64,000 nucleotides of DNA, taken from positions 64,001-128,000 of IMG/VR virus record IMGVR_UViG_3300038856_000064; one strand, given 5' to 3'. The notes beneath the pieces are model-generated. The model worked only from the letters and a program-made list of their open reading frames with translations, had not been told where the DNA came from and did no database searches. A program made the position numbers and the translations under genes. Source of the stretch: a virus. Of this stretch, positions 1-64,000 are shown one piece after another; position 1 is the first letter of the stretch; each line of letters starts with the position of its first letter.

Positions 1-369
1 GTCGTTAGGATTCAAGCCTGCATTTCGTGCTCGTAAGCTAATAAAATCTTCGGTAGGGCGCTCGTAGAAATTACTATAGCGTGGCCAGTATTGTAAGTCA
101 TAATACTTATCATGCCTTTTTACAACATCTAGAATCTTACGATCCATATCATGCTCTGCTTCTTGTCTAGTTGTGTGACCTTCGGGCAATTTCCAATATA
201 CTATTTCATCAATATGAGGGTTGCCAGCAATAACGGGGGCGAATTTATCTCTTATGTGCCACGAAATAAAAGCATCTGGATGAAGCTCGCGGATGTGTTT
301 TATTATTGGTGTAGCATAAAGCACGTCAGCCATTGCCCCCCACGCAATAATACCGATCGACTTAGGCAT
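1..369 (-). CDS. GT9 family (heptosyltransferase-like) glycosyltransferase, 3' end beyond window; not in ORF track
   Basis: Hand translation from ATG at 369 is open to the edge: MPKSIGIIAWGAMADVLYATPIIKHIRELHPDAFISWHIRDKFAPVIAGNPHIDEIV..., matching the GT9 N-terminus (G-D-V-L-x-x-T-P ... P-x-A-x-I ... N-P-x-I-D-E). G-rich RBS upstream. Confidence 0.8.
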   Translation of the reverse strand, partial: MPKSIGIIAWGAMADVLYATPIIKHIRELHPDAFISWHIRDKFAPVIAGNPHIDEIVYWKLPEGHTTRQEAEHDMDRKILDVVKRHDKYYDLQYWPRYSNFYERPTEDFISLRARNAGLNPND

Positions 370-613
370 CCTCCCCACCCCCCTCGTCAATCCCGTCAAT
401 CCCCTCTATAATTGCGCTACGGAGACTATCCTGGCGTCCTCGCACCGCCGTTAGTTCTCTATCTAGACGAGATGTCAACTCGGTTAGTTCGCGATTTTTT
501 GCCTCTAGAATAGAGAGGGTGTGGTGATTCTCTTCTACTTTTTGAACCAATGCATCTAGCCTAGTCTGTAGTTCTTCGACTCGTTTTTCGTTTTGTTTAC
601 TTCGCTTGAACAT
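362..613 (-). CDS. small coiled-coil hypothetical protein
   Basis: 83 aa with heptad pattern; GGAGGT RBS; class I promoter directly upstream. Confidence 0.75.
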   Translation of the reverse strand: MFKRSKQNEKRVEELQTRLDALVQKVEENHHTLSILEAKNRELTELTSRLDRELTAVRGRQDSLRSAIIEGIDGIDEGGGEDA

Positions 614-631
614 GGTGTACCTCCATACCTC

Positions 632-659
632 TATTATGTGGCAAGATGCCTATTCCGTG
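632..659 (-). promoter_or_regulatory. class I phage promoter (YACGR-N12-GMCACAYAATA)
   Basis: CACGGAATAGGCATCTTGCCACATAATA; one of six identically spaced copies. Confidence 0.8.
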
Positions 660-668
660 CGGATTTTC

Positions 669-1388
669 TTATATATGCCTGATGCTACTCGAATCAAGAC
701 GCCATAGGGCACAAAGTTCAGGTAGGCGGTGGAACTTATATCCAGCTAGTATGGCCTTTTTCCAAGTCTCATAATCTGGTGACTTACCGTCTAGCTTGAC
801 ATCAGAGCGCGAGAAGCCACCTAGTTGTTTTAAAATCTCAGGACGATAAATCATAGTGGTATGCCCCAAACAATTCTGCCCCTTAGTTAACAGGCAATGT
901 TTTATCTGTTCATGTGTACAGACATCTAGATTAGGTTCATTGGGCTCCACATAATCTAACTCTAACATTTCTGGTGCAGGGTCTCCATAAAATCCTACCA
1001 TGCGAGTAGAAATAAATGAAATTTCTGGATGGTTTCCTAAGAACTTCATCTGCAACTCTAATCTTTGAGGATGGATAATATCATCAAGATCAAAATGCCC
1101 CATCCATTCTGTATCAACTAGAGATGCGCCATAATCAATTACCGCTCCGATTACTGGTTCGCTCTTAAATGAATAAGAGTCAACCCTATCCCAAAGATCA
1201 TCACTCAGGCAAGATAGGGCATCGTTCCACTCAAGCACCTTCTCGGACGTATCCCAATCCCAATTGTGGGCGATGAAGATGATATTAAAATCTCGAAATG
1301 TCTGTCTCTCTAGTTGTTCTGCCCAATGCTTAATCCAAGGACGGTGAGCTTCATGACAATATGAAAGAATTGTTAAGTTCTTAGTCAT
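669..1388 (-). CDS. GT2 family glycosyltransferase
   Basis: QTFRDF, DLDD (DxD), PQRLELQ, H-T-T-M-I-Y-R and DYETW motifs typical of GT2. Confidence 0.85.
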   Translation of the reverse strand: MTKNLTILSYCHEAHRPWIKHWAEQLERQTFRDFNIIFIAHNWDWDTSEKVLEWNDALSCLSDDLWDRVDSYSFKSEPVIGAVIDYGASLVDTEWMGHFDLDDIIHPQRLELQMKFLGNHPEISFISTRMVGFYGDPAPEMLELDYVEPNEPNLDVCTHEQIKHCLLTKGQNCLGHTTMIYRPEILKQLGGFSRSDVKLDGKSPDYETWKKAILAGYKFHRLPELCALWRLDSSSIRHI

Positions 1389-1598
1389 CTACATCTCCTA
1401 ACTGGTTTATTAATAGCTTCTTCAATACTCCATCCTAATTTACTTATACGATTTAAAATTGTTTTATATGGCAAGTTATGCGTTTCGCAATAAGTTTTGA
1501 GTGATATACTGCCTATCATAAATTTTACCTTAGGAGGGCGACGATTTGACACCTGTTCCTTTATCAAACCACGTTCCGTCTGAAATATATCTTGCCAC
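1385..1598 (-). pseudogene. internally deleted HNH-type homing endonuclease relic
   Basis: GGAGG RBS + GTG start gives MARYISDGTWF; the C-terminal part KEQVSNRR...LPYKTILNRISKLGWSIEEAINKPV lies in another frame; nuclease core absent. Confidence 0.6.
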
Positions 1599-1600
1599 GC

Positions 1601-1816
1601 CTAATCCTCCAACCATACAAAAATCTTAGAAGGTTCTGTACAATGTTCTACACCATTCTCGTCATAAAATGGAATAAATGTAGCATCCTCTAAAAGCGCA
1701 TCCTTAACCCATTCTTCGATTTGTTTACGAAATGCCGCATTCTCTTTTTTAGTCCCTAGACTCTCAAATGATGCCTTTACTTCACATCCGATTGTTACCT
1801 TTATAGTCTTAGCCAT
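1601..1816 (-). CDS. hypothetical protein
   Basis: 71-aa ORF packed between neighbours, overlapping the upstream stop. Confidence 0.65.
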   Translation of the reverse strand: MAKTIKVTIGCEVKASFESLGTKKENAAFRKQIEEWVKDALLEDATFIPFYDENGVEHCTEPSKIFVWLED

Positions 1817-2825
1817 TCCATCCCCTTCCCGTTCTCCAGTCCTCTATGAAATTTTTCATCCTAGTTGTCCACAAATTTTTCTCACGTTTATGATATGCCG
1901 CATTAGCAATTTCTTGTCGTTCATGTGGATGATCCAAGTAATACTTGATGCCATCGATCATATCGTGCACAAAGTGATACTCTACAAATTCTTTATTGGG
2001 TGTGTAAATCTTATGAAGATCATCTGTCTCTGTATGTTGGGTAGTAACCATGAAGGCTCCGCATCCCAATAATTCGAAATCTCTTCCCTTGATTTGGCCA
2101 TGGTTAGCGCTCCTAGAACACCAACGTAAGTTAAGGTTGATCATACTATCATTAAAGATGCTAACCATATCTTTACAGCTAGGGCGCCCATGATGATCTG
2201 GATGATCTCCCCAAAAGTGTCCCCACGTATGCACACGAATCCCAGCGCCACGTAATTGAGCAATGATACTCTCACGAATTCCGTGTCTTTGCCCGACAAA
2301 CGATACCTCGAATTGTGGCCCTGTAAATGATAGCTCGCGATGACACCAACTAGGAATTCCGAATGGCATATGATAACACTTTACTCCATCATTGCGAAGT
2401 TGATCCATCATATGAAGCGCTGGACTAATTGTGTGAGTATCATACCCCTCTGTGACTCTAGACTCTACAAAGCGGTCGCCCGAATAATGCTTATAGCGCA
2501 TATGGATATCGGGGTGATAGCTTACTATTGGAGTGCCGCCGTCGATTATTTGACGAGCCTGCGGGAGGTGAATACCCAATGCATGCGTGACTGGAATTTG
2601 GAAAATTAAGTCAACGCCCTTTGCAAGACTTACTAAACGCTCTAGCCCCTTAGGGTCGCTCTGAGTGTCAACCCAATGTGTCTCTAGCTCTACTAAACCC
2701 TCGTCTTCTAGTTGCTTCCATGGTTTATAGATATTTTCGTATTCCCACGAGGCGTTGGAAAAGTCAGGCTTCATCTGTCCGTTCTGCCCAAAGTCAGCAT
2801 ACAAACAGGCTAGTAAAATCTTCAT
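1809..2825 (-). CDS. CgeB-like (GT-B, Glyco_trans_1_2) glycosyltransferase
   Basis: VSFVGQ..GIRE, INLN, KGRDFELLGCGAF, YYLDHPHERQEIA motifs. Confidence 0.85.
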   Translation of the reverse strand: MKILLACLYADFGQNGQMKPDFSNASWEYENIYKPWKQLEDEGLVELETHWVDTQSDPKGLERLVSLAKGVDLIFQIPVTHALGIHLPQARQIIDGGTPIVSYHPDIHMRYKHYSGDRFVESRVTEGYDTHTISPALHMMDQLRNDGVKCYHMPFGIPSWCHRELSFTGPQFEVSFVGQRHGIRESIIAQLRGAGIRVHTWGHFWGDHPDHHGRPSCKDMVSIFNDSMINLNLRWCSRSANHGQIKGRDFELLGCGAFMVTTQHTETDDLHKIYTPNKEFVEYHFVHDMIDGIKYYLDHPHERQEIANAAYHKREKNLWTTRMKNFIEDWRTGRGWNG

Positions 2826-3553
2826 TACTCCTCCACCAAATTTAGATGTATCCGGTAAATCTTACCGTCGATCTCAATCTTACGCCCAGACCAGTCATTA
2901 TCAAATGTCCGAGCCCTAAGTTCATTGATAAGATCATAGCCATCATATAAGCGCATTTCACTCTTCGTTATGGGGGGCAACTCAAAGTCTTTGCTATGGT
3001 GACTAACCGCCTTACTTTCGTCTTGTGGGACCCCATTGGGTATATGATTATTTGCAATTAGAAATAAATTAGTATCTATCAACTCCTTCATCGCTTTGAC
3101 TGCCTTGTCGTAGGCAGACTCTCCCGTATCCAGTGGTGTTAGCTCAACCTTCTTTTGCCATAGAATATTACCCGTATCGACTCCATCATCGACCCTATGA
3201 ATAGTGACCCCAAACGGTGTCCCCTCTACGATGGACCAATAGTATGGATGCTTTCCTCTCCCGTATGGGAGATAAGATGGGTGGGTATTAATTACTGTTA
3301 GTCCTGGAGTTTTATGGATATGCTTAAGAATCTTAGGCCACCAAGCGAGTACAATTAGATCAGGTTTGAATGTATCTACAAGGTGTTGAGTAAGAGACTC
3401 ATCTGTATATTTAAATGAAGGAATATCCTCTAGCACACACCACGCCCCCTCATGTTGAACAAAGGCAACATTTTCTGGACGGTATGAAATTATCCGATCA
3501 CAAAGATATTTGCCAACCTCGTGATTACCAGCAAGTATACCTATCTTAGTCAT
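2825..3553 (-). CDS. sugar N-formyltransferase (formyl-THF dependent, VioF-like)
   Basis: INTHPSYLPYGRGKHP and GVTIHRVDDGVDTG signature; C-terminal LRARTF; located next to DegT. Confidence 0.88.
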   Translation of the reverse strand: MTKIGILAGNHEVGKYLCDRIISYRPENVAFVQHEGAWCVLEDIPSFKYTDESLTQHLVDTFKPDLIVLAWWPKILKHIHKTPGLTVINTHPSYLPYGRGKHPYYWSIVEGTPFGVTIHRVDDGVDTGNILWQKKVELTPLDTGESAYDKAVKAMKELIDTNLFLIANNHIPNGVPQDESKAVSHHSKDFELPPITKSEMRLYDGYDLINELRARTFDNDWSGRKIEIDGKIYRIHLNLVEE

Positions 3554-4232
3554 CGTTCTTACCTATAAACACAACCTCAGGATGCCACTGATCGTAAATG
3601 ATAGCGGAAGATTCACGGTATTCGCAATACCTATAGGTATGTTTGATATGCTTAATTTCCTCGTCCTCCATCACTGGACTTAGTAAACGCCCCGTCTGCT
3701 CGAAGATCTGTAATATATTTCTAGTTGGCGTAATCTTACTTTTATTCCAGGTATTACCATCCATAAATGGTTGTCCAGTGATTAAATCTTCTACTACGTA
3801 GAGACCGCCTTTTCTAACAAACGGAAATAGGGCACCTAGAGAAATCTGTTGGTGTGCCTGATCATGACTTCCGTCGTCCACAATGATGTCGAAAATTCCT
3901 ATTCCGAATTCATCAATCGCGCGCAATAGCTCTTTTCTATTGCCCTGATCGGCTATGGTGGTAAAGATACGATCGTGCTTTAGTAGGTGTGCAATTTCAT
4001 AGCATGTGGTAATATCAATGCCATGCACCTCAGCGTTAGGAAAATACTCAGCCCACGTTCGAAGCGAGCTACCCTTATTTGTCCCAATCTCAAGAATCTT
4101 AAGTGGCGCGTCTCTCTCAATTCCTTGGCGTTTAAAATACTCCAAGTAAAGTGGAAGATAACCCAACTCTAACTTGTCGGTTTGGAATTGTCTGGCGAAT
4201 TCCTTAAGTTCATCTAGATTATGATTGTTCAT
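3546..4232 (-). CDS. class I SAM-dependent sugar O-methyltransferase (MycE/TylE-like)
   Basis: LEIG..GSSL..W.EYFPNA.VHGIDI, DQG, FDIIVDDGSH, GGLYVVED. Confidence 0.8.
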   Translation of the reverse strand: MNNHNLDELKEFARQFQTDKLELGYLPLYLEYFKRQGIERDAPLKILEIGTNKGSSLRTWAEYFPNAEVHGIDITTCYEIAHLLKHDRIFTTIADQGNRKELLRAIDEFGIGIFDIIVDDGSHDQAHQQISLGALFPFVRKGGLYVVEDLITGQPFMDGNTWNKSKITPTRNILQIFEQTGRLLSPVMEDEEIKHIKHTYRYCEYRESSAIIYDQWHPEVVFIGKNDD

Positions 4233-5355
4233 CTAATATTACCTTGAGTGTATCTATAACTCTAACAACATCATCATCTGTTAATTCTAGATGGATAGGA
4301 AGAGTCAATAGCTCGTTAGAAAGTTCATGTGCCACTGGACACGTATTCATACCATGCCTATACATACGATAAAAAGTATTGTCAATATAGTGGACGCCAG
4401 GGTAAATCTTCTCTTTGTTTAATGCCTCAACAACAGCGTCACGATTATAGACTGCCATCTGGAAGAGGTGACATGATGATTTTACGTTAGGATCTTCTAC
4501 AATTCCCCTAGTCTGATATGGAAAGTTATGCTTGTATTGAAGGGCAATATCTATGCGACGTTTATTATCTTCATCTAGATACTTTAGTCCTACTAATCCC
4601 AGGGCTGCCATTATGGCATTGCCATGGTACTTATAACCAACCTCTGGCACATCGTATCTCCACTTATAAGAGCCTCCACGCTCACTTCGCATAAATGTAT
4701 CCTTGTCGATACCTAGCCAGCTTAACTTGCGTGACTTGGCATCAAACTCGGCATCCTGAAAGCATACCATACCTGAGTCCGCCGTGGGGAGATTTTTCAC
4801 AGATTGAAAGCTAAAAACAGCAACATCTGCCTCGTTACCAATATGTCGTCCGTCAACCTCCGCTCCAGCGAGATGAGCAGCATCTAGAATAAATTTAAGT
4901 CCATGCTTCTTACAGATAGCGCGGATCTCGTTTAATGGCCCTGGGTTCCCTCCCATGCCCACATACATAACTGCCCGCGTCCTGGTAGTAATCTTGCTCT
5001 CGACCTCCTTAGGGTCCAGGCAGAGGGTCCTTTCGTCCACGTCAGCGAACACGGGGAATAGTCTCTCATAGAGGATAGCGTGGTTAGTTGACACAAACGT
5101 CAGGGGTGTGGTGATTATCTCGTCACCGTCACTCCACCCATAGGCATCCTTAAAAATTTTGACAGCTAGATGCAGTCCTGCTGTTGCCGAGTTAACAAAA
5201 TGAGCATGTGGTAATCCAGTATACTTTTTCCAGGCTTGCTCAAATTCGACTGTCTTACCACCAAGACCAGTCCAACCAGCGTCAAGACATTCCCGAATAG
5301 ACTTTAGGCACTCTTCTACTCTATAAATCGGTTTTAGGACCTGCAAGCTCTTCAT
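4219..5355 (-). CDS. DegT/DnrJ/EryC1/StrS PLP-dependent sugar aminotransferase
   Basis: NSATAGLHLA, TPLTFVST, DAAH, FSFQSVKNL (PLP lysine), LTLPIH. Confidence 0.95.
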   Translation of the reverse strand: MKSLQVLKPIYRVEECLKSIRECLDAGWTGLGGKTVEFEQAWKKYTGLPHAHFVNSATAGLHLAVKIFKDAYGWSDGDEIITTPLTFVSTNHAILYERLFPVFADVDERTLCLDPKEVESKITTRTRAVMYVGMGGNPGPLNEIRAICKKHGLKFILDAAHLAGAEVDGRHIGNEADVAVFSFQSVKNLPTADSGMVCFQDAEFDAKSRKLSWLGIDKDTFMRSERGGSYKWRYDVPEVGYKYHGNAIMAALGLVGLKYLDEDNKRRIDIALQYKHNFPYQTRGIVEDPNVKSSCHLFQMAVYNRDAVVEALNKEKIYPGVHYIDNTFYRMYRHGMNTCPVAHELSNELLTLPIHLELTDDDVVRVIDTLKVILDEQS

Positions 5356-5609
5356 TAAATAAAATCCCTCATATCATTCATAGTATGCTCGACAACCCTA
5401 GCGCTATCCCACCAATCAAAATGATCTAGATGATTCTTCATCTCTTCTTCTGAATCATCTTTAAAAAGATCTCTTAGCCACGCATGACCATCAGCGTTGT
5501 ATTTATCACAAGCCTCCTGTGCTGCCTCCTCTGTATCAAAGATGCCCAGAAGATTATAACCCTCATCATTTGAGTTAATGACAGTGTATACTGTTCTATG
5601 TGTATCCAT
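5355..5609 (-). CDS. hypothetical protein
   Basis: 84-aa acidic ORF, translationally coupled to both neighbours. Confidence 0.65.
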   Translation of the reverse strand: MDTHRTVYTVINSNDEGYNLLGIFDTEEAAQEACDKYNADGHAWLRDLFKDDSEEEMKNHLDHFDWWDSARVVEHTMNDMRDFI

Positions 5610-6318
5610 ATTTCATCCTCATTGCGCGCTTATCAGATTCTAGTTGTTTTGGGATATCTAGATTTTGTGTTAATTGAGATTCCCACATCCTAACGACAAC
5701 ATCTGGTAGTAAATGAATCGCTGGTGGACCAGCTTGCCTATAAAGCTGAATCCACATATCACAATCCATCGCATATAAAATTTTAGGATCACACTTAAGA
5801 GTTAAGCTACTATCAAACATTATAGCGCTCGGGCATCCTATCTGATTAACACCTTCTACCATAGCCTTCTCCCCAGGCCATCTAGGTTGATGTGGGCGCT
5901 CTCTTTTTACCCCCTCAGAGTCAGTATGGGTGCACATACTTGCGAGCCATTTAGCGTCGCTTTTTTCTAGTGTTGCAACCATGTCTGCAATTGCCGTTCT
6001 GCTATCTAGTAGGTCATCTTGATTCATAATCTTAATATAACGATGTCCGCAATTCACACCCAGTCCTATAGCACTATTGGTATTAGCTGCTGGTCCCCTG
6101 CCACTACATCCAATAACCCTACATTCTTTTGTGCATTTAGATAACTCAGACATCATACGCTTATTTCCCGCAATATCTTCACTAGGCTGAATAGATGCTA
6201 ATACGAGAATACTTGAATAGGTCTGAATATTGATGGAGTGAATCAGCTCACCTAACACTCTAGGTGTCTCTGGTCCTGAATAATAAATAGGAATGCAGAT
6301 TGAGACTAGTGGCTTCAT
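5596..6318 (-). CDS. GT2 family glycosyltransferase
   Basis: LVSICIPIY, AANTNSAI, YIKIMNQDD, IGCPSAIM, DCDMW. Confidence 0.85.
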   Translation of the reverse strand: MKPLVSICIPIYYSGPETPRVLGELIHSINIQTYSSILVLASIQPSEDIAGNKRMMSELSKCTKECRVIGCSGRGPAANTNSAIGLGVNCGHRYIKIMNQDDLLDSRTAIADMVATLEKSDAKWLASMCTHTDSEGVKRERPHQPRWPGEKAMVEGVNQIGCPSAIMFDSSLTLKCDPKILYAMDCDMWIQLYRQAGPPAIHLLPDVVVRMWESQLTQNLDIPKQLESDKRAMRMKYGYT

Positions 6319-7223
6319 AGAATTTCATTATCCTTACACCAAGATATTATAGTTTCTGCGCGATTTTTGTACGAGTGATTCGCGTGCATATACTCCATCA
6401 AGCGCTGACCATTCTCTCGCATTTCCTTAAGCCTATTCGGATGGCAAAACTCGACATCCTTAATCATTCTTTCTAGTTGCTCAAACGAATCAAAACACTG
6501 AACAGAATCATCTAGAAAATCAGGGATAAATTCTTTGAAATCCTCATAGCTAGCGCGATCCATCAAAAGATTAGTGCCACAACCAGCCGTTTCCCAGGGG
6601 CGTCCTGGTACCAGCCCCCTACATGCATCCTGATTGATATGTATCATTGTATATAGCTGATTAGTCTCGTCGATCAGCGCCTCGCCGAAAACGCCATTCA
6701 CGCAACGAACCTTCTCTAGTAGCTTTTCTCTCTCGGCAGTTATACTTCCTACAAACCCTATCGTAAACTGCTTTAGTATTTCTGGCTTACGCCTATGAAT
6801 TTGTGGAGAGCATGCGTATGGTAAATGTAATACTGGACTAGGTGTTCTTTCTTTAAATCGATCAACAAATAATTTGTTAGCAACTAGATAGCCATGATAA
6901 CTATCACCGAATGCCTTTTTGAATGATTGCTCTGGATGATAACTTACGTCAAAATCCCAATATAGTCTTGGAATGTACTTAAGGTTATGGTGGTAGAACA
7001 AGGAACTATAACCGGACATTCCATCGTTCATCTCAGTAACTATAAGAAGGTCAAACTCCTCTTCTCGGGCTTCTTTAGCACCTAGGAATCTATACGGCTC
7101 TTCATAAAAGTTTCCATAAAAAATAGCCTCGTGACCTGCTTGCTTAAATCCCTCAACTAATTGCTGAGCCGTGCAGCGGTCTGGTTGTTGGGGAATACAT
7201 CTCCCGGTTACTAGGACTTTCAT
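6315..7223 (-). CDS. CgeB-like GT-B glycosyltransferase (start revised to MKVLVTG)
   Basis: HLPYAC, IGFVGS, RPWETAGCG, HSYKNRA; ATG at 7223 overlaps the stop of the upstream microprotein (ATGA). Confidence 0.8.
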   Translation of the reverse strand: MKVLVTGRCIPQQPDRCTAQQLVEGFKQAGHEAIFYGNFYEEPYRFLGAKEAREEEFDLLIVTEMNDGMSGYSSLFYHHNLKYIPRLYWDFDVSYHPEQSFKKAFGDSYHGYLVANKLFVDRFKERTPSPVLHLPYACSPQIHRRKPEILKQFTIGFVGSITAEREKLLEKVRCVNGVFGEALIDETNQLYTMIHINQDACRGLVPGRPWETAGCGTNLLMDRASYEDFKEFIPDFLDDSVQCFDSFEQLERMIKDVEFCHPNRLKEMRENGQRLMEYMHANHSYKNRAETIISWCKDNEIL

Positions 7224-7339
7224 ACTATCAACCCAATAATAAGCCATGTGACAAGAAGGACTAAAAATAAAGTAATACTTCTTCTCATATGACGACGTTC
7301 TTCTTTTGAAGAGTAATAATCTTTTGGAGGATATGTCAT
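7220..7339 (-). CDS. 39-aa single-pass membrane microprotein; not in ORF track
   Basis: MTYPPKDYYSSKEERRHMRRSITLFLVLLVTWLIIGLIV*; GGGAG RBS; ATGA overlaps at both ends. Confidence 0.75.
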   Translation of the reverse strand: MTYPPKDYYSSKEERRHMRRSITLFLVLLVTWLIIGLIV

Positions 7340-7863
7340 ACTCCCACCTCATCTATAACCCTACAAAGAATGCTATCCAAGTTCTTTTCGACACTAGGAT
7401 TACCAAGGTTTATGATTGGGATATTGTTTTCTCTAGCGACACGCATAGCTAATGCAGTACCACCTACATATTTGCCCTCATCAGTATAACAAATTACTAA
7501 ATCAGATGGGGTTTTTAAATCTACACCTAGAACCTGAAATATATTACGTTGCTTGATACGCTTTACACCCTGAGATATATCATCGTTAGCATAGGGGTCA
7601 TGACGATAAACAAGGTCGAGTGCATCGTCGCGTAACTCTTCTGTATGAGCACGCCCAAGAATTGGCAGCTCCTTATTGAAGGTGCTCCATGGCATGTATA
7701 TTATACAGTGATCTCTAGCGCCACGCTCGAAAGCATAATCTGCTCCTTCTGCATGTCCTGAGCGAATCCACCATCCACGCTCGCGTGCTTCTGCGCCGAG
7801 TTCTACAAATAGGTCGCAAATTTCAGGTGTAGTGTTACGCGAGCCAATTCCGGTAATTATCAA
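7336..7863 (-). CDS. SLOG/DprA-like nucleotide-binding protein
   Basis: GIGSR.T, RSGHAEGAD.AFE, RN.FQVLG, GGTA motifs of the phage SLOG family. Confidence 0.8.
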   Translation of the reverse strand: MIITGIGSRNTTPEICDLFVELGAEARERGWWIRSGHAEGADYAFERGARDHCIIYMPWSTFNKELPILGRAHTEELRDDALDLVYRHDPYANDDISQGVKRIKQRNIFQVLGVDLKTPSDLVICYTDEGKYVGGTALAMRVARENNIPIINLGNPSVEKNLDSILCRVIDEVGV

Positions 7864-8057
7864 TCCAATAACTCCTGCAATTCTTTAATCCACTGCCGAA
7901 AACCTTCGCGGTCTAAGGTGGCATAAAAATATCCATCACATTCCTCAGTAATGCAAAATTCATTGTCATCGATTTTCTCTACTGATACAACACTTCGAGA
8001 AAGTAAAAAATTACTAACCGATTCTAATCCGCGCCAATTATCTTCATCTTCGTTCAT
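7860..8057 (-). CDS. hypothetical protein
   Basis: 65 aa, ATGA coupling at both ends. Confidence 0.65.
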   Translation of the reverse strand: MNEDEDNWRGLESVSNFLLSRSVVSVEKIDDNEFCITEECDGYFYATLDREGFRQWIKELQELLD

Positions 8058-8584
8058 AGTTTTATGTCACTCCCCTTACGATCCGAAACTTCATTAAACT
8101 TCTGACGAACTAGATCTTCTAATTTAAGACCAAAACGAGTAGCAACTAGATCAGCATATATAACTACATCGGCGATCTCCTTTCCGATTTCTTCTAAAGG
8201 AATATTGCCATCGCGCTTCATCTTCTTGGTGAGATTACATAACTCGCCTACCTCCCCAGCGAGGGCATTGGTCCACTCGCCAGGAGACCAATCTGTTAGT
8301 CCCTCGTCGTGTTTAAAAGCTGTTATGGCACGCTCGTAACCTACGCGACGTAGTTTACTAAAGCAAAGACTACCGATATCTTCTAATACCTGGACATCTC
8401 TTTCCACTACCTCTGACATATTAAACGAAAGTGGACAACTCTTTATGTCCTCATATGGAACTATAGAGTATATGTCATATTCATCTAGAATATCAAATGT
8501 AACTTGCCCAACCTTTAGAACCTTGACAATCTTATTAGTGGGCGTATGTATTACAAAATCTCCTACTTCTATTTTATCGCTCAT
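8054..8584 (-). CDS. MazG-like NTP pyrophosphohydrolase with N-terminal extension
   Basis: GEVGEL...KEIADVVIY all-alpha NTP-PPase motif; likely start MSDKIEVG at 8584. Confidence 0.82.
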   Translation of the reverse strand: MSDKIEVGDFVIHTPTNKIVKVLKVGQVTFDILDEYDIYSIVPYEDIKSCPLSFNMSEVVERDVQVLEDIGSLCFSKLRRVGYERAITAFKHDEGLTDWSPGEWTNALAGEVGELCNLTKKMKRDGNIPLEEIGKEIADVVIYADLVATRFGLKLEDLVRQKFNEVSDRKGSDIKL

Positions 8585-8585
8585 A

Positions 8586-9632
8586 TTATAACCTATATGG
8601 ATGATGTGGATGTGACTCTCGTAAAGTGTTGCCTGTAACAACTACAAACTCGGCACGATTTCTCAACGACTCAATATTGCGAGCGCCGCTATAGCTAAAG
8701 CCACTACGAATACCAGCTTCAAGATTCTGCAAAGTATCAGCAACGGGACCTCGGTAAGGAACTTTTGCGCTGACACCCTCAACTCTAGGAGTTCTCTCAC
8801 CCCTCTTTTCTTTTTGTGCCGCATATGATGCTGAGCCTCTAAAAGTTTTGTATGTTAAGCCATTTTCAACTAGACGATCTCCTGGAGCCTCATCTGTCCC
8901 AGCAAGCAGTGCCCCTAGCATTACTGCATCAGCGCCGGCTGCCAAACCCTTAACAATGTCGCCTGAATACCTGATACCACCATCACCTATGATGGAGACA
9001 CGCCTATCATTATTCCCCCTCAGTCCTTCTAGCCTTAGGGTTATATCGACGTCTTCAATAGCACTAAGTTGAGGAAAACCATGTCCACTCACAACTCTAG
9101 TTGAACAAACGCTGCCAGGTCCAATACCAACCTTAATGATATTAGCTCCAGCTTCAACTAAGCGAAGGGCAGCCATTCCCGTAGCAACATTGCCTGCAAT
9201 GATATCGGTGTCTGGACAAATCCCCCTAACTCTGTGAATAAATTCAGCTACACGCTCATGATCACCATGAGCTACGTCTACACAAATCATATCAAAAGCA
9301 AGCGGATTTATACATAGAGAAAAATCCCCCTCTGAAATGCCACGAGAAACAATACGTGGGGCACCAACCTCTTTGCACATATTTAGCCATCGTTGTTGCC
9401 AATGACTGTCGGCAAATCGATGTAGGACACCGGCGCCACCCGCCTGATGCATTGCAACTGCCATCTCGCCCTCAGTGACCGTATCCATATTAGAAGATAA
9501 GATCGGCAGGGTCAGCTTAATCCTACCTACAGTAGTACTAATATCTACATCATTTCTAGATGCAATATCCGAGTGCTGTGGCACGAGGAGCACGTCATCA
9601 AAACTATAGGCTGGCTTCATTCTAATTTTCAT
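8586..9632 (-). CDS. guaC: IMPDH/GMP reductase family enzyme without CBS domains, probably GMP reductase
   Basis: [38 protein letters not shown]; no Arg-Tyr dyad in the flap; start at 9632 or 9620. Confidence 0.8.
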
Positions 9633-10299
9633 TAAATATCTCGTGGTGTTCAGGGTGTAATCGCTCTCCGTTTGGGCCAATAATTGAACCGACAAAATCA
9701 TCCCCCTGGCGTGGAATAGGAAACGTCATACAGTGACGGTGAATATCGCTAGTTGGATAAATCTTATGTGCAACTAGAGGATAGACATACTCTTTCAAAA
9801 AATCCTGGTCACATTGCCAGGCGTCTTTATATTGTTTTGCGAATTCTTTTATCATGGGCGCCATTTGTAGACAGGCATGCCTTTTCATTCCGAACATGCC
9901 ACCCATCAGTCCCAACCTTGGATTAAAATGATAGGGGTGATCAGCCATTGAGTGGACAAGTTTGGTACTCTGCATCCATTCTTCAACGGCAAGAGCTTCT
10001 CGCTTACTTAATCTTGAGTCGCAGTCTCTAGAAATAAAAATATCCACGTCATCTTCACTAGCGGGAAGAAATCTTGCAAACATACCCTTCCAGCCCTCTA
10101 GCCCCTTGGGTATTTCTACCACGTCTGCGCCTAGCTCAACTAGACGGATTATAATATCTGACGGCACTGAGTCTAAATCAATATAAAACCTACACCCCCA
10201 TCCTGGATAAATCTTGGGTGCAAGCTCGGCATTACGGATCGCACCTACCGTATATTTTTCTTCGCTCCCCCAAAGTGAAAAGGTAATACGTTTCTTCAT
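9622..10299 (-). CDS. putative GT-A-fold glycosyltransferase
   Basis: FSLWG..KY..GA..N, RFLP, SRDCDSR (DxD), DHPYH, GGMFG, DQDFL; inside the glyco island; leaderless. Confidence 0.6.
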   Translation of the reverse strand: MKKRITFSLWGSEEKYTVGAIRNAELAPKIYPGWGCRFYIDLDSVPSDIIIRLVELGADVVEIPKGLEGWKGMFARFLPASEDDVDIFISRDCDSRLSKREALAVEEWMQSTKLVHSMADHPYHFNPRLGLMGGMFGMKRHACLQMAPMIKEFAKQYKDAWQCDQDFLKEYVYPLVAHKIYPTSDIHRHCMTFPIPRQGDDFVGSIIGPNGERLHPEHHEIFNEN

Positions 10300-10304
10300 A
10301 TCTC

Positions 10305-10332
10305 TATTGTGTGTCTATCGGTCAAATTCGTG
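10305..10332 (-). promoter_or_regulatory. class I phage promoter, leaderless
   Basis: CACGAATTTGACCGATAGACACACAATA followed by 5 nt and then ATG. Confidence 0.75.
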
Positions 10333-11133
10333 CAGAAAATCTTTATACCGCTTATAGTAATCCGGTGACGCAAACTTCGTGTCGTTCTCTAACGCTATGA
10401 TAGAAGGGCTACTAGGAAAAAACTCCTCGATGGCGCGCAAAGCCTCAAAATTACTTCTTTCCTTATCTGATTGTTCTAGTGAGTCTGGTCTTTGATTATA
10501 AATACTTAGGCACGAGGGAATAGAAATACCAGAAACACCTAGAGACATAAAGTATAGGACGAGCCAATAGTCAAAAGCCGATCGATATTCCATCCCAGCC
10601 TTAAACATACGCCTCCAGTCCACGAGATCCCGCAACTTATTATCCCAATGCACATGCACGCCGCAACGAAAGAACTGTTGTAGGTCGAGAGACGAATAGG
10701 TAGGCGGAACCCCCTTAGCGATCACCCTATCATTTACTCTTGTCTCATAACCTCCATAGTAAAAGTGACTCTTTTCTTGGCGCAACATTCTATTTCTTCT
10801 AGATGCTTCGTAGGCAGCCTGCAAAATCTGAATCCCTCTCCATGGAAATGATCTATCATCCGTATTTGAATTGGTGACGATCCTTCCTTTGGCGCAATGC
10901 CATCCAACCAACCAACTAAATCCATATGGTGTTCTTTTAGGCTGCTCAATAAGCTTAATGCGCGAATCCTTCTCACGCCACTTCTTGATTATCTCTACAC
11001 TGCCATCCGTTGATGCGCTATCTACAATGATATGCTCGAAGTCTTGAATAGTTTGTTGTAAGGTATTTTCTATCAGTCCATCTAGAAACTGTTCAGAGTT
11101 GTAGCAAGAGGTGATAAAGCTAACTTCGGGCAT
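10315..11133 (-). CDS. GT2 family glycosyltransferase
   Basis: VSFITSCYN, QTIQDFEHIIVDSASTDGS, NTDD, DYWL. Confidence 0.9.
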   Translation of the reverse strand: MPEVSFITSCYNSEQFLDGLIENTLQQTIQDFEHIIVDSASTDGSVEIIKKWREKDSRIKLIEQPKRTPYGFSWLVGWHCAKGRIVTNSNTDDRSFPWRGIQILQAAYEASRRNRMLRQEKSHFYYGGYETRVNDRVIAKGVPPTYSSLDLQQFFRCGVHVHWDNKLRDLVDWRRMFKAGMEYRSAFDYWLVLYFMSLGVSGISIPSCLSIYNQRPDSLEQSDKERSNFEALRAIEEFFPSSPSIIALENDTKFASPDYYKRYKDFLHEFDR

Positions 11134-11134
11134 A

Positions 11135-11374
11135 TCACTCTACTAGATCAAATACATACACTACGCCATGTTCTTCATGATCGTGTCGATTAATGGTAAC
11201 GACTCGTGGATCATTACCGACCTTGGTGATCGTATCTAGAAAGCGTTGTTGCTTTACTTTACTCTTGAAGTCATCCTCGGAAGGCCAAACTGATAATTTG
11301 CTGTCCCCAGCATCCAAAGCCTCGGTTACCCAGCGATGACGCCTTGGTTTATCTGGTAATTTTGCTTCAGTCAT
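11135..11374 (-). CDS. hypothetical protein
   Basis: 79-aa ORF tightly packed in the operon. Confidence 0.6.
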   Translation of the reverse strand: MTEAKLPDKPRRHRWVTEALDAGDSKLSVWPSEDDFKSKVKQQRFLDTITKVGNDPRVVTINRHDHEEHGVVYVFDLVE

Positions 11375-11376
11375 TG

Positions 11377-12426
11377 TTATACCTCTACAGTGTTAAAGAA
11401 CTTATCATACCCCTGCTTCTTTTCTTTTGCGAAGATCCAAATTAATGGAATATCTTTTAGGTTATATGGCTCTACACCATCAGGTCCATCAAAGTAGGCT
11501 AAATCTTTACGAGCTAAAAAAGAATCCCTATGTTTGGTGACTGAATGCCCCTCCATAATTAGAGGATGCTTGTTGTCAAACCTTAATACCGTATCCAAAT
11601 CCTCAGTTTGATTTAAATACTCATCAGTTTGTCCACCACGCGCATATGCGCCAACGTCACCATGTTTATCCTGCCCCAATTCCTTATCATAAAATTCCTT
11701 CTTTGCCCTGATCTCTTCATTATTATCCTTACAATACGAATAATGATATACTACAAAACTAGGTAGGACAAACCTACGACTTAGATAGCGAGGATCAAAG
11801 TAAGTGCAAACTCCATTTGCATCGCGAGCTACAGGATGATTAGCGTAATTTAGCCCCGGCTGAAAGCGAATAAAGCGCTGGTGTTGTTGGCCCCAGTCGC
11901 CACTCGGTTTACGAATATGATAGGCATCGCGCCAGAAGTGATAGAATCCAGCAGGGACAAATTCGGTAGCCCATGGCTCAATAGAGATTGCCTTGCGTAG
12001 CTCATCAACAACCTCTGGATGGATGAACTCGTCAGCATCAGTAATGAGCATCCAATCTCCCTCTTGCATATACTGAAAGAAGGTGTTCTTAAGTTCTTCT
12101 AGATCCTGCCAAGGGCGATCGATCTGCACAAAAACGATCTTACGATCTGGGTCTTTATTGTCCTTGACATCCTTGATGATCTCAACCGTGCGATCTAACG
12201 AATGACCATCTGGCGTCGCCTGCCCTGCGGCGACCTTGCTTTGGACAGCACCCTCAATAACGACAATACGATCTACCTTATCGTAAAGCTGAAGCATACA
12301 AGCTTCAATAAGCTTCTCCTCATTACAGGCTTGGATACATTGCACAATTTTAGGTTGCTTGTCGATGGCATCACAGATAGCACCAACTTGGTTGGGTAAA
12401 TTATTATTAAACGGGTTATCAGACAT
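11377..12426 (-). CDS. GT2-like glycosyltransferase
   Basis: NEE.LI, SLDRTVEI, DWMLITDADE (DxD), YHYSY. Confidence 0.82.
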   Translation of the reverse strand: MSDNPFNNNLPNQVGAICDAIDKQPKIVQCIQACNEEKLIEACMLQLYDKVDRIVVIEGAVQSKVAAGQATPDGHSLDRTVEIIKDVKDNKDPDRKIVFVQIDRPWQDLEELKNTFFQYMQEGDWMLITDADEFIHPEVVDELRKAISIEPWATEFVPAGFYHFWRDAYHIRKPSGDWGQQHQRFIRFQPGLNYANHPVARDANGVCTYFDPRYLSRRFVLPSFVVYHYSYCKDNNEEIRAKKEFYDKELGQDKHGDVGAYARGGQTDEYLNQTEDLDTVLRFDNKHPLIMEGHSVTKHRDSFLARKDLAYFDGPDGVEPYNLKDIPLIWIFAKEKKQGYDKFFNTVEV

Positions 12427-13645
12427 TGCTAGCCTCCTGTTTGTCAGCTACTACGCCCTCGATGACCTCTAGCATCTTTGGCCCAATAACTGAATAATCA
12501 AATTCCTTCATATCCGGTGCAGGCTTTAGTTCCTGACGTGCCTCATAAACACTGCGCATCTGGTTCATCATAGAAGATACTGATGGTTCCGCAATCTTAT
12601 CAAAACTCGTATAGAGTTCTGGATCTGCATGTCCTTGTCCCACTAGAGGCTCCATAGAATACCGTACTGGATAAACATTATTTTTAGGAATTTCTCTAAC
12701 TGGATAGTGACCAGGAATCATGCCGGCCTCCCCCTCTGGAATGTCAACGTATTCGGTATCGAATGCAAATTCGCCCATACCGCCCCAGGAGGTAGTGACT
12801 AGCTTATTGCCGTAAGCTAATGCATCGAACGCTGGCAGGCACCACCCCTCTCCGCGACTACTGCATACATAACAGTCTCCAGTCTTGTGAAGTTTTTTAA
12901 CCTGTTCCTCAGTAAGAGTTTTGGTCACGACCATAACTGGCGGATAACCATCAGCGGGTAGTCTCATGCCTTGTTTTGCGCCGTCAATGTATGCGCGCAA
13001 CCTATCACGCTCGCCATTACGATCGCCCCCCATATTGATGTATGTCTTCAGAATTAAGATCACATCTTTGTGGCCATGAAATTCCGTTAGATAAGACCTT
13101 AGTAAAACATCGATTCCCTTCTTGGCAGAAAACTGACTAATGTTATAAAACACGAACTTATCAGTAAGAAATTCTGGATCGGATGTTGCGGAGATCGATT
13201 CAATCCCATCTAGATTATAAGATGAGATGTCGAAAGTGTGCGGCACCTTAAAGGTTGGCACCGTAACACCGGAATCCCTGAATGCCTCCACGCTAGCCTG
13301 GCAAAAAGTAATTACGCCATCAAACTTATTGAGCTTATCAACCCAATACTGTGGAATTCTAGTAGTCTCCCAGGCGACAACAGCAATATTGATCTTGCCG
13401 TCTACGGGGCGCATTTCATTTGGCGTGCAGTGCTGTATAACAACGTCAACGCCGTTAAGGTCTTTTGTAAGCAACTGGCGCTCTAGATCTGTTGGCTTGT
13501 AAGCCGTGCCAGGATCTGCTTGATCATAACGCACAGGACGTACAACTAGATCAACCCCCGCATCGTGTAATGCCTTAATATAGCCCCGAGCAGCGGTTGA
13601 ATACCCGCTAAAGTCTCTAACTGGTCCAATGTATAAAGCTTTCAT
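12419..13645 (-). CDS. GT4 family glycosyltransferase
   Basis: SGYSTAAR, WETTRIP, KKGIDVLL, SSRGEGWCLPAFDALAYG. Confidence 0.9.
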   Translation of the reverse strand: MKALYIGPVRDFSGYSTAARGYIKALHDAGVDLVVRPVRYDQADPGTAYKPTDLERQLLTKDLNGVDVVIQHCTPNEMRPVDGKINIAVVAWETTRIPQYWVDKLNKFDGVITFCQASVEAFRDSGVTVPTFKVPHTFDISSYNLDGIESISATSDPEFLTDKFVFYNISQFSAKKGIDVLLRSYLTEFHGHKDVILILKTYINMGGDRNGERDRLRAYIDGAKQGMRLPADGYPPVMVVTKTLTEEQVKKLHKTGDCYVCSSRGEGWCLPAFDALAYGNKLVTTSWGGMGEFAFDTEYVDIPEGEAGMIPGHYPVREIPKNNVYPVRYSMEPLVGQGHADPELYTSFDKIAEPSVSSMMNQMRSVYEARQELKPAPDMKEFDYSVIGPKMLEVIEGVVADKQEASNV

Positions 13646-15519
13646 ACTATCATAGCCTCAAAAGAGTCTCCATTGTCTTGTTCATTAGTACTAGGTGCCA
13701 AAGTCTTACTTCCTGCACGCAAACGCTCTACTTGATTCTGCGCCTCAGCCTGTTGACGGAAGTAGTTTGCGACCTCCTCGCGTGTCTTCTGAGCCGGGAC
13801 TCCACGAGAGAGTTCAACAGCTAGTTTTTGCAACCATGTCCTTCGACCATCCTCATCAATATCGTGCTCACCACTATAGCCTAATAGTTTGGTATAACAC
13901 CAGACAACGAACTCTTCATTCGTCATGCCTGGATCTGGCTGCTGCATATCGATATCAATTAGGCTAACGTCCCTATCCCATGTTTCGTCACGATCAAGTG
14001 GAGTGATGTGATCTAGAATAAATTCCCAAGTCTTCCAGGTCTTATCCCAATCATAGTGTTCTTCGGCACATTCACGAGCCTCTGCCTTCATACGAGATAA
14101 GCGCTCATGATCACCTAGTAACTCGCCCATCTTTTTAGCGCAGTCTTCCATTGATGTGTGTGCTCTCCAACAGGTTGTCTCGGGCTCTTCATAAAGATAT
14201 GCCACGTCCATGACCTCTCCACCCTTATGAACACTATAAGTTTTCTTATTGATGTGATCATAATCTGGAACCCTACCCTTTTCAGAAATGGCGGCATAGT
14301 CTGTCACTAATACAGGAACACCACAGGCTTTGGCTTCTTGTACGGGCATTCCGCAGCCTTCGGCGATACTCATCTGCACCATTAGATCAGCCATACCATA
14401 TACCTCTGCTAGTTGCTCTCTGGTGTATCCCGCTCCAGTGGTCGGAGTGCGGGCGCTTTGCTGTCCACACTTGGGACATCTAATTACGGGATGCTGTCGC
14501 AGATTAATAGACGGTGCGATAAACACATCCCCACACTCTGGATTGTGACACATAAAGGTCGAATTGACCTCACGAATAAATCCCTTTCGTGTAATTGGCA
14601 CACCATGATATCCCGTCTGGATGCGAGCTACGGCTCGCGGAAAATCAATCGACATAGCGTTATCTGGCCATGCCGTATGCATTACCAAAATTGACTTTTG
14701 TACGGTCTCATTATCAGGGAACGCACTCTTCATTAAGGCAAATGAACGTAATACTTCGGAGATACGCTTACGTGCTTGATTACGTTGGACTAATAGAATA
14801 ATAGGAATGTCTGGTCTAAGGCCCCACTTCTTTTTAAGTGCTGCCTTTTCTTCGTCAGAACGCGGACGGAAGGTCTTAAGGTCGACACCTGGACGAAGTG
14901 GAACAGGATGTAGCTTGCCTGGCGCCTTGTCAATTCCAATAAAGCCTGGCTTATCTGGCGGGCTTGTGCGTAGCTCTAGTCGTGGCGAAGATTTTCGTAA
15001 TGAATCAATACCAAAGTCTGAGTATGCCATCACATATGTAGCACTATTGAACGTAGAAATCCACTCCTCTTTTTGAGGAATAGAGTCTACGGTCGGCATG
15101 ATAAGCCAACTAAAGTATTTACGAAATGGGCTACGCTCTTGAAAGGCAAGCATCCACCAGTCACGAATATCGATTACAATATCTGGTCTAAAATCGCTAA
15201 GAACTTTCTCAAACTTCCAGCGACCAAACTGATTAGTATTCTGTCCTGGCTGCGCTGGGTCAGCCTGATTAAAAATCTGCTCCTCTTCCGGAGTCATGGG
15301 TTGATTACCATAAAACTTCCAGCGGCCAGCAACGAAATCTCTTGCGCGAGGATCATCATCCCTAACATACGAACCAAGCTCTGCGATCTCATACTTGCCC
15401 GTTGCGGCTAATCGCGGCAATAACTCTCTATAAATATTGGAGAATCCCGTATTTAGGGACGACGCCTCGCCTACAAACAAGATACGCTTTTTATAATTTT
15501 CCTGATTCTCAATTCCCAT
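13642..15519 (-). CDS. GT4 glycosyltransferase with Zn-ribbon insertion and C-terminal DUF4214-like domain
   Basis: TGFS, RNQARK, AEGCGMPVQEAKACGVP; CHNPEC...CPKC insert; NEEFVVWCYTKLLG...DEDGRRTWLQKL tail. Confidence 0.85.
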   Translation of the reverse strand: MGIENQENYKKRILFVGEASSLNTGFSNIYRELLPRLAATGKYEIAELGSYVRDDDPRARDFVAGRWKFYGNQPMTPEEEQIFNQADPAQPGQNTNQFGRWKFEKVLSDFRPDIVIDIRDWWMLAFQERSPFRKYFSWLIMPTVDSIPQKEEWISTFNSATYVMAYSDFGIDSLRKSSPRLELRTSPPDKPGFIGIDKAPGKLHPVPLRPGVDLKTFRPRSDEEKAALKKKWGLRPDIPIILLVQRNQARKRISEVLRSFALMKSAFPDNETVQKSILVMHTAWPDNAMSIDFPRAVARIQTGYHGVPITRKGFIREVNSTFMCHNPECGDVFIAPSINLRQHPVIRCPKCGQQSARTPTTGAGYTREQLAEVYGMADLMVQMSIAEGCGMPVQEAKACGVPVLVTDYAAISEKGRVPDYDHINKKTYSVHKGGEVMDVAYLYEEPETTCWRAHTSMEDCAKKMGELLGDHERLSRMKAEARECAEEHYDWDKTWKTWEFILDHITPLDRDETWDRDVSLIDIDMQQPDPGMTNEEFVVWCYTKLLGYSGEHDIDEDGRRTWLQKLAVELSRGVPAQKTREEVANYFRQQAEAQNQVERLRAGSKTLAPSTNEQDNGDSFEAMIV

Positions 15520-16699
15520 AATCTATCCTTTCGAGCATAATTTCTTCATTATCGTTACGTATAAATCCAACAATTTTATTATTTAAAAAATAAGCTGGAT
15601 AACTTGGCCGCCAATCTAATTTATCAATACCTAAACGCATAATCAATGGAAGCAAGTCTTTTAATGTACATTCTTTTAATACCAATTGAGAATTTTCTAT
15701 ACTAAGATTAAGTTTAGTAATTGGATCATCAGTAGGTATCAAGATCACATAATTATAATTGTTACTTTTATAAAAATGCAATTTCTCTACATGTGTTGAA
15801 TTCTTAAACGAATCCCTCCACTCCCCCATTCCGTCATACTCTACCCATAGTTCATTGGGGACACCCTCTTGGGGTGGAATATAAAAATCGCAAGTCCACT
15901 TACGATCCTTACAGACGCGCTTATGTGGCTCATAATCAATAAAGTTAGTGAATAAAATATTTGCAACATCAGCCTCTAGTGCCGAGTCATACCAATGTCC
16001 GTCTAGAGCTAATTTATGACGACTAGGATCTAGACCCGCTAAACTTAAGGCATTAATAAAAGATCCGAAACGATCAAAATAAGTTTTATCACTCGGTTGA
16101 TCTAGGTCATACTTAGTGACGGTTCGCCCTAGTTGCTCTGATTTTCTACGCAAATATTGCAATAACTCCTCATCTGTATAATGGAATCGATTAGTATACT
16201 TAATATTGGCACAAAGACATGCCTCCTCCCAAGTAGAAAATATTGCATAAAACTTTGTAGAACTCTGTAATAAAGATGTTTTTTCAATATAATCAGTCAT
16301 GCTACTAGGACAAATTTCCCTGATGTCTTGTACAATTCTATCTTTAGTAACTAATAGTCCAGCACGATCCAAGGCTATATTCCATTTATTAAACCTATTA
16401 GAAATAGCGTCTGCGGAATAGTTACCATACTTGGAATATTGCTGCATTGAGGGAGTCTTTCCTAATATACCGGCAACCCTCTTGATGTCGTCTAAATATT
16501 GCTGATCAGAAATGTGGGTTTGCCACGATGGGGCAATATGACAATAACTTGTCAAAAATTGATTCCAGCGAATATCCATCTTGCGCAACATATGCTCGAC
16601 ATTATATTTACCATACTTTTTGTATAGCTTCATAGTTATGCGTCCCCGCTCATGACGAACACTACGTACATCTTCGATAACTTCTTGAAGATCGACCAC
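15509..16699 (-). mobile_element. free-standing homing-endonuclease-like gene (HE-associated repeats + Vsr/PD-(D/E)XK-like domain)
   Basis: Repeats like LGKTPSMQQY...RFNKWNIAL and RFGSFINALSLAGL; YDSALE...CDFY...WVEYDG; paralog of 59425..60954. Confidence 0.75.
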
Positions 16700-16708
16700 A
16701 AGCAGCCT

Positions 16709-17335
16709 CTAGTTGTCCTGTCCCCAAGACAAAATCTTATCTTTAACAGATGCCTTAATGGCATAAAGAGATGTTCTACTCAACTCCATAGCATCCATAA
16801 TTTCATCTACCGTCTTACTAGTAGTTACAAGATTAACGAATTCCATTTCTGATTCGTCTAATCCAATCTCATCTAGCATACGATGAATGGTGTCCTCGTC
16901 CATACTTAATGCCCCGGCAGGAAGCTCAATACTATCCAAATCTATTGAACCGCCATCTATCAACCCCAAGAGCGCATTAAATGTTGCCTGTGTTCTTATC
17001 CCAAGGCGAGACATGATATCCTTGTCGCTTAACCCGTCAAGCTTTAGCCTTCTTATGGCATTTGCTTGGCGACGCACTCTTTCGTCAGTAGTAAAAACTC
17101 CACTAAACGAATTAGCCTGCTCAAGCAATGCATTACGAACGCACTTGCGTATATAGGATGGAAGAGATCCTAGTGATGGATCATAAGTCTTGAGCGCTAA
17201 GACTAGCGCCATAGCGCCAACCTGCTGTAGGTCTTGTGTATCAACTACTGAGGTATTATTTACTACAATAGAATTAATTAGTGCTCTGATCAAACCACGA
17301 TGCCTCAGGTATGTCTTTTCAGTAGGGTCTTCCAT
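16709..17335 (-). CDS. phage-encoded sigma-70 family factor
   Basis: DLQQVGAMALVLALKTYDP..G SL.SYI...VR region-2 motif; C-terminal region-4-like HTH. Confidence 0.82.
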   Translation of the reverse strand: MEDPTEKTYLRHRGLIRALINSIVVNNTSVVDTQDLQQVGAMALVLALKTYDPSLGSLPSYIRKCVRNALLEQANSFSGVFTTDERVRRQANAIRRLKLDGLSDKDIMSRLGIRTQATFNALLGLIDGGSIDLDSIELPAGALSMDEDTIHRMLDEIGLDESEMEFVNLVTTSKTVDEIMDAMELSRTSLYAIKASVKDKILSWGQDN

Positions 17336-17352
17336 CCTATGGTGTAATTGTA

Positions 17353-17745
17353 TCAGAATGGGATGGTTGCTTCCTCAGAGTCGGCAACCTTTCCACTGTT
17401 CGTCTGACCACTTGAGTTGCTTGTCTCCTCATCGGGACGACGAGTGCTAGTGGTCGCCGTGATGCTACTAACGATTAGCTGAAAATGATTAACGCGCTTG
17501 CCATCCTTTTCGTAGCTATCCTGATCTAGATCACCAGTGACAAAAATTCCCATACCTTGTGAAAAATCACGCATGATATCAGCGCGCTTACCCCACGCAA
17601 TACAATCGATAAAGTTTGCCTTACGGTTATCACCGCGCCCACGATTATATGCTACCGAGAAAAGGGCACGCTGCTTATCACCCTCACCAAAAAACTTTGG
17701 GTCGCGAGTTAAACGACCGACTACAAATCCTAGACCTTGATCCAT
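17353..17745 (-). CDS. ssb: single-stranded DNA-binding protein
   Basis: GRLTRDP, FSVAYN, FIDCIAWGKRA, acidic tail ending IPF. Confidence 0.95.
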   Translation of the reverse strand: MDQGLGFVVGRLTRDPKFFGEGDKQRALFSVAYNRGRGDNRKANFIDCIAWGKRADIMRDFSQGMGIFVTGDLDQDSYEKDGKRVNHFQLIVSSITATTSTRRPDEETSNSSGQTNSGKVADSEEATIPF

Positions 17746-17754
17746 TGCTTTCTC

Positions 17755-18261
17755 CTATTGACTTGGTTTTTTAACTGCTAAACATATTCCGGAGGCTCTA
17801 ACCTGAACGAGACTCAAGAAGTCATCTAGTATGCCATCGCTTTCTGCTAGATCAATTAATTGACTAGTTAACGTTCCTCGCTCATCATACAAACTGTATA
17901 ACTTAAGAAGCGAGTCCTGTTGTGCAACAAAGCTCTGAATATCAACTTCGTTACCCTTAAAAGTTGGTGGCAAAAATTGTATATCGGAGATGGTATCTCC
18001 AACATGATTAACGATGGTTAAGTCTCCTTGCTTAACCTCAAGAGTTCTTACTAAACTACTGACGATCATTCGAACGAGATGTTCTGCCGCCAGGTCTGTG
18101 ACCATTATAGGGCCTTCGCTAAAGGATGTCATAAATCCAGTAGCCCCCTCCTCATCAAAGACACACCATTGCAAATCCATTGATTGTTTTTCTTTTTTAT
18201 CCACGATCGCAATCTTAATTGTGCCATGGATACCATCAATAGTTGCGGTGATTTTAGTCAT
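17755..18261 (-). CDS. hypothetical protein (leaderless)
   Basis: 168-aa ORF; ATG 5 nt after a class I promoter. Confidence 0.75.
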   Translation of the reverse strand: MTKITATIDGIHGTIKIAIVDKKEKQSMDLQWCVFDEEGATGFMTSFSEGPIMVTDLAAEHLVRMIVSSLVRTLEVKQGDLTIVNHVGDTISDIQFLPPTFKGNEVDIQSFVAQQDSLLKLYSLYDERGTLTSQLIDLAESDGILDDFLSLVQVRASGICLAVKKPSQ

Positions 18262-18266
18262 ATATC

Positions 18267-18294
18267 TATTATGTGTCTAAATGCTAATTCCGTA
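18267..18294 (-). promoter_or_regulatory. class I phage promoter, leaderless
   Basis: TACGGAATTAGCATTTAGACACATAATA followed by 5 nt and then ATG. Confidence 0.8.
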
Positions 18295-18306
18295 TGTCTT
18301 TTTTAC

Positions 18307-18528
18307 TTATTCTTCTGCCACTTGGCGCTCTAGGACAATATACGGAAAATTAAATCCCTGCCAAACAGCCGTCCACCCCTCATCTTTAGATAGCTTGTTA
18401 AGCCAATCAAAGAATCCAGAAGCGCTTAGTGTTGCCGGCTGATCAGGACTCGATAACTGTTGTAGCTGCATTAATTTTTCCTGAACTTCCTTCGGCACCT
18501 CTACCTCTTTATATTCCGTATAACTCAT
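18307..18528 (-). CDS. hypothetical protein
   Basis: 73 aa; ATGA overlap with the dnaE stop; GAGG RBS. Confidence 0.7.
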   Translation of the reverse strand: MSYTEYKEVEVPKEVQEKLMQLQQLSSPDQPATLSASGFFDWLNKLSKDEGWTAVWQGFNFPYIVLERQVAEE

Positions 18529-21500
18529 AACAACCTCATATTTTTAATGATTAACCCACGATCGGACATTGTTCCCTGAACCGATACAATGTCTCCTACG
18601 TCTATCCCCATTGACTTCATCTTGTCATAACTATCTGGAAATACACACGATCCATCTAGACTATAAGTTGAGTCACTGATGGTAACAAATGCCATTTGGC
18701 GGCCTTGCGTCTTGCCACGCTTAACCGTTGTCTCCTTTACGGCCTCAACCACGACGCATAGCTGTACTGGCGCACCAGGCTTTAAGGAACCCGAACCAAC
18801 GTCCCTACAGGTATGTCGTGCTCCGCTCATTGCGCGCTCTAGATCAGCCATACTGCCCGACAGCGTAGCCCCTAAGTATTGCTTCTCCCACATTAGAATC
18901 TGGGCTACTGTATCTCTGAAAGACTCGCCATTAAACTCATCTAGTAGCTCCCTTATCTTTGCTCTGCGTCTTACATTAGGCGGCTTGATATTATTAGCCT
19001 TTCGCTCATCTACCGTAGAGTCATCTGCCAGTGCTCTTAGTCGCTCTTCTAGATCGCCAGTATAATTTACTAGGCTCTCTTTTTCCTTATCTGTGATGGC
19101 GCTCCAAAGTGTATACTGAGCCTTCATGGCACGCCTAGAGATACCGAACTTGTCTAATGCTCCAGCACAAATGAATGCATCTATAACTTGCTTATTCATT
19201 TTGTTTTTATCAGCTAGATTAAGAAACTCAGTGAACGATCCCGCATCCTTACAGGCCAAGATAGACTTTTCAGCAGCCGACCCCACACCCTTTATATGAA
19301 GGAAACCATAAGATATGGTATCAGGACCTGTAATAGAAAAATCCATGTCGCTAGACTCGATACGTGGCGGGGTTACATCGATATCCTTTAATTTGCCATC
19401 GTTTACAAACTGCGCAATAACATCCTGCGGCTTTCGATCTTGACCAGCCTTATCCTTCGCGTGCATTAGGTTAGCACACAAGAACTCAATAAAGTAGTTT
19501 GCCTTTACCCAAGCAGTTCGATATGCCATTACAGCATAACCTACGGCGTGGGATTTGTTGAACCCATATCCAGCTTGCTTTTCAATCCATCCCCAAATCT
19601 CATCGGCCACCTCTTTGGAAACGTTTTTTGTGGCCCCATCCATAAACTCCTTACGCTTCTCTCGCAACTCCTCGGGCTTTTTCTTACCAATAACCTTACG
19701 CACCGCGTCAGCATTCTTAAGGTCCATCCCGGCGATCTTTTGACAGATAGCCATCACCTGTTCTTGAAACAATAAGATGCCCTTAGTGGGTTTCAAAATT
19801 GGCTCTAGGATTGGATTGATATAGCTTGGCTGCTCCTCATTGTTCCTAATTTTGGCATAGGTATCAGCCATCCCCGTATCTAGACAAGACGGCCTGATAA
19901 TTGCTACCAACTCAGCGATCTCATGGACTGACTGTGGCTTACACTTTTTAGACCACGACTTACCCAAATTAGACTCTAGTTGGAATACACCCTGATTATA
20001 GCCATTGGATAATAAGTCAAATACCTTCTTATCATCTAGAGGTAATTCTGATAGGTTATACTCTTTATCGTGACGCCCTTTGATTATTTTTAATGCAGTC
20101 TTTAGGACATCCAGTGTTGCAAGTCCGAGAATGTCAACCTTAAGAAATCCCATGGCATCAATAGAGTCCATGTCCCAACCACAGATAAGGTCATCTTTGT
20201 TAGTTCCCTTAACTAAAGGAATCCCAGCATCGCCAAAATCCTTATCTGAGATAACTACAGCCGCTGCGTGCATACCACTAGTCTTATAGCACCCCTCAAG
20301 TCTCTGCGCAATATCAAAGAGTTCCCTCCATGACGTTGTACGAATTACTCTTCCGCCCCTAACAATATCAAACTTCTTATCATCTTCGGAATATTCCTTC
20401 AATTTAGGAACTGCGGCGATTGCCTCTTTCAAACTAATTGAGCCATGATCTTCGTTTTTAGCAGGGATCAAACCTGCAATAATGTTTTTTGTATTCTCAT
20501 CAATGCCGGCAACCTTAAGTACGTCACGTATTACCTGTTTTGCACCTAGAGATAATAATGTCACGACTTGCGCTACTCGCTCATCACCGAATCGTTCCCT
20601 AATGTAAGCAATAACCTCGCCACGGCGTCCCTTTTCGATGTCAGTATCAATATCTGGCATAGACCCTTTGCGACCGACATTATAAAATCGCTCCCAGATG
20701 AGGTCATACTCCAGGGGATCTAATTGTGTAATGCCCAATAAGTAAGAAACAAACGAGCCAGCGGCTGAACCACGACCAGGACTCATATCAATATCATTGT
20801 CACGGCAATAGTCAGTAATATCAGATACAATTAGAAAATAATCTTCTAGGCCGGCAGACTCGATGTCGGCAAGCTCATGCTTAACTCGCGCAGCATACTC
20901 GCCCTTAGGATCCTTAATATTACGACGCCTCCAACCCTCGCGAAGCTTCTCTTTAAGAAGCTCTATGGATGGCCTTGGGTCATCACTTGGATACTTGGGT
21001 AGTCGCATTTTGTGTAGTTGTAACTCAGCATTACATCTAGATGCTATGACTCTTGTTTGATCAACCTCTTCTGGTAATAGACTAGACTCTTCTAGCCACT
21101 CTTCTCTATTCTTGATATAAAACTCATCAGTCGAGAATCCATGACTTCCTTCTTCTGCTGCTACCTTGCCAAATGCCATAGCCTTTAAAAATGCATGCGC
21201 CTTAGCATCTTCTTTTTTGACATAATGGAAGTCTTGCGTGGCAACTGTCTTAACACCTATCTTTGAGGCCAAATCCCGAATTCTAGGATTAACGATCTTT
21301 TGTTCATCTATGCCACCGTCCTGTACCTCTAGAAAAAGATTATTGGGACCCATGACTTGAACAAGCTTTTGGGCATATTCATATGCCTTGGGTATATTAG
21401 CCGCCTCTTTTAATTGTGACTCCTCACCCTTGCTTTGTGGCCACGTCATCTTATCGAATAGGTGATAGGTGACAGGACCGTTTAGGCATGCAGTAAGGGC

Positions 21501-21896
21501 AATGACGCCCTCCTTATATTGCTCTAGGTCGCTCAGGTCGATACGTGGCTTGTAGTAAGATTTTTGGTTGGCACGAGTAGTTAGACGAATAATATTGTTG
21601 AGCCCCTCTTGATTCTCGGCTAGCAAAACAAGATGATATGCATGCCTTTCTTTGTCTTCATGCCTAAGCGTAAAATAAGCCTCAGTCCCCATGATGGGCT
21701 TAACGTTCTGCTTTTTACACTCTTGATAAAACTCGACCCAACTAAAGATGTTACCATGATTAGTAAGGGCTACGGAATCCATACCTAGCTCCTTAACTCG
21801 TGAGACCATCTCTTTAACTGGTGACATACCATCTAGAAAGGAATGCTGAGAGTGGCAATGCAGCACTACAGGTTGTTTATTTATTCCATCAGTCAT
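18525..21896 (-). CDS. dnaE: DNA polymerase III alpha subunit
   Basis: PHP (LHCHSQHSFLDG, DFHY), PGRGSAAGS, MPDIDTD, KVDILGL, YGFNKSHA, C-terminal OB fold. Confidence 0.97.
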   Translation of the reverse strand: MTDGINKQPVVLHCHSQHSFLDGMSPVKEMVSRVKELGMDSVALTNHGNIFSWVEFYQECKKQNVKPIMGTEAYFTLRHEDKERHAYHLVLLAENQEGLNNIIRLTTRANQKSYYKPRIDLSDLEQYKEGVIALTACLNGPVTYHLFDKMTWPQSKGEESQLKEAANIPKAYEYAQKLVQVMGPNNLFLEVQDGGIDEQKIVNPRIRDLASKIGVKTVATQDFHYVKKEDAKAHAFLKAMAFGKVAAEEGSHGFSTDEFYIKNREEWLEESSLLPEEVDQTRVIASRCNAELQLHKMRLPKYPSDDPRPSIELLKEKLREGWRRRNIKDPKGEYAARVKHELADIESAGLEDYFLIVSDITDYCRDNDIDMSPGRGSAAGSFVSYLLGITQLDPLEYDLIWERFYNVGRKGSMPDIDTDIEKGRRGEVIAYIRERFGDERVAQVVTLLSLGAKQVIRDVLKVAGIDENTKNIIAGLIPAKNEDHGSISLKEAIAAVPKLKEYSEDDKKFDIVRGGRVIRTTSWRELFDIAQRLEGCYKTSGMHAAAVVISDKDFGDAGIPLVKGTNKDDLICGWDMDSIDAMGFLKVDILGLATLDVLKTALKIIKGRHDKEYNLSELPLDDKKVFDLLSNGYNQGVFQLESNLGKSWSKKCKPQSVHEIAELVAIIRPSCLDTGMADTYAKIRNNEEQPSYINPILEPILKPTKGILLFQEQVMAICQKIAGMDLKNADAVRKVIGKKKPEELREKRKEFMDGATKNVSKEVADEIWGWIEKQAGYGFNKSHAVGYAVMAYRTAWVKANYFIEFLCANLMHAKDKAGQDRKPQDVIAQFVNDGKLKDIDVTPPRIESSDMDFSITGPDTISYGFLHIKGVGSAAEKSILACKDAGSFTEFLNLADKNKMNKQVIDAFICAGALDKFGISRRAMKAQYTLWSAITDKEKESLVNYTGDLEERLRALADDSTVDERKANNIKPPNVRRRAKIRELLDEFNGESFRDTVAQILMWEKQYLGATLSGSMADLERAMSGARHTCRDVGSGSLKPGAPVQLCVVVEAVKETTVKRGKTQGRQMAFVTISDSTYSLDGSCVFPDSYDKMKSMGIDVGDIVSVQGTMSDRGLIIKNMRLL

Positions 21897-22278
21897 CTAA
21901 TTTTAGCCTCTTCTCGCTTTGGTCCTTACCATATCCCCTGTGTCTATCCTCTTGCTTGCTACCGCCCATCTGTTTATTGATACGATCTAGCACGCGCTTG
22001 CGATGACGATCTGCCATTTTCTTTTCTAGCTGCTCTTCCTTGCGCTTGGTATGATCTGGGTTCTGTTGCTGCCAACGCTCCATACTGACATAACCCTTCG
22101 CCCCGCCTAGCGCCTCTGGTGCTTTTATTATGTGTCTATATAGCGAAATCGTATTGCATTTTTTGCAACGTTTGCGCTTGAGACGCCCATCCTCATGAAC
22201 GTACTTGTCATAATCATTTGCGGAAAAAACTTCTACTCTCTCTTCTCCGCACTCAACGCATTTAAAATCGTAAAGCAT
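21889..22278 (-). CDS. FmdB-like zinc-ribbon protein
   Basis: YDFKCVECG ... CKKCN; basic tail. Confidence 0.7.
   Translation of the reverse strand: MLYDFKCVECGEERVEVFSANDYDKYVHEDGRLKRKRCKKCNTISLYRHIIKAPEALGGAKGYVSMERWQQQNPDHTKRKEEQLEKKMADRHRKRVLDRINKQMGGSKQEDRHRGYGKDQSEKRLKLDD
22126..22153 (-). promoter_or_regulatory. class I phage promoter inside a gene, upstream of dnaE
   Basis: TACGATTTCGCTATATAGACACATAATA, exact consensus spacing. Confidence 0.65.
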
Positions 22279-22673
22279 TAATCCTCAACCATAAATCGAT
22301 AAATATTACCATATGCACGAGCAAATAGATCGCCATGATCCTTGCTTTCTTTTTGCCACGTTATGGCATGTGCCCACTCGTGTATCAGGGTGTCAAACAT
22401 CTTATTCCATGATGCGCCCTTATGAAGCTCTATCAAGAAGTATCTTCTGCCATCAGATTTTGGAGTATCCGCATTGACTAAACTACAATACCCCCATGGG
22501 GCGTCTTTATAGCCGCCACGCTTCATTATCTCTGTAGGTCTGCGACGTATCTTAACTGGATACTCAGGTGGAAAATTTTCTCTCAACAACTTTAAAGCTA
22601 ATCGAAACTTCTTTTCTACCGTTAAGTCGTAAGGCTGACCCTGTAAATATTTACAACGCAAGTCTTCATCCAT
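22278..22673 (-). CDS. SprT-like HExxH metallopeptidase
   Basis: TLIHEWAH...DHGDLF; likely start MDEDLR at 22673 just after the upstream stop. Confidence 0.65.
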   Translation of the reverse strand: MDEDLRCKYLQGQPYDLTVEKKFRLALKLLRENFPPEYPVKIRRRPTEIMKRGGYKDAPWGYCSLVNADTPKSDGRRYFLIELHKGASWNKMFDTLIHEWAHAITWQKESKDHGDLFARAYGNIYRFMVED

Positions 22674-22674
22674 T

Positions 22675-23640
22675 TTACGAACGTCCCCCCTTACCCTTAA
22701 TTTTGGGATTTTTTCCATCTATTCCTGCTCTTAATTCAGCCCACTTGACATCACAAAGTGGTCTATTACATAAATACTTACAGTAATGGTCATAGGCACG
22801 ACGCTTAATAACTTTTGACGTCTTAATCTTATTATATAAGTCTACTACTAAACGACGCGTTAATTCATCATCTTCTCCAGTAAAGACGTGTTCCAATGGA
22901 ACGCCACGAAAGTAATCAAACTGAACCCAGTAGTACTTATACTCTGGATACATAATCTTTGCAGCATAGGAATACATCCTTGGTTGAAGATCCTGAATAA
23001 ATTTTTCATGCTGTGGAATCGAGTATCCAGTTTTGTAATCAATGACGAGAAGGGTTTCGGGATCATACTCTACAACTAGATCAATGAATCCATTCATCTT
23101 GATATCTTCCCCATCAGCATCGGCTCCCCACGAAATCTTTGCTGGAGCTTCTACGCCTATTACCTTACCATTAGGATTCTTCTTGCTCTTTATTCCGGTC
23201 TTGAAATACTTACCGTAGCGATCAATAGCCATCTCAACCATCATTAAGCCCTCATCGTAGAGCTTTTTGGGACATCCTTTAAAGTGTTCGACGTGCTTCT
23301 TTATGATACCACAGTGTGCAGACTTAGGATCAAAGAATGGGCAATCCTCACACTTCTTATCAATAAAAAACGAGGCACGCGCTTTTGACGGTGCCTTTTG
23401 CATATCATCAGAGAATGGCTTTAGTTTAGCAATATTCTCGTCATAGGCTTTTTTATAATCTACCTTACACTTGGATTCTGCGTATTCTTCTAGTGTGTTG
23501 TGTACAGCGCTACCAAATTCGCTCGCGAAAGTGTAGAGAAATAAGTCATCCGCATACCCCCATTCGTATGACAAAAAATACTGGAACTCGCATTCGATTC
23601 CCTTTTTGAGACGACTCGGAGATACGTAGGGAATTTTCAC
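22675..23640 (-). CDS. Cas4/RecB-like PD-(D/E)XK exonuclease
   Basis: SPSRL, FGSAVH, GFIDLV, IDYKTG, Q..MY; N- and C-terminal cysteines consistent with an Fe-S staple. Confidence 0.88.
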   Translation of the reverse strand: MKIPYVSPSRLKKGIECEFQYFLSYEWGYADDLFLYTFASEFGSAVHNTLEEYAESKCKVDYKKAYDENIAKLKPFSDDMQKAPSKARASFFIDKKCEDCPFFDPKSAHCGIIKKHVEHFKGCPKKLYDEGLMMVEMAIDRYGKYFKTGIKSKKNPNGKVIGVEAPAKISWGADADGEDIKMNGFIDLVVEYDPETLLVIDYKTGYSIPQHEKFIQDLQPRMYSYAAKIMYPEYKYYWVQFDYFRGVPLEHVFTGEDDELTRRLVVDLYNKIKTSKVIKRRAYDHYCKYLCNRPLCDVKWAELRAGIDGKNPKIKGKGGRS

Positions 23641-24272
23641 TTTACAAAGCTCTCTAGTCGCAGAATATTTTCTAGTTGTGCACGAAGATCATTAAATGAT
23701 CCATTATTATCTATATGGTAGTGATAACCATCATAGTCATCTAGTGCAGTTTCTGAAACATGTCCGTCACTTTCAAGTCCAGTATCGCGATCTATACCAA
23801 TAAGAACTCCTCTCTCTCCAGCAAATGTTGCCTCATTTGGAAAGCGACAATCTGCAACTACAACAATAGCATCATCACGATACTTCTTGCGGTAAACTGA
23901 CTTCACCCAAATATCTGGGTCCATTTGGTTGCGGAAGAGGTCAGTTCCAACAAATTGAAGAAGCTCGCGAACGGTCATAAATCCATTTGTATCATTCGGA
24001 GTCCACGCGCCACCAGGTGGAGTATTACCCCCCTGATCAGCATACATCATACTATCATCCTCTGGCCAGCGAACATCGGTCAACTTCTGCTTGCCAGTCT
24101 CAGTCTCCATATCCTCTCGTGGAATGTGGAAAATAATACTGCACGCATGCTTGAGGGCATCAGCAAAATGCACGATATGCACTGTTCGCCCCGGAAGCAT
24201 TTGCTGAATATAGCGAGCAGAGGTATCCTTGCCTACTTGCTTACGACCTGACAGCGTAATAAATCTAGCCAT
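23637..24272 (-). CDS. deoxynucleoside monophosphate kinase
   Basis: SGRKQVGKDT, FADALK, RELLQFVGTD, DCRFPNE, HVSE. Confidence 0.9.
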   Translation of the reverse strand: MARFITLSGRKQVGKDTSARYIQQMLPGRTVHIVHFADALKHACSIIFHIPREDMETETGKQKLTDVRWPEDDSMMYADQGGNTPPGGAWTPNDTNGFMTVRELLQFVGTDLFRNQMDPDIWVKSVYRKKYRDDAIVVVADCRFPNEATFAGERGVLIGIDRDTGLESDGHVSETALDDYDGYHYHIDNNGSFNDLRAQLENILRLESFVK

Positions 24273-24987
24273 TGGTTTTTACTCCTAGAATAATATCTGG
24301 TGCATGTGACAAGTCGGGAACCGTTATAACATTGCTTGATACCTGATCTTTGTCAACCTCAATACTCGTCCAACTAGAAGTATCAAGATGAATTGCGTTT
24401 AGGCCACAGGTCGTAGACGGAAGAATGTCGCTTCGAATACTATCTCCAATCATCCAAGAATTCTTTTTATCTACATTGTGCTTGATGCAAAAGTCGTCAA
24501 ATACTTCGCTCGTCTTCTTTAGGACAACCCAGCAATCGTGGAATAAATTCCTCATTGTTAGGTCGTCGAATCTCTTTATTTGAACCCAGCGTTCGCCCGC
24601 AGTGATGACACCCACCTTGTATCCGGCGTTTGCCATCTGGCGCACTACACTGGCTGCATAGTCATACTCAATTGAAGTTTGATCAAACACAGACATTGCC
24701 ATTCGTCGTGCCTGCTTTACTATATTATCACCATCTCTAGGCCAGAATCCTCCGCCTTCTAGAAAATGTTTAACAGTTAACTCAAATGACTCTGCAAACC
24801 TATCAGTGGAGTATCCATGCTCCTCAAATAATTTTACATCAATCTCATCCTGCTTCTTTATGACCTCGTCACGATCGAACCCCCTCTCCATCATGAGATC
24901 GCCAAGTCGAGCGGACGCATTTATATACAGCGGTCCTGTATCGATAAGGGTATTGTCCATATCGAAGATTATCCATTTATTTTTCAT
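24265..24987 (-). CDS. HAD-family hydrolase (nucleotidase-like)
   Basis: FDMDNTL motif I; MIGDSIRSDI motif IV. Confidence 0.9.
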   Translation of the reverse strand: MKNKWIIFDMDNTLIDTGPLYINASARLGDLMMERGFDRDEVIKKQDEIDVKLFEEHGYSTDRFAESFELTVKHFLEGGGFWPRDGDNIVKQARRMAMSVFDQTSIEYDYAASVVRQMANAGYKVGVITAGERWVQIKRFDDLTMRNLFHDCWVVLKKTSEVFDDFCIKHNVDKKNSWMIGDSIRSDILPSTTCGLNAIHLDTSSWTSIEVDKDQVSSNVITVPDLSHAPDIILGVKTNG

Positions 24988-26078
24988 ATATACTCCTTAA
25001 GTAGCATACGCAATTGCGCAGGATCACAAGAGCCAGGATCACTATCTCCCTCAAGAACAATATTCTTAAACTCGAAATAATCCTTACAAAGCTTAGCTAC
25101 CATCCTGCTCGCCTTTTGGCCAGGTTCATCGCCATCAAGAATGCATACAATTTTCCTACACCCAACTTTATTTAGTAGGGTTCGATGATGCTTGCCAAAT
25201 CCTGTTCCTAAAATAGCCACCACATTTTTAATGCCGGCTTCCCACATACGCATTACGTCCATTGGACCCTCAACTAGAATAATAGTTTTGTCTGGCCCCA
25301 TAAAATTCTTAGCACGGTGTAGATTAAATAGCACTGATGATACATAAAACTTTTCTTCGTCCGATCTTTCAGAGGATCTCTTTCTAATCTCAGCAAAGTT
25401 TAACGCATGACACCATTTTGGGTTCCATCTTTCTATGAGATTGTCATCTAGTAGGCGGCATGTAAAGGCTATAAGGTAACCATCTATCGGGTCATAAACT
25501 GGCACTATGGCTCGCCCCTCCCCATATGTTTTTGCCTTATGCCATTCTCCACCACAACCAAACTCTTTGATTACCTCATCAGAGAAGCCACGATTCTTAA
25601 AGTAAGTGCTTGGTTTTAGATGACACATAAGGTCCTCCTCCATGCGCTTATGCTTAACAAGCTGTGACCTTTTGCGAATAACTTGTTCTAACCGCTGTGC
25701 TTCTGCGCTGTCAAGTTCTTTTATCTCATCGATATCTCGATCTACGACATCTAGAATCCATTGCACGGAATCTTTAAAACCCACCTTCTTAACGGCTTGT
25801 ATTAGGGCAAAGACATCAGCACCATATACTTGATGACATCTATTTGTAAAGCATTGCCACATCTGTCTATCAAAGTCCCAACTAAAGGCTTGATTGTTAT
25901 CGTTCGGCGTTCTACCATTAGTGTGTGGAACCGGACAACATCCTACCAGACGACTCCCCTGATCCATCCACTTAGGGGTAAGCTTCTTCATTATTAAGCG
26001 CATATTCTTATGCGCAACTTTTCTAATGCCCTCGATCTTGGCCTTAGTGAGTGGAGCGTTTTGTGACTCAGTTGCCAT
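24984..26078 (-). CDS. dnaG: DNA primase
   Basis: Zn finger CPVPH...CFTNRC; TOPRIM VEGPMDV and DGDEPG. Confidence 0.92.
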   Translation of the reverse strand: MATESQNAPLTKAKIEGIRKVAHKNMRLIMKKLTPKWMDQGSRLVGCCPVPHTNGRTPNDNNQAFSWDFDRQMWQCFTNRCHQVYGADVFALIQAVKKVGFKDSVQWILDVVDRDIDEIKELDSAEAQRLEQVIRKRSQLVKHKRMEEDLMCHLKPSTYFKNRGFSDEVIKEFGCGGEWHKAKTYGEGRAIVPVYDPIDGYLIAFTCRLLDDNLIERWNPKWCHALNFAEIRKRSSERSDEEKFYVSSVLFNLHRAKNFMGPDKTIILVEGPMDVMRMWEAGIKNVVAILGTGFGKHHRTLLNKVGCRKIVCILDGDEPGQKASRMVAKLCKDYFEFKNIVLEGDSDPGSCDPAQLRMLLKEYI

Positions 26079-27576
26079 TGTTTGTAGCTCCTTGACCAGC
26101 CTTTCTTACACCACCTTGTGGATTGGCCTGTGGCGTGGGTTGGGCAGCCTGAGGCGGGGCAAGCTTTGCCACACCTAGCTCCTTGAACTTACCAATGCTT
26201 AGGTCGGCACTAACATCAATATGTGTACTAATGCCCTTTCCATATCTAGATGCTAAATTATGCATTTCGTGTGTTCCGTTTGGGTATTTTACTAAATCAT
26301 CCGCATCCTTTTTATGCCATAAACTAACAGAGTCAACTAACTCAACGATCTTCTTGGCACCAGCAATCATGCTAAGGTCTTTATCCATGGCGCGATTCGT
26401 TTGTCCAAATGCTAGGATTGGAAGATTAAACTCTTCCGCGAAATCATGAAGCGCCATACAGGTATCTCCTAGAATATCATGAGCGCCAACACCAGCTTTC
26501 TTGACTTCGTCAATTCTGGAAAGCTTAATATAGTCCCATACAATTAGACAACGGGCGCTACGATTTTGCTTATCAATACCAGCATTCTGAACTACCCAAC
26601 GACGCAAAAATGGTATCATTTCGCGCGCTGTCATTCCCGTCATCTTTTTATAAAACAACTTATGCGCTACAAATTCCTTGCGAATATTTTCATCCTCAAT
26701 AACCTGGCGTGCTATCTGACACTGTGTCGCGAAGGTCTTGTCATACCCCTCGCGCTGAATCCTGTTAGTGTCACACTTCCAATAGCCAGTCTCTAGAATT
26801 TCATAATTTACTTCTGTATGCATGCCAAATGCACGAACTGATTGCGCGGTCTCATTCAACTCACTATCACAATATAACACTGGGATGTGGCGAGAAAGTT
26901 CAACTGCCGCACGAGCACCTATTTGGCTTTTGCCAGCTTTAGCGGTCGCTGCAACAAACGTTACTGTCCCGTTTCTAAGTCCGCCAATACTACGCTGCCA
27001 TAGAGGAAAGCCAATATCTACACCTAGCTCACCCGGATGATCTGCTAGATCCTCAATGATATCCAGTGCTCGTTCTGGTAGGTGAATAATCTCATCATCT
27101 ACCACACCCTGAAGTTTGTTGGATAGATCAATAAGGGCTGTATCCATATGATTGATGATGTCGCTAGTCTCATCTGGAGTATCTTCCAGATATTTATCTA
27201 GCCTCTTCATCATGCCACGATAACCCCTCTTGACGGTTTCTCTCTTCACCTGTAGAAAGGAACGTCCAACGTCAGCCTTAGATGCCTCATATTCTAAGCA
27301 AGCCTCTACTAATTCTCCGTCACGAGTGACATCTAGAAAATCTTTCATTCCCAGGGCACTAGCTTCTGCTAGTAATCCTGCATGCGTTACAACAAGATCA
27401 CCCTGAGTATTCATCAATAGACGCTGTAATACAATGAAAAACTTCTTATGGGCTTTTGACGTAAAATCATCTACAGATAAATGCTGTTGCACATTAAAGT
27501 AGACATCTGGATTTTTGCACAACCCAGCTAAAAGCGCAAACTCGGCTGCGACATTATTCATTCCATTCACCCTCAA
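26068..27576 (-). CDS. dnaB: replicative DNA helicase (DnaB-like)
   Basis: N-terminal AEFALL..., Walker A AATAKAGKS, WDYIK, QTNR. Confidence 0.9.
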   Translation of the reverse strand: MRVNGMNNVAAEFALLAGLCKNPDVYFNVQQHLSVDDFTSKAHKKFFIVLQRLLMNTQGDLVVTHAGLLAEASALGMKDFLDVTRDGELVEACLEYEASKADVGRSFLQVKRETVKRGYRGMMKRLDKYLEDTPDETSDIINHMDTALIDLSNKLQGVVDDEIIHLPERALDIIEDLADHPGELGVDIGFPLWQRSIGGLRNGTVTFVAATAKAGKSQIGARAAVELSRHIPVLYCDSELNETAQSVRAFGMHTEVNYEILETGYWKCDTNRIQREGYDKTFATQCQIARQVIEDENIRKEFVAHKLFYKKMTGMTAREMIPFLRRWVVQNAGIDKQNRSARCLIVWDYIKLSRIDEVKKAGVGAHDILGDTCMALHDFAEEFNLPILAFGQTNRAMDKDLSMIAGAKKIVELVDSVSLWHKKDADDLVKYPNGTHEMHNLASRYGKGISTHIDVSADLSIGKFKELGVAKLAPPQAAQPTPQANPQGGVRKAGQGATNNGN

Positions 27577-27892
27577 GCTTCTTCAATAGTAACTCCTTGC
27601 TCATAGTTTCATTATACGCAACCCTAATTAGGGTTATTCCTAATTCATCGCAACGTATGTCTTTTTTGACATCACGCTTTTTCGCTGCGATAAAATTCTC
27701 TCGTGTATCATGAAAGTGCTCACAAAATCTAAAGTGCTGCTCTCCATCAAATTCAAAAGCAACCTTTAATGCTGGAATATAAATATCCAAAAACAAAGCT
27801 CCACGCTCTGCTATATTATATTCAAGCTCAATTTTTTGGTGAGGAAAAACCTCCTTCACCAACTCTAGCAATTCCTCTGACCCCTTACTCAC
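27554..27892 (-). CDS. Vsr/DUF559-like endonuclease
   Basis: LDIYIP..KVAFEFDGEQH...RD..K...C...GI.LIRV. Confidence 0.75.
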   Translation of the reverse strand: MSKGSEELLELVKEVFPHQKIELEYNIAERGALFLDIYIPALKVAFEFDGEQHFRFCEHFHDTRENFIAAKKRDVKKDIRCDELGITLIRVAYNETMSKELLLKKLEGEWNE

Positions 27893-28913
27893 TAAAAGTC
27901 TCAGGATATAATTCCTTCAGATCATCTAGGATCTGATTATATAGGGTATCATTACTACGCAGGATATCAACGAATGTTTTATGTGGGCGCTTCTTAATCT
28001 CTCCTTTGTCATCTGGGACAAGGAAATATTTTCCTTCTTTTTCTATTATGCCCAGGTCCCCCGCAAGGACAGCCAATTCCTCGTAAACGTCTATCCCCTT
28101 TCCATAAATTAACGGAAACTTACCCTTTACGAAAGGAGGGGCAACCTTATTCTTGATTACCTTGAATCGAACTTCATGTCCGATTTGATTTCCCTCATCG
28201 TTTTTAATTCGCGTATCATTAACGATATCCATAAGCTCAATTCGTTGTGCAGCATAAAATGGCAATGCTCTTCCACCACTAGTAGTATCTGGATTACCAT
28301 ACGCACCTATCTTACTGCGCAATTGATTCAAGAAAATGACAGTTCCTTTGGTCTGTCCAGCAGCCTGCTGCAATTTTCTACAGCCGGCACTCATTAGCTT
28401 AGGCAGGGTACCGACGTCAGTTTCTCCGATATCCTTTTTATTCGTTTGCTCCGGTATCAGCGCGTCGACAGAGTCGATAGCGACGATTGATCCAGGGTAT
28501 TGGCGCAGCCATACCTCAGCCAGTCGAAGGGCTTCGTCTCCAGTGGGTGCTGTAAAAACCTCTAGGCTTCCCTTCTTTCTCAGGGCTGGAAAAGAATCAA
28601 CTAGGGTAGGTTGTAGGGCTTGCTCTTGGTCTAAGAACAGGCACTTCTTACCACGCTTAACAGCCTCAGCTAGAATAGATAGTACCAGTGTAGTCTTACC
28701 GGCACCTTGGTTGCTATAAATCTCGATGATCGCCCCTTCATAAATCGGAACCTGAAGGTTTATGTCAAGACTTAGTGATCCAGTGGGATTTCCCTTTGGC
28801 AATTTTAGTTCATCGCCCGTGCGAAACTGGGTATCTGCGAATTGTTTTTTAAGACGATTCATAAATAGCTTGTGTTCGCGATCCGACATGTTTTGTTCCT
28901 CAGTTGTTTCCAC
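27885..28913 (-). CDS. recA: RecA-like recombinase
   Basis: TGSLSLD, GAGKTT, DSVDAL, FLNQLR, GGRALPFYA, KNKVAPPF. Confidence 0.95.
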   Translation of the reverse strand: METTEEQNMSDREHKLFMNRLKKQFADTQFRTGDELKLPKGNPTGSLSLDINLQVPIYEGAIIEIYSNQGAGKTTLVLSILAEAVKRGKKCLFLDQEQALQPTLVDSFPALRKKGSLEVFTAPTGDEALRLAEVWLRQYPGSIVAIDSVDALIPEQTNKKDIGETDVGTLPKLMSAGCRKLQQAAGQTKGTVIFLNQLRSKIGAYGNPDTTSGGRALPFYAAQRIELMDIVNDTRIKNDEGNQIGHEVRFKVIKNKVAPPFVKGKFPLIYGKGIDVYEELAVLAGDLGIIEKEGKYFLVPDDKGEIKKRPHKTFVDILRSNDTLYNQILDDLKELYPETFSE

Positions 28914-29373
28914 TCTCTAGCTCCTTCAGGATATCAGTCAGGGTCTTTTTATGAGTCCCACTATTTTCTTTTGTCGTATAACCAGTAGTCTGTTCTATAT
29001 AACTACTGCTATCTTTTTTGAGGGTGGAGTGTAGGGCAACGTAATAGCTCGTAAATTTGTCTATATTACACCACTTGAAGTACTGCCTTATTTTCCATCG
29101 TAAAAGGCCGAACTCTTTGTAGTCCAAATCTGTTATCTTGTAAAATTGAATGAACCACGCAAGTTGTTCAGGACTTACGTCAAGTTTTCTGACACTTTTT
29201 ACTTTAGTGAGTAATTTTCCCCACTCCTTGACAAAAGGGCCACCCTTTCTCCAACTACCCTCGGGGAGCGCACCATATCTATTAATCAGGATTGCCTCTA
29301 CTAAAAAGTTTGGCAAATCGTGCTTTACTTTCGGAGTAGATGGACTATTAAATCTCTTGTCTTTAGTTGTCAT
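28900..29373 (-). CDS. hypothetical protein, first gene of the replication operon
   Basis: 157 aa; GAGGA RBS and class I promoter upstream. Confidence 0.75.
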   Translation of the reverse strand: MTTKDKRFNSPSTPKVKHDLPNFLVEAILINRYGALPEGSWRKGGPFVKEWGKLLTKVKSVRKLDVSPEQLAWFIQFYKITDLDYKEFGLLRWKIRQYFKWCNIDKFTSYYVALHSTLKKDSSSYIEQTTGYTTKENSGTHKKTLTDILKELESGNN

Positions 29374-29388
29374 GGGTTCCTCTTTACT

Positions 29389-29416
29389 TATTATGTGTCA
29401 GAAAGAGGAGTTCGTG
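29389..29416 (-). promoter_or_regulatory. class I phage promoter at the structural/replication boundary
   Basis: CACGAACTCCTCTTTCTGACACATAATA. Confidence 0.8.
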
Positions 29417-29430
29417 CGCGTTTTCTTAAA

Positions 29431-32400
29431 TTAGCTAAAACGAATAAAGTTTTGCCGATTGCTCAAAAAGAATTTGCCTACCTGCTCTGTACCCGTTCCA
29501 GGACTTGAGTCGGTGTCCAAAACCGCTGCGTTCATTAAAATACCCTTGTCTCCCACGATAACGAATTCAGGATTTGGCACAGGAACAATATCAGTTTCCG
29601 TTACAGCATTCTGATCAACATCACCATTATCTAGAAGATTTTTAACACTTACCAAGGCGCCTGACGTACCAACATTATCAACAGAAATAACCTGAACTGG
29701 CGTAGACGAATTTCCACCAGGGTTCAAAAACACACCTGGAGTGGTTAAGGTTAAGTCTGGGCGCTCTAAAACTCGTGGCGTACTATTATTCGCTTGCGAG
29801 GCAAGTGTTGTAAGTTCACCTACATTTACTGCTCCGTTCAAAAGAGGAACGTCAACTAGACGACGAAGTGGGTTGGTATCTTGAATCGCTACGTCAAATA
29901 CACTACTAGATGTTCCTATGCCGCTTACAAAAACTACTGTGCCATTAGAAAATGGACGACCGCCAGTCCAATAGCGCTGAATTTCTCTACGTCCACCAGG
30001 TAACTTAAATTCATTGACGTGATAAAGTGCCTCGTCACCTATATTGAGAAATCCGTCAACACAAATAGCTCCGCCCCTACCAACATCAGGATCAAAATCC
30101 GGATCCGTACTGCCAGGACTCTTGGCTGGTACCGTGTATTCTTGTTGTGTTTCTCCGCGATAACGTTCTTGCGAGCCAGGTTCTGGAATATTGGTAAATG
30201 TTAATGCGAAGTTTACTTCACTAATAGTAGCTCTACGAATTGTTTCACCCTTGCCACGAGATTCGCCAATGATTGGTGGCGGGGTGGGGCGTGGCGGAAC
30301 GCGCGTAGAAGGAGCCAGGGGACTTGCAACATCAAAATCAATTGGTGCTATAATACCATTTAGAATGGCCCGCTGGCGTTCACCCAACGGTGCGTCACGA
30401 CCAAACTCAGCAAAGAAACTAGCAATACGATAATTACTTTTAATGCCGCCAAGACCAAGCGTAAAGTTAACCTCGGTTATTCCATGATTACGAACACCAA
30501 TAACCCCACTAGAGTTTGGTTCGTTATTAGAAAATGCGTCGAATGAAACTTTCGGCAAGCCCACTATCTCAATTTGAGAAAACTGAGAATTAGCTGCTGG
30601 CGCTATTAAGCCTTGCAGTCTACGAAACGCCCTGTCTTCCATTAACTGAATAGATGTTGTACGTCCCTGTGGTGGAAAATTCCATGGAGCAAACTGATTG
30701 TCAATGACGACAACCTCTGAGTCACATGGAGTAGCTAGTTGTCCACTAACCCACGTCTGCGGAAATGACATTCCATAGCGTTCAGTAAACGTAACCGGAA
30801 TAGCAACACCAGTCAGTTGTGTGTATGGATTGATCAAAATTCCAGGATCGACAATATCAAAAATACCAGAACTCGTCGAGTCTAGTGCATCCTCAGCAAG
30901 CGTTACTAGGTTACGGAAGATGAAGCTTTCGTTCAAACCAGTACCTGCAATAATAGGAAGCTCTGCTAAGATAGTCCCCTCTGGATACTCTTCGAAAGCC
31001 GCTAATTGGTCACGAGGATCAATCGGTAATTGGCCAACCTCTGTCAAGGTTATAGGAACGTAATGTTCTCCAGTGCGAGTGCGTCTGCCAGAATCTGCTG
31101 GTGCGTTACCAATATTGTAATCTTCTGTCCACTGACCAAAACCAGCCGGTGGATCTTCCCCCTCTGGGCCATAAACGGTGCCAGACGGAAGGACACAATA
31201 TGCTGTGATTTTATCGTCAGTCCCCTTGAATGGGGCTAGCGGTCCTAGGTCTCTATTGATCTCATAGTTATTTACAAATAAACCACTAGAACCAGTAACA
31301 CTAATAGTTTGCCCTTCTATTTGGTTTTCAATATTGCCCCATGCTGAATTTGCTAGTTGAAATGCACCAGAGGCAGCATTAGCTAATAATCCAGATGCAA
31401 TGAATGCACGACCAAAGAATCTTGCTGCGTGATCACGAACCCTATTGTAAAAATTTAAAACCCAATTCTGATTAGCGTCACGACGATTATTGATAAGACG
31501 GATCTGGCCAGATTCGTTACCACCTAGAGTGGCAATTGGTTGGGCTGGATCAAAACGACTCTGAAAATCTGGATGTTGTGCTGCTATCGTTCCAGCATCT
31601 CCTGCGAGACCAAAGCCTGGAGAAGTCAAGCCAAGATTAAGCGGTGCCGCCTGATACTTCTTAAAGTATGTCCAGTGTTCAATACTTTTCAATGCCGCCT
31701 GCAACTCTAGGTCTGTTGGCTTATAGCTACGCAAAATTCCAACAGCGTCAGTAAATTGCACAGAAAAATTTGGCCACGCTGGCTGAAAAACAATGCCTGA
31801 TTCTGGCGCTGGAACACCGTCAATAGAGCCAAGTAGCGCAGAGTTTAGCCACCCCTCTTGATGCGCACCCAGAAGACGAACACGCCTAGGTTGTGTTACT
31901 AAATCGTCTCCATATTGTAAACTAATCGTTTGGTCTAGACCACTGACCGCGCCCAGGTCTGCCACGATACTCAAGAGGTCTGACTCTTGTAATTCGAATG
32001 CTACCTTACGATTGATTAAGCGCACCTTTTGCTCTGACATACTCCAATACCAGTCATATGCAGTCGCCTCTAAGATACGAGTTATAGCTTCACTTAGTTT
32101 GGTTCCATCAAAACTAAAACGAATAGCTGATGCATCACCACCGAGATTTGCCTCTAGGTCTTCCTTGCTGGGGATAGTGTCTAGGTCAAAATCGATCTCC
32201 CCCTCGTCAATCGCTAGTTGAATAGCGTCAATAACCTGAGGATATGTACACCCCTGCTCTAGAACCTTTCGATATTCACGAAATAACTCTTCCGAGATAT
32301 TACCCTCACTATCCGTAAATCCATCTGTGATTCTTACTCCACGAGCTACTGAAATTACTCCAGACCCAGGATTATCCCCCAAGTCTTCAGTAATTAATTT

Positions 32401-32790
32401 TATTGCATCTAGACAACGACGGGTATCACGAATGTTAATTTGCAGAAGTGATCCTTGAGAATTGGCACTATACTCTGAGTGTATTATCTCTCCACTAGCA
32501 AGGAACTCGCCAACTGTAAATCCTATAATGGAGCCTACTGCCGGAGCCTGACCACTAGCACCATGAAACCCCTTGGGGTCATCACGGGTCGGAACCCAGG
32601 TGGTGTTGAATGAATGCGGCTGTGTGTTGAATCCAAATGAGGCATTGATCTGCACTAGAGCCGCCGCAAGGTCATGTCCTGGCTGGTTTGCCGGGACCTG
32701 TCCAGACGGAAAAGTAACGACTGGTTGACAATCCCCTAGCCCTAGCCCCTCTATATCAATTTGCTGACCATTTAGATTAAAGTTTGCCAT
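29431..32790 (-). CDS. large tail-tip/hub structural protein
   Basis: 1119 aa, beta-rich, last gene of the tail module, about 17 Ser-Gly. Confidence 0.6.
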   Translation of the reverse strand: MANFNLNGQQIDIEGLGLGDCQPVVTFPSGQVPANQPGHDLAAALVQINASFGFNTQPHSFNTTWVPTRDDPKGFHGASGQAPAVGSIIGFTVGEFLASGEIIHSEYSANSQGSLLQINIRDTRRCLDAIKLITEDLGDNPGSGVISVARGVRITDGFTDSEGNISEELFREYRKVLEQGCTYPQVIDAIQLAIDEGEIDFDLDTIPSKEDLEANLGGDASAIRFSFDGTKLSEAITRILEATAYDWYWSMSEQKVRLINRKVAFELQESDLLSIVADLGAVSGLDQTISLQYGDDLVTQPRRVRLLGAHQEGWLNSALLGSIDGVPAPESGIVFQPAWPNFSVQFTDAVGILRSYKPTDLELQAALKSIEHWTYFKKYQAAPLNLGLTSPGFGLAGDAGTIAAQHPDFQSRFDPAQPIATLGGNESGQIRLINNRRDANQNWVLNFYNRVRDHAARFFGRAFIASGLLANAASGAFQLANSAWGNIENQIEGQTISVTGSSGLFVNNYEINRDLGPLAPFKGTDDKITAYCVLPSGTVYGPEGEDPPAGFGQWTEDYNIGNAPADSGRRTRTGEHYVPITLTEVGQLPIDPRDQLAAFEEYPEGTILAELPIIAGTGLNESFIFRNLVTLAEDALDSTSSGIFDIVDPGILINPYTQLTGVAIPVTFTERYGMSFPQTWVSGQLATPCDSEVVVIDNQFAPWNFPPQGRTTSIQLMEDRAFRRLQGLIAPAANSQFSQIEIVGLPKVSFDAFSNNEPNSSGVIGVRNHGITEVNFTLGLGGIKSNYRIASFFAEFGRDAPLGERQRAILNGIIAPIDFDVASPLAPSTRVPPRPTPPPIIGESRGKGETIRRATISEVNFALTFTNIPEPGSQERYRGETQQEYTVPAKSPGSTDPDFDPDVGRGGAICVDGFLNIGDEALYHVNEFKLPGGRREIQRYWTGGRPFSNGTVVFVSGIGTSSSVFDVAIQDTNPLRRLVDVPLLNGAVNVGELTTLASQANNSTPRVLERPDLTLTTPGVFLNPGGNSSTPVQVISVDNVGTSGALVSVKNLLDNGDVDQNAVTETDIVPVPNPEFVIVGDKGILMNAAVLDTDSSPGTGTEQVGKFFLSNRQNFIRFS

Positions 32791-32791
32791 C

Positions 32792-33271
32792 CTAGTTACG
32801 GATTAATCCTATCCCGCCATCATTCTTGTGATGAGTCTTTATATCACGATTTTCAACTATCACCCTGCCACTATCATCGTCAACCCAATGAATAGTCAAG
32901 ACGTCACCCTTTAGTTCCCCAAACCCCTGCGCCTTCTCTTGGTGACCAGCCCAGTATGGATTGCTAGTTAGCATTTTCCTGATCCTTCTAGAATAGAAAT
33001 AGCCATCAGCCTGTGGCCGTAAGTCAATCTGGGCAGTCTGATTTAGATCTTTTCTGGCAAAAGCCATACTTAAGATTTTGCAATCATTATCTTTACAGAA
33101 TTGCTTCAGCCTTAACCATGAGTTAGGTTTGTCTAAACTGGCATTTTGCTCAGTCTGATAAATTTCGATCCCACAATCTAGAATAACCACCCAAAATCTC
33201 CAGAGGTCGCTCTCCTCCATCTTTGTAGCTAGATGGTATGGGGCGGCCTCTGCGCGTGTGCGCATATCCAT
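32792..33271 (-). CDS. hypothetical protein
   Basis: 159 aa, AGGAG RBS. Confidence 0.7.
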   Translation of the reverse strand: MDMRTRAEAAPYHLATKMEESDLWRFWVVILDCGIEIYQTEQNASLDKPNSWLRLKQFCKDNDCKILSMAFARKDLNQTAQIDLRPQADGYFYSRRIRKMLTSNPYWAGHQEKAQGFGELKGDVLTIHWVDDDSGRVIVENRDIKTHHKNDGGIGLIRN

Positions 33272-33285
33272 ATGTATCTCCTGTC

Positions 33286-33954
33286 CTATAGGAATTCAAT
33301 AACTGCGAACAAACCAAAGTCGCTACGTTCGCCAACCGTTTCCGGCGATGCTGATAGTCCGACAAAGAAGTCGTGAATTACCTCAGCAGTATTGCGATCT
33401 AAAAGAAGTAAACGATTATCGATAGCTCCAGCTCCCGCCATTTGAGTCCACGTAGAATCTACTGTAGGCTCATACCCCTGCACCTTTAGGTTGGTAACAA
33501 CACTACTTACGTCATCAACACCGCTAGATGCGTTTAGATTGACCGTATAGACGATACCATTTTGAGTCTGTACCTCACCAACGGTTGACTCAAAACGAAC
33601 CAATAATGTCCCTGATTCAGACGTAACATTGATTAAGGCAGTTTCTCCTAAGCCGCTTACATTTACTGTACTACTAGAAACGTATTTGTGATTAATTAAC
33701 TCGCCGCTTCCAGGAAGTCCGAAAGGATCTGCACCAAGGTTAGTTCCAGACGTATTAGTGATATACGTCTTATCTTGATAGCGATCAACGATAACAGCAA
33801 ACGGAGTCCCCTCTGGACCTCCAGCGCCAAAAAACCCGACATGGTTGGCACCACTGGTGTTACCAGGTGGATCCAATTGCTCAATCGCGACTATGCTCGT
33901 ATGATTGGAGCTAGCAGGCGATCCTGACGGGGCATAAAAGGTTATCGTACTCAC
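33286..33954 (-). CDS. putative virion structural protein
   Basis: 222 aa, beta-rich, 7 Ser-Gly; AAGGAG RBS; class II promoter upstream. Confidence 0.65.
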   Translation of the reverse strand: MSTITFYAPSGSPASSNHTSIVAIEQLDPPGNTSGANHVGFFGAGGPEGTPFAVIVDRYQDKTYITNTSGTNLGADPFGLPGSGELINHKYVSSSTVNVSGLGETALINVTSESGTLLVRFESTVGEVQTQNGIVYTVNLNASSGVDDVSSVVTNLKVQGYEPTVDSTWTQMAGAGAIDNRLLLLDRNTAEVIHDFFVGLSASPETVGERSDFGLFAVIEFL

Positions 33955-33980
33955 TTTGAATTCTCCTTACCAATAGAATA

Positions 33981-33991
33981 TATTACACTAA
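33981..33991 (-). promoter_or_regulatory. class II (late-type) promoter TTAGTGTAWWA
   Basis: TTAGTGTAATA in the intergenic gap; four copies, all before structural genes. Confidence 0.7.
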
Positions 33992-34000
33992 ATCGTACTA

Positions 34001-36187
34001 CTAAACGTCTAAGATCACCGATCTCCCACCAAAAATGCCATCGACAGGGGCAACCTGATTAATATGCGTAATAATAAAAGATGTGTCCATTTTTGCAAAA
34101 TAAACACTACCATCAAATGTCGAAAAATAAAGATAATTAAGACCCGTGGCCTCATCCCAAACTGCTGGACCGAAACTGTTAACGTCAGAAGCCTCAAGAG
34201 GTAAGCTCGGATCAAATGATATTACCGCAGAGGATGCTGGTGATATTGACATTTTATTTGGGATTGTAACTTGGTTGTTCGTTGTAACAGCTAGACGAAC
34301 TTGCCATGTTGGAAAGGAGCCAATAACATATGTGGTTGAGCTATACGATGTAGACGGAACCTGTTGTGTACTTTTAGAAGCTGTGCTAATCGAAGCAAAA
34401 CGATTTACTAGTGGAAATGAACCTGGCTCTCCCCACTGGAAGTATACCAGTCCGTTCACATTTACAAAACCATAGTTCTGCTTCCTCAAAAAGAAAAACG
34501 AAAAAATATTATTCACAGAATAGGTATTCTGAAAATACTTAGTCTGCTGAGTAGTAAAGGTAGGGGACTCTGGTGGATCAAGCTCAATCCAAATAAAGTT
34601 TCCTTCACTATCTGTTCCCTGCCTATATGTATGTTTTTCGTAAGTAATCGTAGCGGCTACCTTGTTGCCCCCGGCAGCGCGATCACCACCTGGTGATACT
34701 ATAGAGTCAATATACCCCCACTGAATGTAACGCTTACGCCAAATAACCTGGTCTGCCGCCATAATGTCACCAACGTCAAAGTTGGTACTTGGGGCTGATC
34801 CAAAAACACTTGGTCGCGGTTCAAGAGCGGAAGTTGAAAAGATAGACCAGTTTACGGGATAAAATCTATTATTTGTCGTAGCCCACTCAAATCTTGAAGA
34901 ATCTCCACCAGCTAATGGAGTAGTAACCCTATCATAAAAATAAACATCATTACCATTAGCATACCCTAATCTACCAGTGATATCAACGCCCCTAGAGTTT
35001 ACTGCACTATCCACAAAGTGACCAAAAACCCTTCTTCCGTTTATCAAGCTACGACCAACTGGTAAGCCATTCGGATTGACTTCATTTAGGTTATATAGTA
35101 AACGATCAACGATATGGACTCCACGATGAGCTATTCCATTCGGATCTATTCCACTTGTTGCATGATAATTACCTGGCCATGTTTGAATAAGCTGTCCGCT
35201 AGTGCCGGCATCAGAGACATCTAGCATATAAACATTATCACTAGAAAGTCCCGCGGGAATATCATATATAGCCTGGCGCCCTGATGCGTTGACACATCCA
35301 CTATTTTGTGTTTCGTAATATAAATTGAGCTGATCTCCTGCGGGAAATCTAGCCCATGGTATATTTTGAACAAAGTCCCCCTCGGTTGCTCCAGTCTGTC
35401 CTGAGCCAGTTAATAGCTTGAGCGTCGTTCCCTCTACTAATGCATCTCCAGTTATCAATGCACCACCAGAAGATGATACATCTAGACCAAGAAGACCATA
35501 CTTTTCTTTATCGAGATCGGTAAATGTAGGAAGTGATCCGTTTGGCAACGCTGCTGGAAAGATTGGCCTGATAGGCAAGTTGGATGTGCCAACTGCTGAA
35601 GCGGTAGGACGTGTAAACGGCTGCCACTGCACTTCATCCATATCAATGTCTTGAAATTGTAATGCACCTAACTCGACTGTCTCACCTGGTATAATTGTGC
35701 TAGATGGTGCTACCGGCACCGTATTGGTCGGAGCAGGATGAACGTAATTTAAGTCCGAGGTTCCAGACGCACTCGTATTATCCAAATCATAAACCGCTCG
35801 ATTACGACGCATATGTGCTTTAAAAAATTCATCAGACGAATACTGAGAATCAGAAGCATGAAGTGCGGTTACGTCCTCTAATAAATCGCGAAGATCTAAA
35901 ATGTAGTCTGCGTAATGTGGCGTGGCTTGTTCGTATCCACTAGCCGAAAGAGTCGGCTCAATATTAATCGATAGCGCCGCATCCTTGTTGATGTAAAGTT
36001 CAATTGGTGAGTCAACTGGATGCGATGCTATCGGAGTGAATAATCTCTTATCTAGAAGCAGTCCAAATGCGGGAATAGAAAAATAGCGCCCCTCATACCC
36101 AACGCGATCCGACTCATCTAGTCGGAATGGTTCACGAGCATAAGGGTACGGACGATAAAGAAATTCAAATCCGCTTACGCCTGTCAT
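34001..36187 (-). CDS. putative tail fibre / receptor-binding protein
   Basis: 728 aa, beta-rich, follows the LamG protein. Confidence 0.55.
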   Translation of the reverse strand: MTGVSGFEFLYRPYPYAREPFRLDESDRVGYEGRYFSIPAFGLLLDKRLFTPIASHPVDSPIELYINKDAALSINIEPTLSASGYEQATPHYADYILDLRDLLEDVTALHASDSQYSSDEFFKAHMRRNRAVYDLDNTSASGTSDLNYVHPAPTNTVPVAPSSTIIPGETVELGALQFQDIDMDEVQWQPFTRPTASAVGTSNLPIRPIFPAALPNGSLPTFTDLDKEKYGLLGLDVSSSGGALITGDALVEGTTLKLLTGSGQTGATEGDFVQNIPWARFPAGDQLNLYYETQNSGCVNASGRQAIYDIPAGLSSDNVYMLDVSDAGTSGQLIQTWPGNYHATSGIDPNGIAHRGVHIVDRLLYNLNEVNPNGLPVGRSLINGRRVFGHFVDSAVNSRGVDITGRLGYANGNDVYFYDRVTTPLAGGDSSRFEWATTNNRFYPVNWSIFSTSALEPRPSVFGSAPSTNFDVGDIMAADQVIWRKRYIQWGYIDSIVSPGGDRAAGGNKVAATITYEKHTYRQGTDSEGNFIWIELDPPESPTFTTQQTKYFQNTYSVNNIFSFFFLRKQNYGFVNVNGLVYFQWGEPGSFPLVNRFASISTASKSTQQVPSTSYSSTTYVIGSFPTWQVRLAVTTNNQVTIPNKMSISPASSAVISFDPSLPLEASDVNSFGPAVWDEATGLNYLYFSTFDGSVYFAKMDTSFIITHINQVAPVDGIFGGRSVILDV

Positions 36188-39100
36188 TCTAAATAATCAA
36201 TCCCATCCGATAAAGAATCTGATACGATACCCCACTGTCCGCTCATGGCCCAAACTGGTGTGTAGTGCCCTGGCATGGTATAGTCATGTGTCCTTACAAA
36301 ATCTATAAATTGAGTGCCAGATGGTACCTCTAGACTGTTCACAAGACTTTCTTGCATGTCGGCAAAATCTGTATACTCTAATATTCCACTAGTTGTATCT
36401 AGTCCAGATAGGGAATGAGTTAAGAATGCCCTGTGAATAGAGCTACCAGTTGTTGGTGTACCAGATAGTGAGATGCCGGGTAGGGTAGCTAGGTATGCTC
36501 CAGAAGTAGATCCAGATGGCAACAATAGGAATGGTCGGGCGCAACTAGTGCGGTATCCATAACTATCCAACACCTCAATCTTAATAGTATACCATCCTGG
36601 CGTATCAAAGACACGAGAAGCCTCATATAAGCCACTAAATGGAACGCCGTCAATCAGAGTACCCTTTTCCGCACCCTTAAAATCAGCAAACGTAAATCGG
36701 ACTTGGGTAATATCCTTGTCGTCTTGTGCAATTCCACTTCCGCGCACTGTCAAGGTATATGGTAACCCTGAAGTTATAGTTCCGACTACTGGAAGCTCTA
36801 GCGTGCATTCTGGTGGCTGAGTAATTCTGATGACACCCAGCTTCGCATCAAAAGAATAGATCTCTGTTTTTTCTACAGCAAGTCTAGCGTCAAAATCGCT
36901 TGAAGTCACTATTTGGAATGTTAGGGTGGCATCAAACTCATTACTTGTCTCACACGAGCCAAACATATAGTGTCCGACTAGTCCACTGACAACGTCCACA
37001 CCACGCATGAAGTGTCCAAAAATTCCACTTTGTGAATCTGCACCATGCAAAAATCCACCAACCAATCCACTAGTTATGATCTTGCCATGAATATAACCAC
37101 CATAAGTGCTGACGGTGCCAGAAACACCACTGATATGACCAGCGGTTAATGCCGTTTGTTCTCCGACACCATACATATACGCGCCTACAAGACCAGAAAC
37201 AATATTCTGCGCTAGTCCCTCAATCCACATACCAACAGTAGTGTCTTCGTTTTGTGTACCAGTATTAAAATTGTAAGAGTTCGCTGCCAAGCCCGAAATC
37301 TCTGGAAGTGTTAAAGCCCTACTAAATAACATCCAGTCATCCAGCAGACCTGAAAACGCACTACCTCCAGCAAGAGCATCTGATTCTGCATCACCCCTTC
37401 CTCCAAGAGCTAATCCAGAATTATTGATAGGAACCTCAACTAGATCAACGAATGATGTCCCCGCATATCGTCCATTTACCATCACGGCAAATTCATCATT
37501 ATCACGATCATATGTTACTGCTAGGTGGTTCCACTGTTGTGGAGCTAGGTCACCATTTTGTGCAGAGGTCGTCACGTCACCAGACGCGACTGCTATAGCC
37601 TGCAAAGAGTCTGATGGGCTATAAATCTTGACACCGGTTGGTGAAGAGTCTGGACCACTACCCTTATTAAGAATTACGTGTTCATCTGTGGCACTAACAG
37701 ATGGAGGGATTACCCATCCTAGGGCAGTCCATGATTGGGATCCAGAGCCAAGGTCTAACCTTTTAGCCTGAGAATTATTAGGTATCGTATCAAAATATTC
37801 TGTCTGACGAACAACAGCTCCGCTCTCGTGAATCGCAGGCTGAACACCTAAGCCGTGACCATCTTCATTGACTGGGAATAGATGATTTTGTTCCCTGCCA
37901 AAATCAATAGCAAATTTACCAGCTCGATCAAATCTCCAGTGGCTAATATTTGCAGGATCAGTATTAGAAACAGAATTTGTCCCTAATGTGTCATTATTAA
38001 AACCAAGACGTCCAACCTTACTTAGCTCATCATGTGATGCCCCACCCGCATATACGAACGGAGCTTGAATTAGTGTTCCGGAAGGAAATCCTTGTTGACG
38101 TCCAGCTACATTGAAAAGGCTAAAACCACTAGGTGTTGATGTATGGAGAGCATCTAGAGAAGTAAGGGAGGGGGAATATCCTACATTTCTTAAAAGGGTG
38201 GCGTCATCGACATCATCAGTATTTACGTAGAGGTTGGCAATAGTCGAGCCTCCGGATGGTCTTACGCTGGCGGCAATAAAGAACGGTGTGTCAAACGGCA
38301 CTTCTTCATTTGCAGTCACTGTATCAATAGATGAATCGCCAATTCTAACATTCAAGAATGGTATATTATCACTTATTCCTAATTGCCAAGAATTATTATC
38401 AGCCTCAGTTCCCCACGATCCCATAATGTGATGGTCGCCATATAGACCACTAGAGCCATTACCCTGAGTCTCTAAGTCGCCTGATGGAAGATACACAAAT
38501 GCACCCGCCGAAAATCCGCTAGATGACATCAATGAAGAGGTAGAGAAGTCTAGTATGGATCCCGTGAATGCGCGCTCAGTTAATACTATAGAGCCACTAA
38601 CATTAACTTGTAGCGAGTTACTGGAGACTGTGCTATTAAGTTCAGTATCAGAGACCTCTACGGCGCCACTTACATTCGTAAGGTGATGTCTATACCAACT
38701 CTGATCATTATAGCGAACACCAGAAACGCCATCCGGATCATATATAACCTCATTACTGTCATCGAAAATCCAATAACCATAAGTTTGTTTGAATGATGTA
38801 CTGAACGGTGAGATGTCAGGTTGTACAACTAGGCCACTAAGGGCAAAGCCAGACATTTCTGGTAGGGTTAATTTGCGTGAAAAGACAGCCCAATCATCAA
38901 ATAGTGGACGACTAGTAGTAGACGTATCATTAATTGCAGCCCACCCAAAGAAAGAATTAGGATCACTAAGTAACATTTCTTTGCTAAGCCCAGACTCTGC
39001 ACCGATTCGCACATCCTCTACTCTGATACGCTTCGCGTCACGGACAGAATATATGACGTTAGTCTTAAAATCAAATACCAAGCCCCACAACTGCCACGCA

Positions 39101-40680
39101 TCCTCTTTAGTTCCAGCAAGACCACCACCAACATTTGCTAATCCGGCTAATGGGCCATTACTAACTGAATCTGAAATTCCACTAGGTGAATATTCAATTC
39201 CTCGTCCACGATCAACTCCTGGACCGGCAGAAAAACCATTAGACCAGTCACCTATGCCCCACGCGGTATGATCGCTGGTGTCGGTGGAAAACCACCCAAG
39301 GGCGCCACCGTAGCGCGTTATAGACCCAGTAGACTGTGGGTTCATCCATCCGATCCACGTCCACTCATGACTAACGTTGATATCTGGGAAAAGATAATTT
39401 ATTCCGGACTCACCCGGAACCCTAGGGAAATCAGTAACAGGAGTAACAGTATTGTCTCGATCTACCTCCGCGTTTGGCCGAATACCGCTACCTCCGCGTA
39501 TGCCAGGAACTGGAGTTACATTCTCCATTAAGACATCTAGAAGATCATTACTATTAGCACTATTGGTTCCCGTTTGATCATCGAATGTCCAATAGGCTAC
39601 TAAGTTTGTAGATGCGGGATTCTCAGGAACAAAGTCTGGGTGTGTTGGGTCGCTAGTTGTTAAGTGATTGATGCCACTATTCATGTAGTGAGCGATACGC
39701 CCCTCTTCCATGTGTCCATCTAAGACGCAAACCCATTCATCTAGAATAGAGTTAGGTGGAATGTGGTGAGTCTCTGTAGCAGTGCCTTCCGCACATAAGG
39801 AGTCTTGAGCAAACGCCCAAATGTTTTCTGTAGCTGTTGTGCGAATGAACCTAGTATCATTGTCATTAAACTCATGAGTCGCGATCTTGGTAAGGCCACT
39901 AACGGTGGTCCCCACAAAAATGTTCACCACTCCACTGCCCTGAACATTGTTATTCCAGCCACCGGGGATCTCATTCTCTCGATGAAACTGAACTGCGACA
40001 AAAGCTGGTTCGTCGACAGGTAGTGGGTATGGGGTTCCGGCAGTATTAACAATAGTTCTAAGCGTATCACCGGCGAATCTATAACGAACAGAGAGCGAAT
40101 AATCTGATGGGCGATAGCTTAAGTTGAATGCTGAAAACGTGCCACCCTGGGCAGAGGCAAACTTATAGTTTCCGAAAATCTGTCTTGCGAATGCAGAGTT
40201 CGTGCCATCATCAGGAGGAACCTGAATCCATCCCATAACAGTAAAGCCAGACGGATATGTCGCAGCGCCCATTGGACATGGCGTGAACCCAAAGTTCGAA
40301 GCGCCAACTCCAGCATCACTGATCTGTTCAGGGTGAAAGAATAATACGTTACCGATATCTCCATTGTCCCAAGTGCTACCTCCAAACTGCGCGCCACTAA
40401 CACTATATGAGGCAAGACCCGACACAGCAGTTAAGTATGTAGTCGTTGACTGTCCACCTCTATACATTAAATGCCACTGGTGTGGTCCAGAGTCAACTAG
40501 CATACCAGACTGATATGACCTATCTAAGCTACCAGTTGCAGTTGGATAATCTTGAACCTTCAGCTCTACCGACCCTGGTGTAGCGCCCTCGTCACCAAAA
40601 CGAAACCACCACATTAATAGCGGATTATCAGACCTCCAATATAGGTCATCACTACCATGAGCTGTCCAAGCGTCTACCAT
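36184..40680 (-). CDS. multi-LamG (concanavalin A-like) virion fibre protein with 14-residue repeat stalk and C-terminal PKD/Ig-like domains
   Basis: Repeated (L/Y)xYWxFDD starts and DDW.vFSR.LTLPE.SG ends, WNHLAVTYD; FDTPGWYTI and YTMPGHYT PKD-like motifs. Confidence 0.8.
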   Translation of the reverse strand: MVDAWTAHGSDDLYWRSDNPLLMWWFRFGDEGATPGSVELKVQDYPTATGSLDRSYQSGMLVDSGPHQWHLMYRGGQSTTTYLTAVSGLASYSVSGAQFGGSTWDNGDIGNVLFFHPEQISDAGVGASNFGFTPCPMGAATYPSGFTVMGWIQVPPDDGTNSAFARQIFGNYKFASAQGGTFSAFNLSYRPSDYSLSVRYRFAGDTLRTIVNTAGTPYPLPVDEPAFVAVQFHRENEIPGGWNNNVQGSGVVNIFVGTTVSGLTKIATHEFNDNDTRFIRTTATENIWAFAQDSLCAEGTATETHHIPPNSILDEWVCVLDGHMEEGRIAHYMNSGINHLTTSDPTHPDFVPENPASTNLVAYWTFDDQTGTNSANSNDLLDVLMENVTPVPGIRGGSGIRPNAEVDRDNTVTPVTDFPRVPGESGINYLFPDINVSHEWTWIGWMNPQSTGSITRYGGALGWFSTDTSDHTAWGIGDWSNGFSAGPGVDRGRGIEYSPSGISDSVSNGPLAGLANVGGGLAGTKEDAWQLWGLVFDFKTNVIYSVRDAKRIRVEDVRIGAESGLSKEMLLSDPNSFFGWAAINDTSTTSRPLFDDWAVFSRKLTLPEMSGFALSGLVVQPDISPFSTSFKQTYGYWIFDDSNEVIYDPDGVSGVRYNDQSWYRHHLTNVSGAVEVSDTELNSTVSSNSLQVNVSGSIVLTERAFTGSILDFSTSSLMSSSGFSAGAFVYLPSGDLETQGNGSSGLYGDHHIMGSWGTEADNNSWQLGISDNIPFLNVRIGDSSIDTVTANEEVPFDTPFFIAASVRPSGGSTIANLYVNTDDVDDATLLRNVGYSPSLTSLDALHTSTPSGFSLFNVAGRQQGFPSGTLIQAPFVYAGGASHDELSKVGRLGFNNDTLGTNSVSNTDPANISHWRFDRAGKFAIDFGREQNHLFPVNEDGHGLGVQPAIHESGAVVRQTEYFDTIPNNSQAKRLDLGSGSQSWTALGWVIPPSVSATDEHVILNKGSGPDSSPTGVKIYSPSDSLQAIAVASGDVTTSAQNGDLAPQQWNHLAVTYDRDNDEFAVMVNGRYAGTSFVDLVEVPINNSGLALGGRGDAESDALAGGSAFSGLLDDWMLFSRALTLPEISGLAANSYNFNTGTQNEDTTVGMWIEGLAQNIVSGLVGAYMYGVGEQTALTAGHISGVSGTVSTYGGYIHGKIITSGLVGGFLHGADSQSGIFGHFMRGVDVVSGLVGHYMFGSCETSNEFDATLTFQIVTSSDFDARLAVEKTEIYSFDAKLGVIRITQPPECTLELPVVGTITSGLPYTLTVRGSGIAQDDKDITQVRFTFADFKGAEKGTLIDGVPFSGLYEASRVFDTPGWYTIKIEVLDSYGYRTSCARPFLLLPSGSTSGAYLATLPGISLSGTPTTGSSIHRAFLTHSLSGLDTTSGILEYTDFADMQESLVNSLEVPSGTQFIDFVRTHDYTMPGHYTPVWAMSGQWGIVSDSLSDGIDYLE
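36829..37206 (-). repeat. nine tandem 14-codon protein repeats
   Basis: NIVSGLVGAYMYGV / GEQTALTAGHISGV / SGTVSTYGGYIHGK / IITSGLVGGFLHGA / DSQSGIFGHFMRGV / DVVSGLVGHYMFGS, then three FDA-type units; 378 nt = 9 x 42. Confidence 0.8.
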
Positions 40681-40681
40681 A

Positions 40682-41179
40682 TTATGATTCTAGATGTACT
40701 GTTCCTAAATACGGATCAACAATGTAAGTCTGAATGACATCGTCACTATTATCCAAGCCAACTAATTTAATTGCTACCAGACGATAATCATATGGAGTGG
40801 GACGACATGTCGCGACCCAATCAAACCCCCCACTATCATGATCTAGGTGCTCAAATACGACAGCTAGAGATCCTAGGGCAAAATCTTCATCAGGACAAAA
40901 TCTACATTCATAGGAGTTCCCGTTGTCGCACAAAACTGACACCCTATCTTCTTTTGGGGAATACCCAACAACCATTCCATGATGTTTATGAACACTATTA
41001 ATCGCCGTTCCTACAACCCTTACGGCATTAAGTGTAGTCGGGAAAATGACCTTGCAACTTCTGCTTATCTCAAAGGCGTCATGATAATCTACATATACAC
41101 GAACACCTTTTAGTGCCCCATTATCTCCATATGTAAATGGCTCATAAGTCAGATTATGACTAAAAAGTGTACCTTCCAA
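40682..41179 (-). CDS. hypothetical protein
   Basis: 165 aa, TTG start with AGGA upstream. Confidence 0.6.
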   Translation of the reverse strand: MEGTLFSHNLTYEPFTYGDNGALKGVRVYVDYHDAFEISRSCKVIFPTTLNAVRVVGTAINSVHKHHGMVVGYSPKEDRVSVLCDNGNSYECRFCPDEDFALGSLAVVFEHLDHDSGGFDWVATCRPTPYDYRLVAIKLVGLDNSDDVIQTYIVDPYLGTVHLES

Positions 41180-41198
41180 AATCCTACCCTAATCCTAT

Positions 41199-41233
41199 AA
41201 AAAGCGGCTACCTTCACCAACGAAGGCAGCCGC
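41199..41233 (-). terminator. rho-independent terminator
   Basis: GCGGCUGCCUUC-GUUGGU-GAAGGUAGCCGC followed by UUUUU. Confidence 0.85.
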
Positions 41234-41257
41234 CAAAACCGCTATGATTTATTCATA

Positions 41258-41443
41258 TCACGCAATCGTGAATGGGTTCGTTAGTGTGACTTCTGTGACC
41301 GCTAGACGCGACACGAATTGTGCAACACCAACAAAAGCACCATCACTAATACGACGATCGCTGTACTGGAGTAGCGTGCGGGACGCACTCATACGCATAC
41401 GATTGACGTTATTGTTGCTGCTTGCTGCGTTAATAGTTGCCAT
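41258..41443 (-). CDS. 61-aa protein with its own promoter and terminator, probably highly expressed late
   Basis: AGGAGGT RBS, class II promoter upstream, terminator downstream. Confidence 0.8.
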   Translation of the reverse strand: MATINAASSNNNVNRMRMSASRTLLQYSDRRISDGAFVGVAQFVSRLAVTEVTLTNPFTIA

Positions 41444-41503
41444 GGTTACCTCCTAAATAAAGAACTAGTTCTTTGCTAGCATGGGGGATTATCCCCTAGG
41501 TTG

Positions 41504-41514
41504 TAATACACTAA
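41504..41514 (-). promoter_or_regulatory. class II (late-type) promoter
   Basis: TTAGTGTATTA. Confidence 0.7.
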
Positions 41515-41527
41515 AACACTAGCTTTT

Positions 41528-42118
41528 CTAATAGAAATCGTAGCTCAGCCTTACACGAAGTAGCCCACTACCACAAACGCCGTATGTTCCTACGGGAAAC
41601 GAGGCATCTAGAAACAATCTTAGATAAATCCACTCAGAGACATTACTGTCATTAAAGCTAGTGATATTGGATCCGCCATCGATACGACGCACGTTAAATT
41701 GGTCCGGAACGGTTTCTGAAAGGGTCTGGCCAGCGCCACTTGGGAAGTTAAAATTAGGGGTCCATACCCCGCTAGTCTGAAATTGTAGATGTGATCCATC
41801 TAGATCTAAAACTGTCCCCGATCCTGCCGGGAGCCAAAGTTTCATATTCGTTACTGCCGAAAGACCAGATGCCTGTAAGTCCCCAAAGTTAGGAAAACAA
41901 AAATTTATGACTGTGATGTCCGACCCAACAAATGGGTCTCCAGCGCCTAGGTTTAGACGTAAGTTATTAAATGCCATTGCGTTAGAGCAACCGACACCCA
42001 CCACCTTGTCAAAGGCAAATCCTCCCGAAACTATATGACGTGTTCCGATAGGATCTGCAAGCTCGGAATTTTTCCAACTAGCAAATCTAATCTCGGGGAG
42101 TGGTAAGGCACTTGTCAT
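41528..42118 (-). CDS. tail-tip structural protein (paralog of 42128..42658)
   Basis: SEWIYLRLFLDASFPVGTYGVCGSG..R...YDF matches the neighbour's C-terminus. Confidence 0.65.
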   Translation of the reverse strand: MTSALPLPEIRFASWKNSELADPIGTRHIVSGGFAFDKVVGVGCSNAMAFNNLRLNLGAGDPFVGSDITVINFCFPNFGDLQASGLSAVTNMKLWLPAGSGTVLDLDGSHLQFQTSGVWTPNFNFPSGAGQTLSETVPDQFNVRRIDGGSNITSFNDSNVSEWIYLRLFLDASFPVGTYGVCGSGLLRVRLSYDFY

Positions 42119-42127
42119 TATATAACC

Positions 42128-42658
42128 TCACGAGAAGTCATAAATCATCTTATATCTAAAGCTTCCTGCCGAACATCCACCGTAACTTCCGTAAGGGACA
42201 TCAGTATCTACATAAACAGCTAGATAAATATATTGACTCACATGTCCGTCAAAGATCCCGCTAATCGTTGGGGCACCACTTGTGCTAATCACATTTTGCG
42301 ATGCTGGCTCAGATACCGGCAGGTCTGCGTCTGTCAACTCAAGCTGAAATCCCGGTCCCTGAAAATGGGTTGCAGTTTTATAGAGAAATCTGTAGCTTCC
42401 AGTATTAAACGCAGTTCCACTATCTAAAAAGAACTTTAGATTATAGATGCCAGATGCATCAGCAAGATCTGTTGCTCTAAAAATTAGAAGCTTTGTTTCA
42501 CTTATAGAACCTGAGGTTGTGGTATTTGTATTCCCAAAATCCAAGCAGCCAGTCACACTAGTATCTAAAACTTTGATTCCACTAGCAGAAATATCACGAA
42601 AACCACTGGGGTCGACGTCTTTTGAGAACTGGATAAATTCTACTGATGGAAAGGCCAT
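42128..42658 (-). CDS. tail-tip structural protein
   Basis: SQYIYLAVYVDTDVPYGSYGGCSAG..R...YDF; 7 Ser-Gly in 176 aa. Confidence 0.65.
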   Translation of the reverse strand: MAFPSVEFIQFSKDVDPSGFRDISASGIKVLDTSVTGCLDFGNTNTTTSGSISETKLLIFRATDLADASGIYNLKFFLDSGTAFNTGSYRFLYKTATHFQGPGFQLELTDADLPVSEPASQNVISTSGAPTISGIFDGHVSQYIYLAVYVDTDVPYGSYGGCSAGSFRYKMIYDFS

Positions 42659-44145
42659 TAACTTACTCTCCCAAGTGTAATCTGGCCAGTATCAGATGGC
42701 ACAGAGTCGATAGGTTGTGAGAATGTCCAGGTATATGTAGTCTGTATACTCCTATTAATTCTATCTACTGTCTGGTTACGACCAGTTAGCTTGAGCGCTA
42801 TATAGTCTGCTGGATTAGGTTGTAGTTTAATCATTTCTTGCTCGGCGACCTCGATAGCTCTGTTCGTATTCAACACCTCCTGACCAGTATTTAGTGCTGT
42901 TACATTACACTGAATTGCGTAACTCCCCTCTTGTGTAGTGCACAGCTTTTGAAATATTGGACCATAGGCATTGAACGGAACTCCAATTATTGCATTAGAT
43001 ACAACAGGGTCATTTCTTTGCACTGTGCAGGACAAGTCTTGTATACCACTAGGAAGATTTTCGGTTGGGTTATCAGTATATGTTACACTATATCCAACGG
43101 TTCCGGCACATGGAGTTTGAGTAATTGATATCGCTTGTGGTCTTCCAGTGACTAAAACTCCAGAGCCACCATAGCGATCATAAACTTCTAGCGCGTCGTT
43201 AAGCCATTGTGGACGAACCAAAACATTGAATCCGCTAACAGCATTAGTAAAGCCAGTGCCTCCACTTGATCGACTGGGACCAGCAGGTGCACCATCATTC
43301 GTACGCCCCATACCTCGTACAGTGCCCTGTAGTGTGATAGTGGCAATATTATTTTCATCTAATTGGAATTGAGCAGTGCGCTCATCGGCAAATGGAAGTA
43401 GTCCAGAGACTAATTTAAAGCTTTCAGATACAGAATAGGTTCCGTCTTCAACTCCGACAGTCTCTTCGCGAGAAGTAGTAATCTCATAGAATCTAACGTT
43501 ACTACCGCTCCCAGGCTCTACGTATCCAGGAAATCCCAATGGTGCTGTACTTAGGCCAAGTAAAGATGTCACTCTATCTTTTGCGTTTTGTAACGCATTA
43601 GATGGTAGTCCTGATATTGCTGTATTGACACCTTGAGCGCTGACTGAGTGACTTATGTCAACTAGACACTCCGCCTCGTTTTCAGCATACTGCCAAGTAT
43701 TGGTAAGGTTTGTAACAAGCCCCGAAACGCCACTTGGTGCAGTGGCATCTTCTAAAACAATCGTGTAGTCAAGTCGATTATACTGAATGTCAGCATCAAT
43801 ATCTATCGACGCAACAATAGGAAAAATACCACTCTCAATTGGAGTACCAGCTATTAGACAGGGATGGTTGGCTGTTGCGCTAACCGTAAATTCGAGACTG
43901 TCCGTTGCAAAGGTATCCTCTAGCTCTCTTTGCTTCTGCCTTACGAAATGATAGCCATTACCACTAGTGAGAATTGCACCAGTTAATGTTCTAGTAGTTC
44001 TGATGACCTCTCTATTATCGGAGTCATCACGCTCAATTTGTACAGAGTGTTGGATTAACGGAGACGGTTGTAAAATCTGTCCCCCATATGCAACCTCTAT
44101 AAAGGATGGACTTAAGCCTGGTAATGTAGAGCGTGGATCAGCCAT
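42658..44145 (-). CDS. distal tail / baseplate-like protein
   Basis: Immediately downstream of the tape measure gene; beta-rich. Confidence 0.6.
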   Translation of the reverse strand: MADPRSTLPGLSPSFIEVAYGGQILQPSPLIQHSVQIERDDSDNREVIRTTRTLTGAILTSGNGYHFVRQKQRELEDTFATDSLEFTVSATANHPCLIAGTPIESGIFPIVASIDIDADIQYNRLDYTIVLEDATAPSGVSGLVTNLTNTWQYAENEAECLVDISHSVSAQGVNTAISGLPSNALQNAKDRVTSLLGLSTAPLGFPGYVEPGSGSNVRFYEITTSREETVGVEDGTYSVSESFKLVSGLLPFADERTAQFQLDENNIATITLQGTVRGMGRTNDGAPAGPSRSSGGTGFTNAVSGFNVLVRPQWLNDALEVYDRYGGSGVLVTGRPQAISITQTPCAGTVGYSVTYTDNPTENLPSGIQDLSCTVQRNDPVVSNAIIGVPFNAYGPIFQKLCTTQEGSYAIQCNVTALNTGQEVLNTNRAIEVAEQEMIKLQPNPADYIALKLTGRNQTVDRINRSIQTTYTWTFSQPIDSVPSDTGQITLGRVS

Positions 44146-44156
44146 TTAAGTTCTCA

Positions 44157-47100
44157 CTATAGTGTCGTGGGCGAAATTATGCCCCTCCTAAGGAGTTCTG
44201 TTCTTATGTTCTCTAAAACTTCATTTGCGATTCTTCGAGCTTCATCATTACTAACGAAGCCACCTAGGGATTCGGCAAGTGTCGTGGCAAGTCGCGCGAC
44301 ACCAGCTTCAAAACCAGTAACTGTTACATTCGTCTGTCCCTCGACGTTGATAGTAATTTCAGTTCCATCGCTACCTGCGACAGCGGTTGCTGTTCCAACA
44401 GTACTACCAGAAGAGTCTCGAATTGCTTCTGTCACAGCTAAGTTGCTTTCACTAGTTGTATTTAAATCCTTTAGTTGAGTCACAATATCCTCAAGACGAC
44501 GAACAGTATCATTATTTAGGTCGGAAAGATTGCCACCACCAGCGCCGGGTAATGCGCTACTAGATGCCACGGCAGTATTAACAACCGAAGGACCAGCTTG
44601 CCCCATCATCTGCTGCACCTGCGCCCTATTTCTTCCAGCCTCACGCTGAGCATCGGACAATATCTTACCATCACTCTCCGGCGTTCTGCGAGCATCTGAG
44701 CCGACCTGTGCGTTCGATACGGGAACACCACCAGAATTCATAACCTCCCGAAATGCCTCCGCTACTCTAACGCTGAAGGCATCTGGTAAGCGTGAAACAA
44801 CTGCTTCTCCGACTCGCGTAATTGCACCCGTTACGGCACTAAACCCCTGACGTTGAGTTTGCTCTTGCTGCAATAGCGTGGTATTTAATTGACCCTGTAG
44901 TTCTCCTAACTTACCTCGAAGCTTGTCGCCCTCTTCTTTAACGCGCTCAAGTTGAATCTCAGCAAGATCCTTTTGAGCCTGTGCTTGCTCTAATTGTTCT
45001 TTAGCTGCTATTACCTGTTCTTGAGAAGCAATGAGTTGTTCAGTAGCAATTTGAGCCTGCTGTTCTTGTAGACCAGCAATGCGCTCCTGAATCTCAAAGA
45101 GTGGGTCAACTTGTAGTCCCTCACCACTGACACCTAGAGAAGATGTTTCAATGGCTGTAAGCAACTGATCTGCGGTAAATCCTCCTACTTCACCACCGAC
45201 AGAACGCAACGTCTCAAGAGATGAAACAATCCTTTGTCGAGTCTCTTGTGGTAGTGCCAATAGCTGGGCACCAAGGTCATTAATAGCGCTCTCTCCGAGC
45301 TTCTTAAACTCACCAAAACTTCCACCAAGTAAGTCAGCAACGGCTCCAGCTTCCTGTATCCCGCTGAATAAATCAGCTTGGTCCTGGGTCGAACTAGTAA
45401 AGAAGTTACGAGCTAACTGTGATTGTTCCTGTAGTAGATTATTAAAGAGTGTGAGTTGCTGATTGATGGACTCTCGACGAATTTCAACTAGAGTCTTTTC
45501 GCTCGCCCCCAAGTCTCGTGCCAAACGTTCGGCAGAACGGAATGTGTCTTGTACTGCGCCGATCTCTTGACGTAGCCCACTAAAGCCACCAGTGATCTTT
45601 GTAGTCTCGACAGCAGCTAGAGATAGGCCAAGGTTGTAGCGAGTGGTTGCCATTATGGCGCCGTCCACCGCTTGTAAATAGCTCTCAAAAGCATCGCCGA
45701 CCGCAGCAGTAGCCTCTATGACTGCTCGTTGTGCATCGACCTGCTCTTGGGCATTTCCTACTAGCTCTTGGGAAACCTGCTTGATCGCCTCTCTGCGCTT
45801 CTGAATTATCTGAGCCTCAGCCTGAGCCTGCTCTAATGCAAGCGCCGCCCCACGCTTCTTGATGTCGGATAGTCGCGCCTCCTTCTCTGCCTGGTCAGTT
45901 ATCGTAGCGTTTACTACAGTAGCTTCTGCGGCTAGCTCGGCTTGAGAAACCCTGAATTCTGCACCTAGAGTATTAAGTTCAGCATTAAACTTACTCATTT
46001 CAGATTGATCTACAGAAAGTAACTTACTAATCTCGGCTAGACCAGTAATGCGCTTTTTCTCAAACTCAGCGGCGACCTTCGCAGCATTCGTAGCCTCCTT
46101 AGCCACGGACAACGTATTACGAATTGATGCAATGCGCTGCTTAGCAAGTGACTCTTCTAGCTTGATAGACTCTTGTACGCGCTCATCCTCAAGTGTCTTT
46201 AGCTGATCTAAAACACCAACACGATTTTGCTCTGTGGTCTCAATCGCATTAAGCTTCATAATTTCTGCATCTAGACCAGAAAGACGACTCTGGGATGCGG
46301 CAATGACACCATCCGCAAGGCGTGCCTCTATCTCTCTTTCTGCAACTAGACGACGAATACCCGTTAACTCCTCAGAGATGGCGCGAGCGTTAAGCGCAGT
46401 AACCTCTCGACGACGCTGATCAAGGGCAATAGTTTTTTGCTCTTCGGTTAATCTCTTCTTTAGGGCATCTACCATCGCCTTATTACTGGTTATCGTAGCC
46501 TGCAAGGCTTCTGTATCAAGCTTTGTAAATGTCTTAAGTAATCCGAGAACCCCATCAGTTACCTTCTTAATCTGCTCGTCATTTACTCCAGTAAGATCTA
46601 ATCCTCCGCGTGCATTTTGAAGTGCTGCTCGCTGAGCATCGGGGTCTATAACGCCCTCATCTGCAAGCTTTCGCCCCGTATCAAACAATGTCTTAAATAG
46701 GTCCTTTAGTGCGCCACCAGTAGTTCTTACAGCAGCATCTCTGATCTTGTTGGCATCGCTCTCGTCGATCTCAAATAGTTCAGCTAAGTCAATATTATCT
46801 AAGCCATTTAAGAAATCCTTCATATTACGACCAGAATCCTTAATACGCCGTTCGGCATCTTGAGGTATAATACCCTCTCCTAACTTAGCACGAAGAGCAT
46901 CTAGATTACCAAATTGACGTTCGCCAGGCCCGGCAATAGTCTGGAATTCTACCCTGGCCTTTTGTAAGGCATCTGATTTTTCGAGATCTGCACGACGTGT
47001 TAAAGACTTCGCCGTCTCTGACGCATGCCTAGCGAGGGCATCCGCAAGCTCAATCTGTGGAGTCGTTGCCTTTAGCCTGGTCTCGTTAAGCTTCCCTACC

Positions 47101-50100
47101 TCACGACCGAATTCGGATATAAATTCTCGTAACGCGAATTGTAGCTTGTCTACTGGTTCGTCAAGGAAGCGGTCAAACTTATCTAATGGAAGCTCTAGCC
47201 TAATGCTGCTAAATGCATCAGCAACTCGCTCCTGAGATTTAATAATGCGATCTTGAGCTTTTGCGCTAGCTTCTGCCCCCACATCCTTTCTTATCAGTTC
47301 GCCAATACGCTTTAGAATTTCTGGAGTAGCCTGACCGATACCCTGCGTACCGACATTTTGTCTTTTAGTTGCAAAACTACTAGCCTGATCGACAAGAGAC
47401 TGAAGTTCACCTCTTCCGGCGCTGCTAACAATATTTTCTCCTGAGCCACCCTGCAAGATAGTTTTACCAGTAAGAACATCAGCTAGTGTTTCCCTAACAA
47501 TTTTTTGAGCTTCTTCGCCACCTTGCCCCAGGGCTATCGCAGAAACTGCTTCCTTAAATTTACCAGCCTGCTCTTCTGCTGCACGCGCAATCTGACCACC
47601 AGCGGGAATCAATACATCTAATCCCTCGATAAATCCCTCTACGTCCCTACTAAGCGTTTGCTCTGCCTTCTTAATGGCGTCAGCAGTCAATGGCTTGTTA
47701 CGAACCCTGGATATCTCTTCATCAAAAATTTGACGAACCTGATCCGTAGAAGTTCCGAATGACTCTGCTAGGGATAGGGTTTCTCTTTCCAACTCACGTA
47801 ATGTAGTTTCGCCAATCTCATTAAGGATTGGTGAACTCTTTAGTAATAGATCAGATGCTGATAAGTCTAGTTGCTCTCCAGTGCGTGCCTCAAGCGTCTT
47901 ACTCAATGCTTGAAAAATTCTAGCATTTTGTTCTGCGGCAGATGCAGATCTATCAAAGCTAGCTCGCAAACCTTGCTGGGCACTTTGTCTTGAGCCCTGA
48001 ATCTTTTCTTTTCTTGCCTGTGCCCCACCTGGATCAAATAAATCCTGAAGACGTCCCTCTTCTAGCTTAAGTTCAAAATTCTTGAAAGACTTGAGGTTAC
48101 GCAATGACTCATCTAATTTTTGAGCTACCGCACTCGTAATCTCTCCATTCTCTGTTTGAACAATGCCAAGCTCTATATAACGACGACGTAATTCGTCAGT
48201 TTGATTACCTGCATCACTGAATGTCCTAACTAGTCCAGGGATAGCCCCGGCTAGGGCACCAACCCCAGCACCTATTGCTGTACCTACGCCAGGTATGAAT
48301 GATCCAAGCAATGCTCCTGTGCCGGCGCCACCCAATGCTCCACCACCTATATCAGCAGCAGCACCTAATCCTGTACTTCCCCCTTTATTAAGACCATTAC
48401 TAAGGCTTTGTAACGCTCCACCAGCAACAGAGGCAGCTAGCCCAACAAATGTAATATGTCGAGATGCAAATTGTAATGCCTTACTGGCACCATTAGTAAC
48501 AGAGCCAAAACGCCCCACAGCCTTGGTCGGTTCCTGAATGGCTCTACCAGTTGCTATAATATCTATCCCCTGGCTAGTCATATTGCCACGAGCGCGATTT
48601 GCTACACCTTCCTGGCCTGCTGCCGAGCCTAAATATGCCGCGGCTCGAGCCTTCGCCATGCGCTCAGCCTGCTTTGCAGCAAAGAGCGCAGATGCTGACA
48701 ACCCCTTCATTTGGTTATTAGCTTCGGCAGTTAGCATTGCAGTTCTCTGCATGGCCGTATTCATTCTACCCTCGACAGTCTGAGCTACCATCTTACCTTG
48801 AGCGTCAATCTTCCCCATCCCTACGGCAGCCTTATCCTGGCTATGAATAAAGAAACTAATCGCCCTCTTGATACCTATAAACATAGGAATCAAAACTTTT
48901 GCAGCAAGACCAACAGCTAGGAATCCAGTGAATGTAGATGCTGCTCCCCCCAACGCTCTATCGAGTTGGGCAATAGATGTTGCAACCGCCTCGACCCCTT
49001 TTAGAGCACCAATAAACATTTCACCTAGGACACCTTCTGAAGTAGTCCTAACTAGTTGCTGGAATGCGATCTGCAATCTAGCAATAACATTAGCCAACTT
49101 AGACTGTTCTGCACGCTGCTTACGGGTTGCGTCACCCGTTGCTTCGATTAACTGGTTCGTAACATCTTGGGTCCTTCCGAAGTCTTGTAGGGCGGCACGG
49201 AAAATTTCAACCTGACGAATACCAGCAGCCTTGACCGCAACATCAGCCTGCTCAGACTCTGTGAGTGTCTGAAACGCTACAGCAGTATCCTGTAATACAT
49301 CAAATAGGTTACGCAAATTACCCTGCGTATCGATAGTCTGGACACCGATCGCATTTAGGGCTTTAGTTGCATCAGAAGTCGAACTAGAAATTCTAGATGC
49401 TAGGGTCTTTAATGCAGTACCAACAACATCACCACCACGCTGAGTTCTTTCTTGCAAAACGGAGATTACGGCAGTCGCTTGCTCGATGGTAGCTCCAGTC
49501 GCAAAGATAGAAGCTGCTGAGCGCTTAAAAGCCTGTTGAACATCGGTAGCCTTAGATGCAGTAATATCCTCTGCTTTACCTAATACGTCGAAAAGCTTAG
49601 TCGTCGTGACAAGTTCTTTACTTAAACCACGAACATTAGCTTCTACTTGCTGAATAATCTGAACAAATAACTGGCTTGATTGAGCAGCATCTAGCGTCGT
49701 TCCCTGTAGGCCAGTTAACGCTCTATCGGTAAGTTCGACTACAGTTCCATAGCCGCGACCAGCCAAACCTGCGCGAGCAAACTCTTGAGCAATATTAATT
49801 GTTTGATCTACTGCAACTCCAGTCTTTGATGATAATCCGAATAGATCGTTTCCGACCATTTGTAGCGTCTTATCACTTGTTTGGAGGATCTTGTTTAATT
49901 CAATTAGAGAATCATTAAAGTCAATAACAAATTTGACAGCAGCTTGTACTGCATTCACGACAGTATTAATAGCAATTGCTACACCACGGAAGGCTGCGGC
50001 CTTTCGCCCTACCTCAAATGTTAGATCCTCTAGGTCCTTCATTTTTAGGTTGGCCTTCTCCGTACTGCTAGTTACCTCTTTTATGCCACGAGATAATCGA

Positions 50101-50699
50101 TCAACACCGCCACCACCCGCATCAAATCCGCCAAATCCAGCACCACTACGCGCAGTTGGAGGAACTCGTCCACCACCACCGGCACCAATGTCTGCAACAT
50201 TAACAGTACGTGAGCCGGCTGGAAATGGAAGATTGCCCTTTGCCTTACCAACAGAACCGCTTTGACCTAAGCTCCCCATCGTTTTTACAAGAGAACGCAA
50301 ACCACTATTGACCTGCTTCGTCAACTCGTGCATCCTCTGTAGTGAACCCGCAGACTTGCTAGCCGCTTGACGCTGCGCCTTAAACGGGTCTGTCTTTGTA
50401 CCACCAGCTACATTTGTCTGAATATCTAGTTTGGTTTTCTGAACAGCATTTTGCACAGCTCTACGGATCTTAGACTCTACACCCCTGAGGCTATTCTGAT
50501 TTACCTCTAGCTTAAGCTTATTGAGCTTAATGTTATTAAGCTTGGTCTTAACTTTCTTCGCAGCTTCGCCAGCATCAGACACTAATTTCTTTAATGCCGA
50601 TGTATCTACTTTAAATTTTAAAGTCCCAGCATCAAGATTTCCCTTAACCTCGACACCAGTAATCTTTAATTTTGATTCAATATCAAACTGGTCAGCCAA
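44157..50699 (-). CDS. tail tape measure protein
   Basis: 2180 aa; TP901-type core (FNDSLIELNKI, A.EFARAG, GTALKTL.SR), Gly/Ala-rich hydrophobic segment, long coiled coils; TTG start with GGAG. Confidence 0.93.
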   Translation of the reverse strand: MADQFDIESKLKITGVEVKGNLDAGTLKFKVDTSALKKLVSDAGEAAKKVKTKLNNIKLNKLKLEVNQNSLRGVESKIRRAVQNAVQKTKLDIQTNVAGGTKTDPFKAQRQAASKSAGSLQRMHELTKQVNSGLRSLVKTMGSLGQSGSVGKAKGNLPFPAGSRTVNVADIGAGGGGRVPPTARSGAGFGGFDAGGGGVDRLSRGIKEVTSSTEKANLKMKDLEDLTFEVGRKAAAFRGVAIAINTVVNAVQAAVKFVIDFNDSLIELNKILQTSDKTLQMVGNDLFGLSSKTGVAVDQTINIAQEFARAGLAGRGYGTVVELTDRALTGLQGTTLDAAQSSQLFVQIIQQVEANVRGLSKELVTTTKLFDVLGKAEDITASKATDVQQAFKRSAASIFATGATIEQATAVISVLQERTQRGGDVVGTALKTLASRISSSTSDATKALNAIGVQTIDTQGNLRNLFDVLQDTAVAFQTLTESEQADVAVKAAGIRQVEIFRAALQDFGRTQDVTNQLIEATGDATRKQRAEQSKLANVIARLQIAFQQLVRTTSEGVLGEMFIGALKGVEAVATSIAQLDRALGGAASTFTGFLAVGLAAKVLIPMFIGIKRAISFFIHSQDKAAVGMGKIDAQGKMVAQTVEGRMNTAMQRTAMLTAEANNQMKGLSASALFAAKQAERMAKARAAAYLGSAAGQEGVANRARGNMTSQGIDIIATGRAIQEPTKAVGRFGSVTNGASKALQFASRHITFVGLAASVAGGALQSLSNGLNKGGSTGLGAAADIGGGALGGAGTGALLGSFIPGVGTAIGAGVGALAGAIPGLVRTFSDAGNQTDELRRRYIELGIVQTENGEITSAVAQKLDESLRNLKSFKNFELKLEEGRLQDLFDPGGAQARKEKIQGSRQSAQQGLRASFDRSASAAEQNARIFQALSKTLEARTGEQLDLSASDLLLKSSPILNEIGETTLRELERETLSLAESFGTSTDQVRQIFDEEISRVRNKPLTADAIKKAEQTLSRDVEGFIEGLDVLIPAGGQIARAAEEQAGKFKEAVSAIALGQGGEEAQKIVRETLADVLTGKTILQGGSGENIVSSAGRGELQSLVDQASSFATKRQNVGTQGIGQATPEILKRIGELIRKDVGAEASAKAQDRIIKSQERVADAFSSIRLELPLDKFDRFLDEPVDKLQFALREFISEFGREVGKLNETRLKATTPQIELADALARHASETAKSLTRRADLEKSDALQKARVEFQTIAGPGERQFGNLDALRAKLGEGIIPQDAERRIKDSGRNMKDFLNGLDNIDLAELFEIDESDANKIRDAAVRTTGGALKDLFKTLFDTGRKLADEGVIDPDAQRAALQNARGGLDLTGVNDEQIKKVTDGVLGLLKTFTKLDTEALQATITSNKAMVDALKKRLTEEQKTIALDQRRREVTALNARAISEELTGIRRLVAEREIEARLADGVIAASQSRLSGLDAEIMKLNAIETTEQNRVGVLDQLKTLEDERVQESIKLEESLAKQRIASIRNTLSVAKEATNAAKVAAEFEKKRITGLAEISKLLSVDQSEMSKFNAELNTLGAEFRVSQAELAAEATVVNATITDQAEKEARLSDIKKRGAALALEQAQAEAQIIQKRREAIKQVSQELVGNAQEQVDAQRAVIEATAAVGDAFESYLQAVDGAIMATTRYNLGLSLAAVETTKITGGFSGLRQEIGAVQDTFRSAERLARDLGASEKTLVEIRRESINQQLTLFNNLLQEQSQLARNFFTSSTQDQADLFSGIQEAGAVADLLGGSFGEFKKLGESAINDLGAQLLALPQETRQRIVSSLETLRSVGGEVGGFTADQLLTAIETSSLGVSGEGLQVDPLFEIQERIAGLQEQQAQIATEQLIASQEQVIAAKEQLEQAQAQKDLAEIQLERVKEEGDKLRGKLGELQGQLNTTLLQQEQTQRQGFSAVTGAITRVGEAVVSRLPDAFSVRVAEAFREVMNSGGVPVSNAQVGSDARRTPESDGKILSDAQREAGRNRAQVQQMMGQAGPSVVNTAVASSSALPGAGGGNLSDLNNDTVRRLEDIVTQLKDLNTTSESNLAVTEAIRDSSGSTVGTATAVAGSDGTEITINVEGQTNVTVTGFEAGVARLATTLAESLGGFVSNDEARRIANEVLENIRTELLRRGIISPTTL

Positions 50700-50719
50700 C
50701 TGCTACTCCAATAAATTAA

Positions 50720-51433
50720 TTAATTAGCAAGCTTCTTACGGGTTGTTTTCTTTCTAGTTGTCTTTTTTTTCGCTGTTCTCTTCTTAGTAACTCTGGGTTT
50801 AGTTTTAGCCTTAGGCTTCTCTGCATCTGCTAAGATCTGCTTCTCTACGCCACGAACATATCCAACTTCCGGAAGGCTGGTAAGCGATTCCTGAAAAGTT
50901 GCACTTGATAATTCAAAGAGCTTTTCCCTAGCAGCTAGCACAACAGGCTCTTCTGCACGATCAATAAAGTCATGATAGTCCTTGAACACCTTTTTATTAG
51001 TGTCAGCATAAACTGTAGCATATGCTATATATGCATCACGACGAATACTGTCAGCTAGCATCTCGCAAGAATTAGATAATACAGCCGCCTTTGCCTCGAT
51101 CAACTTAAGACAATCGCTACGTAGAACACCCATCTCTTGTGCGATAGCCAACCCCTCTTCGTGGGTATTCGACTTCTCTAGTTTGATTTGTAGATCTACA
51201 ATTTGGCGCTGAACTACACCTAGAGTTTCTTCATCTTCCTTGGTCCAAATGCCCAATTCCGACATCTCACGCTCTAACGTGGCCTTCGGAAGAATTCCTC
51301 GTTTCATTAATTGAATATAAGCAATATGATATTCTGTGTCGCATTTCCGCTCTATCTCTACATTTTCAACCAATAATTTAAACTTAGCTGTCTTGCCATC
51401 AACTATTGACTCAAATTCCATTCCATCACTCAT
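50720..51433 (-). CDS. putative tail assembly chaperone with Lys/Arg-rich tail
   Basis: Position before the tape measure gene; resembles the N-half of 51971..53275; ends KKRTAKKKTTRKKTTRKK. Confidence 0.55.
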   Translation of the reverse strand: MSDGMEFESIVDGKTAKFKLLVENVEIERKCDTEYHIAYIQLMKRGILPKATLEREMSELGIWTKEDEETLGVVQRQIVDLQIKLEKSNTHEEGLAIAQEMGVLRSDCLKLIEAKAAVLSNSCEMLADSIRRDAYIAYATVYADTNKKVFKDYHDFIDRAEEPVVLAAREKLFELSSATFQESLTSLPEVGYVRGVEKQILADAEKPKAKTKPRVTKKRTAKKKTTRKKTTRKKLAN

Positions 51434-51962
51434 TTCCTAACCCCTCAAGATATATTTCGCATACAACATCCCGCCATTCACGATAGTCTCCATGGGCAAT
51501 TTTAACACCAGCAATCTGGGCTAGGTCCAAAAATGGCAGCAAGGAATCAACAATATCGTCTAAACCGGCACAGGTATATACTTTCTTATACACTATTCCA
51601 GCACCAACACTGTTACGGATTTTATTCAGAAGATTAAAATCACCAAATATGCGGAATACTGGTATCACATCATCCTCCTCGATAACATCCACCTCAGCAT
51701 CTCCTAATGCCTTGATAATATCTCGGCTAAATGATACTTTTCCAGGAGGAGAATCAGCAACTAGCTGAGTTAATGAGCGAGTAGTATCCCCGGCGGCGTT
51801 AAGAATCTCGCTACGGGCAATTTTTAGATCCGCGCCCGTCAAAACGACCTCCTCCTCGTCTTTTAGATCTCCCAAGTCGCACTGAATCGTATGCTCAATA
51901 CACGCCAAGATACGAACAGCCATTCCACGCAATCTTTTTTGGATTACCTTATCAAACTCCAT
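51426..51962 (-). CDS. hypothetical protein
   Basis: 178 aa, GGAG RBS. Confidence 0.7.
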   Translation of the reverse strand: MEFDKVIQKRLRGMAVRILACIEHTIQCDLGDLKDEEEVVLTGADLKIARSEILNAAGDTTRSLTQLVADSPPGKVSFSRDIIKALGDAEVDVIEEDDVIPVFRIFGDFNLLNKIRNSVGAGIVYKKVYTCAGLDDIVDSLLPFLDLAQIAGVKIAHGDYREWRDVVCEIYLEGLGNE

Positions 51963-51970
51963 TTTATCTC

Positions 51971-53275
51971 CTAACTGGGTCTAGCCCTACCTTTTTTATC
52001 TTTCGTAAATTCACCTGGTCCGTAATACTTCGTATCTAGACCTAGCGCACTACGGGCCTTATCACCACGCAAGCGCTGCTCCTCCATACCATCTACCCCA
52101 ACACTCGCAAGATGTTTCTGTTCACTTGCAAGCAATTTGCGTACTCTATCTGGATTAGTGGATTGTATTTCCTCTACCTTCTCACTCTTTGTTTTTTCAT
52201 CATAATAGAGGAATACTCCATAAGAACAACTAGGTGGATGAATATGTCCACGTTTATCATGACCGCGAGACTCTGCCTCTTCTAGGATGCCGCATGTGCA
52301 TTCCTGACAATATTCGCCCATAACATTAAAGCCCACCTCGTTGGCGCCAGATTTTTTATCAAGCCTATTGAGCTTCTTATCAAACTCTGACTTCTTTCTC
52401 TCTTGCTCGCGCTTCTTATGCTGTTCCTCTAGCCAACGGTCGAACAACTTGTCATCTTCGATAACGTCATCAGATGGTGCCTCCATAGACTCAAAAGCGG
52501 AGTCATACACTTGGGACCAATATACTAATCTGAACTGATCCAATGTTAAGTCAAACATCTCTCGATCAAATAATGTCCTGACGCCGCGATTCTTTTTGGA
52601 TGCCATCCACTTACATCGCCAAAATCCAGAACGCGCGATACGGCGAATTGATGCCTCATCTGCAATAGATTCATTATAGTAAGTGCGCAGTAATCTGACC
52701 ACTAACCCCGTATCTTGCTCTCTATTCAGATCATCTAGAGTATTCCATACCTGATTCATTTCTGGAAAAGATAACGTCGCACATTTTAGAAAGTAATTGC
52801 CACGTTCGCATTCAGCGGCATATTCTACGCTCGGCAATTCTATATGCTCAGTATATATCTTTTCTAGTAGTCCGATAGACTCAGAAATATGGAATGCTTT
52901 TGTGTTTAGTTTCTTAAACCTTGAGGTGGGCCTTAGTCGCTTTTTCCTACCCTTACTATCAAGCATTTTCGTTTTTTCTTCTAACGACCGCTCCTCAGTA
53001 ATAACAATAAGCTCTTTACGTAATGACTCTAGGTCGCTATCATAATGAACTCGCCACATGCCTGCATGAATAGCATGCTTTTTAAGTTCATCACGGGTCA
53101 TAAGGGTTGAGGTATCCATAAAGTGCTTATGGATATAATTACCAATATTCTTTTCTTCTAATGTAAGTGGACGAAAAACAAATGTTTTCATCTCTCCATT
53201 ATTATCCTTAACCTCTATTATTCTGCGACCCCAGGTCACTGCATCTAGAAGCTCCCCAATATCCTGCTCTTTCAT
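51971..53275 (-). CDS. putative tail assembly chaperone (start revised to MKEQDIG)
   Basis: Follows the tail tube gene; GAGAGGA RBS before ATG 53275; C-terminal CxxCxC...HxHxxxC. Confidence 0.6.
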   Translation of the reverse strand: MKEQDIGELLDAVTWGRRIIEVKDNNGEMKTFVFRPLTLEEKNIGNYIHKHFMDTSTLMTRDELKKHAIHAGMWRVHYDSDLESLRKELIVITEERSLEEKTKMLDSKGRKKRLRPTSRFKKLNTKAFHISESIGLLEKIYTEHIELPSVEYAAECERGNYFLKCATLSFPEMNQVWNTLDDLNREQDTGLVVRLLRTYYNESIADEASIRRIARSGFWRCKWMASKKNRGVRTLFDREMFDLTLDQFRLVYWSQVYDSAFESMEAPSDDVIEDDKLFDRWLEEQHKKREQERKKSEFDKKLNRLDKKSGANEVGFNVMGEYCQECTCGILEEAESRGHDKRGHIHPPSCSYGVFLYYDEKTKSEKVEEIQSTNPDRVRKLLASEQKHLASVGVDGMEEQRLRGDKARSALGLDTKYYGPGEFTKDKKGRARPS

Positions 53276-53310
53276 AACAATCCTCTCTATCCAATCCAAC
53301 CCCAAAGGGT

Positions 53311-53340
53311 AAAGGCCCACCCCTCCTACAGGGGTGAGCC
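53311..53340 (-). terminator. terminator-like hairpin after the tail tube gene
   Basis: GGCUCACCCCU-GUAGG-AGGGGUGGGCC followed by a short U tract (probably leaky). Confidence 0.65.
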
Positions 53341-53354
53341 CAAACTATCATTCA

Positions 53355-54734
53355 TTAGCTATCGTCAAAACTATTTGGGAATGGCGCGGCGCCGATATTG
53401 AATCGATCACTTCCATTCTCAAACACTAGCGTTCTGTGGTTCGGTTGGAACCTATCATGACTAATTGTTAGTGAGTTAAACGAACTAAAGTTGTAGGTGA
53501 CTGTCATGTTGTCGCCACCAGCCTCACCACCACCAACATCGATAGTCGTTAGAACATTCGAGTCACCAACATCTACTTGGAGACCGTCACAGGTACGAAC
53601 GATAATTGTGTTATTGGCAGTTTGGTTAGGACCACAATCAACTTCAGATGTCGCATCGACTAGGTCACCCTGAGATGTGACAACTTCAATCGCAGTTGTA
53701 ACTTCTACAGGAAAGGTTACATACTTGGTGAATGGACGCAGCGAGCCTAGCTCGAAAATGTCATCACGACCAATGTCTGCGGTTACTGTTACTGATTGTA
53801 GGTGCTCAACTACACCACTCGTATTTGAAGTTACGACTAGTTGGGTCAAGGCGTTGCCAGCAGAGTCTACTGCGCCAGAAACACCAACTGCGGCGTATCC
53901 CTTTTCGATTAGCTGCTCAACACTGACACCAGAACCGAGCGGCGAAGTGATACCAGGGATGTCAGACGGAAGAACCGAACGACGGATATCTACTTCCTCA
54001 CGACGCTGGACACCAGAACCGACGATAAGCACGCCGAAGCCTGCTTCACCACCAGCTAGTTCCTGAACGCCACCCAATGGCTCGTGACCGAATACACCAG
54101 ACGGAACACCCTCAGGGGTCTCACTATCAGGTGGAGTCAATGCCGGTGGATAGGTATTAACGGCTTCACCAGGAACACTGGCGTCAAAGTTTGCCCACTT
54201 CTTATCGTTACCGACAAGAGTAATGGATTCGTTTACTGCACCATCGACAGGGAAGGTGTAAGCAACGGTTGATAGATACATACCCGACAAAAGCACTGCC
54301 GAAAGTGGCGAAGCGGTATTTGCACGGAATTGTGTATCTGAATAAATGTTAAGAATAATATCACTGCGATGGAACGCAGTCTTTCCAACTAGATCCGTAA
54401 ACGTGGGATCAGTCAGCATGAACCACAATGGCTTAGTACCGTCGATAATCTTCTCGACAGTTACCTCAACATCCGGCTGACGCTCCGAGTACTCGTAAAG
54501 CTCAACCTGACCAAGCTGGAAAACCGTTTCACGGTTAAAGTTAGTCGACATAGCGACTGACTGTACACCGCGTGGGACTTCCCAAAGGCCAGCTACTTCA
54601 TCTACCGAAGCGGCAGAAAATAGACCGGATGCATATTCGCGCGCGTTAAGTGGTGCCACGCTGTTAGTTGGACCCGCAGCATTATCCTTGATCGCCACCT
54701 GCTCAAGGGCGTAAAAAGTTCTGCGATTTGGCAT
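53355..54734 (-). CDS. major tail (tube) protein
   Basis: Two related halves (GVQSV...FQLGQ.ELYE and HLQSV...IFELG...PF); strong RBS, own promoter and terminator; position. Confidence 0.75.
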   Translation of the reverse strand: MPNRRTFYALEQVAIKDNAAGPTNSVAPLNAREYASGLFSAASVDEVAGLWEVPRGVQSVAMSTNFNRETVFQLGQVELYEYSERQPDVEVTVEKIIDGTKPLWFMLTDPTFTDLVGKTAFHRSDIILNIYSDTQFRANTASPLSAVLLSGMYLSTVAYTFPVDGAVNESITLVGNDKKWANFDASVPGEAVNTYPPALTPPDSETPEGVPSGVFGHEPLGGVQELAGGEAGFGVLIVGSGVQRREEVDIRRSVLPSDIPGITSPLGSGVSVEQLIEKGYAAVGVSGAVDSAGNALTQLVVTSNTSGVVEHLQSVTVTADIGRDDIFELGSLRPFTKYVTFPVEVTTAIEVVTSQGDLVDATSEVDCGPNQTANNTIIVRTCDGLQVDVGDSNVLTTIDVGGGEAGGDNMTVTYNFSSFNSLTISHDRFQPNHRTLVFENGSDRFNIGAAPFPNSFDDS

Positions 54735-54795
54735 TAGTTACCTCCTAATTTGCGTGTCTGATCAGATGCATCTTGAGCACTTAAGCTCAGCTTAA

Positions 54796-54806
54796 TTATA
54801 CACTAA
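54796..54806 (-). promoter_or_regulatory. class II (late-type) promoter
   Basis: TTAGTGTATAA upstream of the tail tube gene. Confidence 0.7.
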
Positions 54807-54958
54807 ACACCCTAAAGCAATGTCGCCTACTGATATTAAATTGCTTGGCAATAACGTCTACAGCCACCCCTTCTTGATTTAGTTGCTTAATTTGGATAAT
54901 ATCATCTAGAGATAATTTTCTTACACATTGCAATTTTGTAAATATACCCAATCATCAT
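54796..54958 (-). pseudogene. collapsed GIY-YIG homing endonuclease relic; not in ORF track
   Basis: ATGA-coupled start MMIGYIYKI, then in the +1 frame an HTH: KLSLDDIIQIKQLNQEGVAVDVIAKQFNISRRHCFRV*. Confidence 0.65.
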
Positions 54959-56013
54959 GACTCGTAATTCACTCCATCAACGCCCTCTAGACCTATATCA
55001 AGCCCAAATGGGGTAGTGGGCATAATGGCATGTATCTGAACAGATAAGCGCACCACAGCCCTCTCAAAGACGTCCTGCTGAGTCGTAGCATCTGAAAAAA
55101 AGGAATCTAAGTCTACTAGCTCAGTTTCCTGAATAAAACCTCTAAACGCCACTGGATTTATTCCAGAAAAGGCTGGACCTGGCAATGGCTGATTTAAAGC
55201 TAATGAGCTATAAGGAACATAATCTGGACTTAGCTCATTCTTCAAGCCAGACAATGGAAATGGCGCTATATTATAATTAATGACCGGAAAGCTTTTTCTA
55301 GCCTGTAGAGACACTAAATCTATTAGATTATCTCTTGTGCTTTCGTCTAATGCCCAGATCTCGCATTTTAATTCATCTGTTAAAACTAAAGACCTATCAC
55401 CTAGTTGATAGTTAGAGTGTGTTCGCCTAACATTCTCAGTAAATATAATGGGAAGTGGTATAACCCTAGTTGATCCAGATGGATAGATTAGTTGTCCGGC
55501 AGTAAATGGATTACTCTTATACTGAGCCTCAAGCGCACCCTCTCTCAACTGATTGTTAAATTGACGCAGATTCAGAATCTGAACATTTTTATATGAAAAC
55601 TCTCCATGAACGGTTGTATCCAGTGGTAATGGACTATCAAAAATAATACGTCCATTTATATAGTCAATGCTATGTGGATAAACTGCATCGTTCTCTAAGC
55701 GAAAGGCGCCGTCAATATAAACACCGCTAGCACGAAACGCAGTTGGCCAATGCCTAAGAATAACGGAGGGATTGAGTGCTGGCGGATTCTGGTATATCCA
55801 GTTACGAAATAGAGATTGCCATACCTGACCAGGCTGATAACCACCTTCTGCTAATATCTCTTGCGCCGTATCCGGTACCAAAAGACTCATGTCGCTACCA
55901 TCATAAAATTGCGTACCACTTGTAACTATATCATAACAACCATCACGAAGCAATTCGGCATCTAGAAACTCACGCCAACTGTGCTTGAGCAAAAATCTCG
56001 GTTTAAAAAACAT
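54955..56013 (-). CDS. putative tail terminator/completion protein
   Basis: Position before the tail tube; IDYINGRIIF, LPIIF.E, YQLG, RDNLID. Confidence 0.55.
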   Translation of the reverse strand: MFFKPRFLLKHSWREFLDAELLRDGCYDIVTSGTQFYDGSDMSLLVPDTAQEILAEGGYQPGQVWQSLFRNWIYQNPPALNPSVILRHWPTAFRASGVYIDGAFRLENDAVYPHSIDYINGRIIFDSPLPLDTTVHGEFSYKNVQILNLRQFNNQLREGALEAQYKSNPFTAGQLIYPSGSTRVIPLPIIFTENVRRTHSNYQLGDRSLVLTDELKCEIWALDESTRDNLIDLVSLQARKSFPVINYNIAPFPLSGLKNELSPDYVPYSSLALNQPLPGPAFSGINPVAFRGFIQETELVDLDSFFSDATTQQDVFERAVVRLSVQIHAIMPTTPFGLDIGLEGVDGVNYES

Positions 56014-56014
56014 A

Positions 56015-57010
56015 CTATCCCCTCAATAATGCCTTGATAGAAGTACTCATAACTCGTCGCGTCCAAGTACCAAGATCAAGCTTTTGTTGTAGCCACCACC
56101 TATCCCAAAACCCATTAAACTTTGGACTTGGTGCATAGTCCGCAGTGACGTTTCCAAATGTTTCTGACGGAGACTTGCCGCTCTTACCTGCGCGGTTACT
56201 CATCATAATCGCAGCAAATTCGCCTGCATTACTCCTAGTACGTGAAATACGGATTAATCCTTCAGTAATACTAACCCTACGCAAATTAAGGCCAGTGGAC
56301 GATTTATTACTAGGGCTACGCTTCAAGGATTGGCGAAGATCTCGCACTCTTACTAACGCGAACCCAGGAGTACCGCCACTAGCAAAATGAGGACCAGTAA
56401 CTAGACTTAGCCATGAATAGAACGGTCCCCTTGCTCCACTTTCAAATCTAGATGGATGAGGAGTTAACTTAAGCAACCTAGTCTGATCAAAATTGAATCT
56501 TATCTGTGGACCATCCTTACGAATGATAACATCTACAGTAATTGATTGTAGTAGGGCTGCCTTAAGATTACGAATCGACTCACTAGGATCAGGCAAACCA
56601 ATCTCTCCAGCGCCAGCCTTGCTCTTAATAAATTTTGCGAACCCCTCTTGATCCAGTGGAGTTCCCGGCTTAGCTTGTCCTAAACTACGACCAAGGACTC
56701 TAACGCTTGGATTTCCGGCACCCACCAAGCCCGCTATCACAGATTCCATAGCTATCTTTAGGTGACGCTCCAGCTCGGCTGCTCGTTCTGAAAATATCTT
56801 ACGAAGAACAAGTCGTCGTGCCTGACTTTTGATACTACCCTTATCGTTCGCATCTACCTTAAATGTGAACTGTGCGGATTTGCGCTTGCCTTTAATAGTT
56901 GGCGCTACACCAGGCGCACCCTGAAACGCAGCAGCAGTGACGCGCCTAAGTGACCGTCCCACGCTCTGCATCTCATCATGGAGGGAGATTTCAACCTTAT
57001 TCTTAGCCAT
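56015..57010 (-). CDS. putative neck protein (basic)
   Basis: 331 aa in the head-tail joining block. Confidence 0.5.
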   Translation of the reverse strand: MAKNKVEISLHDEMQSVGRSLRRVTAAAFQGAPGVAPTIKGKRKSAQFTFKVDANDKGSIKSQARRLVLRKIFSERAAELERHLKIAMESVIAGLVGAGNPSVRVLGRSLGQAKPGTPLDQEGFAKFIKSKAGAGEIGLPDPSESIRNLKAALLQSITVDVIIRKDGPQIRFNFDQTRLLKLTPHPSRFESGARGPFYSWLSLVTGPHFASGGTPGFALVRVRDLRQSLKRSPSNKSSTGLNLRRVSITEGLIRISRTRSNAGEFAAIMMSNRAGKSGKSPSETFGNVTADYAPSPKFNGFWDRWWLQQKLDLGTWTRRVMSTSIKALLRG

Positions 57011-57542
57011 TTTGAACTTCGTTAATTGCCTTCCATTTGCAAATTATATATCTCACGTCGCGGAAACCAATTGGTCGGATTGACTCAAGTACATAGCGTG
57101 AACCATCAATAGTCGCAGATTGACATTCTTCTACGTGCGGACGAGCTTCTAGAACTAATGTTGTGGCGACCTCATCCTTGAGTAATTCGATACCGCCCTT
57201 GTCGTCGGAATCCCTCGGGCCATGCTTAATCTGTGCTACGTATGTCGCGTCACGATGCACAAGCTTTACTGCTGGCGTTCTAGTGGTAGAGATCTGATTC
57301 GGAGCCATACGCCCACCACGACGATCAAATGGATTGTAACGAAGCGCCGGCGTACTTGCTTGTAACCCTGATGAGTCAATCGTCTTTTCTGGAGTTAGGT
57401 GTAAAACGATATTTCGCCCTAGTGCGAAGAAAGCGCTATCAAAAATACCGTGATAGCAATCCTCAAACTCGTTTTGAATTTCAGAAAACGAACCATCATC
57501 AGAAGGTGTACCAAGTGGATTAATATCTCTCTTTTCTACCAT
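57003..57542 (-). CDS. putative head closure/stopper protein
   Basis: Position; C-terminal beta pattern IDGSRY.L...PIGF...RYI. Confidence 0.5.
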   Translation of the reverse strand: MVEKRDINPLGTPSDDGSFSEIQNEFEDCYHGIFDSAFFALGRNIVLHLTPEKTIDSSGLQASTPALRYNPFDRRGGRMAPNQISTTRTPAVKLVHRDATYVAQIKHGPRDSDDKGGIELLKDEVATTLVLEARPHVEECQSATIDGSRYVLESIRPIGFRDVRYIICKWKAINEVQNG

Positions 57543-57552
57543 CGTGGCCCCC

Positions 57553-58104
57553 TTATCTAATATTAAGTCTAATTCTACACCAACCCGCCGTCGGAATTAT
57601 AACTGGTTCTGGATTGACGATATATTCTACACCGCCTACCCTCATAGATGATGTCGCCCCTTGTGCCCCAGGAACCTTAATAGTCGGATCATTTAGAGAA
57701 CTGTCAAATGTCCCTATTCTCTTGCTACTCCATGTCGTATTTGCTGTGATTAAGCCGGAGGGGGCAAGATATGCTGGCGCGCCGGGGCGGATTGCGTTTG
57801 GATCAACATGAGGATGTATCGCGTTTGTAACAACCACACCTAGAATGATGTATGGGTAGGATGTAAATGGTGGATAGGCCCTATGCGTATTCCATGGGAC
57901 TACTGCGCGAGATAAATCGACCTCTTCTTGATCGTGTTGCTGCATACCAAGAGGAACGGTATTACTATCTGGATTAGGCTCATAGACCGCATATTGGATG
58001 CCGCTAAGGGTAGCTAATGACAGGATACCCCCACGCTCGACCTGGAACGGGTTTGTGAACTGAACTCTTGTATCAAAGATTTGTTGTTCTGGTCCGATTG
58101 CCAT
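57553..58104 (-). CDS. second head-decoration-like protein (paralog of 62128..62610)
   Basis: PLGM, GAPAYLAPSG, RIGTF.S, GWCRIRL versus PMGV, GQPAYLAPNG, RVGQF.S, GFAKVRI. Confidence 0.65.
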   Translation of the reverse strand: MAIGPEQQIFDTRVQFTNPFQVERGGILSLATLSGIQYAVYEPNPDSNTVPLGMQQHDQEEVDLSRAVVPWNTHRAYPPFTSYPYIILGVVVTNAIHPHVDPNAIRPGAPAYLAPSGLITANTTWSSKRIGTFDSSLNDPTIKVPGAQGATSSMRVGGVEYIVNPEPVIIPTAGWCRIRLNIR

Positions 58105-58112
58105 TGACTAAC

Positions 58113-58445
58113 CTAACAGTTGTACTTAATAAACTTGCGTAACTTTCTACGACGTGACTCATTTGATCTTCTAGATGTAAAACCGAATGCCTTACATAAG
58201 TCACACATTTGATCCCAGGATAGCGAACGAATCTGGGAAAACGTAAAAGTGATATTTGGAAACTCGCGTCCAGGAAACATCTTCTCTAGCGTGCGCTTAG
58301 AATATGGAACCTGAATTAATGTGCCTCTATAAGCCTTATATGTCTCCCAAGGAACCTTAACTGGATCATAACGCTCAAGATAGCCATAGATCCTTTTCCC
58401 ATCAATAATCGTTGAGCCATATGGATATGAAAAATGTACGAGCAT
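58113..58445 (-). CDS. hypothetical basic protein
   Basis: 110 aa, abuts the upstream stop. Confidence 0.6.
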   Translation of the reverse strand: MLVHFSYPYGSTIIDGKRIYGYLERYDPVKVPWETYKAYRGTLIQVPYSKRTLEKMFPGREFPNITFTFSQIRSLSWDQMCDLCKAFGFTSRRSNESRRRKLRKFIKYNC

Positions 58446-59384
58446 CTAGCAAATTCCGTAGCCACCTGTGTTATTGCCATAGCCGCCATAACGAGGTATA
58501 GTAACATCGCGTCCGGATGCCCCGGCAAGCCTCCAGCGAAGATCGGAGATTGCTTTACTCAATTCCTCACGGATAGCCGTAAGATTGAATTTGGTCATAT
58601 CTGCACGATGACTAAGGCGACCAACAGCCTTAGAGATGCTAACACCATCTGCGTTGGTTGAAGACACTCCGTCGCTAGCAATGCCAACAAGCCCGCTACC
58701 AAACGAACCGGCGGTAACTTGATTTAATCTAGCGAGAGCAGTTGACTCTCCGGTTAATAGAATCTCTTCCATTTGTAGCACTAATATATCTGCATATGGA
58801 TCAGTGCTTGGGTCGATAGTTCCATTTTCTAAATTAAGAGTTAAAACGGGGGTAGAGGCTCTTGAGTTAAATGCGATAAGCCAAATATAATAGCTTTGTT
58901 CAGATAGTCTCACTAATGCTAGACGACGATTTACTCGACTGATAGCTTTTTTGAGTGTACGGCGCATAAGACCATCTACAAAAATAAGACCATCGGGATC
59001 CCCAACATCGATGCGAACCCTGTCAAATAAACTCTCAACATTATTGTCTGCTGGACTCTGAAATGATGTGGCTAATGTTGCGTCAGCTACACAGAATAAT
59101 TCGGTCGACTGCCCACTCGTTGACGTGGTGGTTATATCCCAAACGATACTCCAATTCTCGCCTAGTTGATATCCAGCGGGGATGATCGCTCCAGATGCAG
59201 TATATACACCAACATCAATCTTGGTCCCAACAGTTTCTGTTACTGCCTCTATTCCGGCGGGATCAAAAATCCTAAATCTAATATCAGTCGGATCTAATGA
59301 TGCGCCATTTTGGCCAGCCGTTACATAGATATCTAGCTCTGTCGCGGCGGTACCAACTGTTAGAATTTTTCCGTCTTGTGACAT
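58446..59384 (-). CDS. putative head-tail adaptor with N-terminal Ig-like domain
   Basis: RVRIDVGD adaptor-like motif; AAGGAGG RBS; class II promoter upstream. Confidence 0.6.
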   Translation of the reverse strand: MSQDGKILTVGTAATELDIYVTAGQNGASLDPTDIRFRIFDPAGIEAVTETVGTKIDVGVYTASGAIIPAGYQLGENWSIVWDITTTSTSGQSTELFCVADATLATSFQSPADNNVESLFDRVRIDVGDPDGLIFVDGLMRRTLKKAISRVNRRLALVRLSEQSYYIWLIAFNSRASTPVLTLNLENGTIDPSTDPYADILVLQMEEILLTGESTALARLNQVTAGSFGSGLVGIASDGVSSTNADGVSISKAVGRLSHRADMTKFNLTAIREELSKAISDLRWRLAGASGRDVTIPRYGGYGNNTGGYGIC

Positions 59385-59413
59385 CGAGCCTCCTTGATAA
59401 ACTGGTTACTAAA

Positions 59414-59424
59414 TAATACACTAA
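59414..59424 (-). promoter_or_regulatory. class II (late-type) promoter
   Basis: TTAGTGTATTA directly after the stop of the inserted endonuclease gene. Confidence 0.7.
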
Positions 59425-60954
59425 TTATCGAATAATAAATTCCCACCTCTGCTTTGGTGGAACTATAACCTTAATAAGACCCAGAGAATTCGCATAATTT
59501 GACTCAGACTGGCCAGCAGGAACTCTACACTTACTTTTGTGATATTCGTTACCCTCTTGATCGATATAGATATAATCGGACCTCATTTTATTATCAACTA
59601 GAATAAAATTACAGGCTTTATAGAGGGTGCCGCCATGATGGCGAGGGTCGTGCCAACTTACTACCTTACCGCGATAACCTGTCTTCTTTAACCATCTTAA
59701 GGACCTGGCAACCATCCATGAGGTCGTATTATTGTATGGGTGCGGCAATCTAACTCTGTCAAAAATAGCGCAACGATTGAGACAAACCGACTTTTCATGA
59801 GGATTGGCGACACCGCCAAATGTCACGACACCACAAAGTATATCGTTATAGTAAAACCCAAGACGATGCTTGTCACGTCCAGACGCCGACTTGAGATAAT
59901 GTACGCGACGCAGAAAATCGTCTGCTATAACCTTATTTATTTCCCTAACCTCAAATCTATAGTTATGCTTTATTCGTAAGCAAAGCTTATCCAATACATC
60001 ATCCTTGCTGGTCAATATTATGTAGTTGAATTGATTGTCTTTATAGTATTGAATTTTCTCGGCAAACTTATCTGGCCGCTTGCGCGACTCACCAAGACCG
60101 TCATACTCGACCCATAGATCTTGATTTGGTAAGTAAAAGTCACAAGTCCATTTACGATCTTCACAAACCCTCTTATGCGGTTCGTAATCAATAAAATTCT
60201 GGTACAACAAATCAGCCAATCGCTTCTCTTCTATGGAGTCATAAAATGTATTATCATTACCTAGTTGCCTTTTATCGACATCGATATTAGCCAACTCAAG
60301 TATTTCCTTCCAGCTCTTGTTTGGGAAACGCTTATAATAACACGAATTATTAATATTCTGATTAGAAGATAACTCCTCGTGTTTTAAACGACCTAGTAAC
60401 TCATTGTCTGTTTTCTTAACGCCAGATCGTGATACCTCAAGCCCCGCCTCCCTCAATGCATTTGGCCAACTACCGAATTTTCTACGTATTGTTTCAGCAC
60501 TATACAATGTATTCGCCTGTTTATATTTTTCAATAGTTAGTATTCCGTCACACTCCTTCGATGCACTTATTAGAGCTTCAACTAATTCCTTTTTTGTTGA
60601 GCCATATACCCTATTTGGCTTAATCCCAGCAATTTGAAGTCCCTTAACCCAACTACCGAAATGCCTTTCTACTGCCGTAAGCTTTACCCCTCCCTCTACC
60701 CTAAATAAGTCTGAATTATTGCTACCAGTTTTATCATAGAAGTCTCTAATGGCTTGTATTACCTCCTCATCTGTATAATTTTTTCTAGATGTAGGTAACC
60801 CTGCCTCTACCACAGCATTATTCCAACTACCAAACTCTTTATTCACTATGAAGCGACTATATTTAGTATCAGCTTCATCATATAGCTTTCGAGTAATTTT
60901 ACCATGCTGACTAAAAACACCTTTAATGTCCGATATTATTTCTTGTTTACTCAT
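59425..60954 (-). mobile_element. HE-associated repeats + Vsr/PD-(D/E)XK-like nuclease + Mom-like GNAT domain fusion
   Basis: Three clear FGSW...AG(L/I) repeats plus a degenerate fourth; CDFY..WVEYDG; HYL...GVVTFG...LNR...SWMVARSL...SWHDP..HGGTLYKACNF. Confidence 0.75.
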
Positions 60955-60959
60955 ACTAA

Positions 60960-60987
60960 TATTATGTGTCTAGAAGTAATAATCGTG
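60960..60987 (-). promoter_or_regulatory. class I phage promoter, leaderless
   Basis: CACGATTATTACTTCTAGACACATAATA followed by 5 nt and then ATG. Confidence 0.8.
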
Positions 60988-61011
60988 CTCTCTAATTGGC
61001 ATAGACAGGCT

Positions 61012-61040
61012 AAAAGAAAAGGGCTGGCCTGGCCAGCCCC
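61012..61040 (-). terminator. rho-independent terminator after the capsid gene
   Basis: GGGCUGGC-CAG-GCCAGCCC followed by UUUUCUUUU. Confidence 0.88.
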
Positions 61041-61076
61041 TAACTTCATATAAGCTACCGACTTAGGATATAAATC

Positions 61077-62108
61077 CTAGAAGGCCCCCAAGAGCACCCG
61101 GCGGTTGTCAAGACATGCGAAACCATGACGCATCCAGCCAAAGATACCCATGCGCTGGTATCTGGTGAGTGCATCGTCATCGTATACCTCAAGCTCTTCC
61201 TTGATTGGCATGACAAAGGAATCGTCTGCTTCACTAAGGTCAAGACCAACACAGAACTGTTCGGTGTTGTTTGGCTTAGTTAGACTGAGAACAGTCTCTA
61301 GGAAGGCATCGTATTCTTGGTCCTGACCAAACTCGGTCATTGCGTGCATGATGACACCGTAGATTTCTGCAAGACCCTTTTCAGAGCTTGTAAAGATCTC
61401 GCGACGAGTAAACTCATCGACACGGCTTGCGTCCCATGCTCGGACGTGCTCCATTGCTTCTAGAGAAACGTAGAGGTCGGTTAGACGCCCTGCGTTTCCG
61501 TTACCACCAGCACCACGAGTCATCGCTGTGTGCATACGGCTTACTAGTTCCTTGGTGAATTCACCAGGATTTGGCGACGTGGTTAGGGTATTGACAGATC
61601 CTGTAAATACCGCAGTGCCACTTGCTCCTACGACCAGACCACGGTCCGCTGCTGCGGCGAGGATAGTGCGCCAGCCATCAGAGTTGATCTTGCGAACAAA
61701 ACCAGCCTCAAATACCTGTAGTGCGCGCTTGACTACGTCCCAACGTGCTTCCTTCATAAATTTGATATCCCAATCAATTGAGTTACCAATCTTGAAGGTA
61801 GGAACGTTGATCTCACTTGCTTCTACTCGACGTTCTGGCAGACGACCCTGCTCAGCTAGAGTATAAGCTGTGTAAGTGTCCTCATCACCCGGACGAACAA
61901 AGTCTAGCGGATAACTAGCCGTTGCTCCGTAAGGAATGACCTGTGGAGTATAGATATCACCCAAGTTGTCAGCATCAAAGATGCCTCGACGTAGGGGTGC
62001 AACTAATTCCTGTGCGAACGACTTTCGTGCAGCCTCTGACATGCCCTGATCGCGGGAGGCCATCGCACGTAGAAGCGTTAGCATCTGCTCATCTTGCTTC
62101 TCATACAT
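61077..62108 (-). CDS. major capsid protein (HK97-fold)
   Basis: 343 aa after the scaffold and decoration genes; GGAGGT RBS; terminator after; HK97-like C-terminus G.FGW..HGFACLDNR. Confidence 0.85.
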   Translation of the reverse strand: MYEKQDEQMLTLLRAMASRDQGMSEAARKSFAQELVAPLRRGIFDADNLGDIYTPQVIPYGATASYPLDFVRPGDEDTYTAYTLAEQGRLPERRVEASEINVPTFKIGNSIDWDIKFMKEARWDVVKRALQVFEAGFVRKINSDGWRTILAAAADRGLVVGASGTAVFTGSVNTLTTSPNPGEFTKELVSRMHTAMTRGAGGNGNAGRLTDLYVSLEAMEHVRAWDASRVDEFTRREIFTSSEKGLAEIYGVIMHAMTEFGQDQEYDAFLETVLSLTKPNNTEQFCVGLDLSEADDSFVMPIKEELEVYDDDALTRYQRMGIFGWMRHGFACLDNRRVLLGAF

Positions 62109-62127
62109 AACTTTTTACCTCCGTTGA

Positions 62128-62610
62128 TTATTGTAGTTCGATTCGAACTTTTGCGAAGCCATCGGAATCAACAGCGCTCATAAACTGACCAACACGAGTG
62201 TGATCACTTAGTGCTCCGGATGGCGTCAAGTTACCATTACCAATGTTTCCATTAGGTGCTAGGTAAGCTGGCTGACCCGCAGCAATCGCTACACCACCGT
62301 TCGCTACGACCAAATCTGTCTGTAGCTCACCACGGCGAAGTAACGTTACAACAGTGCCAATGTCGGCAGTGTCGTACTGAGAACGCTCAAGTTCTTTAGC
62401 ATAGTTGAACTCTTCACGAGTATTGAGTAGGACGCCCATCGGATAGATACCAGATCCATCACCAGCAGCAATCTGCACGGCTCCTACAACATCCACCTTA
62501 CCAGCGACACCAGATGCTACAACTAGAGTGCCCGGCTCTGCCGCGCGATCTAGGATAAACTGCATCGTGGTTTCGTGACGGTGGCTTAAGCCTCCACTTT
62601 TCAATGACAT
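62128..62610 (-). CDS. head decoration/cement protein
   Basis: 160 aa between scaffold and capsid genes; beta-tulip-like G..LL, G.PAYL..NG, VG.F pattern. Confidence 0.7.
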   Translation of the reverse strand: MSLKSGGLSHRHETTMQFILDRAAEPGTLVVASGVAGKVDVVGAVQIAAGDGSGIYPMGVLLNTREEFNYAKELERSQYDTADIGTVVTLLRRGELQTDLVVANGGVAIAAGQPAYLAPNGNIGNGNLTPSGALSDHTRVGQFMSAVDSDGFAKVRIELQ

Positions 62611-62612
62611 AA

Positions 62613-63998
62613 TTAGTCCTCCTTGCCTTTCTTGTTGTCGAGAAGGCTGGCCACTAGCTGACCCATTGGCGACTCGCCATTACTTCCCTCGTCAGCGCTT
62701 GCGCCAGCAAGGTTCGGCTCATTGACCTCTTCGAACAATGCTTCGAGGTCCGCACTAGCCGCTAGGCGTGAGCGTGGAACGCGAGGCATGTCAGCGGGAG
62801 CGCGACCATTACGTGGGCGGAGAACCGCACCGCGATCATCGATCGAAGTCTCGCGATCAGAAGGCGAAAGTAGTCCAGCCTCAGCATCTTCTGCTGCCTT
62901 AGACTCTTCTTTCTTATCTTTGTCCTTCTTGTTCTTGAGTTCAAGCATTTTCTTTGCAAAAAGCTTCTTCTCGTCTAGCCACTCATTATAAAGTTCGTCA
63001 GTGGCTTTGGCTAGGCCAGCCTTAACAAACTTGTCGACCTCGTCGTCTTCGAGACCGAGCAACTCAGCAAAGAGATACTCAATTTCGCGCGTGCGAAGAT
63101 CCTGCTTAATTGAATTCAGCTCTGCTTTAAGGGCAGTGTTCTCTTCAATCAAATTCGTGTCTGCCTCAACATCCTTGTTCTCGACAAGTGCATTGGCCAC
63201 TGCCTTGCGACTATCCGCAATCCAAGCGATCTTAGCCGCCCAAACTGCATCACCGGCACCATCCTTGACATCTAGAGCGCGATCGATACGTGCGATCTCT
63301 TCTGGGGTGTCTTGGGTTGCACCTGCATAGGCTGTGTCAACGGCTGCACGAATCTGTTCTAGAGCACTCTTAGCTTCAGCAAGCTCATTCTCTAGGGCTA
63401 CCTTACGGGCTTGTGCGGATTGTAGATCTGCCTCAGTGCGCTTTGCAGCTTCAGCGCGATCACGCGCCTCTAGTGCTTCAGCAACTCCCTGAGCGATATC
63501 ATCCTTGCTCGCGGCAGCGCGGTTTAGATCGTTCATGTTAACCTCCGTGGTTGATTCATTACTAAACAACGTTGTTTGTGTAACGACTTGATCCTGACCC
63601 AAGCCATCACTTTTTGCTTCGACTAACTCCACTTCGGCAAGCGGGTCAAAAGCAAAATGATTGAGAATTAATGAGCGCTTATTTGCTGGACGATCAACAA
63701 AGGCTACACCGCCAAAGCTGACTCCAGATAGTGCTCTACCGATACGCATACCGCTATATTTGCCAGTACCACCATTAGCTCTAAGGTGTCGCTCCAGGAA
63801 AGCGGTTTCTGGCTTGCGGGCAATGCGGTCAAACAACTCTCCAGATTGGGTGTAAAACCCATAATCGTAGTCGTCAAACCAACATTCCATTGATACGAAA
63901 AGATCGCCCTTCTCAATGCGAGAGACGATCTCTTCCGCTGTACTTTTAATATGTGGTAGGTGATGCCAAACAACACCTTGAATAACTAATTCTATGGG
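62613..63998 (-). CDS. prohead protease/scaffold fusion, 5' end beyond window
   Basis: Frame is open to the edge (PIELVIQGVVWHHLPH...LFVSMECWF); VSME and GVAFVDRPA protease-like motifs, then an acidic coiled-coil scaffold. Confidence 0.8.
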   Translation of the reverse strand, partial: PIELVIQGVVWHHLPHIKSTAEEIVSRIEKGDLFVSMECWFDDYDYGFYTQSGELFDRIARKPETAFLERHLRANGGTGKYSGMRIGRALSGVSFGGVAFVDRPANKRSLILNHFAFDPLAEVELVEAKSDGLGQDQVVTQTTLFSNESTTEVNMNDLNRAAASKDDIAQGVAEALEARDRAEAAKRTEADLQSAQARKVALENELAEAKSALEQIRAAVDTAYAGATQDTPEEIARIDRALDVKDGAGDAVWAAKIAWIADSRKAVANALVENKDVEADTNLIEENTALKAELNSIKQDLRTREIEYLFAELLGLEDDEVDKFVKAGLAKATDELYNEWLDEKKLFAKKMLELKNKKDKDKKEESKAAEDAEAGLLSPSDRETSIDDRGAVLRPRNGRAPADMPRVPRSRLAASADLEALFEEVNEPNLAGASADEGSNGESPMGQLVASLLDNKKGKED

Positions 63999-64000
63999 CT

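Follow-up and report, generated by a model that had tools for sequence, protein, structure and literature searches.

What does a phage build with ten glycosyltransferases, and onto which acceptor does it place the product? The question is raised by an uncultured sediment phage (175-kb record) carrying a glycan island of about 21 kb, which is made up of soluble sugar-making and sugar-joining enzymes, is common to the whole clade and extends across the left edge of the window, the 64,000-nucleotide stretch analysed here. We read the island as a phage-owned, membrane-independent glycan assembly line whose acceptor would likeliest be a set of proteins from the phage's tail, baseplate and fibres, and on the sequence evidence give this reading a probability of roughly 0.45.

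The preliminary description had placed about ten glycosyltransferases and three tailoring enzymes (an amino-, a formyl- and a methyltransferase) at positions 1–15519. Pfam and NCBIfam searches, together with ESM Atlas for two ORFs without Pfam match (5596–6318 and 9622–10299), recovered all of these enzymes on the minus strand: one GT9, four GT2-like, one GT8-like GT-A, two GT4 and two CgeB-like glycosyltransferases alongside the three tailoring enzymes. The co-orientation and translational coupling it had noted were also found, neighbouring genes mostly overlapping (typically by 1–17 bases), but its boundary did not hold, as the island reaches 5.8 kb further left, to genome position 58169, and includes non-glycan genes (GMP-reductase-like, MazG and SLOG-like). 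The NDP-sugar dehydratases that it had proposed to look for next door are present beyond the left edge, where genes for a GDP-mannose dehydratase (GMD), an Fcl-like reductase and a ColD-type dehydratase are located. As the island proteins are all predicted to be soluble, the cytoplasmic assembly suggested earlier is the natural reading.

The claim that the genes are preceded by the phage's own promoters is in line with a promoter-like motif, cACGaAt-N12/13-GACACATAATAr, which has eight copies in the genome, divides the island into three transcription units (motif at window positions 18274, 10312 and 639) and recurs at matching places in the relative G001. The copy heading the unit with the first four glycosyltransferases (18262–18306, minus strand) is conserved in G001 and adjoins genes for a sigma-70-like factor, SSB and a 168-aa protein (16709..18306, minus strand; PF04542, PF00436). 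Of the second copy, the downstream end ACACACAATAGAGAT occupies 10300..10314 (minus strand) and the upstream half falls within the 3′ end of the gene before it; the third, CACGGAAT-N13-CCACATAATAGA, lies in an intergenic spacer (614..668, minus strand), with the same motif at the corresponding G001 site. The island adjoins replication and nucleotide genes and shares its promoter type with them; DnaE, SSB, primase, helicase and RecA are physically and transcriptionally linked to it, and a dNMP kinase is nearby. An HNH_repeat homing endonuclease gene between sigma factor and lead glycosyltransferase (15509..16699, minus strand; PF18780 1e-32) is absent from every relative examined and is a mobile insertion.

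The lead GT4 glycosyltransferase (13642..15519; 625 aa; PF00534 3e-13; like all genes below on the minus strand), hallmark of the clade, combines a four-Cys zinc-ribbon insert with a DUF4214-type helical tail, and residues C324/C329/C348/C351 and E387/E395 are invariant. Its 984 homologues, of which distant ones carry PF13946 and some, including several relatives, contain inteins, are restricted to phage-size contigs apart from a single record that bears an archaeal MAG label, and the homologue search returned no close cellular homologues. By Foldseek, its AlphaFold model (pLDDT 89) matched best the chlorovirus NY2A glycosyltransferase 3OY2 (E 7.5e-17), a match barely exceeding those to many bacterial GT4 enzymes, and the nearest solved folds include the small-acceptor enzymes MshA, BshA, GlgM and PimB′. 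Three further backbone genes complete the first unit: a GT4 of 408 aa (12419..13645; PF00534 1.5e-6) retained in most related loci, a GT2-like enzyme of 349 aa (11377..12426; PF00535/PF13704 weak) with invariant DPD and DAD that is retained in about 48 loci, and a GT2 of 272 aa (10315..11133; PF00535 8e-18) kept in about 40 related loci; a 79-aa protein encoded between the two GT2 genes (11135..11374) shows 52–65% identity in G001, G002 and G006. The second unit begins with a backbone GT8-like GT-A enzyme of the viral “hexosyltransferase” family (9622..10299; 225 aa; ESM Atlas scores 0.99, TM 0.91), whose DCD at residue 92 is invariant. It also encodes the second CgeB-like GT-B enzyme (6315..7352; 345 aa; backbone; PF13524 1.3e-8), kept in G001, G002 and G006 to G010, a GT2-like GT-A enzyme of 240 aa that falls in viral GT2 clusters of ESM Atlas (5596..6318; feature score 0.98, structural TM 0.88), the other CgeB-like GT-B enzyme (1809..2825; 338 aa; backbone; PF13524 8e-26), for which 27–60% identity is retained among relatives, and a GT2-like backbone enzyme (669..1388; 239 aa; PF13641/PF00535 weak) that is present in G001 and G006 to G010 and has a DLD at residue 100 invariant in four genomes. 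The GT9-like gene (genome 63482–64399; 305 aa) enters the window with its N-terminal 133 codons (1..399) and continues left; it matched PF01075 at 7.7e-5 and the NCBIfam heptosyltransferase I family at 2.5e-11, and a profile of three orthologues matched the solved GT9 structure 3TOV at 2.5e-6, WaaC at 0.34 and TibC at 1.4.

Which sugars are supplied we infer from enzyme families, and the order of joining is likewise inferred. Host GDP-mannose would be converted by the phage GMD (5e-111) and the Fcl-like reductase (2e-85) to GDP-fucose, and a colitose-type 3,6-dideoxyhexose would arise with the ColD-type enzyme DegT2, which reads SFFSNHLISGGGGG against SFFGNKIITTGEGG in perosamine synthase and thus has His in place of the PLP lysine. 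A DegT-family sugar 4-aminotransferase (4219..5355; 378 aa; PF01041 5e-86; in the PDB, ArnB 1e-52 and perosamine synthase 4e-37) and a sugar N-formyltransferase (2825..3553; 242 aa; PF00551 1e-21; in the PDB nearest to VioF and further sugar N-formyltransferases, at 4e-16), both of the variable cassette, would together with a class I SAM methyltransferase (3546..4232; 228 aa; PF13578 1.6e-5, under the Pfam cut-off; with orthologues in G001 and G006 and a partial one in G007) yield an N-formylated, possibly methylated, amino-deoxy sugar. Phage-made and host-supplied sugars would then be added stepwise by the ten soluble transferases; the sequence gives no support to the branched form that had been suggested for the product.

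Three other island genes have no evident role in glycan synthesis. The IMPDH/GMP-reductase family enzyme (8586..9701; PF00478 8e-99; in the PDB, IMPDH 1e-79 and GMPR 1e-53) is without CBS domain and Arg-Tyr dyad but has the catalytic Cys loop; its flap is short and of GMPR type, and a clade-wide flap alignment finds the canonical GMPR motif in G012. The MazG-like protein (8054..8641; 195 aa; PF12643 0.0022, weak) has orthologues in G002, G006, G008 and G009, and the SLOG/DprA-like Rossmann protein (7336..7863; 175 aa; PF02481 0.0027, weak) in G001 and G006. Two small proteins complete the set, one of 84 aa with DUF7336 (5355..5609; PF24024 8e-6), the other a coiled-coil protein of 83 aa (362..613; weak coiled-coil type matches only) encoded first in the third transcription unit and not detected in relatives.

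Across the clade, eight transferases and GMD/Fcl form a backbone that always follows DnaE-SSB-sigma, in the order DnaE-(SSB)-sigma-GT4-GT4-GT2-GT2-..-GT-A-GMPR-like-CgeB-GT2-CgeB-..-Fcl-GMD. This synteny persists in relatives whose lead glycosyltransferase is as low as 45% identical and whose DnaE is as low as 40%, and complete genomes with DTR, 176,061 and 183,100 bases long, share it. The amino-sugar, colitose-type and GT9 cassettes occur in close relatives only; the backbone is constant clade-wide while the outer-sugar cassettes are swapped among lineages. Because G+C is uniform across the island and gene order is conserved in more than 70 related contigs, the island is a vertically inherited core phage function, as the preliminary description had held in calling it an integrated module and not captured host DNA.

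A candidate acceptor emerged from the virion proteins. Among 400 dipeptides in 18 structural-region proteins, Ser-Gly is the strongest outlier (139 vs 73.9 expected, z 7.8; runner-up z 4.3). Ser-Gly followed by a hydrophobic residue occurs 95 times against 31.7 expected in the structural region, 82 against 64.8 elsewhere, and 25 against 21 in T4 structural proteins. Between close relatives these sites are conserved beyond the serine background, and at greater distance positions turn over and density is maintained; such sites are missing from the putative major capsid protein in all genomes examined. The excess is retained in the backbone-bearing G006 and G007 and missing, even in orthologous proteins, in G013, which has only the lead glycosyltransferase near DnaE and a GT4_408-like gene at a distance; in G012, where the transferases are only scattered, two proteins nonetheless show the excess, and as the genomes with excess (this phage, G006 and G007) form one lineage, the co-variation amounts to about one evolutionary event. 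The pattern could also stem from the structure of these tail folds. If it marks glycosylation, attachment would be at serines in a [P/V/T]-S-G-[L/I/V] context of tail, baseplate and fibre proteins. Clade-wide conservation and the Ser-Gly excess favour a phage-own acceptor; of the two phage substrates proposed earlier, virion proteins are favoured and DNA is disfavoured.

Glycosylation of a modified phage base after replication by some or all of the transferases, as protection from host nucleases, would fit the linkage to replication genes, the zinc ribbon and inteins of the lead glycosyltransferase (both frequent in DNA-metabolism genes), the MazG, SLOG-like and GMPR-like genes and the nearby dNMP kinase, and LPS-enzyme-related phage glycosyltransferases, heptose included, are known to act on 5hmC (bioRxiv 10.1101/2023.12.21.572611). 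Every known route, however, requires a hydroxylated base. No ThyA homologue was found in this record or in two complete relatives; ThyA is absent from nine of ten relatives tested, the single match being an ordinary ThyA distant from the island, and searches for a Tet/JBP enzyme, a C5 methylase and TGT/DpdA found none. With none of these found, the phage is very unlikely to glycosylate its DNA; moreover, 8–10 transferases and three sugar pathways go far beyond the known DNA glycans, which are mono- to trisaccharides (PMC13326640; 10.1101/2023.12.21.572611).

Less improbable, though still unlikely, is remodelling of the host envelope, in which the transferases, working on the cytoplasmic side of the membrane, would extend a lipid-linked host acceptor, for instance lipid A-core (LOS type) or an undecaprenyl-linked intermediate, for export by host MsbA or Wzx, and so alter the cell surface, for example to block superinfection or keep progeny off debris. 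The reported absence of flippase, polymerase, ligase and initiating enzyme stands: no ORF in the 175-kb record has four or more hydrophobic segments, none in a complete relative has more than three, and no PF02397 priming transferase was found. It cannot serve as the discriminator it was proposed to be, because LPS-core/LOS-type assembly on lipid A needs none of these from the phage, so their absence is compatible with envelope remodelling. LPS cores are built with GT9, GT4, GT8-like and GT2 enzymes, LPS heptosyltransferases are the nearest named families of the GT9 gene, colitose-type and N-formyl amino sugars are classic constituents of O-antigens, and the shared promoter type would suit early action; this is also the published reading for cyanomyovirus clusters (PMC1079782, PMC12801897). 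Against it, host-surface genes are typically accessory in phages, whereas the eight transferases belong to the core of this clade and stay syntenic down to 40% DnaE identity; the lead family is confined to phage-size contigs, bar the one archaeal-MAG-labelled record, and the Ser-Gly excess would be left unexplained. Other acceptors seem improbable, be it a host protein, a phage protein outside the virion, a small molecule or a glycan that stays soluble in the cytoplasm. The fold neighbours of the lead glycosyltransferase would suit a small acceptor and sequence does not fix the acceptor, but ten transferases with exchangeable outer-sugar cassettes suggest a surface-exposed, selected glycan and not a metabolite, and we know of no precedent.

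Glycosylation of virion proteins, the reading we favour, can be set against known systems. Like the bacterial LPS core (Waa) pathway, the island combines soluble GT9, GT4, GT8-like and GT2 enzymes and can do without a flippase, polymerase or priming transferase, a resemblance that counts against the virion reading; unlike it, the island consists of phage genes passed on vertically, and neither a Kdo transferase nor heptose-synthesis genes were seen in the annotated genome parts. Giant viruses offer a further comparison: the chlorovirus PBCV-1 has capsid glycans and viral GMD/GMER, Mimivirus has fibril glycans, and their glycosyltransferases build a complex virion-protein glycan without host ER or membrane machinery. 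A virus-encoded GMD with fucose-type pathway and a soluble transferase set are shared, but giant viruses infect eukaryotes, and the 3OY2 fold match shows neither kinship nor a common acceptor because it is only marginally better than those to bacterial GT4 enzymes. With phage DNA-glycosylation systems (T4 alpha/beta-GT, 5hmC MT-TET-GT clusters and the arabinosyl-5hoC of RB69/DLP3; 10.1101/2023.12.21.572611, PMC13326640) the island shares LPS-type transferases and expression with replication genes; unlike them, it and the complete relatives lack the base-hydroxylating step, and its transferases and sugar pathways outnumber what any known DNA glycan needs.

Virion glycosylation in the mycobacteriophages Che8, Corndog and Myrna (Freeman et al, 2023, as cited in PMC12619734 and PMC12801897) is the mechanism favoured here: transferases encoded by the phage act in the cytoplasm on its own structural proteins. 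These phages have few glycosyltransferases (two in Cheoctovirus Maravista; PMC11256854), whereas ten and three sugar pathways are found here beside replication genes. Their glycans are located, according to the summary in PMC12619734, at the C-termini of capsid and tail-tube subunits, unlike the candidate sites here, which are internal S-G-hydrophobic sequences of tail and baseplate proteins, with none in the putative capsid protein. Counting against the virion reading, mycobacteriophage glycosylation genes lie with virion genes and the island with replication and nucleotide genes.

Large glycosyltransferase clusters have already been published for cyanomyoviruses, as “LPS/cell-wall synthesis and modification” clusters with 24 genes in P-SSM2 and none in P-SSM4 (PMC1079782), and with 13 glycosyltransferases among 22 LPS/cell-wall genes in S-SCSM2R and a further cluster in S-SCSM1 (PMC12801897). 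No sequence relation to these is detectable: the CgeB-like and GT9 proteins gave no tblastn matches in 50,697 GenBank phage records. Common to both is a large, lytic aquatic phage with numerous soluble glycosyltransferases as well as genes for NDP-sugar dehydratases/epimerases; the cyanomyoviruses are T4-like, export genes of their clusters are not described and the acceptor was never determined (PMC1079782, PMC12801897). Whereas the cyanomyovirus clusters are accessory, the eight-transferase backbone described here is core to its clade, placed behind DnaE-SSB-sigma and headed by an intein-bearing lead gene.

The glycan island extends well beyond the interval first assigned to it. The preliminary description had placed its start at the first base of the window, but glycan genes continue through 6 kb of DNA to the left (locus L002), and the island totals about 21 kb (genome 58169-79519) of an IMG/VR virus record of 175,148 bases from sediment metagenomes, of which the window is bases 64001-128000. 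Among the public runs listed, only two contain the stretch, both of them DNA from sediment metagenomes and from one study, and none is an RNA run. In the part examined, every gene is on the minus strand and the G+C content is even (0.41-0.46). On the transcriptionally upstream side are genes for a DnaB-like helicase, primase, RecA, a dNMP kinase, a DnaE-type polymerase, SSB and a sigma-70-like factor. The island is located between replication genes (DnaE, SSB, sigma) and nucleotide-metabolism genes (ribonucleotide reductase, dUTPase), and neither within nor beside the structural module.

Within the 21 kb we find ten glycosyltransferases (GTs), a GDP-mannose 4,6-dehydratase (GMD), an Fcl-like enzyme, two DegT-family enzymes, a formyltransferase and a methyltransferase; every enzyme listed in the preliminary description was confirmed with Pfam, NCBIfam and the ESM Atlas. 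On the minus strand of the window, these comprise three GT2-like enzymes detectable by Pfam (669-1388, 10315-11133 and 11377-12426), a fourth GT2-like GT-A enzyme with no Pfam match and a structural TM of 0.88 in the ESM Atlas (5596-6318), a GT8-like viral GT-A enzyme also identified in the ESM Atlas (9622-10299), a GT4 pair (12419-13645 and 13642-15519), a CgeB-like GT-B pair (1809-2825 and 6315-7352) and the first 133 codons of a GT9-like gene (1-399). Matches are clear for DegT (4219-5355; 5e-86) and the formyltransferase (1e-21) and weak for the methyltransferase. The continuation in L002 holds the rest of the GT9 gene, a DUF4254 protein, several small ORFs, the second DegT-family gene, the Fcl-like epimerase/reductase and GMD (5e-111). 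The GT-A enzymes carry DxD or DD acidic motifs, and in three of these enzymes the relatives have the motif unchanged. All 51 homologues of the lead GT (13642-15519) compared have the GT4 Glu pair. Adjacent genes overlap by 1-17 bases nearly throughout.

Three island genes have no evident glycan role: a SLOG/DprA-like gene (7336-7863), a MazG-like gene (8054-8641) and an IMPDH/GMP-reductase family enzyme (8586-9701). The first two adjoin the third in a small nucleotide-metabolism group, and one or both are kept in relatives. The IMPDH/GMP-reductase family enzyme, which is kept alongside the transferases across the clade, has no CBS domain, a Cys loop GIGPGSVC and a short GMP-reductase-type flap without the Arg-Tyr dyad; it is overall nearer to IMPDH, reaches no NCBIfam cut-off and has a copy with a canonical GMP-reductase motif in a distant relative (G012). 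A role as GTP source for GDP-sugars is unsupported, the flap being GMP-reductase-like. An HNH_repeat homing endonuclease of 396 aa (15509-16699) between sigma and the lead GT is missing at that place in all relatives examined and therefore represents a recent mobile insertion. In the relative G006, motifs read in the DNA indicate a GIY-YIG-like endonuclease gene between the GT9 gene and the counterpart of the GT2 gene at 669-1388 (L085:14905-15505; genome 114905-115505). Just past the island, a class II-type ribonucleotide reductase (L002:229-3342) is split by a LAGLIDADG element (PF14528) and adjoined by a dUTPase and a DAO-family oxidoreductase. The replication block contains a T4 gp1-like dNMP kinase (PF21448) and an HAD hydrolase (23637-24987). 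Such kinases are frequent companions of unusual nucleotide metabolism, of which none was found in this phage.

Intergenic spacers are few, and they share an A-rich tract followed by cACGaAt-N12/13-GACACATAATAr, present in eight copies in the genome. Minus-strand copies mark three transcription units: one at window position 18274 heads g168-SSB-sigma-(HNH)-GT4-GT4-GT2-g79-GT2, one at 10312 heads the genes from the GT8-like enzyme to the GT2 at 669-1388, and one at 639 heads those from a coiled-coil ORF through GT9 to GMD. Other copies stand ahead of the DnaE operon and of the gene that follows GMD. Motif positions are the same in the close relative G001, and reading the spacers of G006 directly shows diverged but recognisable copies. 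Of the claim that the island is driven by the phage's own promoters, a repeated, positionally conserved motif common to glycan and replication genes stands; that this motif acts as a promoter we infer from the sequence.

The lead GT connects the island to a large clade. This GT4 enzyme of 625 aa retrieved 984 homologues, and those listed comprise full-length proteins (about 590-640 aa), a small number of truncated ones and intein-containing forms of about 1010 aa. They occur on contigs of up to 183 kb, and in one case only, a MAG annotation, does a source assign them to a cell. An inserted zinc ribbon has four invariant Cys, and distant members carry Pfam DUF4214 C-terminally, bearing out an earlier guess about the tail. 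Several copies contain an intein, as in the 1015-aa open frame of G002 (L014:700-3900) and in P0021, P0023 and P0038 with their LAGLIDADG/Hint domains; an intein in a glycosyltransferase is unusual and a sign of a conserved core gene. In gene neighbourhoods drawn from IMG/VR loci of these homologues, the lead GT follows DnaE in 73 of 73 cases, mostly accompanied by SSB and sigma. Longer stretches, among them two complete direct-terminal-repeat genomes (G006, 176,061 bases, 69% identity; G007, 183,100 bases, 45% identity), keep the order DnaE-sigma-GT4_625-GT4_408-GT2_349-GT2_272-[variable]-GT8-like-GMPR-like-(MazG)-CgeB_345-GT2_239-CgeB_338-[variable]-Fcl-GMD, in which the numbers are protein lengths and GT4_625 is the lead GT.

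The DegT-formyltransferase genes, the gene of the second DegT-family enzyme and the DUF4254-GT9 pair are confined to the closest lineage (G001, G006), with a partial methyltransferase match remaining in G007. In the most distant relatives (28-35%), the lead GT lies beside DnaE and SSB, sometimes with the second GT4; in one of them (L079), the ten genes downstream of the lead GT had no Pfam match. GMD is ancient within the clade. Because the backbone of eight transferases and GMD/Fcl is syntenic across the clade while the cassettes vary, the island is a vertically inherited, clade-defining module. The earlier view of an integrated phage module rather than captured host DNA therefore holds: the backbone order is fixed clade-wide, and only tailoring cassettes are exchanged. 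Megablast of the island against GenBank phages gave no match. Phage records searched by tblastn with the GT9 and CgeB-like proteins and with a candidate packaging protein of 584 aa gave none either, and a cultured relative did not turn up.

GMD and the Fcl-like enzyme suggest a GDP-fucose-type route. The second DegT-family enzyme is overall nearer to perosamine synthase (2e-30) than to ColD (5e-21), but its SFFSNH aligns to SFFGNK of perosamine synthase 3BN1, with His replacing the PLP-binding Lys. Such a His marks ColD/E1 3-dehydratases, which makes a colitose-type 3,6-dideoxy sugar a plausible product. Of the enzymes of the GDP-N-formylperosamine pathway (GMD, perosamine synthase and a WbkC-type formyltransferase), GMD is present. 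The DegT enzyme at 4219-5355 is nearest to ArnB (1e-52), followed by several 4-aminotransferases, with perosamine synthase weaker (4e-37) than ArnB, and the formyltransferase is nearest to VioF (4e-16) and other sugar N-formyltransferases, with GDP-perosamine formyltransferase weaker (8e-10). Given these nearest relatives, the two enzymes likely make an N-formylated 4-amino-deoxy sugar. No sugar-1-phosphate nucleotidyltransferase is encoded, and the host must therefore supply GDP-mannose and the other donors. The GT9 assignment covers part of the protein: PF01075 is matched at 22.6 bits (cut-off 22) over residues 170-265 only, NCBIfam heptosyltransferase models match far under their cut-offs, and the profile aligns to 3TOV (2.5e-6) over 60 residues and to TibC 4RAP with an E-value of 1.4 over 49 residues. 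The protein has only four scattered Cys, and a TibC-type Cys-bound iron site was not found. The GT9 gene (L002:13482-14399) is paired with the DUF4254 gene (L002:12872-13228) here, in G001 and in G006, and the DUF4254 protein may be a partner subunit of GT9.

A candidate acceptor emerged from the structural region, whose tail, baseplate and fibre labels are putative: PHROGs searches with ten of its proteins matched a homing endonuclease only. When all 400 dipeptides were compared in 18 structural-region proteins, Ser-Gly was the top outlier (139 versus 73.9 expected, z 7.8; the next reached 4.3). Ser-Gly followed by a hydrophobic residue occurs at 95 sites in this region versus 31.7 expected from composition-preserving shuffles, compared with 82 versus 64.8 in the rest of the genome, and the dipeptide is preferentially followed by Leu and Ile and preceded by Pro and Val. 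No such excess is seen in T4 structural proteins (25 versus 21). The putative major capsid protein has zero sites in any genome. Within the 1498-aa Ser-Gly-rich protein (36184-40680), a repeat run at residues 1162-1232 has the form x-S-G-L-V-G-x-Y-M-x-G, and the other sites are non-repetitive. Left of the window and outside the main structural block, three plus-strand proteins of 304, 241 and 461 aa (genome 38744-43008) also have an excess (z 4-5.6) and may likewise belong to the virion or its fibres.

Orthologous proteins of G006 and G007 retain the excess, which is intermediate in G012 and absent from the complete, distant genome G013 (91 versus 81), likewise from the detectable orthologues of the 495-aa (42658-44145), 459-aa and 352-aa proteins; of the transferases, G013 has only the lead GT, close to DnaE, and a GT4_408-like gene at a distance from it. 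Because G007 has the backbone but neither the GT9 nor the DegT cassette, a sequon enzyme, if there is one, would belong to the backbone and would not be GT9. The idea that GT9 is a TibC/AAH-type autotransporter heptosyltransferase was dropped, as specific similarity is lacking and the excess persists where the gene is missing. In the 1498-aa protein, 28 of 33 Ser-Gly sites are shared with G006 versus 78 of 158 serines, and 8 are shared with G007, which has 27 sites of its own. Sites thus persist between close genomes and are replaced at greater distance, at a density that is maintained. Selection on the motif itself would account for this pattern; a structural feature could do so instead, and the genomes showing the excess form one lineage.

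We favour, with a probability of roughly 0.45, the reading that a soluble assembly line glycosylates the phage's own putative tail, baseplate and fibre proteins. A wider proposal is less probable. In it, the whole clade of about 155-183-kb phages would O-glycosylate such proteins at a short sequon, [P/V/T]-S-G-[L/I/V], by means of a clade-defining, replication-linked line of eight transferases headed by the zinc-ribbon/DUF4214 GT4, and lineages would vary the glycan coat by swapping cassettes for the outer sugars (a colitose-type sugar, an N-formyl amino sugar and the GT9 sugar). The preliminary description had proposed virion proteins or DNA as the substrate; the Ser-Gly excess favours the former, and the latter fares poorly. 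According to two reports, known phage DNA glycosylation always starts from 5hmC, 5hmU or 5hoC, made via ThyA homologues or a methylase-dioxygenase pair, and yields glycans of one to three sugars (10.1101/2023.12.21.572611; PMC13326640). The ThyA family (PF00303) is absent from this record, from G006 to G010, and from the complete G012 and G013, and G011 has one ordinary ThyA distant from its GT locus. The C5 methylase PF00145 was not found although the search control matched, nor was TGT/DpdA; the PF12851 (Tet/JBP) search had no match and is uninformative, its control having matched nowhere. With neither a ThyA homologue nor a C5 methylase found in this record and known DNA glycans short, DNA is a very improbable acceptor. 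A Pfam 'Mom' domain (2e-18) in a 509-aa protein amid the structural genes (59425-60954) was rejected as a sign of DNA modification: the protein has three HNH_repeat units, Mom and HNH share a fold, and a homing endonuclease of the HNH/Mom fold is the simplest reading.

Remodelling of the host envelope in the manner of the lipid-A core is harder to set aside, albeit still rather unlikely. All island proteins look soluble, no ORF of the 175-kb record has four or more hydrophobic segments, the complete G006 has none with more than three, and the PF02397 priming transferase was not found. The reported lack of a flippase, polymerase, ligase or priming enzyme is thereby upheld, also beyond the window. 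In LPS core synthesis, however, soluble GT9, GT4, GT8 and GT2 enzymes work directly on lipid A and the host MsbA flips the product, and a phage extending the host core would need none of these four functions. Export or ligation genes nearby had been named as the sign of host surface conversion; this test is one-sided, because core extension does not require them. Foldseek comparison of the lead GT did not discriminate between acceptors, with a chlorovirus GT barely above MshA, GlgM, BshA, PglA and WaaG. An acceptor of some other kind seems improbable.

If the virion-protein reading holds and the glycan coats the particle, it would influence how abundant sediment phages adsorb, decay and are recognised, and glycosylation at the proposed sequon would, to our knowledge, be the first sequon-directed virion glycosylation in tailed phages. 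The Ser-Gly sites in named putative tail proteins provide a concrete candidate target, turning a vague 'LPS genes' label into a proposal testable in E. coli without phage culture, and the island enzymes would be a source of rare-sugar transferases.

Virion glycosylation is established for chloroviruses and mimiviruses. For mycobacteriophages it is likewise described as established (Freeman 2023, cited in PMC12619734 and PMC12801897); unlike there, the GT genes here lie away from the virion structural module. The island also differs from Wzx/Wzy, ABC-transporter and GtrABC-type loci, whose priming, flippase, polymerase or ligase genes have no counterpart here. It most resembles the 'LPS/CWSM' clusters of cyanomyoviruses, in which many GT and NDP-sugar-modifying genes likewise occur together in a large phage and whose target is unknown, as in P-SSM2 (PMC1079782) and S-SCSM2R with 13 GTs (PMC12801897); what such clusters do in large aquatic phages has been asked ever since P-SSM2 in 2005. 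In a further lineage of large aquatic phages, four core GT orthogroups are reported (PMC12619734). Tblastn searches of INPHARED phage records with the CgeB-like and GT9 proteins show no sequence homology to the cyanomyovirus clusters, and whereas those clusters are accessory and patchy, the eight-GT and GMD/Fcl backbone is syntenic clade-wide and only the tailoring cassettes vary. The GT cluster is therefore the conserved core of a large uncultured clade rather than an accessory island, and what is new is this clade-core status, the fixed place behind the replication genes, the backbone-plus-cassette design, the inteins of the lead GT and the link between backbone and Ser-Gly sites.

What the first reader, a model, noticed from the sequence alone, without database searches (positions are those of the whole stretch)
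29431..62610. Ser-Gly enrichment in outer virion proteins: candidate sequon for a phage-encoded virion O-glycosylation system
Seen (hand counts of SG dipeptides): about 46 in the 1498-aa LamG fibre (against about 20 for the reverse GS), 17/1119, 11/495, 7/176, 6/196, 7/222, 7/459 (tail tube) and 4/160 (decoration protein). The internal tape measure protein has about 11/2180 and DnaE 4/1123; the major capsid protein has only 1/343, so the signal is mainly on tail and fibre proteins. SG is usually followed by a hydrophobic residue (SG-I/L/V/F/A). The same genome carries about 10 glycosyltransferases with no obvious signal peptide. Established: Ser-Gly is the acceptor motif for proteoglycan O-xylosylation, and virus-encoded virion glycosylation is known in some mycobacteriophages and giant viruses. 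Inference: the phage builds a glycan coat on its tail and fibres, addressed by an SG sequon. I do not know of such a sequon being described for a phage.
Basis: partly seen in the sequence, partly recalled or inferred. Interest (0 to 1): 0.92.

Follow-up and report, generated by a model that had tools for sequence, protein, structure and literature searches.

The report
Ser-Gly-hydrophobic tag on phage tail proteins
The tail, baseplate and fibre proteins of this uncultured 175-kb phage and all its relatives carry the three-residue pattern Ser-Gly-hydrophobic about four times too often, which is most simply explained as an attachment signal for the phage's own sugar-adding enzymes, although no chemistry has yet shown that.

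Summary
In the distal tail/fibre block SG occurs 105 times against 43.9 expected (z 9.2) and tops all 400 dipeptides. GS, TG, NG and DG are not enriched, and the other 187 proteins sit at 1.00.

The sharper motif is S-G-[ILVFMA]:
- This clade: 3.3-4.1x.
- T4, T5, phiKZ, Che8 and Myrna: 0.55-1.46x.
- 135 LamG proteins from outside the family: 1.14x.

Both serine codon families encode it. SG serines are 91 % conserved between orthologs, against 40-44 % for other serines. The excess appears in at least 12 unrelated virion protein families and in all 14 superfamily genomes tested (GC 34-54 %). It falls from distal tail (3.6x) to proximal tail and head (2.5x), to the internal tape measure (1.0x) and non-virion proteins (0.87x).

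The phage carries a soluble glycan pathway: GDP-mannose dehydratase, aminotransferases, a formyltransferase and 8 GT-like genes. It has no export machinery and no DNA hydroxymethylase. A long GT4 with a four-cysteine finger is universal in the superfamily.

The link to glycosylation stays circumstantial. Motif and GT genes are both superfamily-wide, so their co-occurrence counts as one evolutionary event. This scan has noted similar Ser-Gly motifs on other phage DNA.

The parts
36184..40680 (-). 1498-aa multi-LamG fibre protein; 46 SG (17.9 expected), 33 SG-hydrophobic (5.9 expected)
   Evidence: Counts. Pfam Laminin_G_3 at residues 980-1129. Orthologs in 11 genomes give SG 414/172.7. At the LamG end motif the family has SG in 17 of 17 cases, and SG is not among the ten commonest pairs over 251 outsider instances.
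42658..44145 (-). 495-aa distal tail (Dit)/tube-fold baseplate protein just downstream of the tape measure gene in transcription order (gene at lower window coordinates; genes on the minus strand); 11 SG (3.7 expected)
   Evidence: The 11 SG sites are near-invariant in a 35-sequence alignment. AF2 model pLDDT 64.5. VIA-align: N-terminal domain matches Dit/tail-tube proteins, best Z 9.5, rmsd 2.6 over 109 residues.
42128..42658 (-). 176-aa beta-sandwich tail-tip protein; 7 SG (2.1 expected); paralog of the next gene
   Evidence: AF2 model pLDDT 76.5: 6 of 7 SG serines in coil, one at a strand end. Fold shared with uncharacterised proteins of Bacillus phages SP-15 and G. Family-wide O/E 3.25.
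41528..42118 (-). 196-aa paralog of the 176-aa protein; 6 SG (2.2 expected)
34001..36187 (-). 728-aa fibre/baseplate protein; 9 SG (5.9 expected)
   Evidence: Family O/E 1.86.
33286..33954 (-). 222-aa tail/fibre protein; 7 SG (2.7 expected)
   Evidence: Family O/E 2.46 in 11 genomes.
29431..32790 (-). 1119-aa fibre/baseplate protein; 17 SG (8.0 expected)
   Evidence: Family O/E 1.74 in 12 genomes.
53355..54734 (-). 459-aa major tail protein candidate; 7 SG (3.7 expected), all 7 followed by a hydrophobic residue
   Evidence: Family O/E 1.96. Identity as tube or sheath not verified.
54955..56013 (-). 352-aa proximal tail/neck protein; 5 SG (1.7 expected)
   Evidence: Family O/E 2.87 in 12 genomes.
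62128..62610 (-). 160-aa head-associated protein next to the MCP gene; 4 SG (1.3 expected)
   Evidence: Weak PHROG 563 'virion structural protein' hit.
44157..50699 (-). 2180-aa tape measure protein; internal control without the excess (11 SG, 13.7 expected)
   Evidence: Family-wide SG-hydrophobic 60/59.
61077..62108 (-). 343-aa major capsid protein; no excess (1 SG, 1.4 expected)
   Evidence: PHROG 3922 major head protein.
13642..15519 (-). 625-aa GT4 glycosyltransferase with a four-cysteine finger insertion and a conserved C-terminal tail that resembles DUF4214 (my reading of the A4 consensus; not scanned against Pfam); universal in the superfamily; candidate initiating enzyme
   Evidence: Pfam PF00534, 50.2 bits. 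Invariant CxxC...CxxC in a 9-genome alignment. Present in all 13 other genomes and in 436 viral contigs. Nearest Atlas clusters are all viral GT4.
12419..13645 (-). 408-aa GT4 glycosyltransferase, also superfamily-wide
10315..12426 (-). Two GT2 glycosyltransferases (272 aa and 349 aa)
   Evidence: GT2-349 is present in most relatives; GT2-272 only in genomes with a strong motif.
669..7352 (-). Variable part of the glycan island: GT2-like protein, two CgeB-like (PF13524) GTs, sugar N-formyltransferase, methyltransferase and DegT aminotransferase
   Evidence: Conserved in G001. G002 lacks the formyl- and methyltransferase.
1..399 (-). C-terminal part of a 305-aa weak GT9-like protein that runs off the window start. 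The upstream island continues outside the window with GDP-mannose 4,6-dehydratase, an epimerase/reductase and a second DegT.

Best explanation
S-G-hydrophobic, usually preceded by P, A, V or T, is a short acceptor signal on outward-facing virion proteins.

Proposed mechanism:
- The signal is read in the host cytoplasm by a soluble, phage-encoded O-glycosyltransferase.
- The best candidate is the superfamily-wide 600-aa GT4 with a four-cysteine finger.
- That enzyme puts a first sugar on the serine hydroxyl.
- The other phage GTs extend it, using GDP-6-deoxy-amino-hexoses that the phage makes itself (Gmd, aminotransferase, formyltransferase: a perosamine-type route).
- The result is a glycan coat on tail tip, fibres, tail and head accessory proteins.

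What is shown: the motif excess, its serine specificity, its conservation, its restriction to virion proteins, its independence of fold, and the presence of a complete soluble glycan pathway.

What is inferred: that the pathway acts on these proteins, that the serine is the attachment point, and which GT initiates.
For: 1. Not chance and not composition. SG is 105 against 43.9 (z 9.2), top of 400 dipeptides, while the rest of the genome is 1.00.

2. Protein-level signal. Both Ser codon families are used. The excess holds across genomes with GC 34-54 %. At long range, retained SG serines have switched codon family in 39-54 % of cases.

3. Serine-specific tripeptide. SG-phi is 3.3-4.1x, whereas TG-phi is 0.45-0.61x and AG-phi about 1.

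4. Not a property of fibres or of the fold.
- T4, T5, phiKZ, Che8 and Myrna give 0.55-1.46x.
- 135 out-of-family LamG proteins give 1.14x, against 5.39x in family orthologs.
- At the homologous LamG end position the family has SG in 17 of 17 cases, and outsiders have AA, QA or QS.

5. Strong selection. SG-Ser is 0.91 conserved, against 0.40-0.44 for other Ser. The 11 sites in the Dit-like protein are near-invariant in 35 sequences.

6. The motif itself is maintained. Twelve BLAST-unrelated protein families carry it at p<1e-3, against about 1 expected. At depth most SG columns are lineage-specific, yet the density persists, also in poorly conserved segments.

7. Topological gradient: distal tail 3.61, head and proximal tail 2.51, tape measure 1.01, non-virion 0.87 with p 0.014.

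8. Sites lie in loops. 14 of 18 SG serines are in coil in two AF2 models, often directly before a strand.

9. A pathway with no other obvious target.
- Eight GT-like genes plus Gmd, two DegT, a formyltransferase and a methyltransferase.
- No polytopic membrane protein in the genome.
- No thymidylate-synthase-type hydroxymethylase in this genome or in 5 complete relatives.

10. Precedent. TibC heptosylates Ser-313 in QNSGGAVI of TibA, on serine only and in the cytoplasm, and it grips its substrate with a four-cysteine finger (PMC4358343). Phage-encoded virion glycosylation is known in mycobacteriophages (as cited in PMC12619734).
Against: - No chemical evidence of any modification exists.
- Motif and GT island are both present in every relative examined, so their co-occurrence is one phylogenetic event and carries little weight.
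- SG sites are positionally fixed at short range, as a structural motif would also be.
- No GT could be assigned to a protein-glycosylating family. All are far below curated cut-offs and far from solved enzymes.
- The major capsid protein lacks the motif, although it is exposed.
- Solvent exposure of the serines was not measured.
- The virion role of most SG-rich proteins rests on gene order; only the Dit-like protein has fold support.
- The genome record is rated 82 % complete, so absence of export or DNA-modification genes is supported mainly by the complete relatives.
Confidence: 0.45

Rival explanations
1. S-G-hydrophobic is a lineage-specific structural or assembly motif and is not modified. 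It would be a preferred way of closing a loop and starting a beta-strand that arose early in this superfamily. It could be kept for folding or stability of virion proteins, or because a phage chaperone or assembly partner recognises it. On this view the glycan island serves another purpose.
For: - Sites are fixed in position among close relatives, and when they change it is mainly to Ala.
- The flanks are rich in beta-strand formers at -4, -3 and +2 to +5.
- SG sits at loop-to-strand junctions in both models.
- There is no GT-less contrast to tie the motif to the GTs.
Against: - The same folds elsewhere do not use it: LamG outsiders 1.14x, and fibres of five other phages 0.55-1.46x.
- It appears in at least 12 unrelated protein families of different folds.
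- Thr, Asn, Asp and Ala, which usually substitute in turn motifs, are not enriched before G-phi.
- Non-virion proteins of the same phage do not use it, and the internal tape measure does not either.
Confidence: 0.3
2. The motif is read by something other than the phage GTs. Candidates are another modification of serine (phosphorylation, acylation, phospho-sugar or phosphocholine-type addition) by a phage or host enzyme, or direct recognition by a host surface component during adsorption.
For: The evidence shows only that serine in this context is selected on exposed virion proteins.
Against: No kinase, acyltransferase or phosphotransferase was found among the annotated window genes. The genes between the fibres and DnaE form a replication module. 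In contrast, a large conserved glycan pathway without another evident target is present.
Confidence: 0.12
3. The glycan island acts on the host envelope (using host carrier lipid, flippase and ligase) or on phage DNA, and has nothing to do with the SG motif.
For: GT2/GT4 enzymes, GDP-perosamine-type routes and N-formyltransferases are typical of O-antigen and capsule synthesis. Phage GTs are known to modify DNA and host serotype (reviewed in PMC12619734).
Against: - The genome has no priming transferase-like, flippase-like or polymerase-like polytopic protein.
- There is no hydroxymethylase for a glycosylatable base, here or in 5 complete relatives.
- All GTs appear soluble.
- The nearest Atlas clusters of the long GT4 are virus-specific.
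Confidence: 0.2

Closest known systems
Bacterial autotransporter heptosyltransferases (TibC/AAH) acting on TibA and AIDA-I
   Same: Both involve cytoplasmic, multi-site O-glycosylation of beta-rich surface fibres by a soluble GT-B enzyme. TibC acts on serine only, never threonine, and one mapped site reads N-S-G-G-A-V. The enzyme grips its substrate with a four-cysteine metal finger inserted in the catalytic domain (PMC4358343). The phage's universal long GT4 also has an invariant CxxC...CxxC insertion.
   Different: TibC belongs to the GT9 family and uses ADP-heptose. The phage candidate is GT4, and the phage pathway makes GDP-6-deoxy-hexose derivatives. The phage's GT9-like protein is only a weak match, with no similarity to TibC. 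The substrates here are many different folds, not one beta-helix. Modification is not shown here.
Mycobacteriophage virion glycosylation by phage-encoded glycosyltransferases (Freeman et al. 2023; known to me through PMC12619734)
   Same: In both cases a phage encodes GTs and the proposed or shown targets are virion proteins.
   Different: In mycobacteriophages the glycans sit at the C-termini of capsid and tail tube subunits. Here the motif is spread over loops of tail-tip, fibre and accessory proteins, and the capsid protein lacks it. Che8 and Myrna show no SG-phi excess (1.00 and 0.83). The lineage and the GT set differ.
Proteoglycan O-xylosylation at Ser-Gly (eukaryotic xylosyltransferases)
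   Same: Both have Ser followed by Gly as the core of the acceptor.
   Different: By established knowledge the eukaryotic site needs nearby acidic residues and is read in the secretory pathway. Here +2 is hydrophobic, and Asp and Glu are depleted at +2/+3. No related enzyme is present.
General O-glycosylation of Bacteroidota, sequon D-(S/T)-(A/I/L/V/M/T)
   Same: Both are three-residue sequons ending in a hydrophobic or small residue and used on many unrelated proteins.
   Different: The Bacteroidota sequon needs Asp before the acceptor, accepts Thr and acts in the periplasm (own knowledge). Here Gly follows Ser, Asp is not enriched before it, Thr is excluded, and the enzymes are soluble.
GtfA/GtfB O-GlcNAc transfer to serine-rich repeat adhesins
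   Same: In both a GT4-family soluble enzyme would glycosylate serines of a surface fibre in the cytoplasm (own knowledge).
   Different: The adhesin substrates are low-complexity Ser-rich repeats, not isolated S-G-hydrophobic sites in folded domains. No sequence relationship was detected.

Membership tests
Phage-encoded virion glycosylation (mycobacteriophage type) | Phage genome encodes glycosyltransferases | tested here: met
   Eight GT-like genes with Pfam support, plus sugar-nucleotide enzymes.
Phage-encoded virion glycosylation (mycobacteriophage type) | Glycans attached to C-terminal extensions of the capsid and tail tube subunits | tested here: not met
   The candidate sites are loop motifs spread over tail-tip and fibre proteins. 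The MCP has 1 SG and no SG-hydrophobic.
Phage-encoded virion glycosylation (mycobacteriophage type) | Chemical demonstration of glycan on virion proteins | not testable with these tools
   No cultured member and no proteomic data. Relatives were found only in metagenomes.
BAHT (TibC/AAH) protein O-heptosyltransferases | GT9-type catalytic domain related to LPS heptosyltransferases | tested here: inconclusive
   A 305-aa phage protein matches PF01075 at 22.6 bits (cut-off 22) and heptosyltransferase NCBIfams far below their cut-offs. There was no TibC hit in the PDB sequence search.
BAHT (TibC/AAH) protein O-heptosyltransferases | Four-cysteine iron finger inserted in the catalytic domain | tested here: inconclusive
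   An invariant CxxC...CxxC insertion exists, but in the GT4-625 protein and not in the GT9-like one. Homology to the TibC finger was not tested.
BAHT (TibC/AAH) protein O-heptosyltransferases | Serine-only acceptor sites in beta-rich fibres | tested here: met
   At the level of motif statistics only: SG-phi 3.3-4.1x and TG-phi 0.45-0.61x.
Proteoglycan xylosyltransferase Ser-Gly sequon | Acidic residues flanking Ser-Gly | tested here: not met
   Asp and Glu are depleted at +2/+3, and hydrophobic residues are enriched.
Bacteroidota D-(S/T)-(A/I/L/V/M/T) O-glycosylation | Asp immediately before the acceptor; Thr accepted | tested here: not met
   Position -1 is enriched in P, A, V and T, not D. 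TG-phi is depleted.
Lipid-linked surface polysaccharide pathway (Wzx/Wzy or ABC type) | Polytopic priming transferase, flippase, polymerase or permease | tested here: not met
   A hydropathy scan of all ORFs finds no protein with more than 4 predicted membrane segments, and none of those lies in the island. Use of host machinery cannot be excluded.
Glycosylated hydroxymethyl-pyrimidine DNA (T-even type) | Thymidylate-synthase-family hydroxymethylase | tested here: not met
   PF00303 is absent in this genome and in five complete relatives with terminal repeats.

The most novel reading that the evidence does not exclude
A Ser-only tripeptide sequon, S-G-hydrophobic, directs cytoplasmic O-glycosylation of a phage's outer virion proteins. 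In this genome it marks 159 sites: 153 in the distal tail and fibre proteins and a further 6 in the head and proximal tail. A virus-specific GT4 carrying a four-cysteine substrate-gripping finger would initiate the glycan. The core of the system is conserved, and the outer glycan varies across a large superfamily of 130-200 kb aquatic phages. Together with the different Ser-Gly-type motifs that this scan has noted in other phage lineages, it would mean that sequon-addressed glycan coats are a common, so far unrecognised feature of environmental phages.
Probability: 0.4. Interest if true: 0.88.

Novelty: new variant of a known kind. Interest (0 to 1): 0.72.

Why it matters
Virion glycosylation by phage-encoded enzymes has been shown only in a few mycobacteriophages, and no acceptor sequon has been defined for any phage. 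I found none in five full-text literature searches.

If S-G-hydrophobic is such a sequon, three things follow:
- Glycan coats on environmental phages could be predicted from sequence alone.
- The purpose of the large GT islands common in big aquatic phages would be explained.
- It would provide a small, portable tag and a soluble enzyme for cytoplasmic glycoengineering.

The hypothesis can be tested directly with two or three cloned genes and one 176-aa substrate.

Even if the motif proves to be structural, it would still be unusual. A serine-specific three-residue pattern imposed on a dozen unrelated folds, in the virion proteins of one virus lineage only, would need an explanation.

Tried and rejected
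**Explanations rejected**
- DNA-level cause (restriction or other word, codon bias). Serine in SG uses AGY 51 % and TCN 49 %, more than 20 different hexamers occur, and the excess holds from GC 34 % to 54 %.
- Internal repeats inflating the counts. Only a short 14-residue repeat around residues 1162-1232 of the fibre and a few duplicated segments in the second fibre block are repetitive. Most contexts are unique, and 12 unrelated families carry the excess.
- A generic fibre or turn propensity.

**Searches that found nothing useful**
- Megablast and tblastn against cultured phages: no relatives.
- PHROGs on 19 virion-module proteins: only three weak or unrelated hits.
- PDB sequence searches and NCBIfam for the GTs: nothing specific.
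- Foldseek against PDB for both models: no match at E<=0.001.
- The Freeman et al. 2023 paper is not held.

**Contrasts that could not be made**
- A GT-less relative for a presence/absence contrast. All 23 long family contigs and 15 further contigs reached through the long GT4 belong to one capsid superfamily and carry the GTs.
- Tracking motif strength against particular island genes. The two CgeB-like GTs and GT2-272 occur only in strong-motif genomes, but this is confounded with relatedness and BLAST reach.

**Not attempted**
- Complex prediction was not used, because an enzyme-substrate pair is outside what the tool is recommended for.

Full report
**What the window is.** The window is bases 64001-128000 of a 175,148-bp IMG/VR virus record. 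All genes run on the minus strand. In transcription order they are:
- A head module. The MCP lies at 61077-62108 (weak PHROG 3922 hit) and a 160-aa neighbour at 62128-62610.
- Proximal tail genes and a 2180-aa tape measure protein (44157-50699).
- A block of nine tail-tip, baseplate and fibre genes (44145-29431).
- A replication module with RecA, DnaB, primase, dNMP kinase, a nuclease and DnaE.
- A sigma factor, followed by a glycan-biosynthesis island (15519-669) that continues upstream of the window.

Cultured phages give no match by megablast or by tblastn with the MCP. PHROGs recognise almost none of the virion proteins.

One SG-rich protein now has fold support. It is the 495-aa protein encoded right after the tape measure gene. 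Its N-terminal domain matches distal tail (Dit) and tail-tube-fold baseplate proteins throughout the top 50 of a VIA-align search. The best match is the 80alpha baseplate (Z 9.5, rmsd 2.6 over 109 residues), and SPP1 Dit scores Z 8.5.

Every hand count was reproduced exactly. Expectations below come from each protein's own composition.

| Protein set | SG observed / expected | Note |
|---|---|---|
| Distal tail/fibre block | 105 / 43.9 | z 9.2, largest of all 400 dipeptides |
| Second fibre block (genome 37895-43008, outside the window) | 48 / 20.3 | z 6.1 |
| Head and proximal tail | 34 / 23.1 | |
| Tape measure | 11 / 13.7 | |
| Other 187 proteins | 152 / 151.4 | |

Within-protein shuffles of the distal block gave 44.0 +/- 5.8 with a maximum of 63. 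In the same block GS is 49/43.9, TG 27/36.7, NG 21/25.6 and DG 19/31.3.

A hydrophobic residue (ILVFMA) follows SG at 97 of 153 fibre sites, against 45 of 152 elsewhere. P, A, V and T are favoured just before the serine. Strand-forming residues are favoured at -4, -3 and +2 to +5. Asp, Glu and Pro are disfavoured just after the Gly.

As a tripeptide the signal is much sharper. In this clade S-G-[ILVFMA] is 3.98x expectation, TG-phi is 0.45x and AG-phi is 0.92x.

**It is a protein-level signal.** Serine in SG is encoded 51 % by AGY and 49 % by TCN, and more than 20 hexamers occur. The excess is present in genomes from 34 % to 54 % GC. Among distant orthologs, retained SG serines have switched between the two codon families in 39-54 % of cases. 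Serine has therefore been kept while the codon randomised.

**It is not a general property of fibres or of the folds involved.**
- *Other phages.* Proteins of fibre-like composition (S+G at least 17 %) in T4, T5, phiKZ, Che8 and Myrna have SG O/E 0.87-1.25 and SG-phi 0.55-1.46, with 0-1 outlier proteins per genome. This clade has 2.2-2.5 and 3.9-4.1, with 6-11 outliers.
- *Same fold.* The LamG region of the fibre was searched against 1.84 billion representative proteins. Fifteen family orthologs have SG-phi 5.39x. The 135 out-of-family LamG proteins (269,198 aa) have 1.14x, with a per-protein maximum of 2.45.
- *Same position.* Directly after the LamG end motif, the family has SG in 17 of 17 cases. 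Outsiders have AA, QA, QS and similar pairs over 251 instances, and SG is not among the ten commonest pairs.

**It is under selection, and the motif itself is maintained.**
- Between orthologs that are 44-79 % identical, SG serines are conserved at 0.91. Other serines are conserved at 0.40-0.44 and all other residues at 0.57.
- In a 35-sequence alignment of the Dit-like protein, the 11 sites keep Ser in 26-35 sequences, 31 or more at ten of the 11 sites. The rare replacements are mostly Ala, never Thr at these sites. The following residue drifts among L, I, V and F.
- Over 12 genomes, single-linkage BLAST clustering gives 864 protein families. Twelve mutually unrelated families carry the SG excess at p<1e-3 (O/E 1.7-3.9). 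About one would be expected by chance, and the GS control gives three.
- At superfamily depth most SG columns are lineage-specific: 86 of 186 in the large fibre occur in one genome. The density stays the same, and the excess persists in the least conserved third of three of the five families examined (1.66, 2.14, 2.72). Alignment error inflates the apparent turnover, but the excess in poorly alignable segments does not depend on alignment.

**It follows virion topology.** Pooled over 12 genomes, SG-phi runs as follows.

| Class | SG-phi O/E |
|---|---|
| Distal tail and fibre proteins | 3.61x |
| Head and proximal tail proteins | 2.51x |
| Tape measure protein | 1.01x |
| Non-virion proteins | 0.87x (249 against 286, p 0.014) |

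The mild depletion outside the virion fits avoidance of off-target sites, but it is weak.

In the two AF2 models, 14 of 18 SG serines are in coil. The models are the Dit-like protein (pLDDT 64.5) and the 176-aa beta-sandwich (pLDDT 76.5, pTM 0.77). Several sites sit one or two residues before a strand, and two close a strand.

**The glycan pathway.** The island holds these Pfam-supported genes:
- GDP-mannose 4,6-dehydratase and an NAD-dependent epimerase/reductase.
- Two DegT-type aminotransferases.
- A sugar N-formyltransferase and a methyltransferase.
- Eight GT-like genes: a weak GT9-like, a GT2-like, two CgeB-like (PF13524), two GT2 and two GT4.

An IMPDH/GMP-reductase homolog also lies in the island.

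Together these describe a GDP-6-deoxy-amino-hexose route of the perosamine type, followed by oligosaccharide assembly. Three findings limit what the pathway could act on:
- No ORF in the genome has more than four predicted membrane segments, and none of those lies in the island. The phage therefore brings no priming transferase, flippase, polymerase or permease.
- The thymidylate-synthase family, which supplies hydroxymethyl-pyrimidines for DNA glycosylation, is absent here and in five complete relatives with terminal repeats.
- The island is syntenic in two close relatives.

Across 13 other genomes, Gmd, GT4-625 and GT4-408 are universal and GT2-349 nearly so. The remaining GTs and tailoring genes vary, giving a conserved core with a variable periphery.

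GT4-625 has invariant CxxC...CxxC cysteines inserted in the catalytic domain. Its conserved C-terminal tail looks to me like DUF4214. That is a reading of the A4 consensus from memory, with no Pfam hit on this protein; one search reports the family in 22 % of one neighbouring Atlas cluster. Its nearest clusters in the ESM Atlas are all viral GT4 families.

**Why the link remains circumstantial.** All 23 long contigs of the capsid family carry GT4 genes. Fifteen more long contigs were reached through the long GT4. Seven of them have the same capsid type, one gave only a weak partial match, and the other seven, all rated 35-79 % complete, gave none. All 14 genomes analysed carry the motif, at strengths from 1.3x to 4.1x.

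There is therefore no independent gain or loss to test, and the association counts as one event. The two CgeB-like GTs and GT2-272 are found only in strong-motif genomes, but relatedness confounds that. None of the GTs can be placed in a known protein-glycosylating family.

**Comparison with known systems.**
- *TibC/AAH heptosyltransferases.* These are the closest working analogy. They act in the cytoplasm on many serines, never threonines, of beta-rich adhesins. One mapped TibA site reads N-S-G-G-A-V, and a four-cysteine finger in the catalytic domain binds the substrate (PMC4358343). The phage system is not a member of that family, because its candidate enzyme is GT4 and its sugars are GDP-linked.
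- *Mycobacteriophage virion glycosylation.* This is the only established phage precedent. It targets C-terminal extensions of capsid and tail tube proteins (as summarised in PMC12619734). Che8 and Myrna show no SG-phi excess.
- *Eukaryotic Ser-Gly xylosylation and the Bacteroidota D-S/T-hydrophobic sequon.* The flanking residues observed here fit neither.
- *Literature.* Five full-text searches found no described phage virion sequon.

**Earlier scan notes.** Follow-ups on other phage lineages reported different Ser-Gly-type motifs (S/T-G-S, T-x-S-G, S/T-G) on outer virion proteins, some with a GT presence/absence contrast. I did not test those claims and do not count them as evidence. A sequence look-up found no earlier work on relatives of this phage.

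**Verdict.** A serine-specific, fold-independent, virion-restricted and conserved tripeptide calls for a lineage-specific reader. A purely structural or assembly role comes second (about 0.30). Cloned genes and mass spectrometry can decide between them.

Noticed in passing
outside the window: genome 37895-43008 (+ strand), locus L076:1895-7008: A second block of seven SG-rich proteins with no Pfam hits (for example 304 aa with 14 SG, 241 aa with 10 SG). It lies 50 kb from the main virion module and on the opposite strand. It is probably an extra set of fibres, with repeated segments of the kind E-L-S-G-L-F-T-x-A-S-G-A.
   Followed up: partly
window 13642-15519 (GT4-625) and alignment A4: The superfamily-wide long GT4 has four invariant cysteines (CxxC, about 18 residues, then CxxC) inserted in the GT-B domain, and a conserved C-terminal tail that I read as DUF4214-like (not confirmed by a Pfam scan). 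In relative G002 the homologous ORF is 1007 aa, which suggests an insertion (intein or endonuclease) or a fusion.
   Followed up: partly
window 15509-16699 and 59425-60954: Two HNH/homing-endonuclease genes. The first lies between GT4-625 and the sigma factor gene and is absent from G001 and G002. The second lies in the head module, next to the MCP gene on its downstream side (lower window coordinates). They look like mobile insertions.
   Followed up: no
outside the window: genome 50229-53342, locus L077:5229-8342: A 1037-aa class II ribonucleotide reductase interrupted by LAGLIDADG/Hom_end domains, so probably intein-containing.
   Followed up: no
window 8586-9701 and 8054-8641: An IMPDH/GMP-reductase homolog (331 bits) and a weak MazG-like protein sit inside the glycan island. 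They may boost the guanine nucleotide pool for GDP-sugar synthesis.
   Followed up: no
window 36184-40680, protein residues about 1162-1240: A short run of 14-residue repeats of the form S-G-L-V-G-x-Y/F-M/L-x-G near the C-terminal third of the LamG fibre. The protein also seems to hold three LamG-like modules, each ending in L-T-L-P-E-I/M-S-G.
   Followed up: no
window 44157-50699: The tape measure protein has 2180 residues. By the usual rule of about 1.5 angstrom per residue, the tail would be roughly 300 nm long.
   Followed up: no
loci L275-L285 (G035), 60832-73170: A deep-branching 201-kb relative (GC 34 %) encodes a 4112-aa protein with 82 SG against 41.8 expected. The motif is therefore also used on giant fibre proteins in distant branches.
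   Followed up: no
model m664101ca4d7b (window 42128-42658): The 176-aa beta-sandwich shares its fold with uncharacterised proteins of the giant Bacillus phages SP-15 (TM 0.59/0.66, E 1.2e-4) and G gp173. It may be a tail-tip module widespread in large phages.
   Followed up: no
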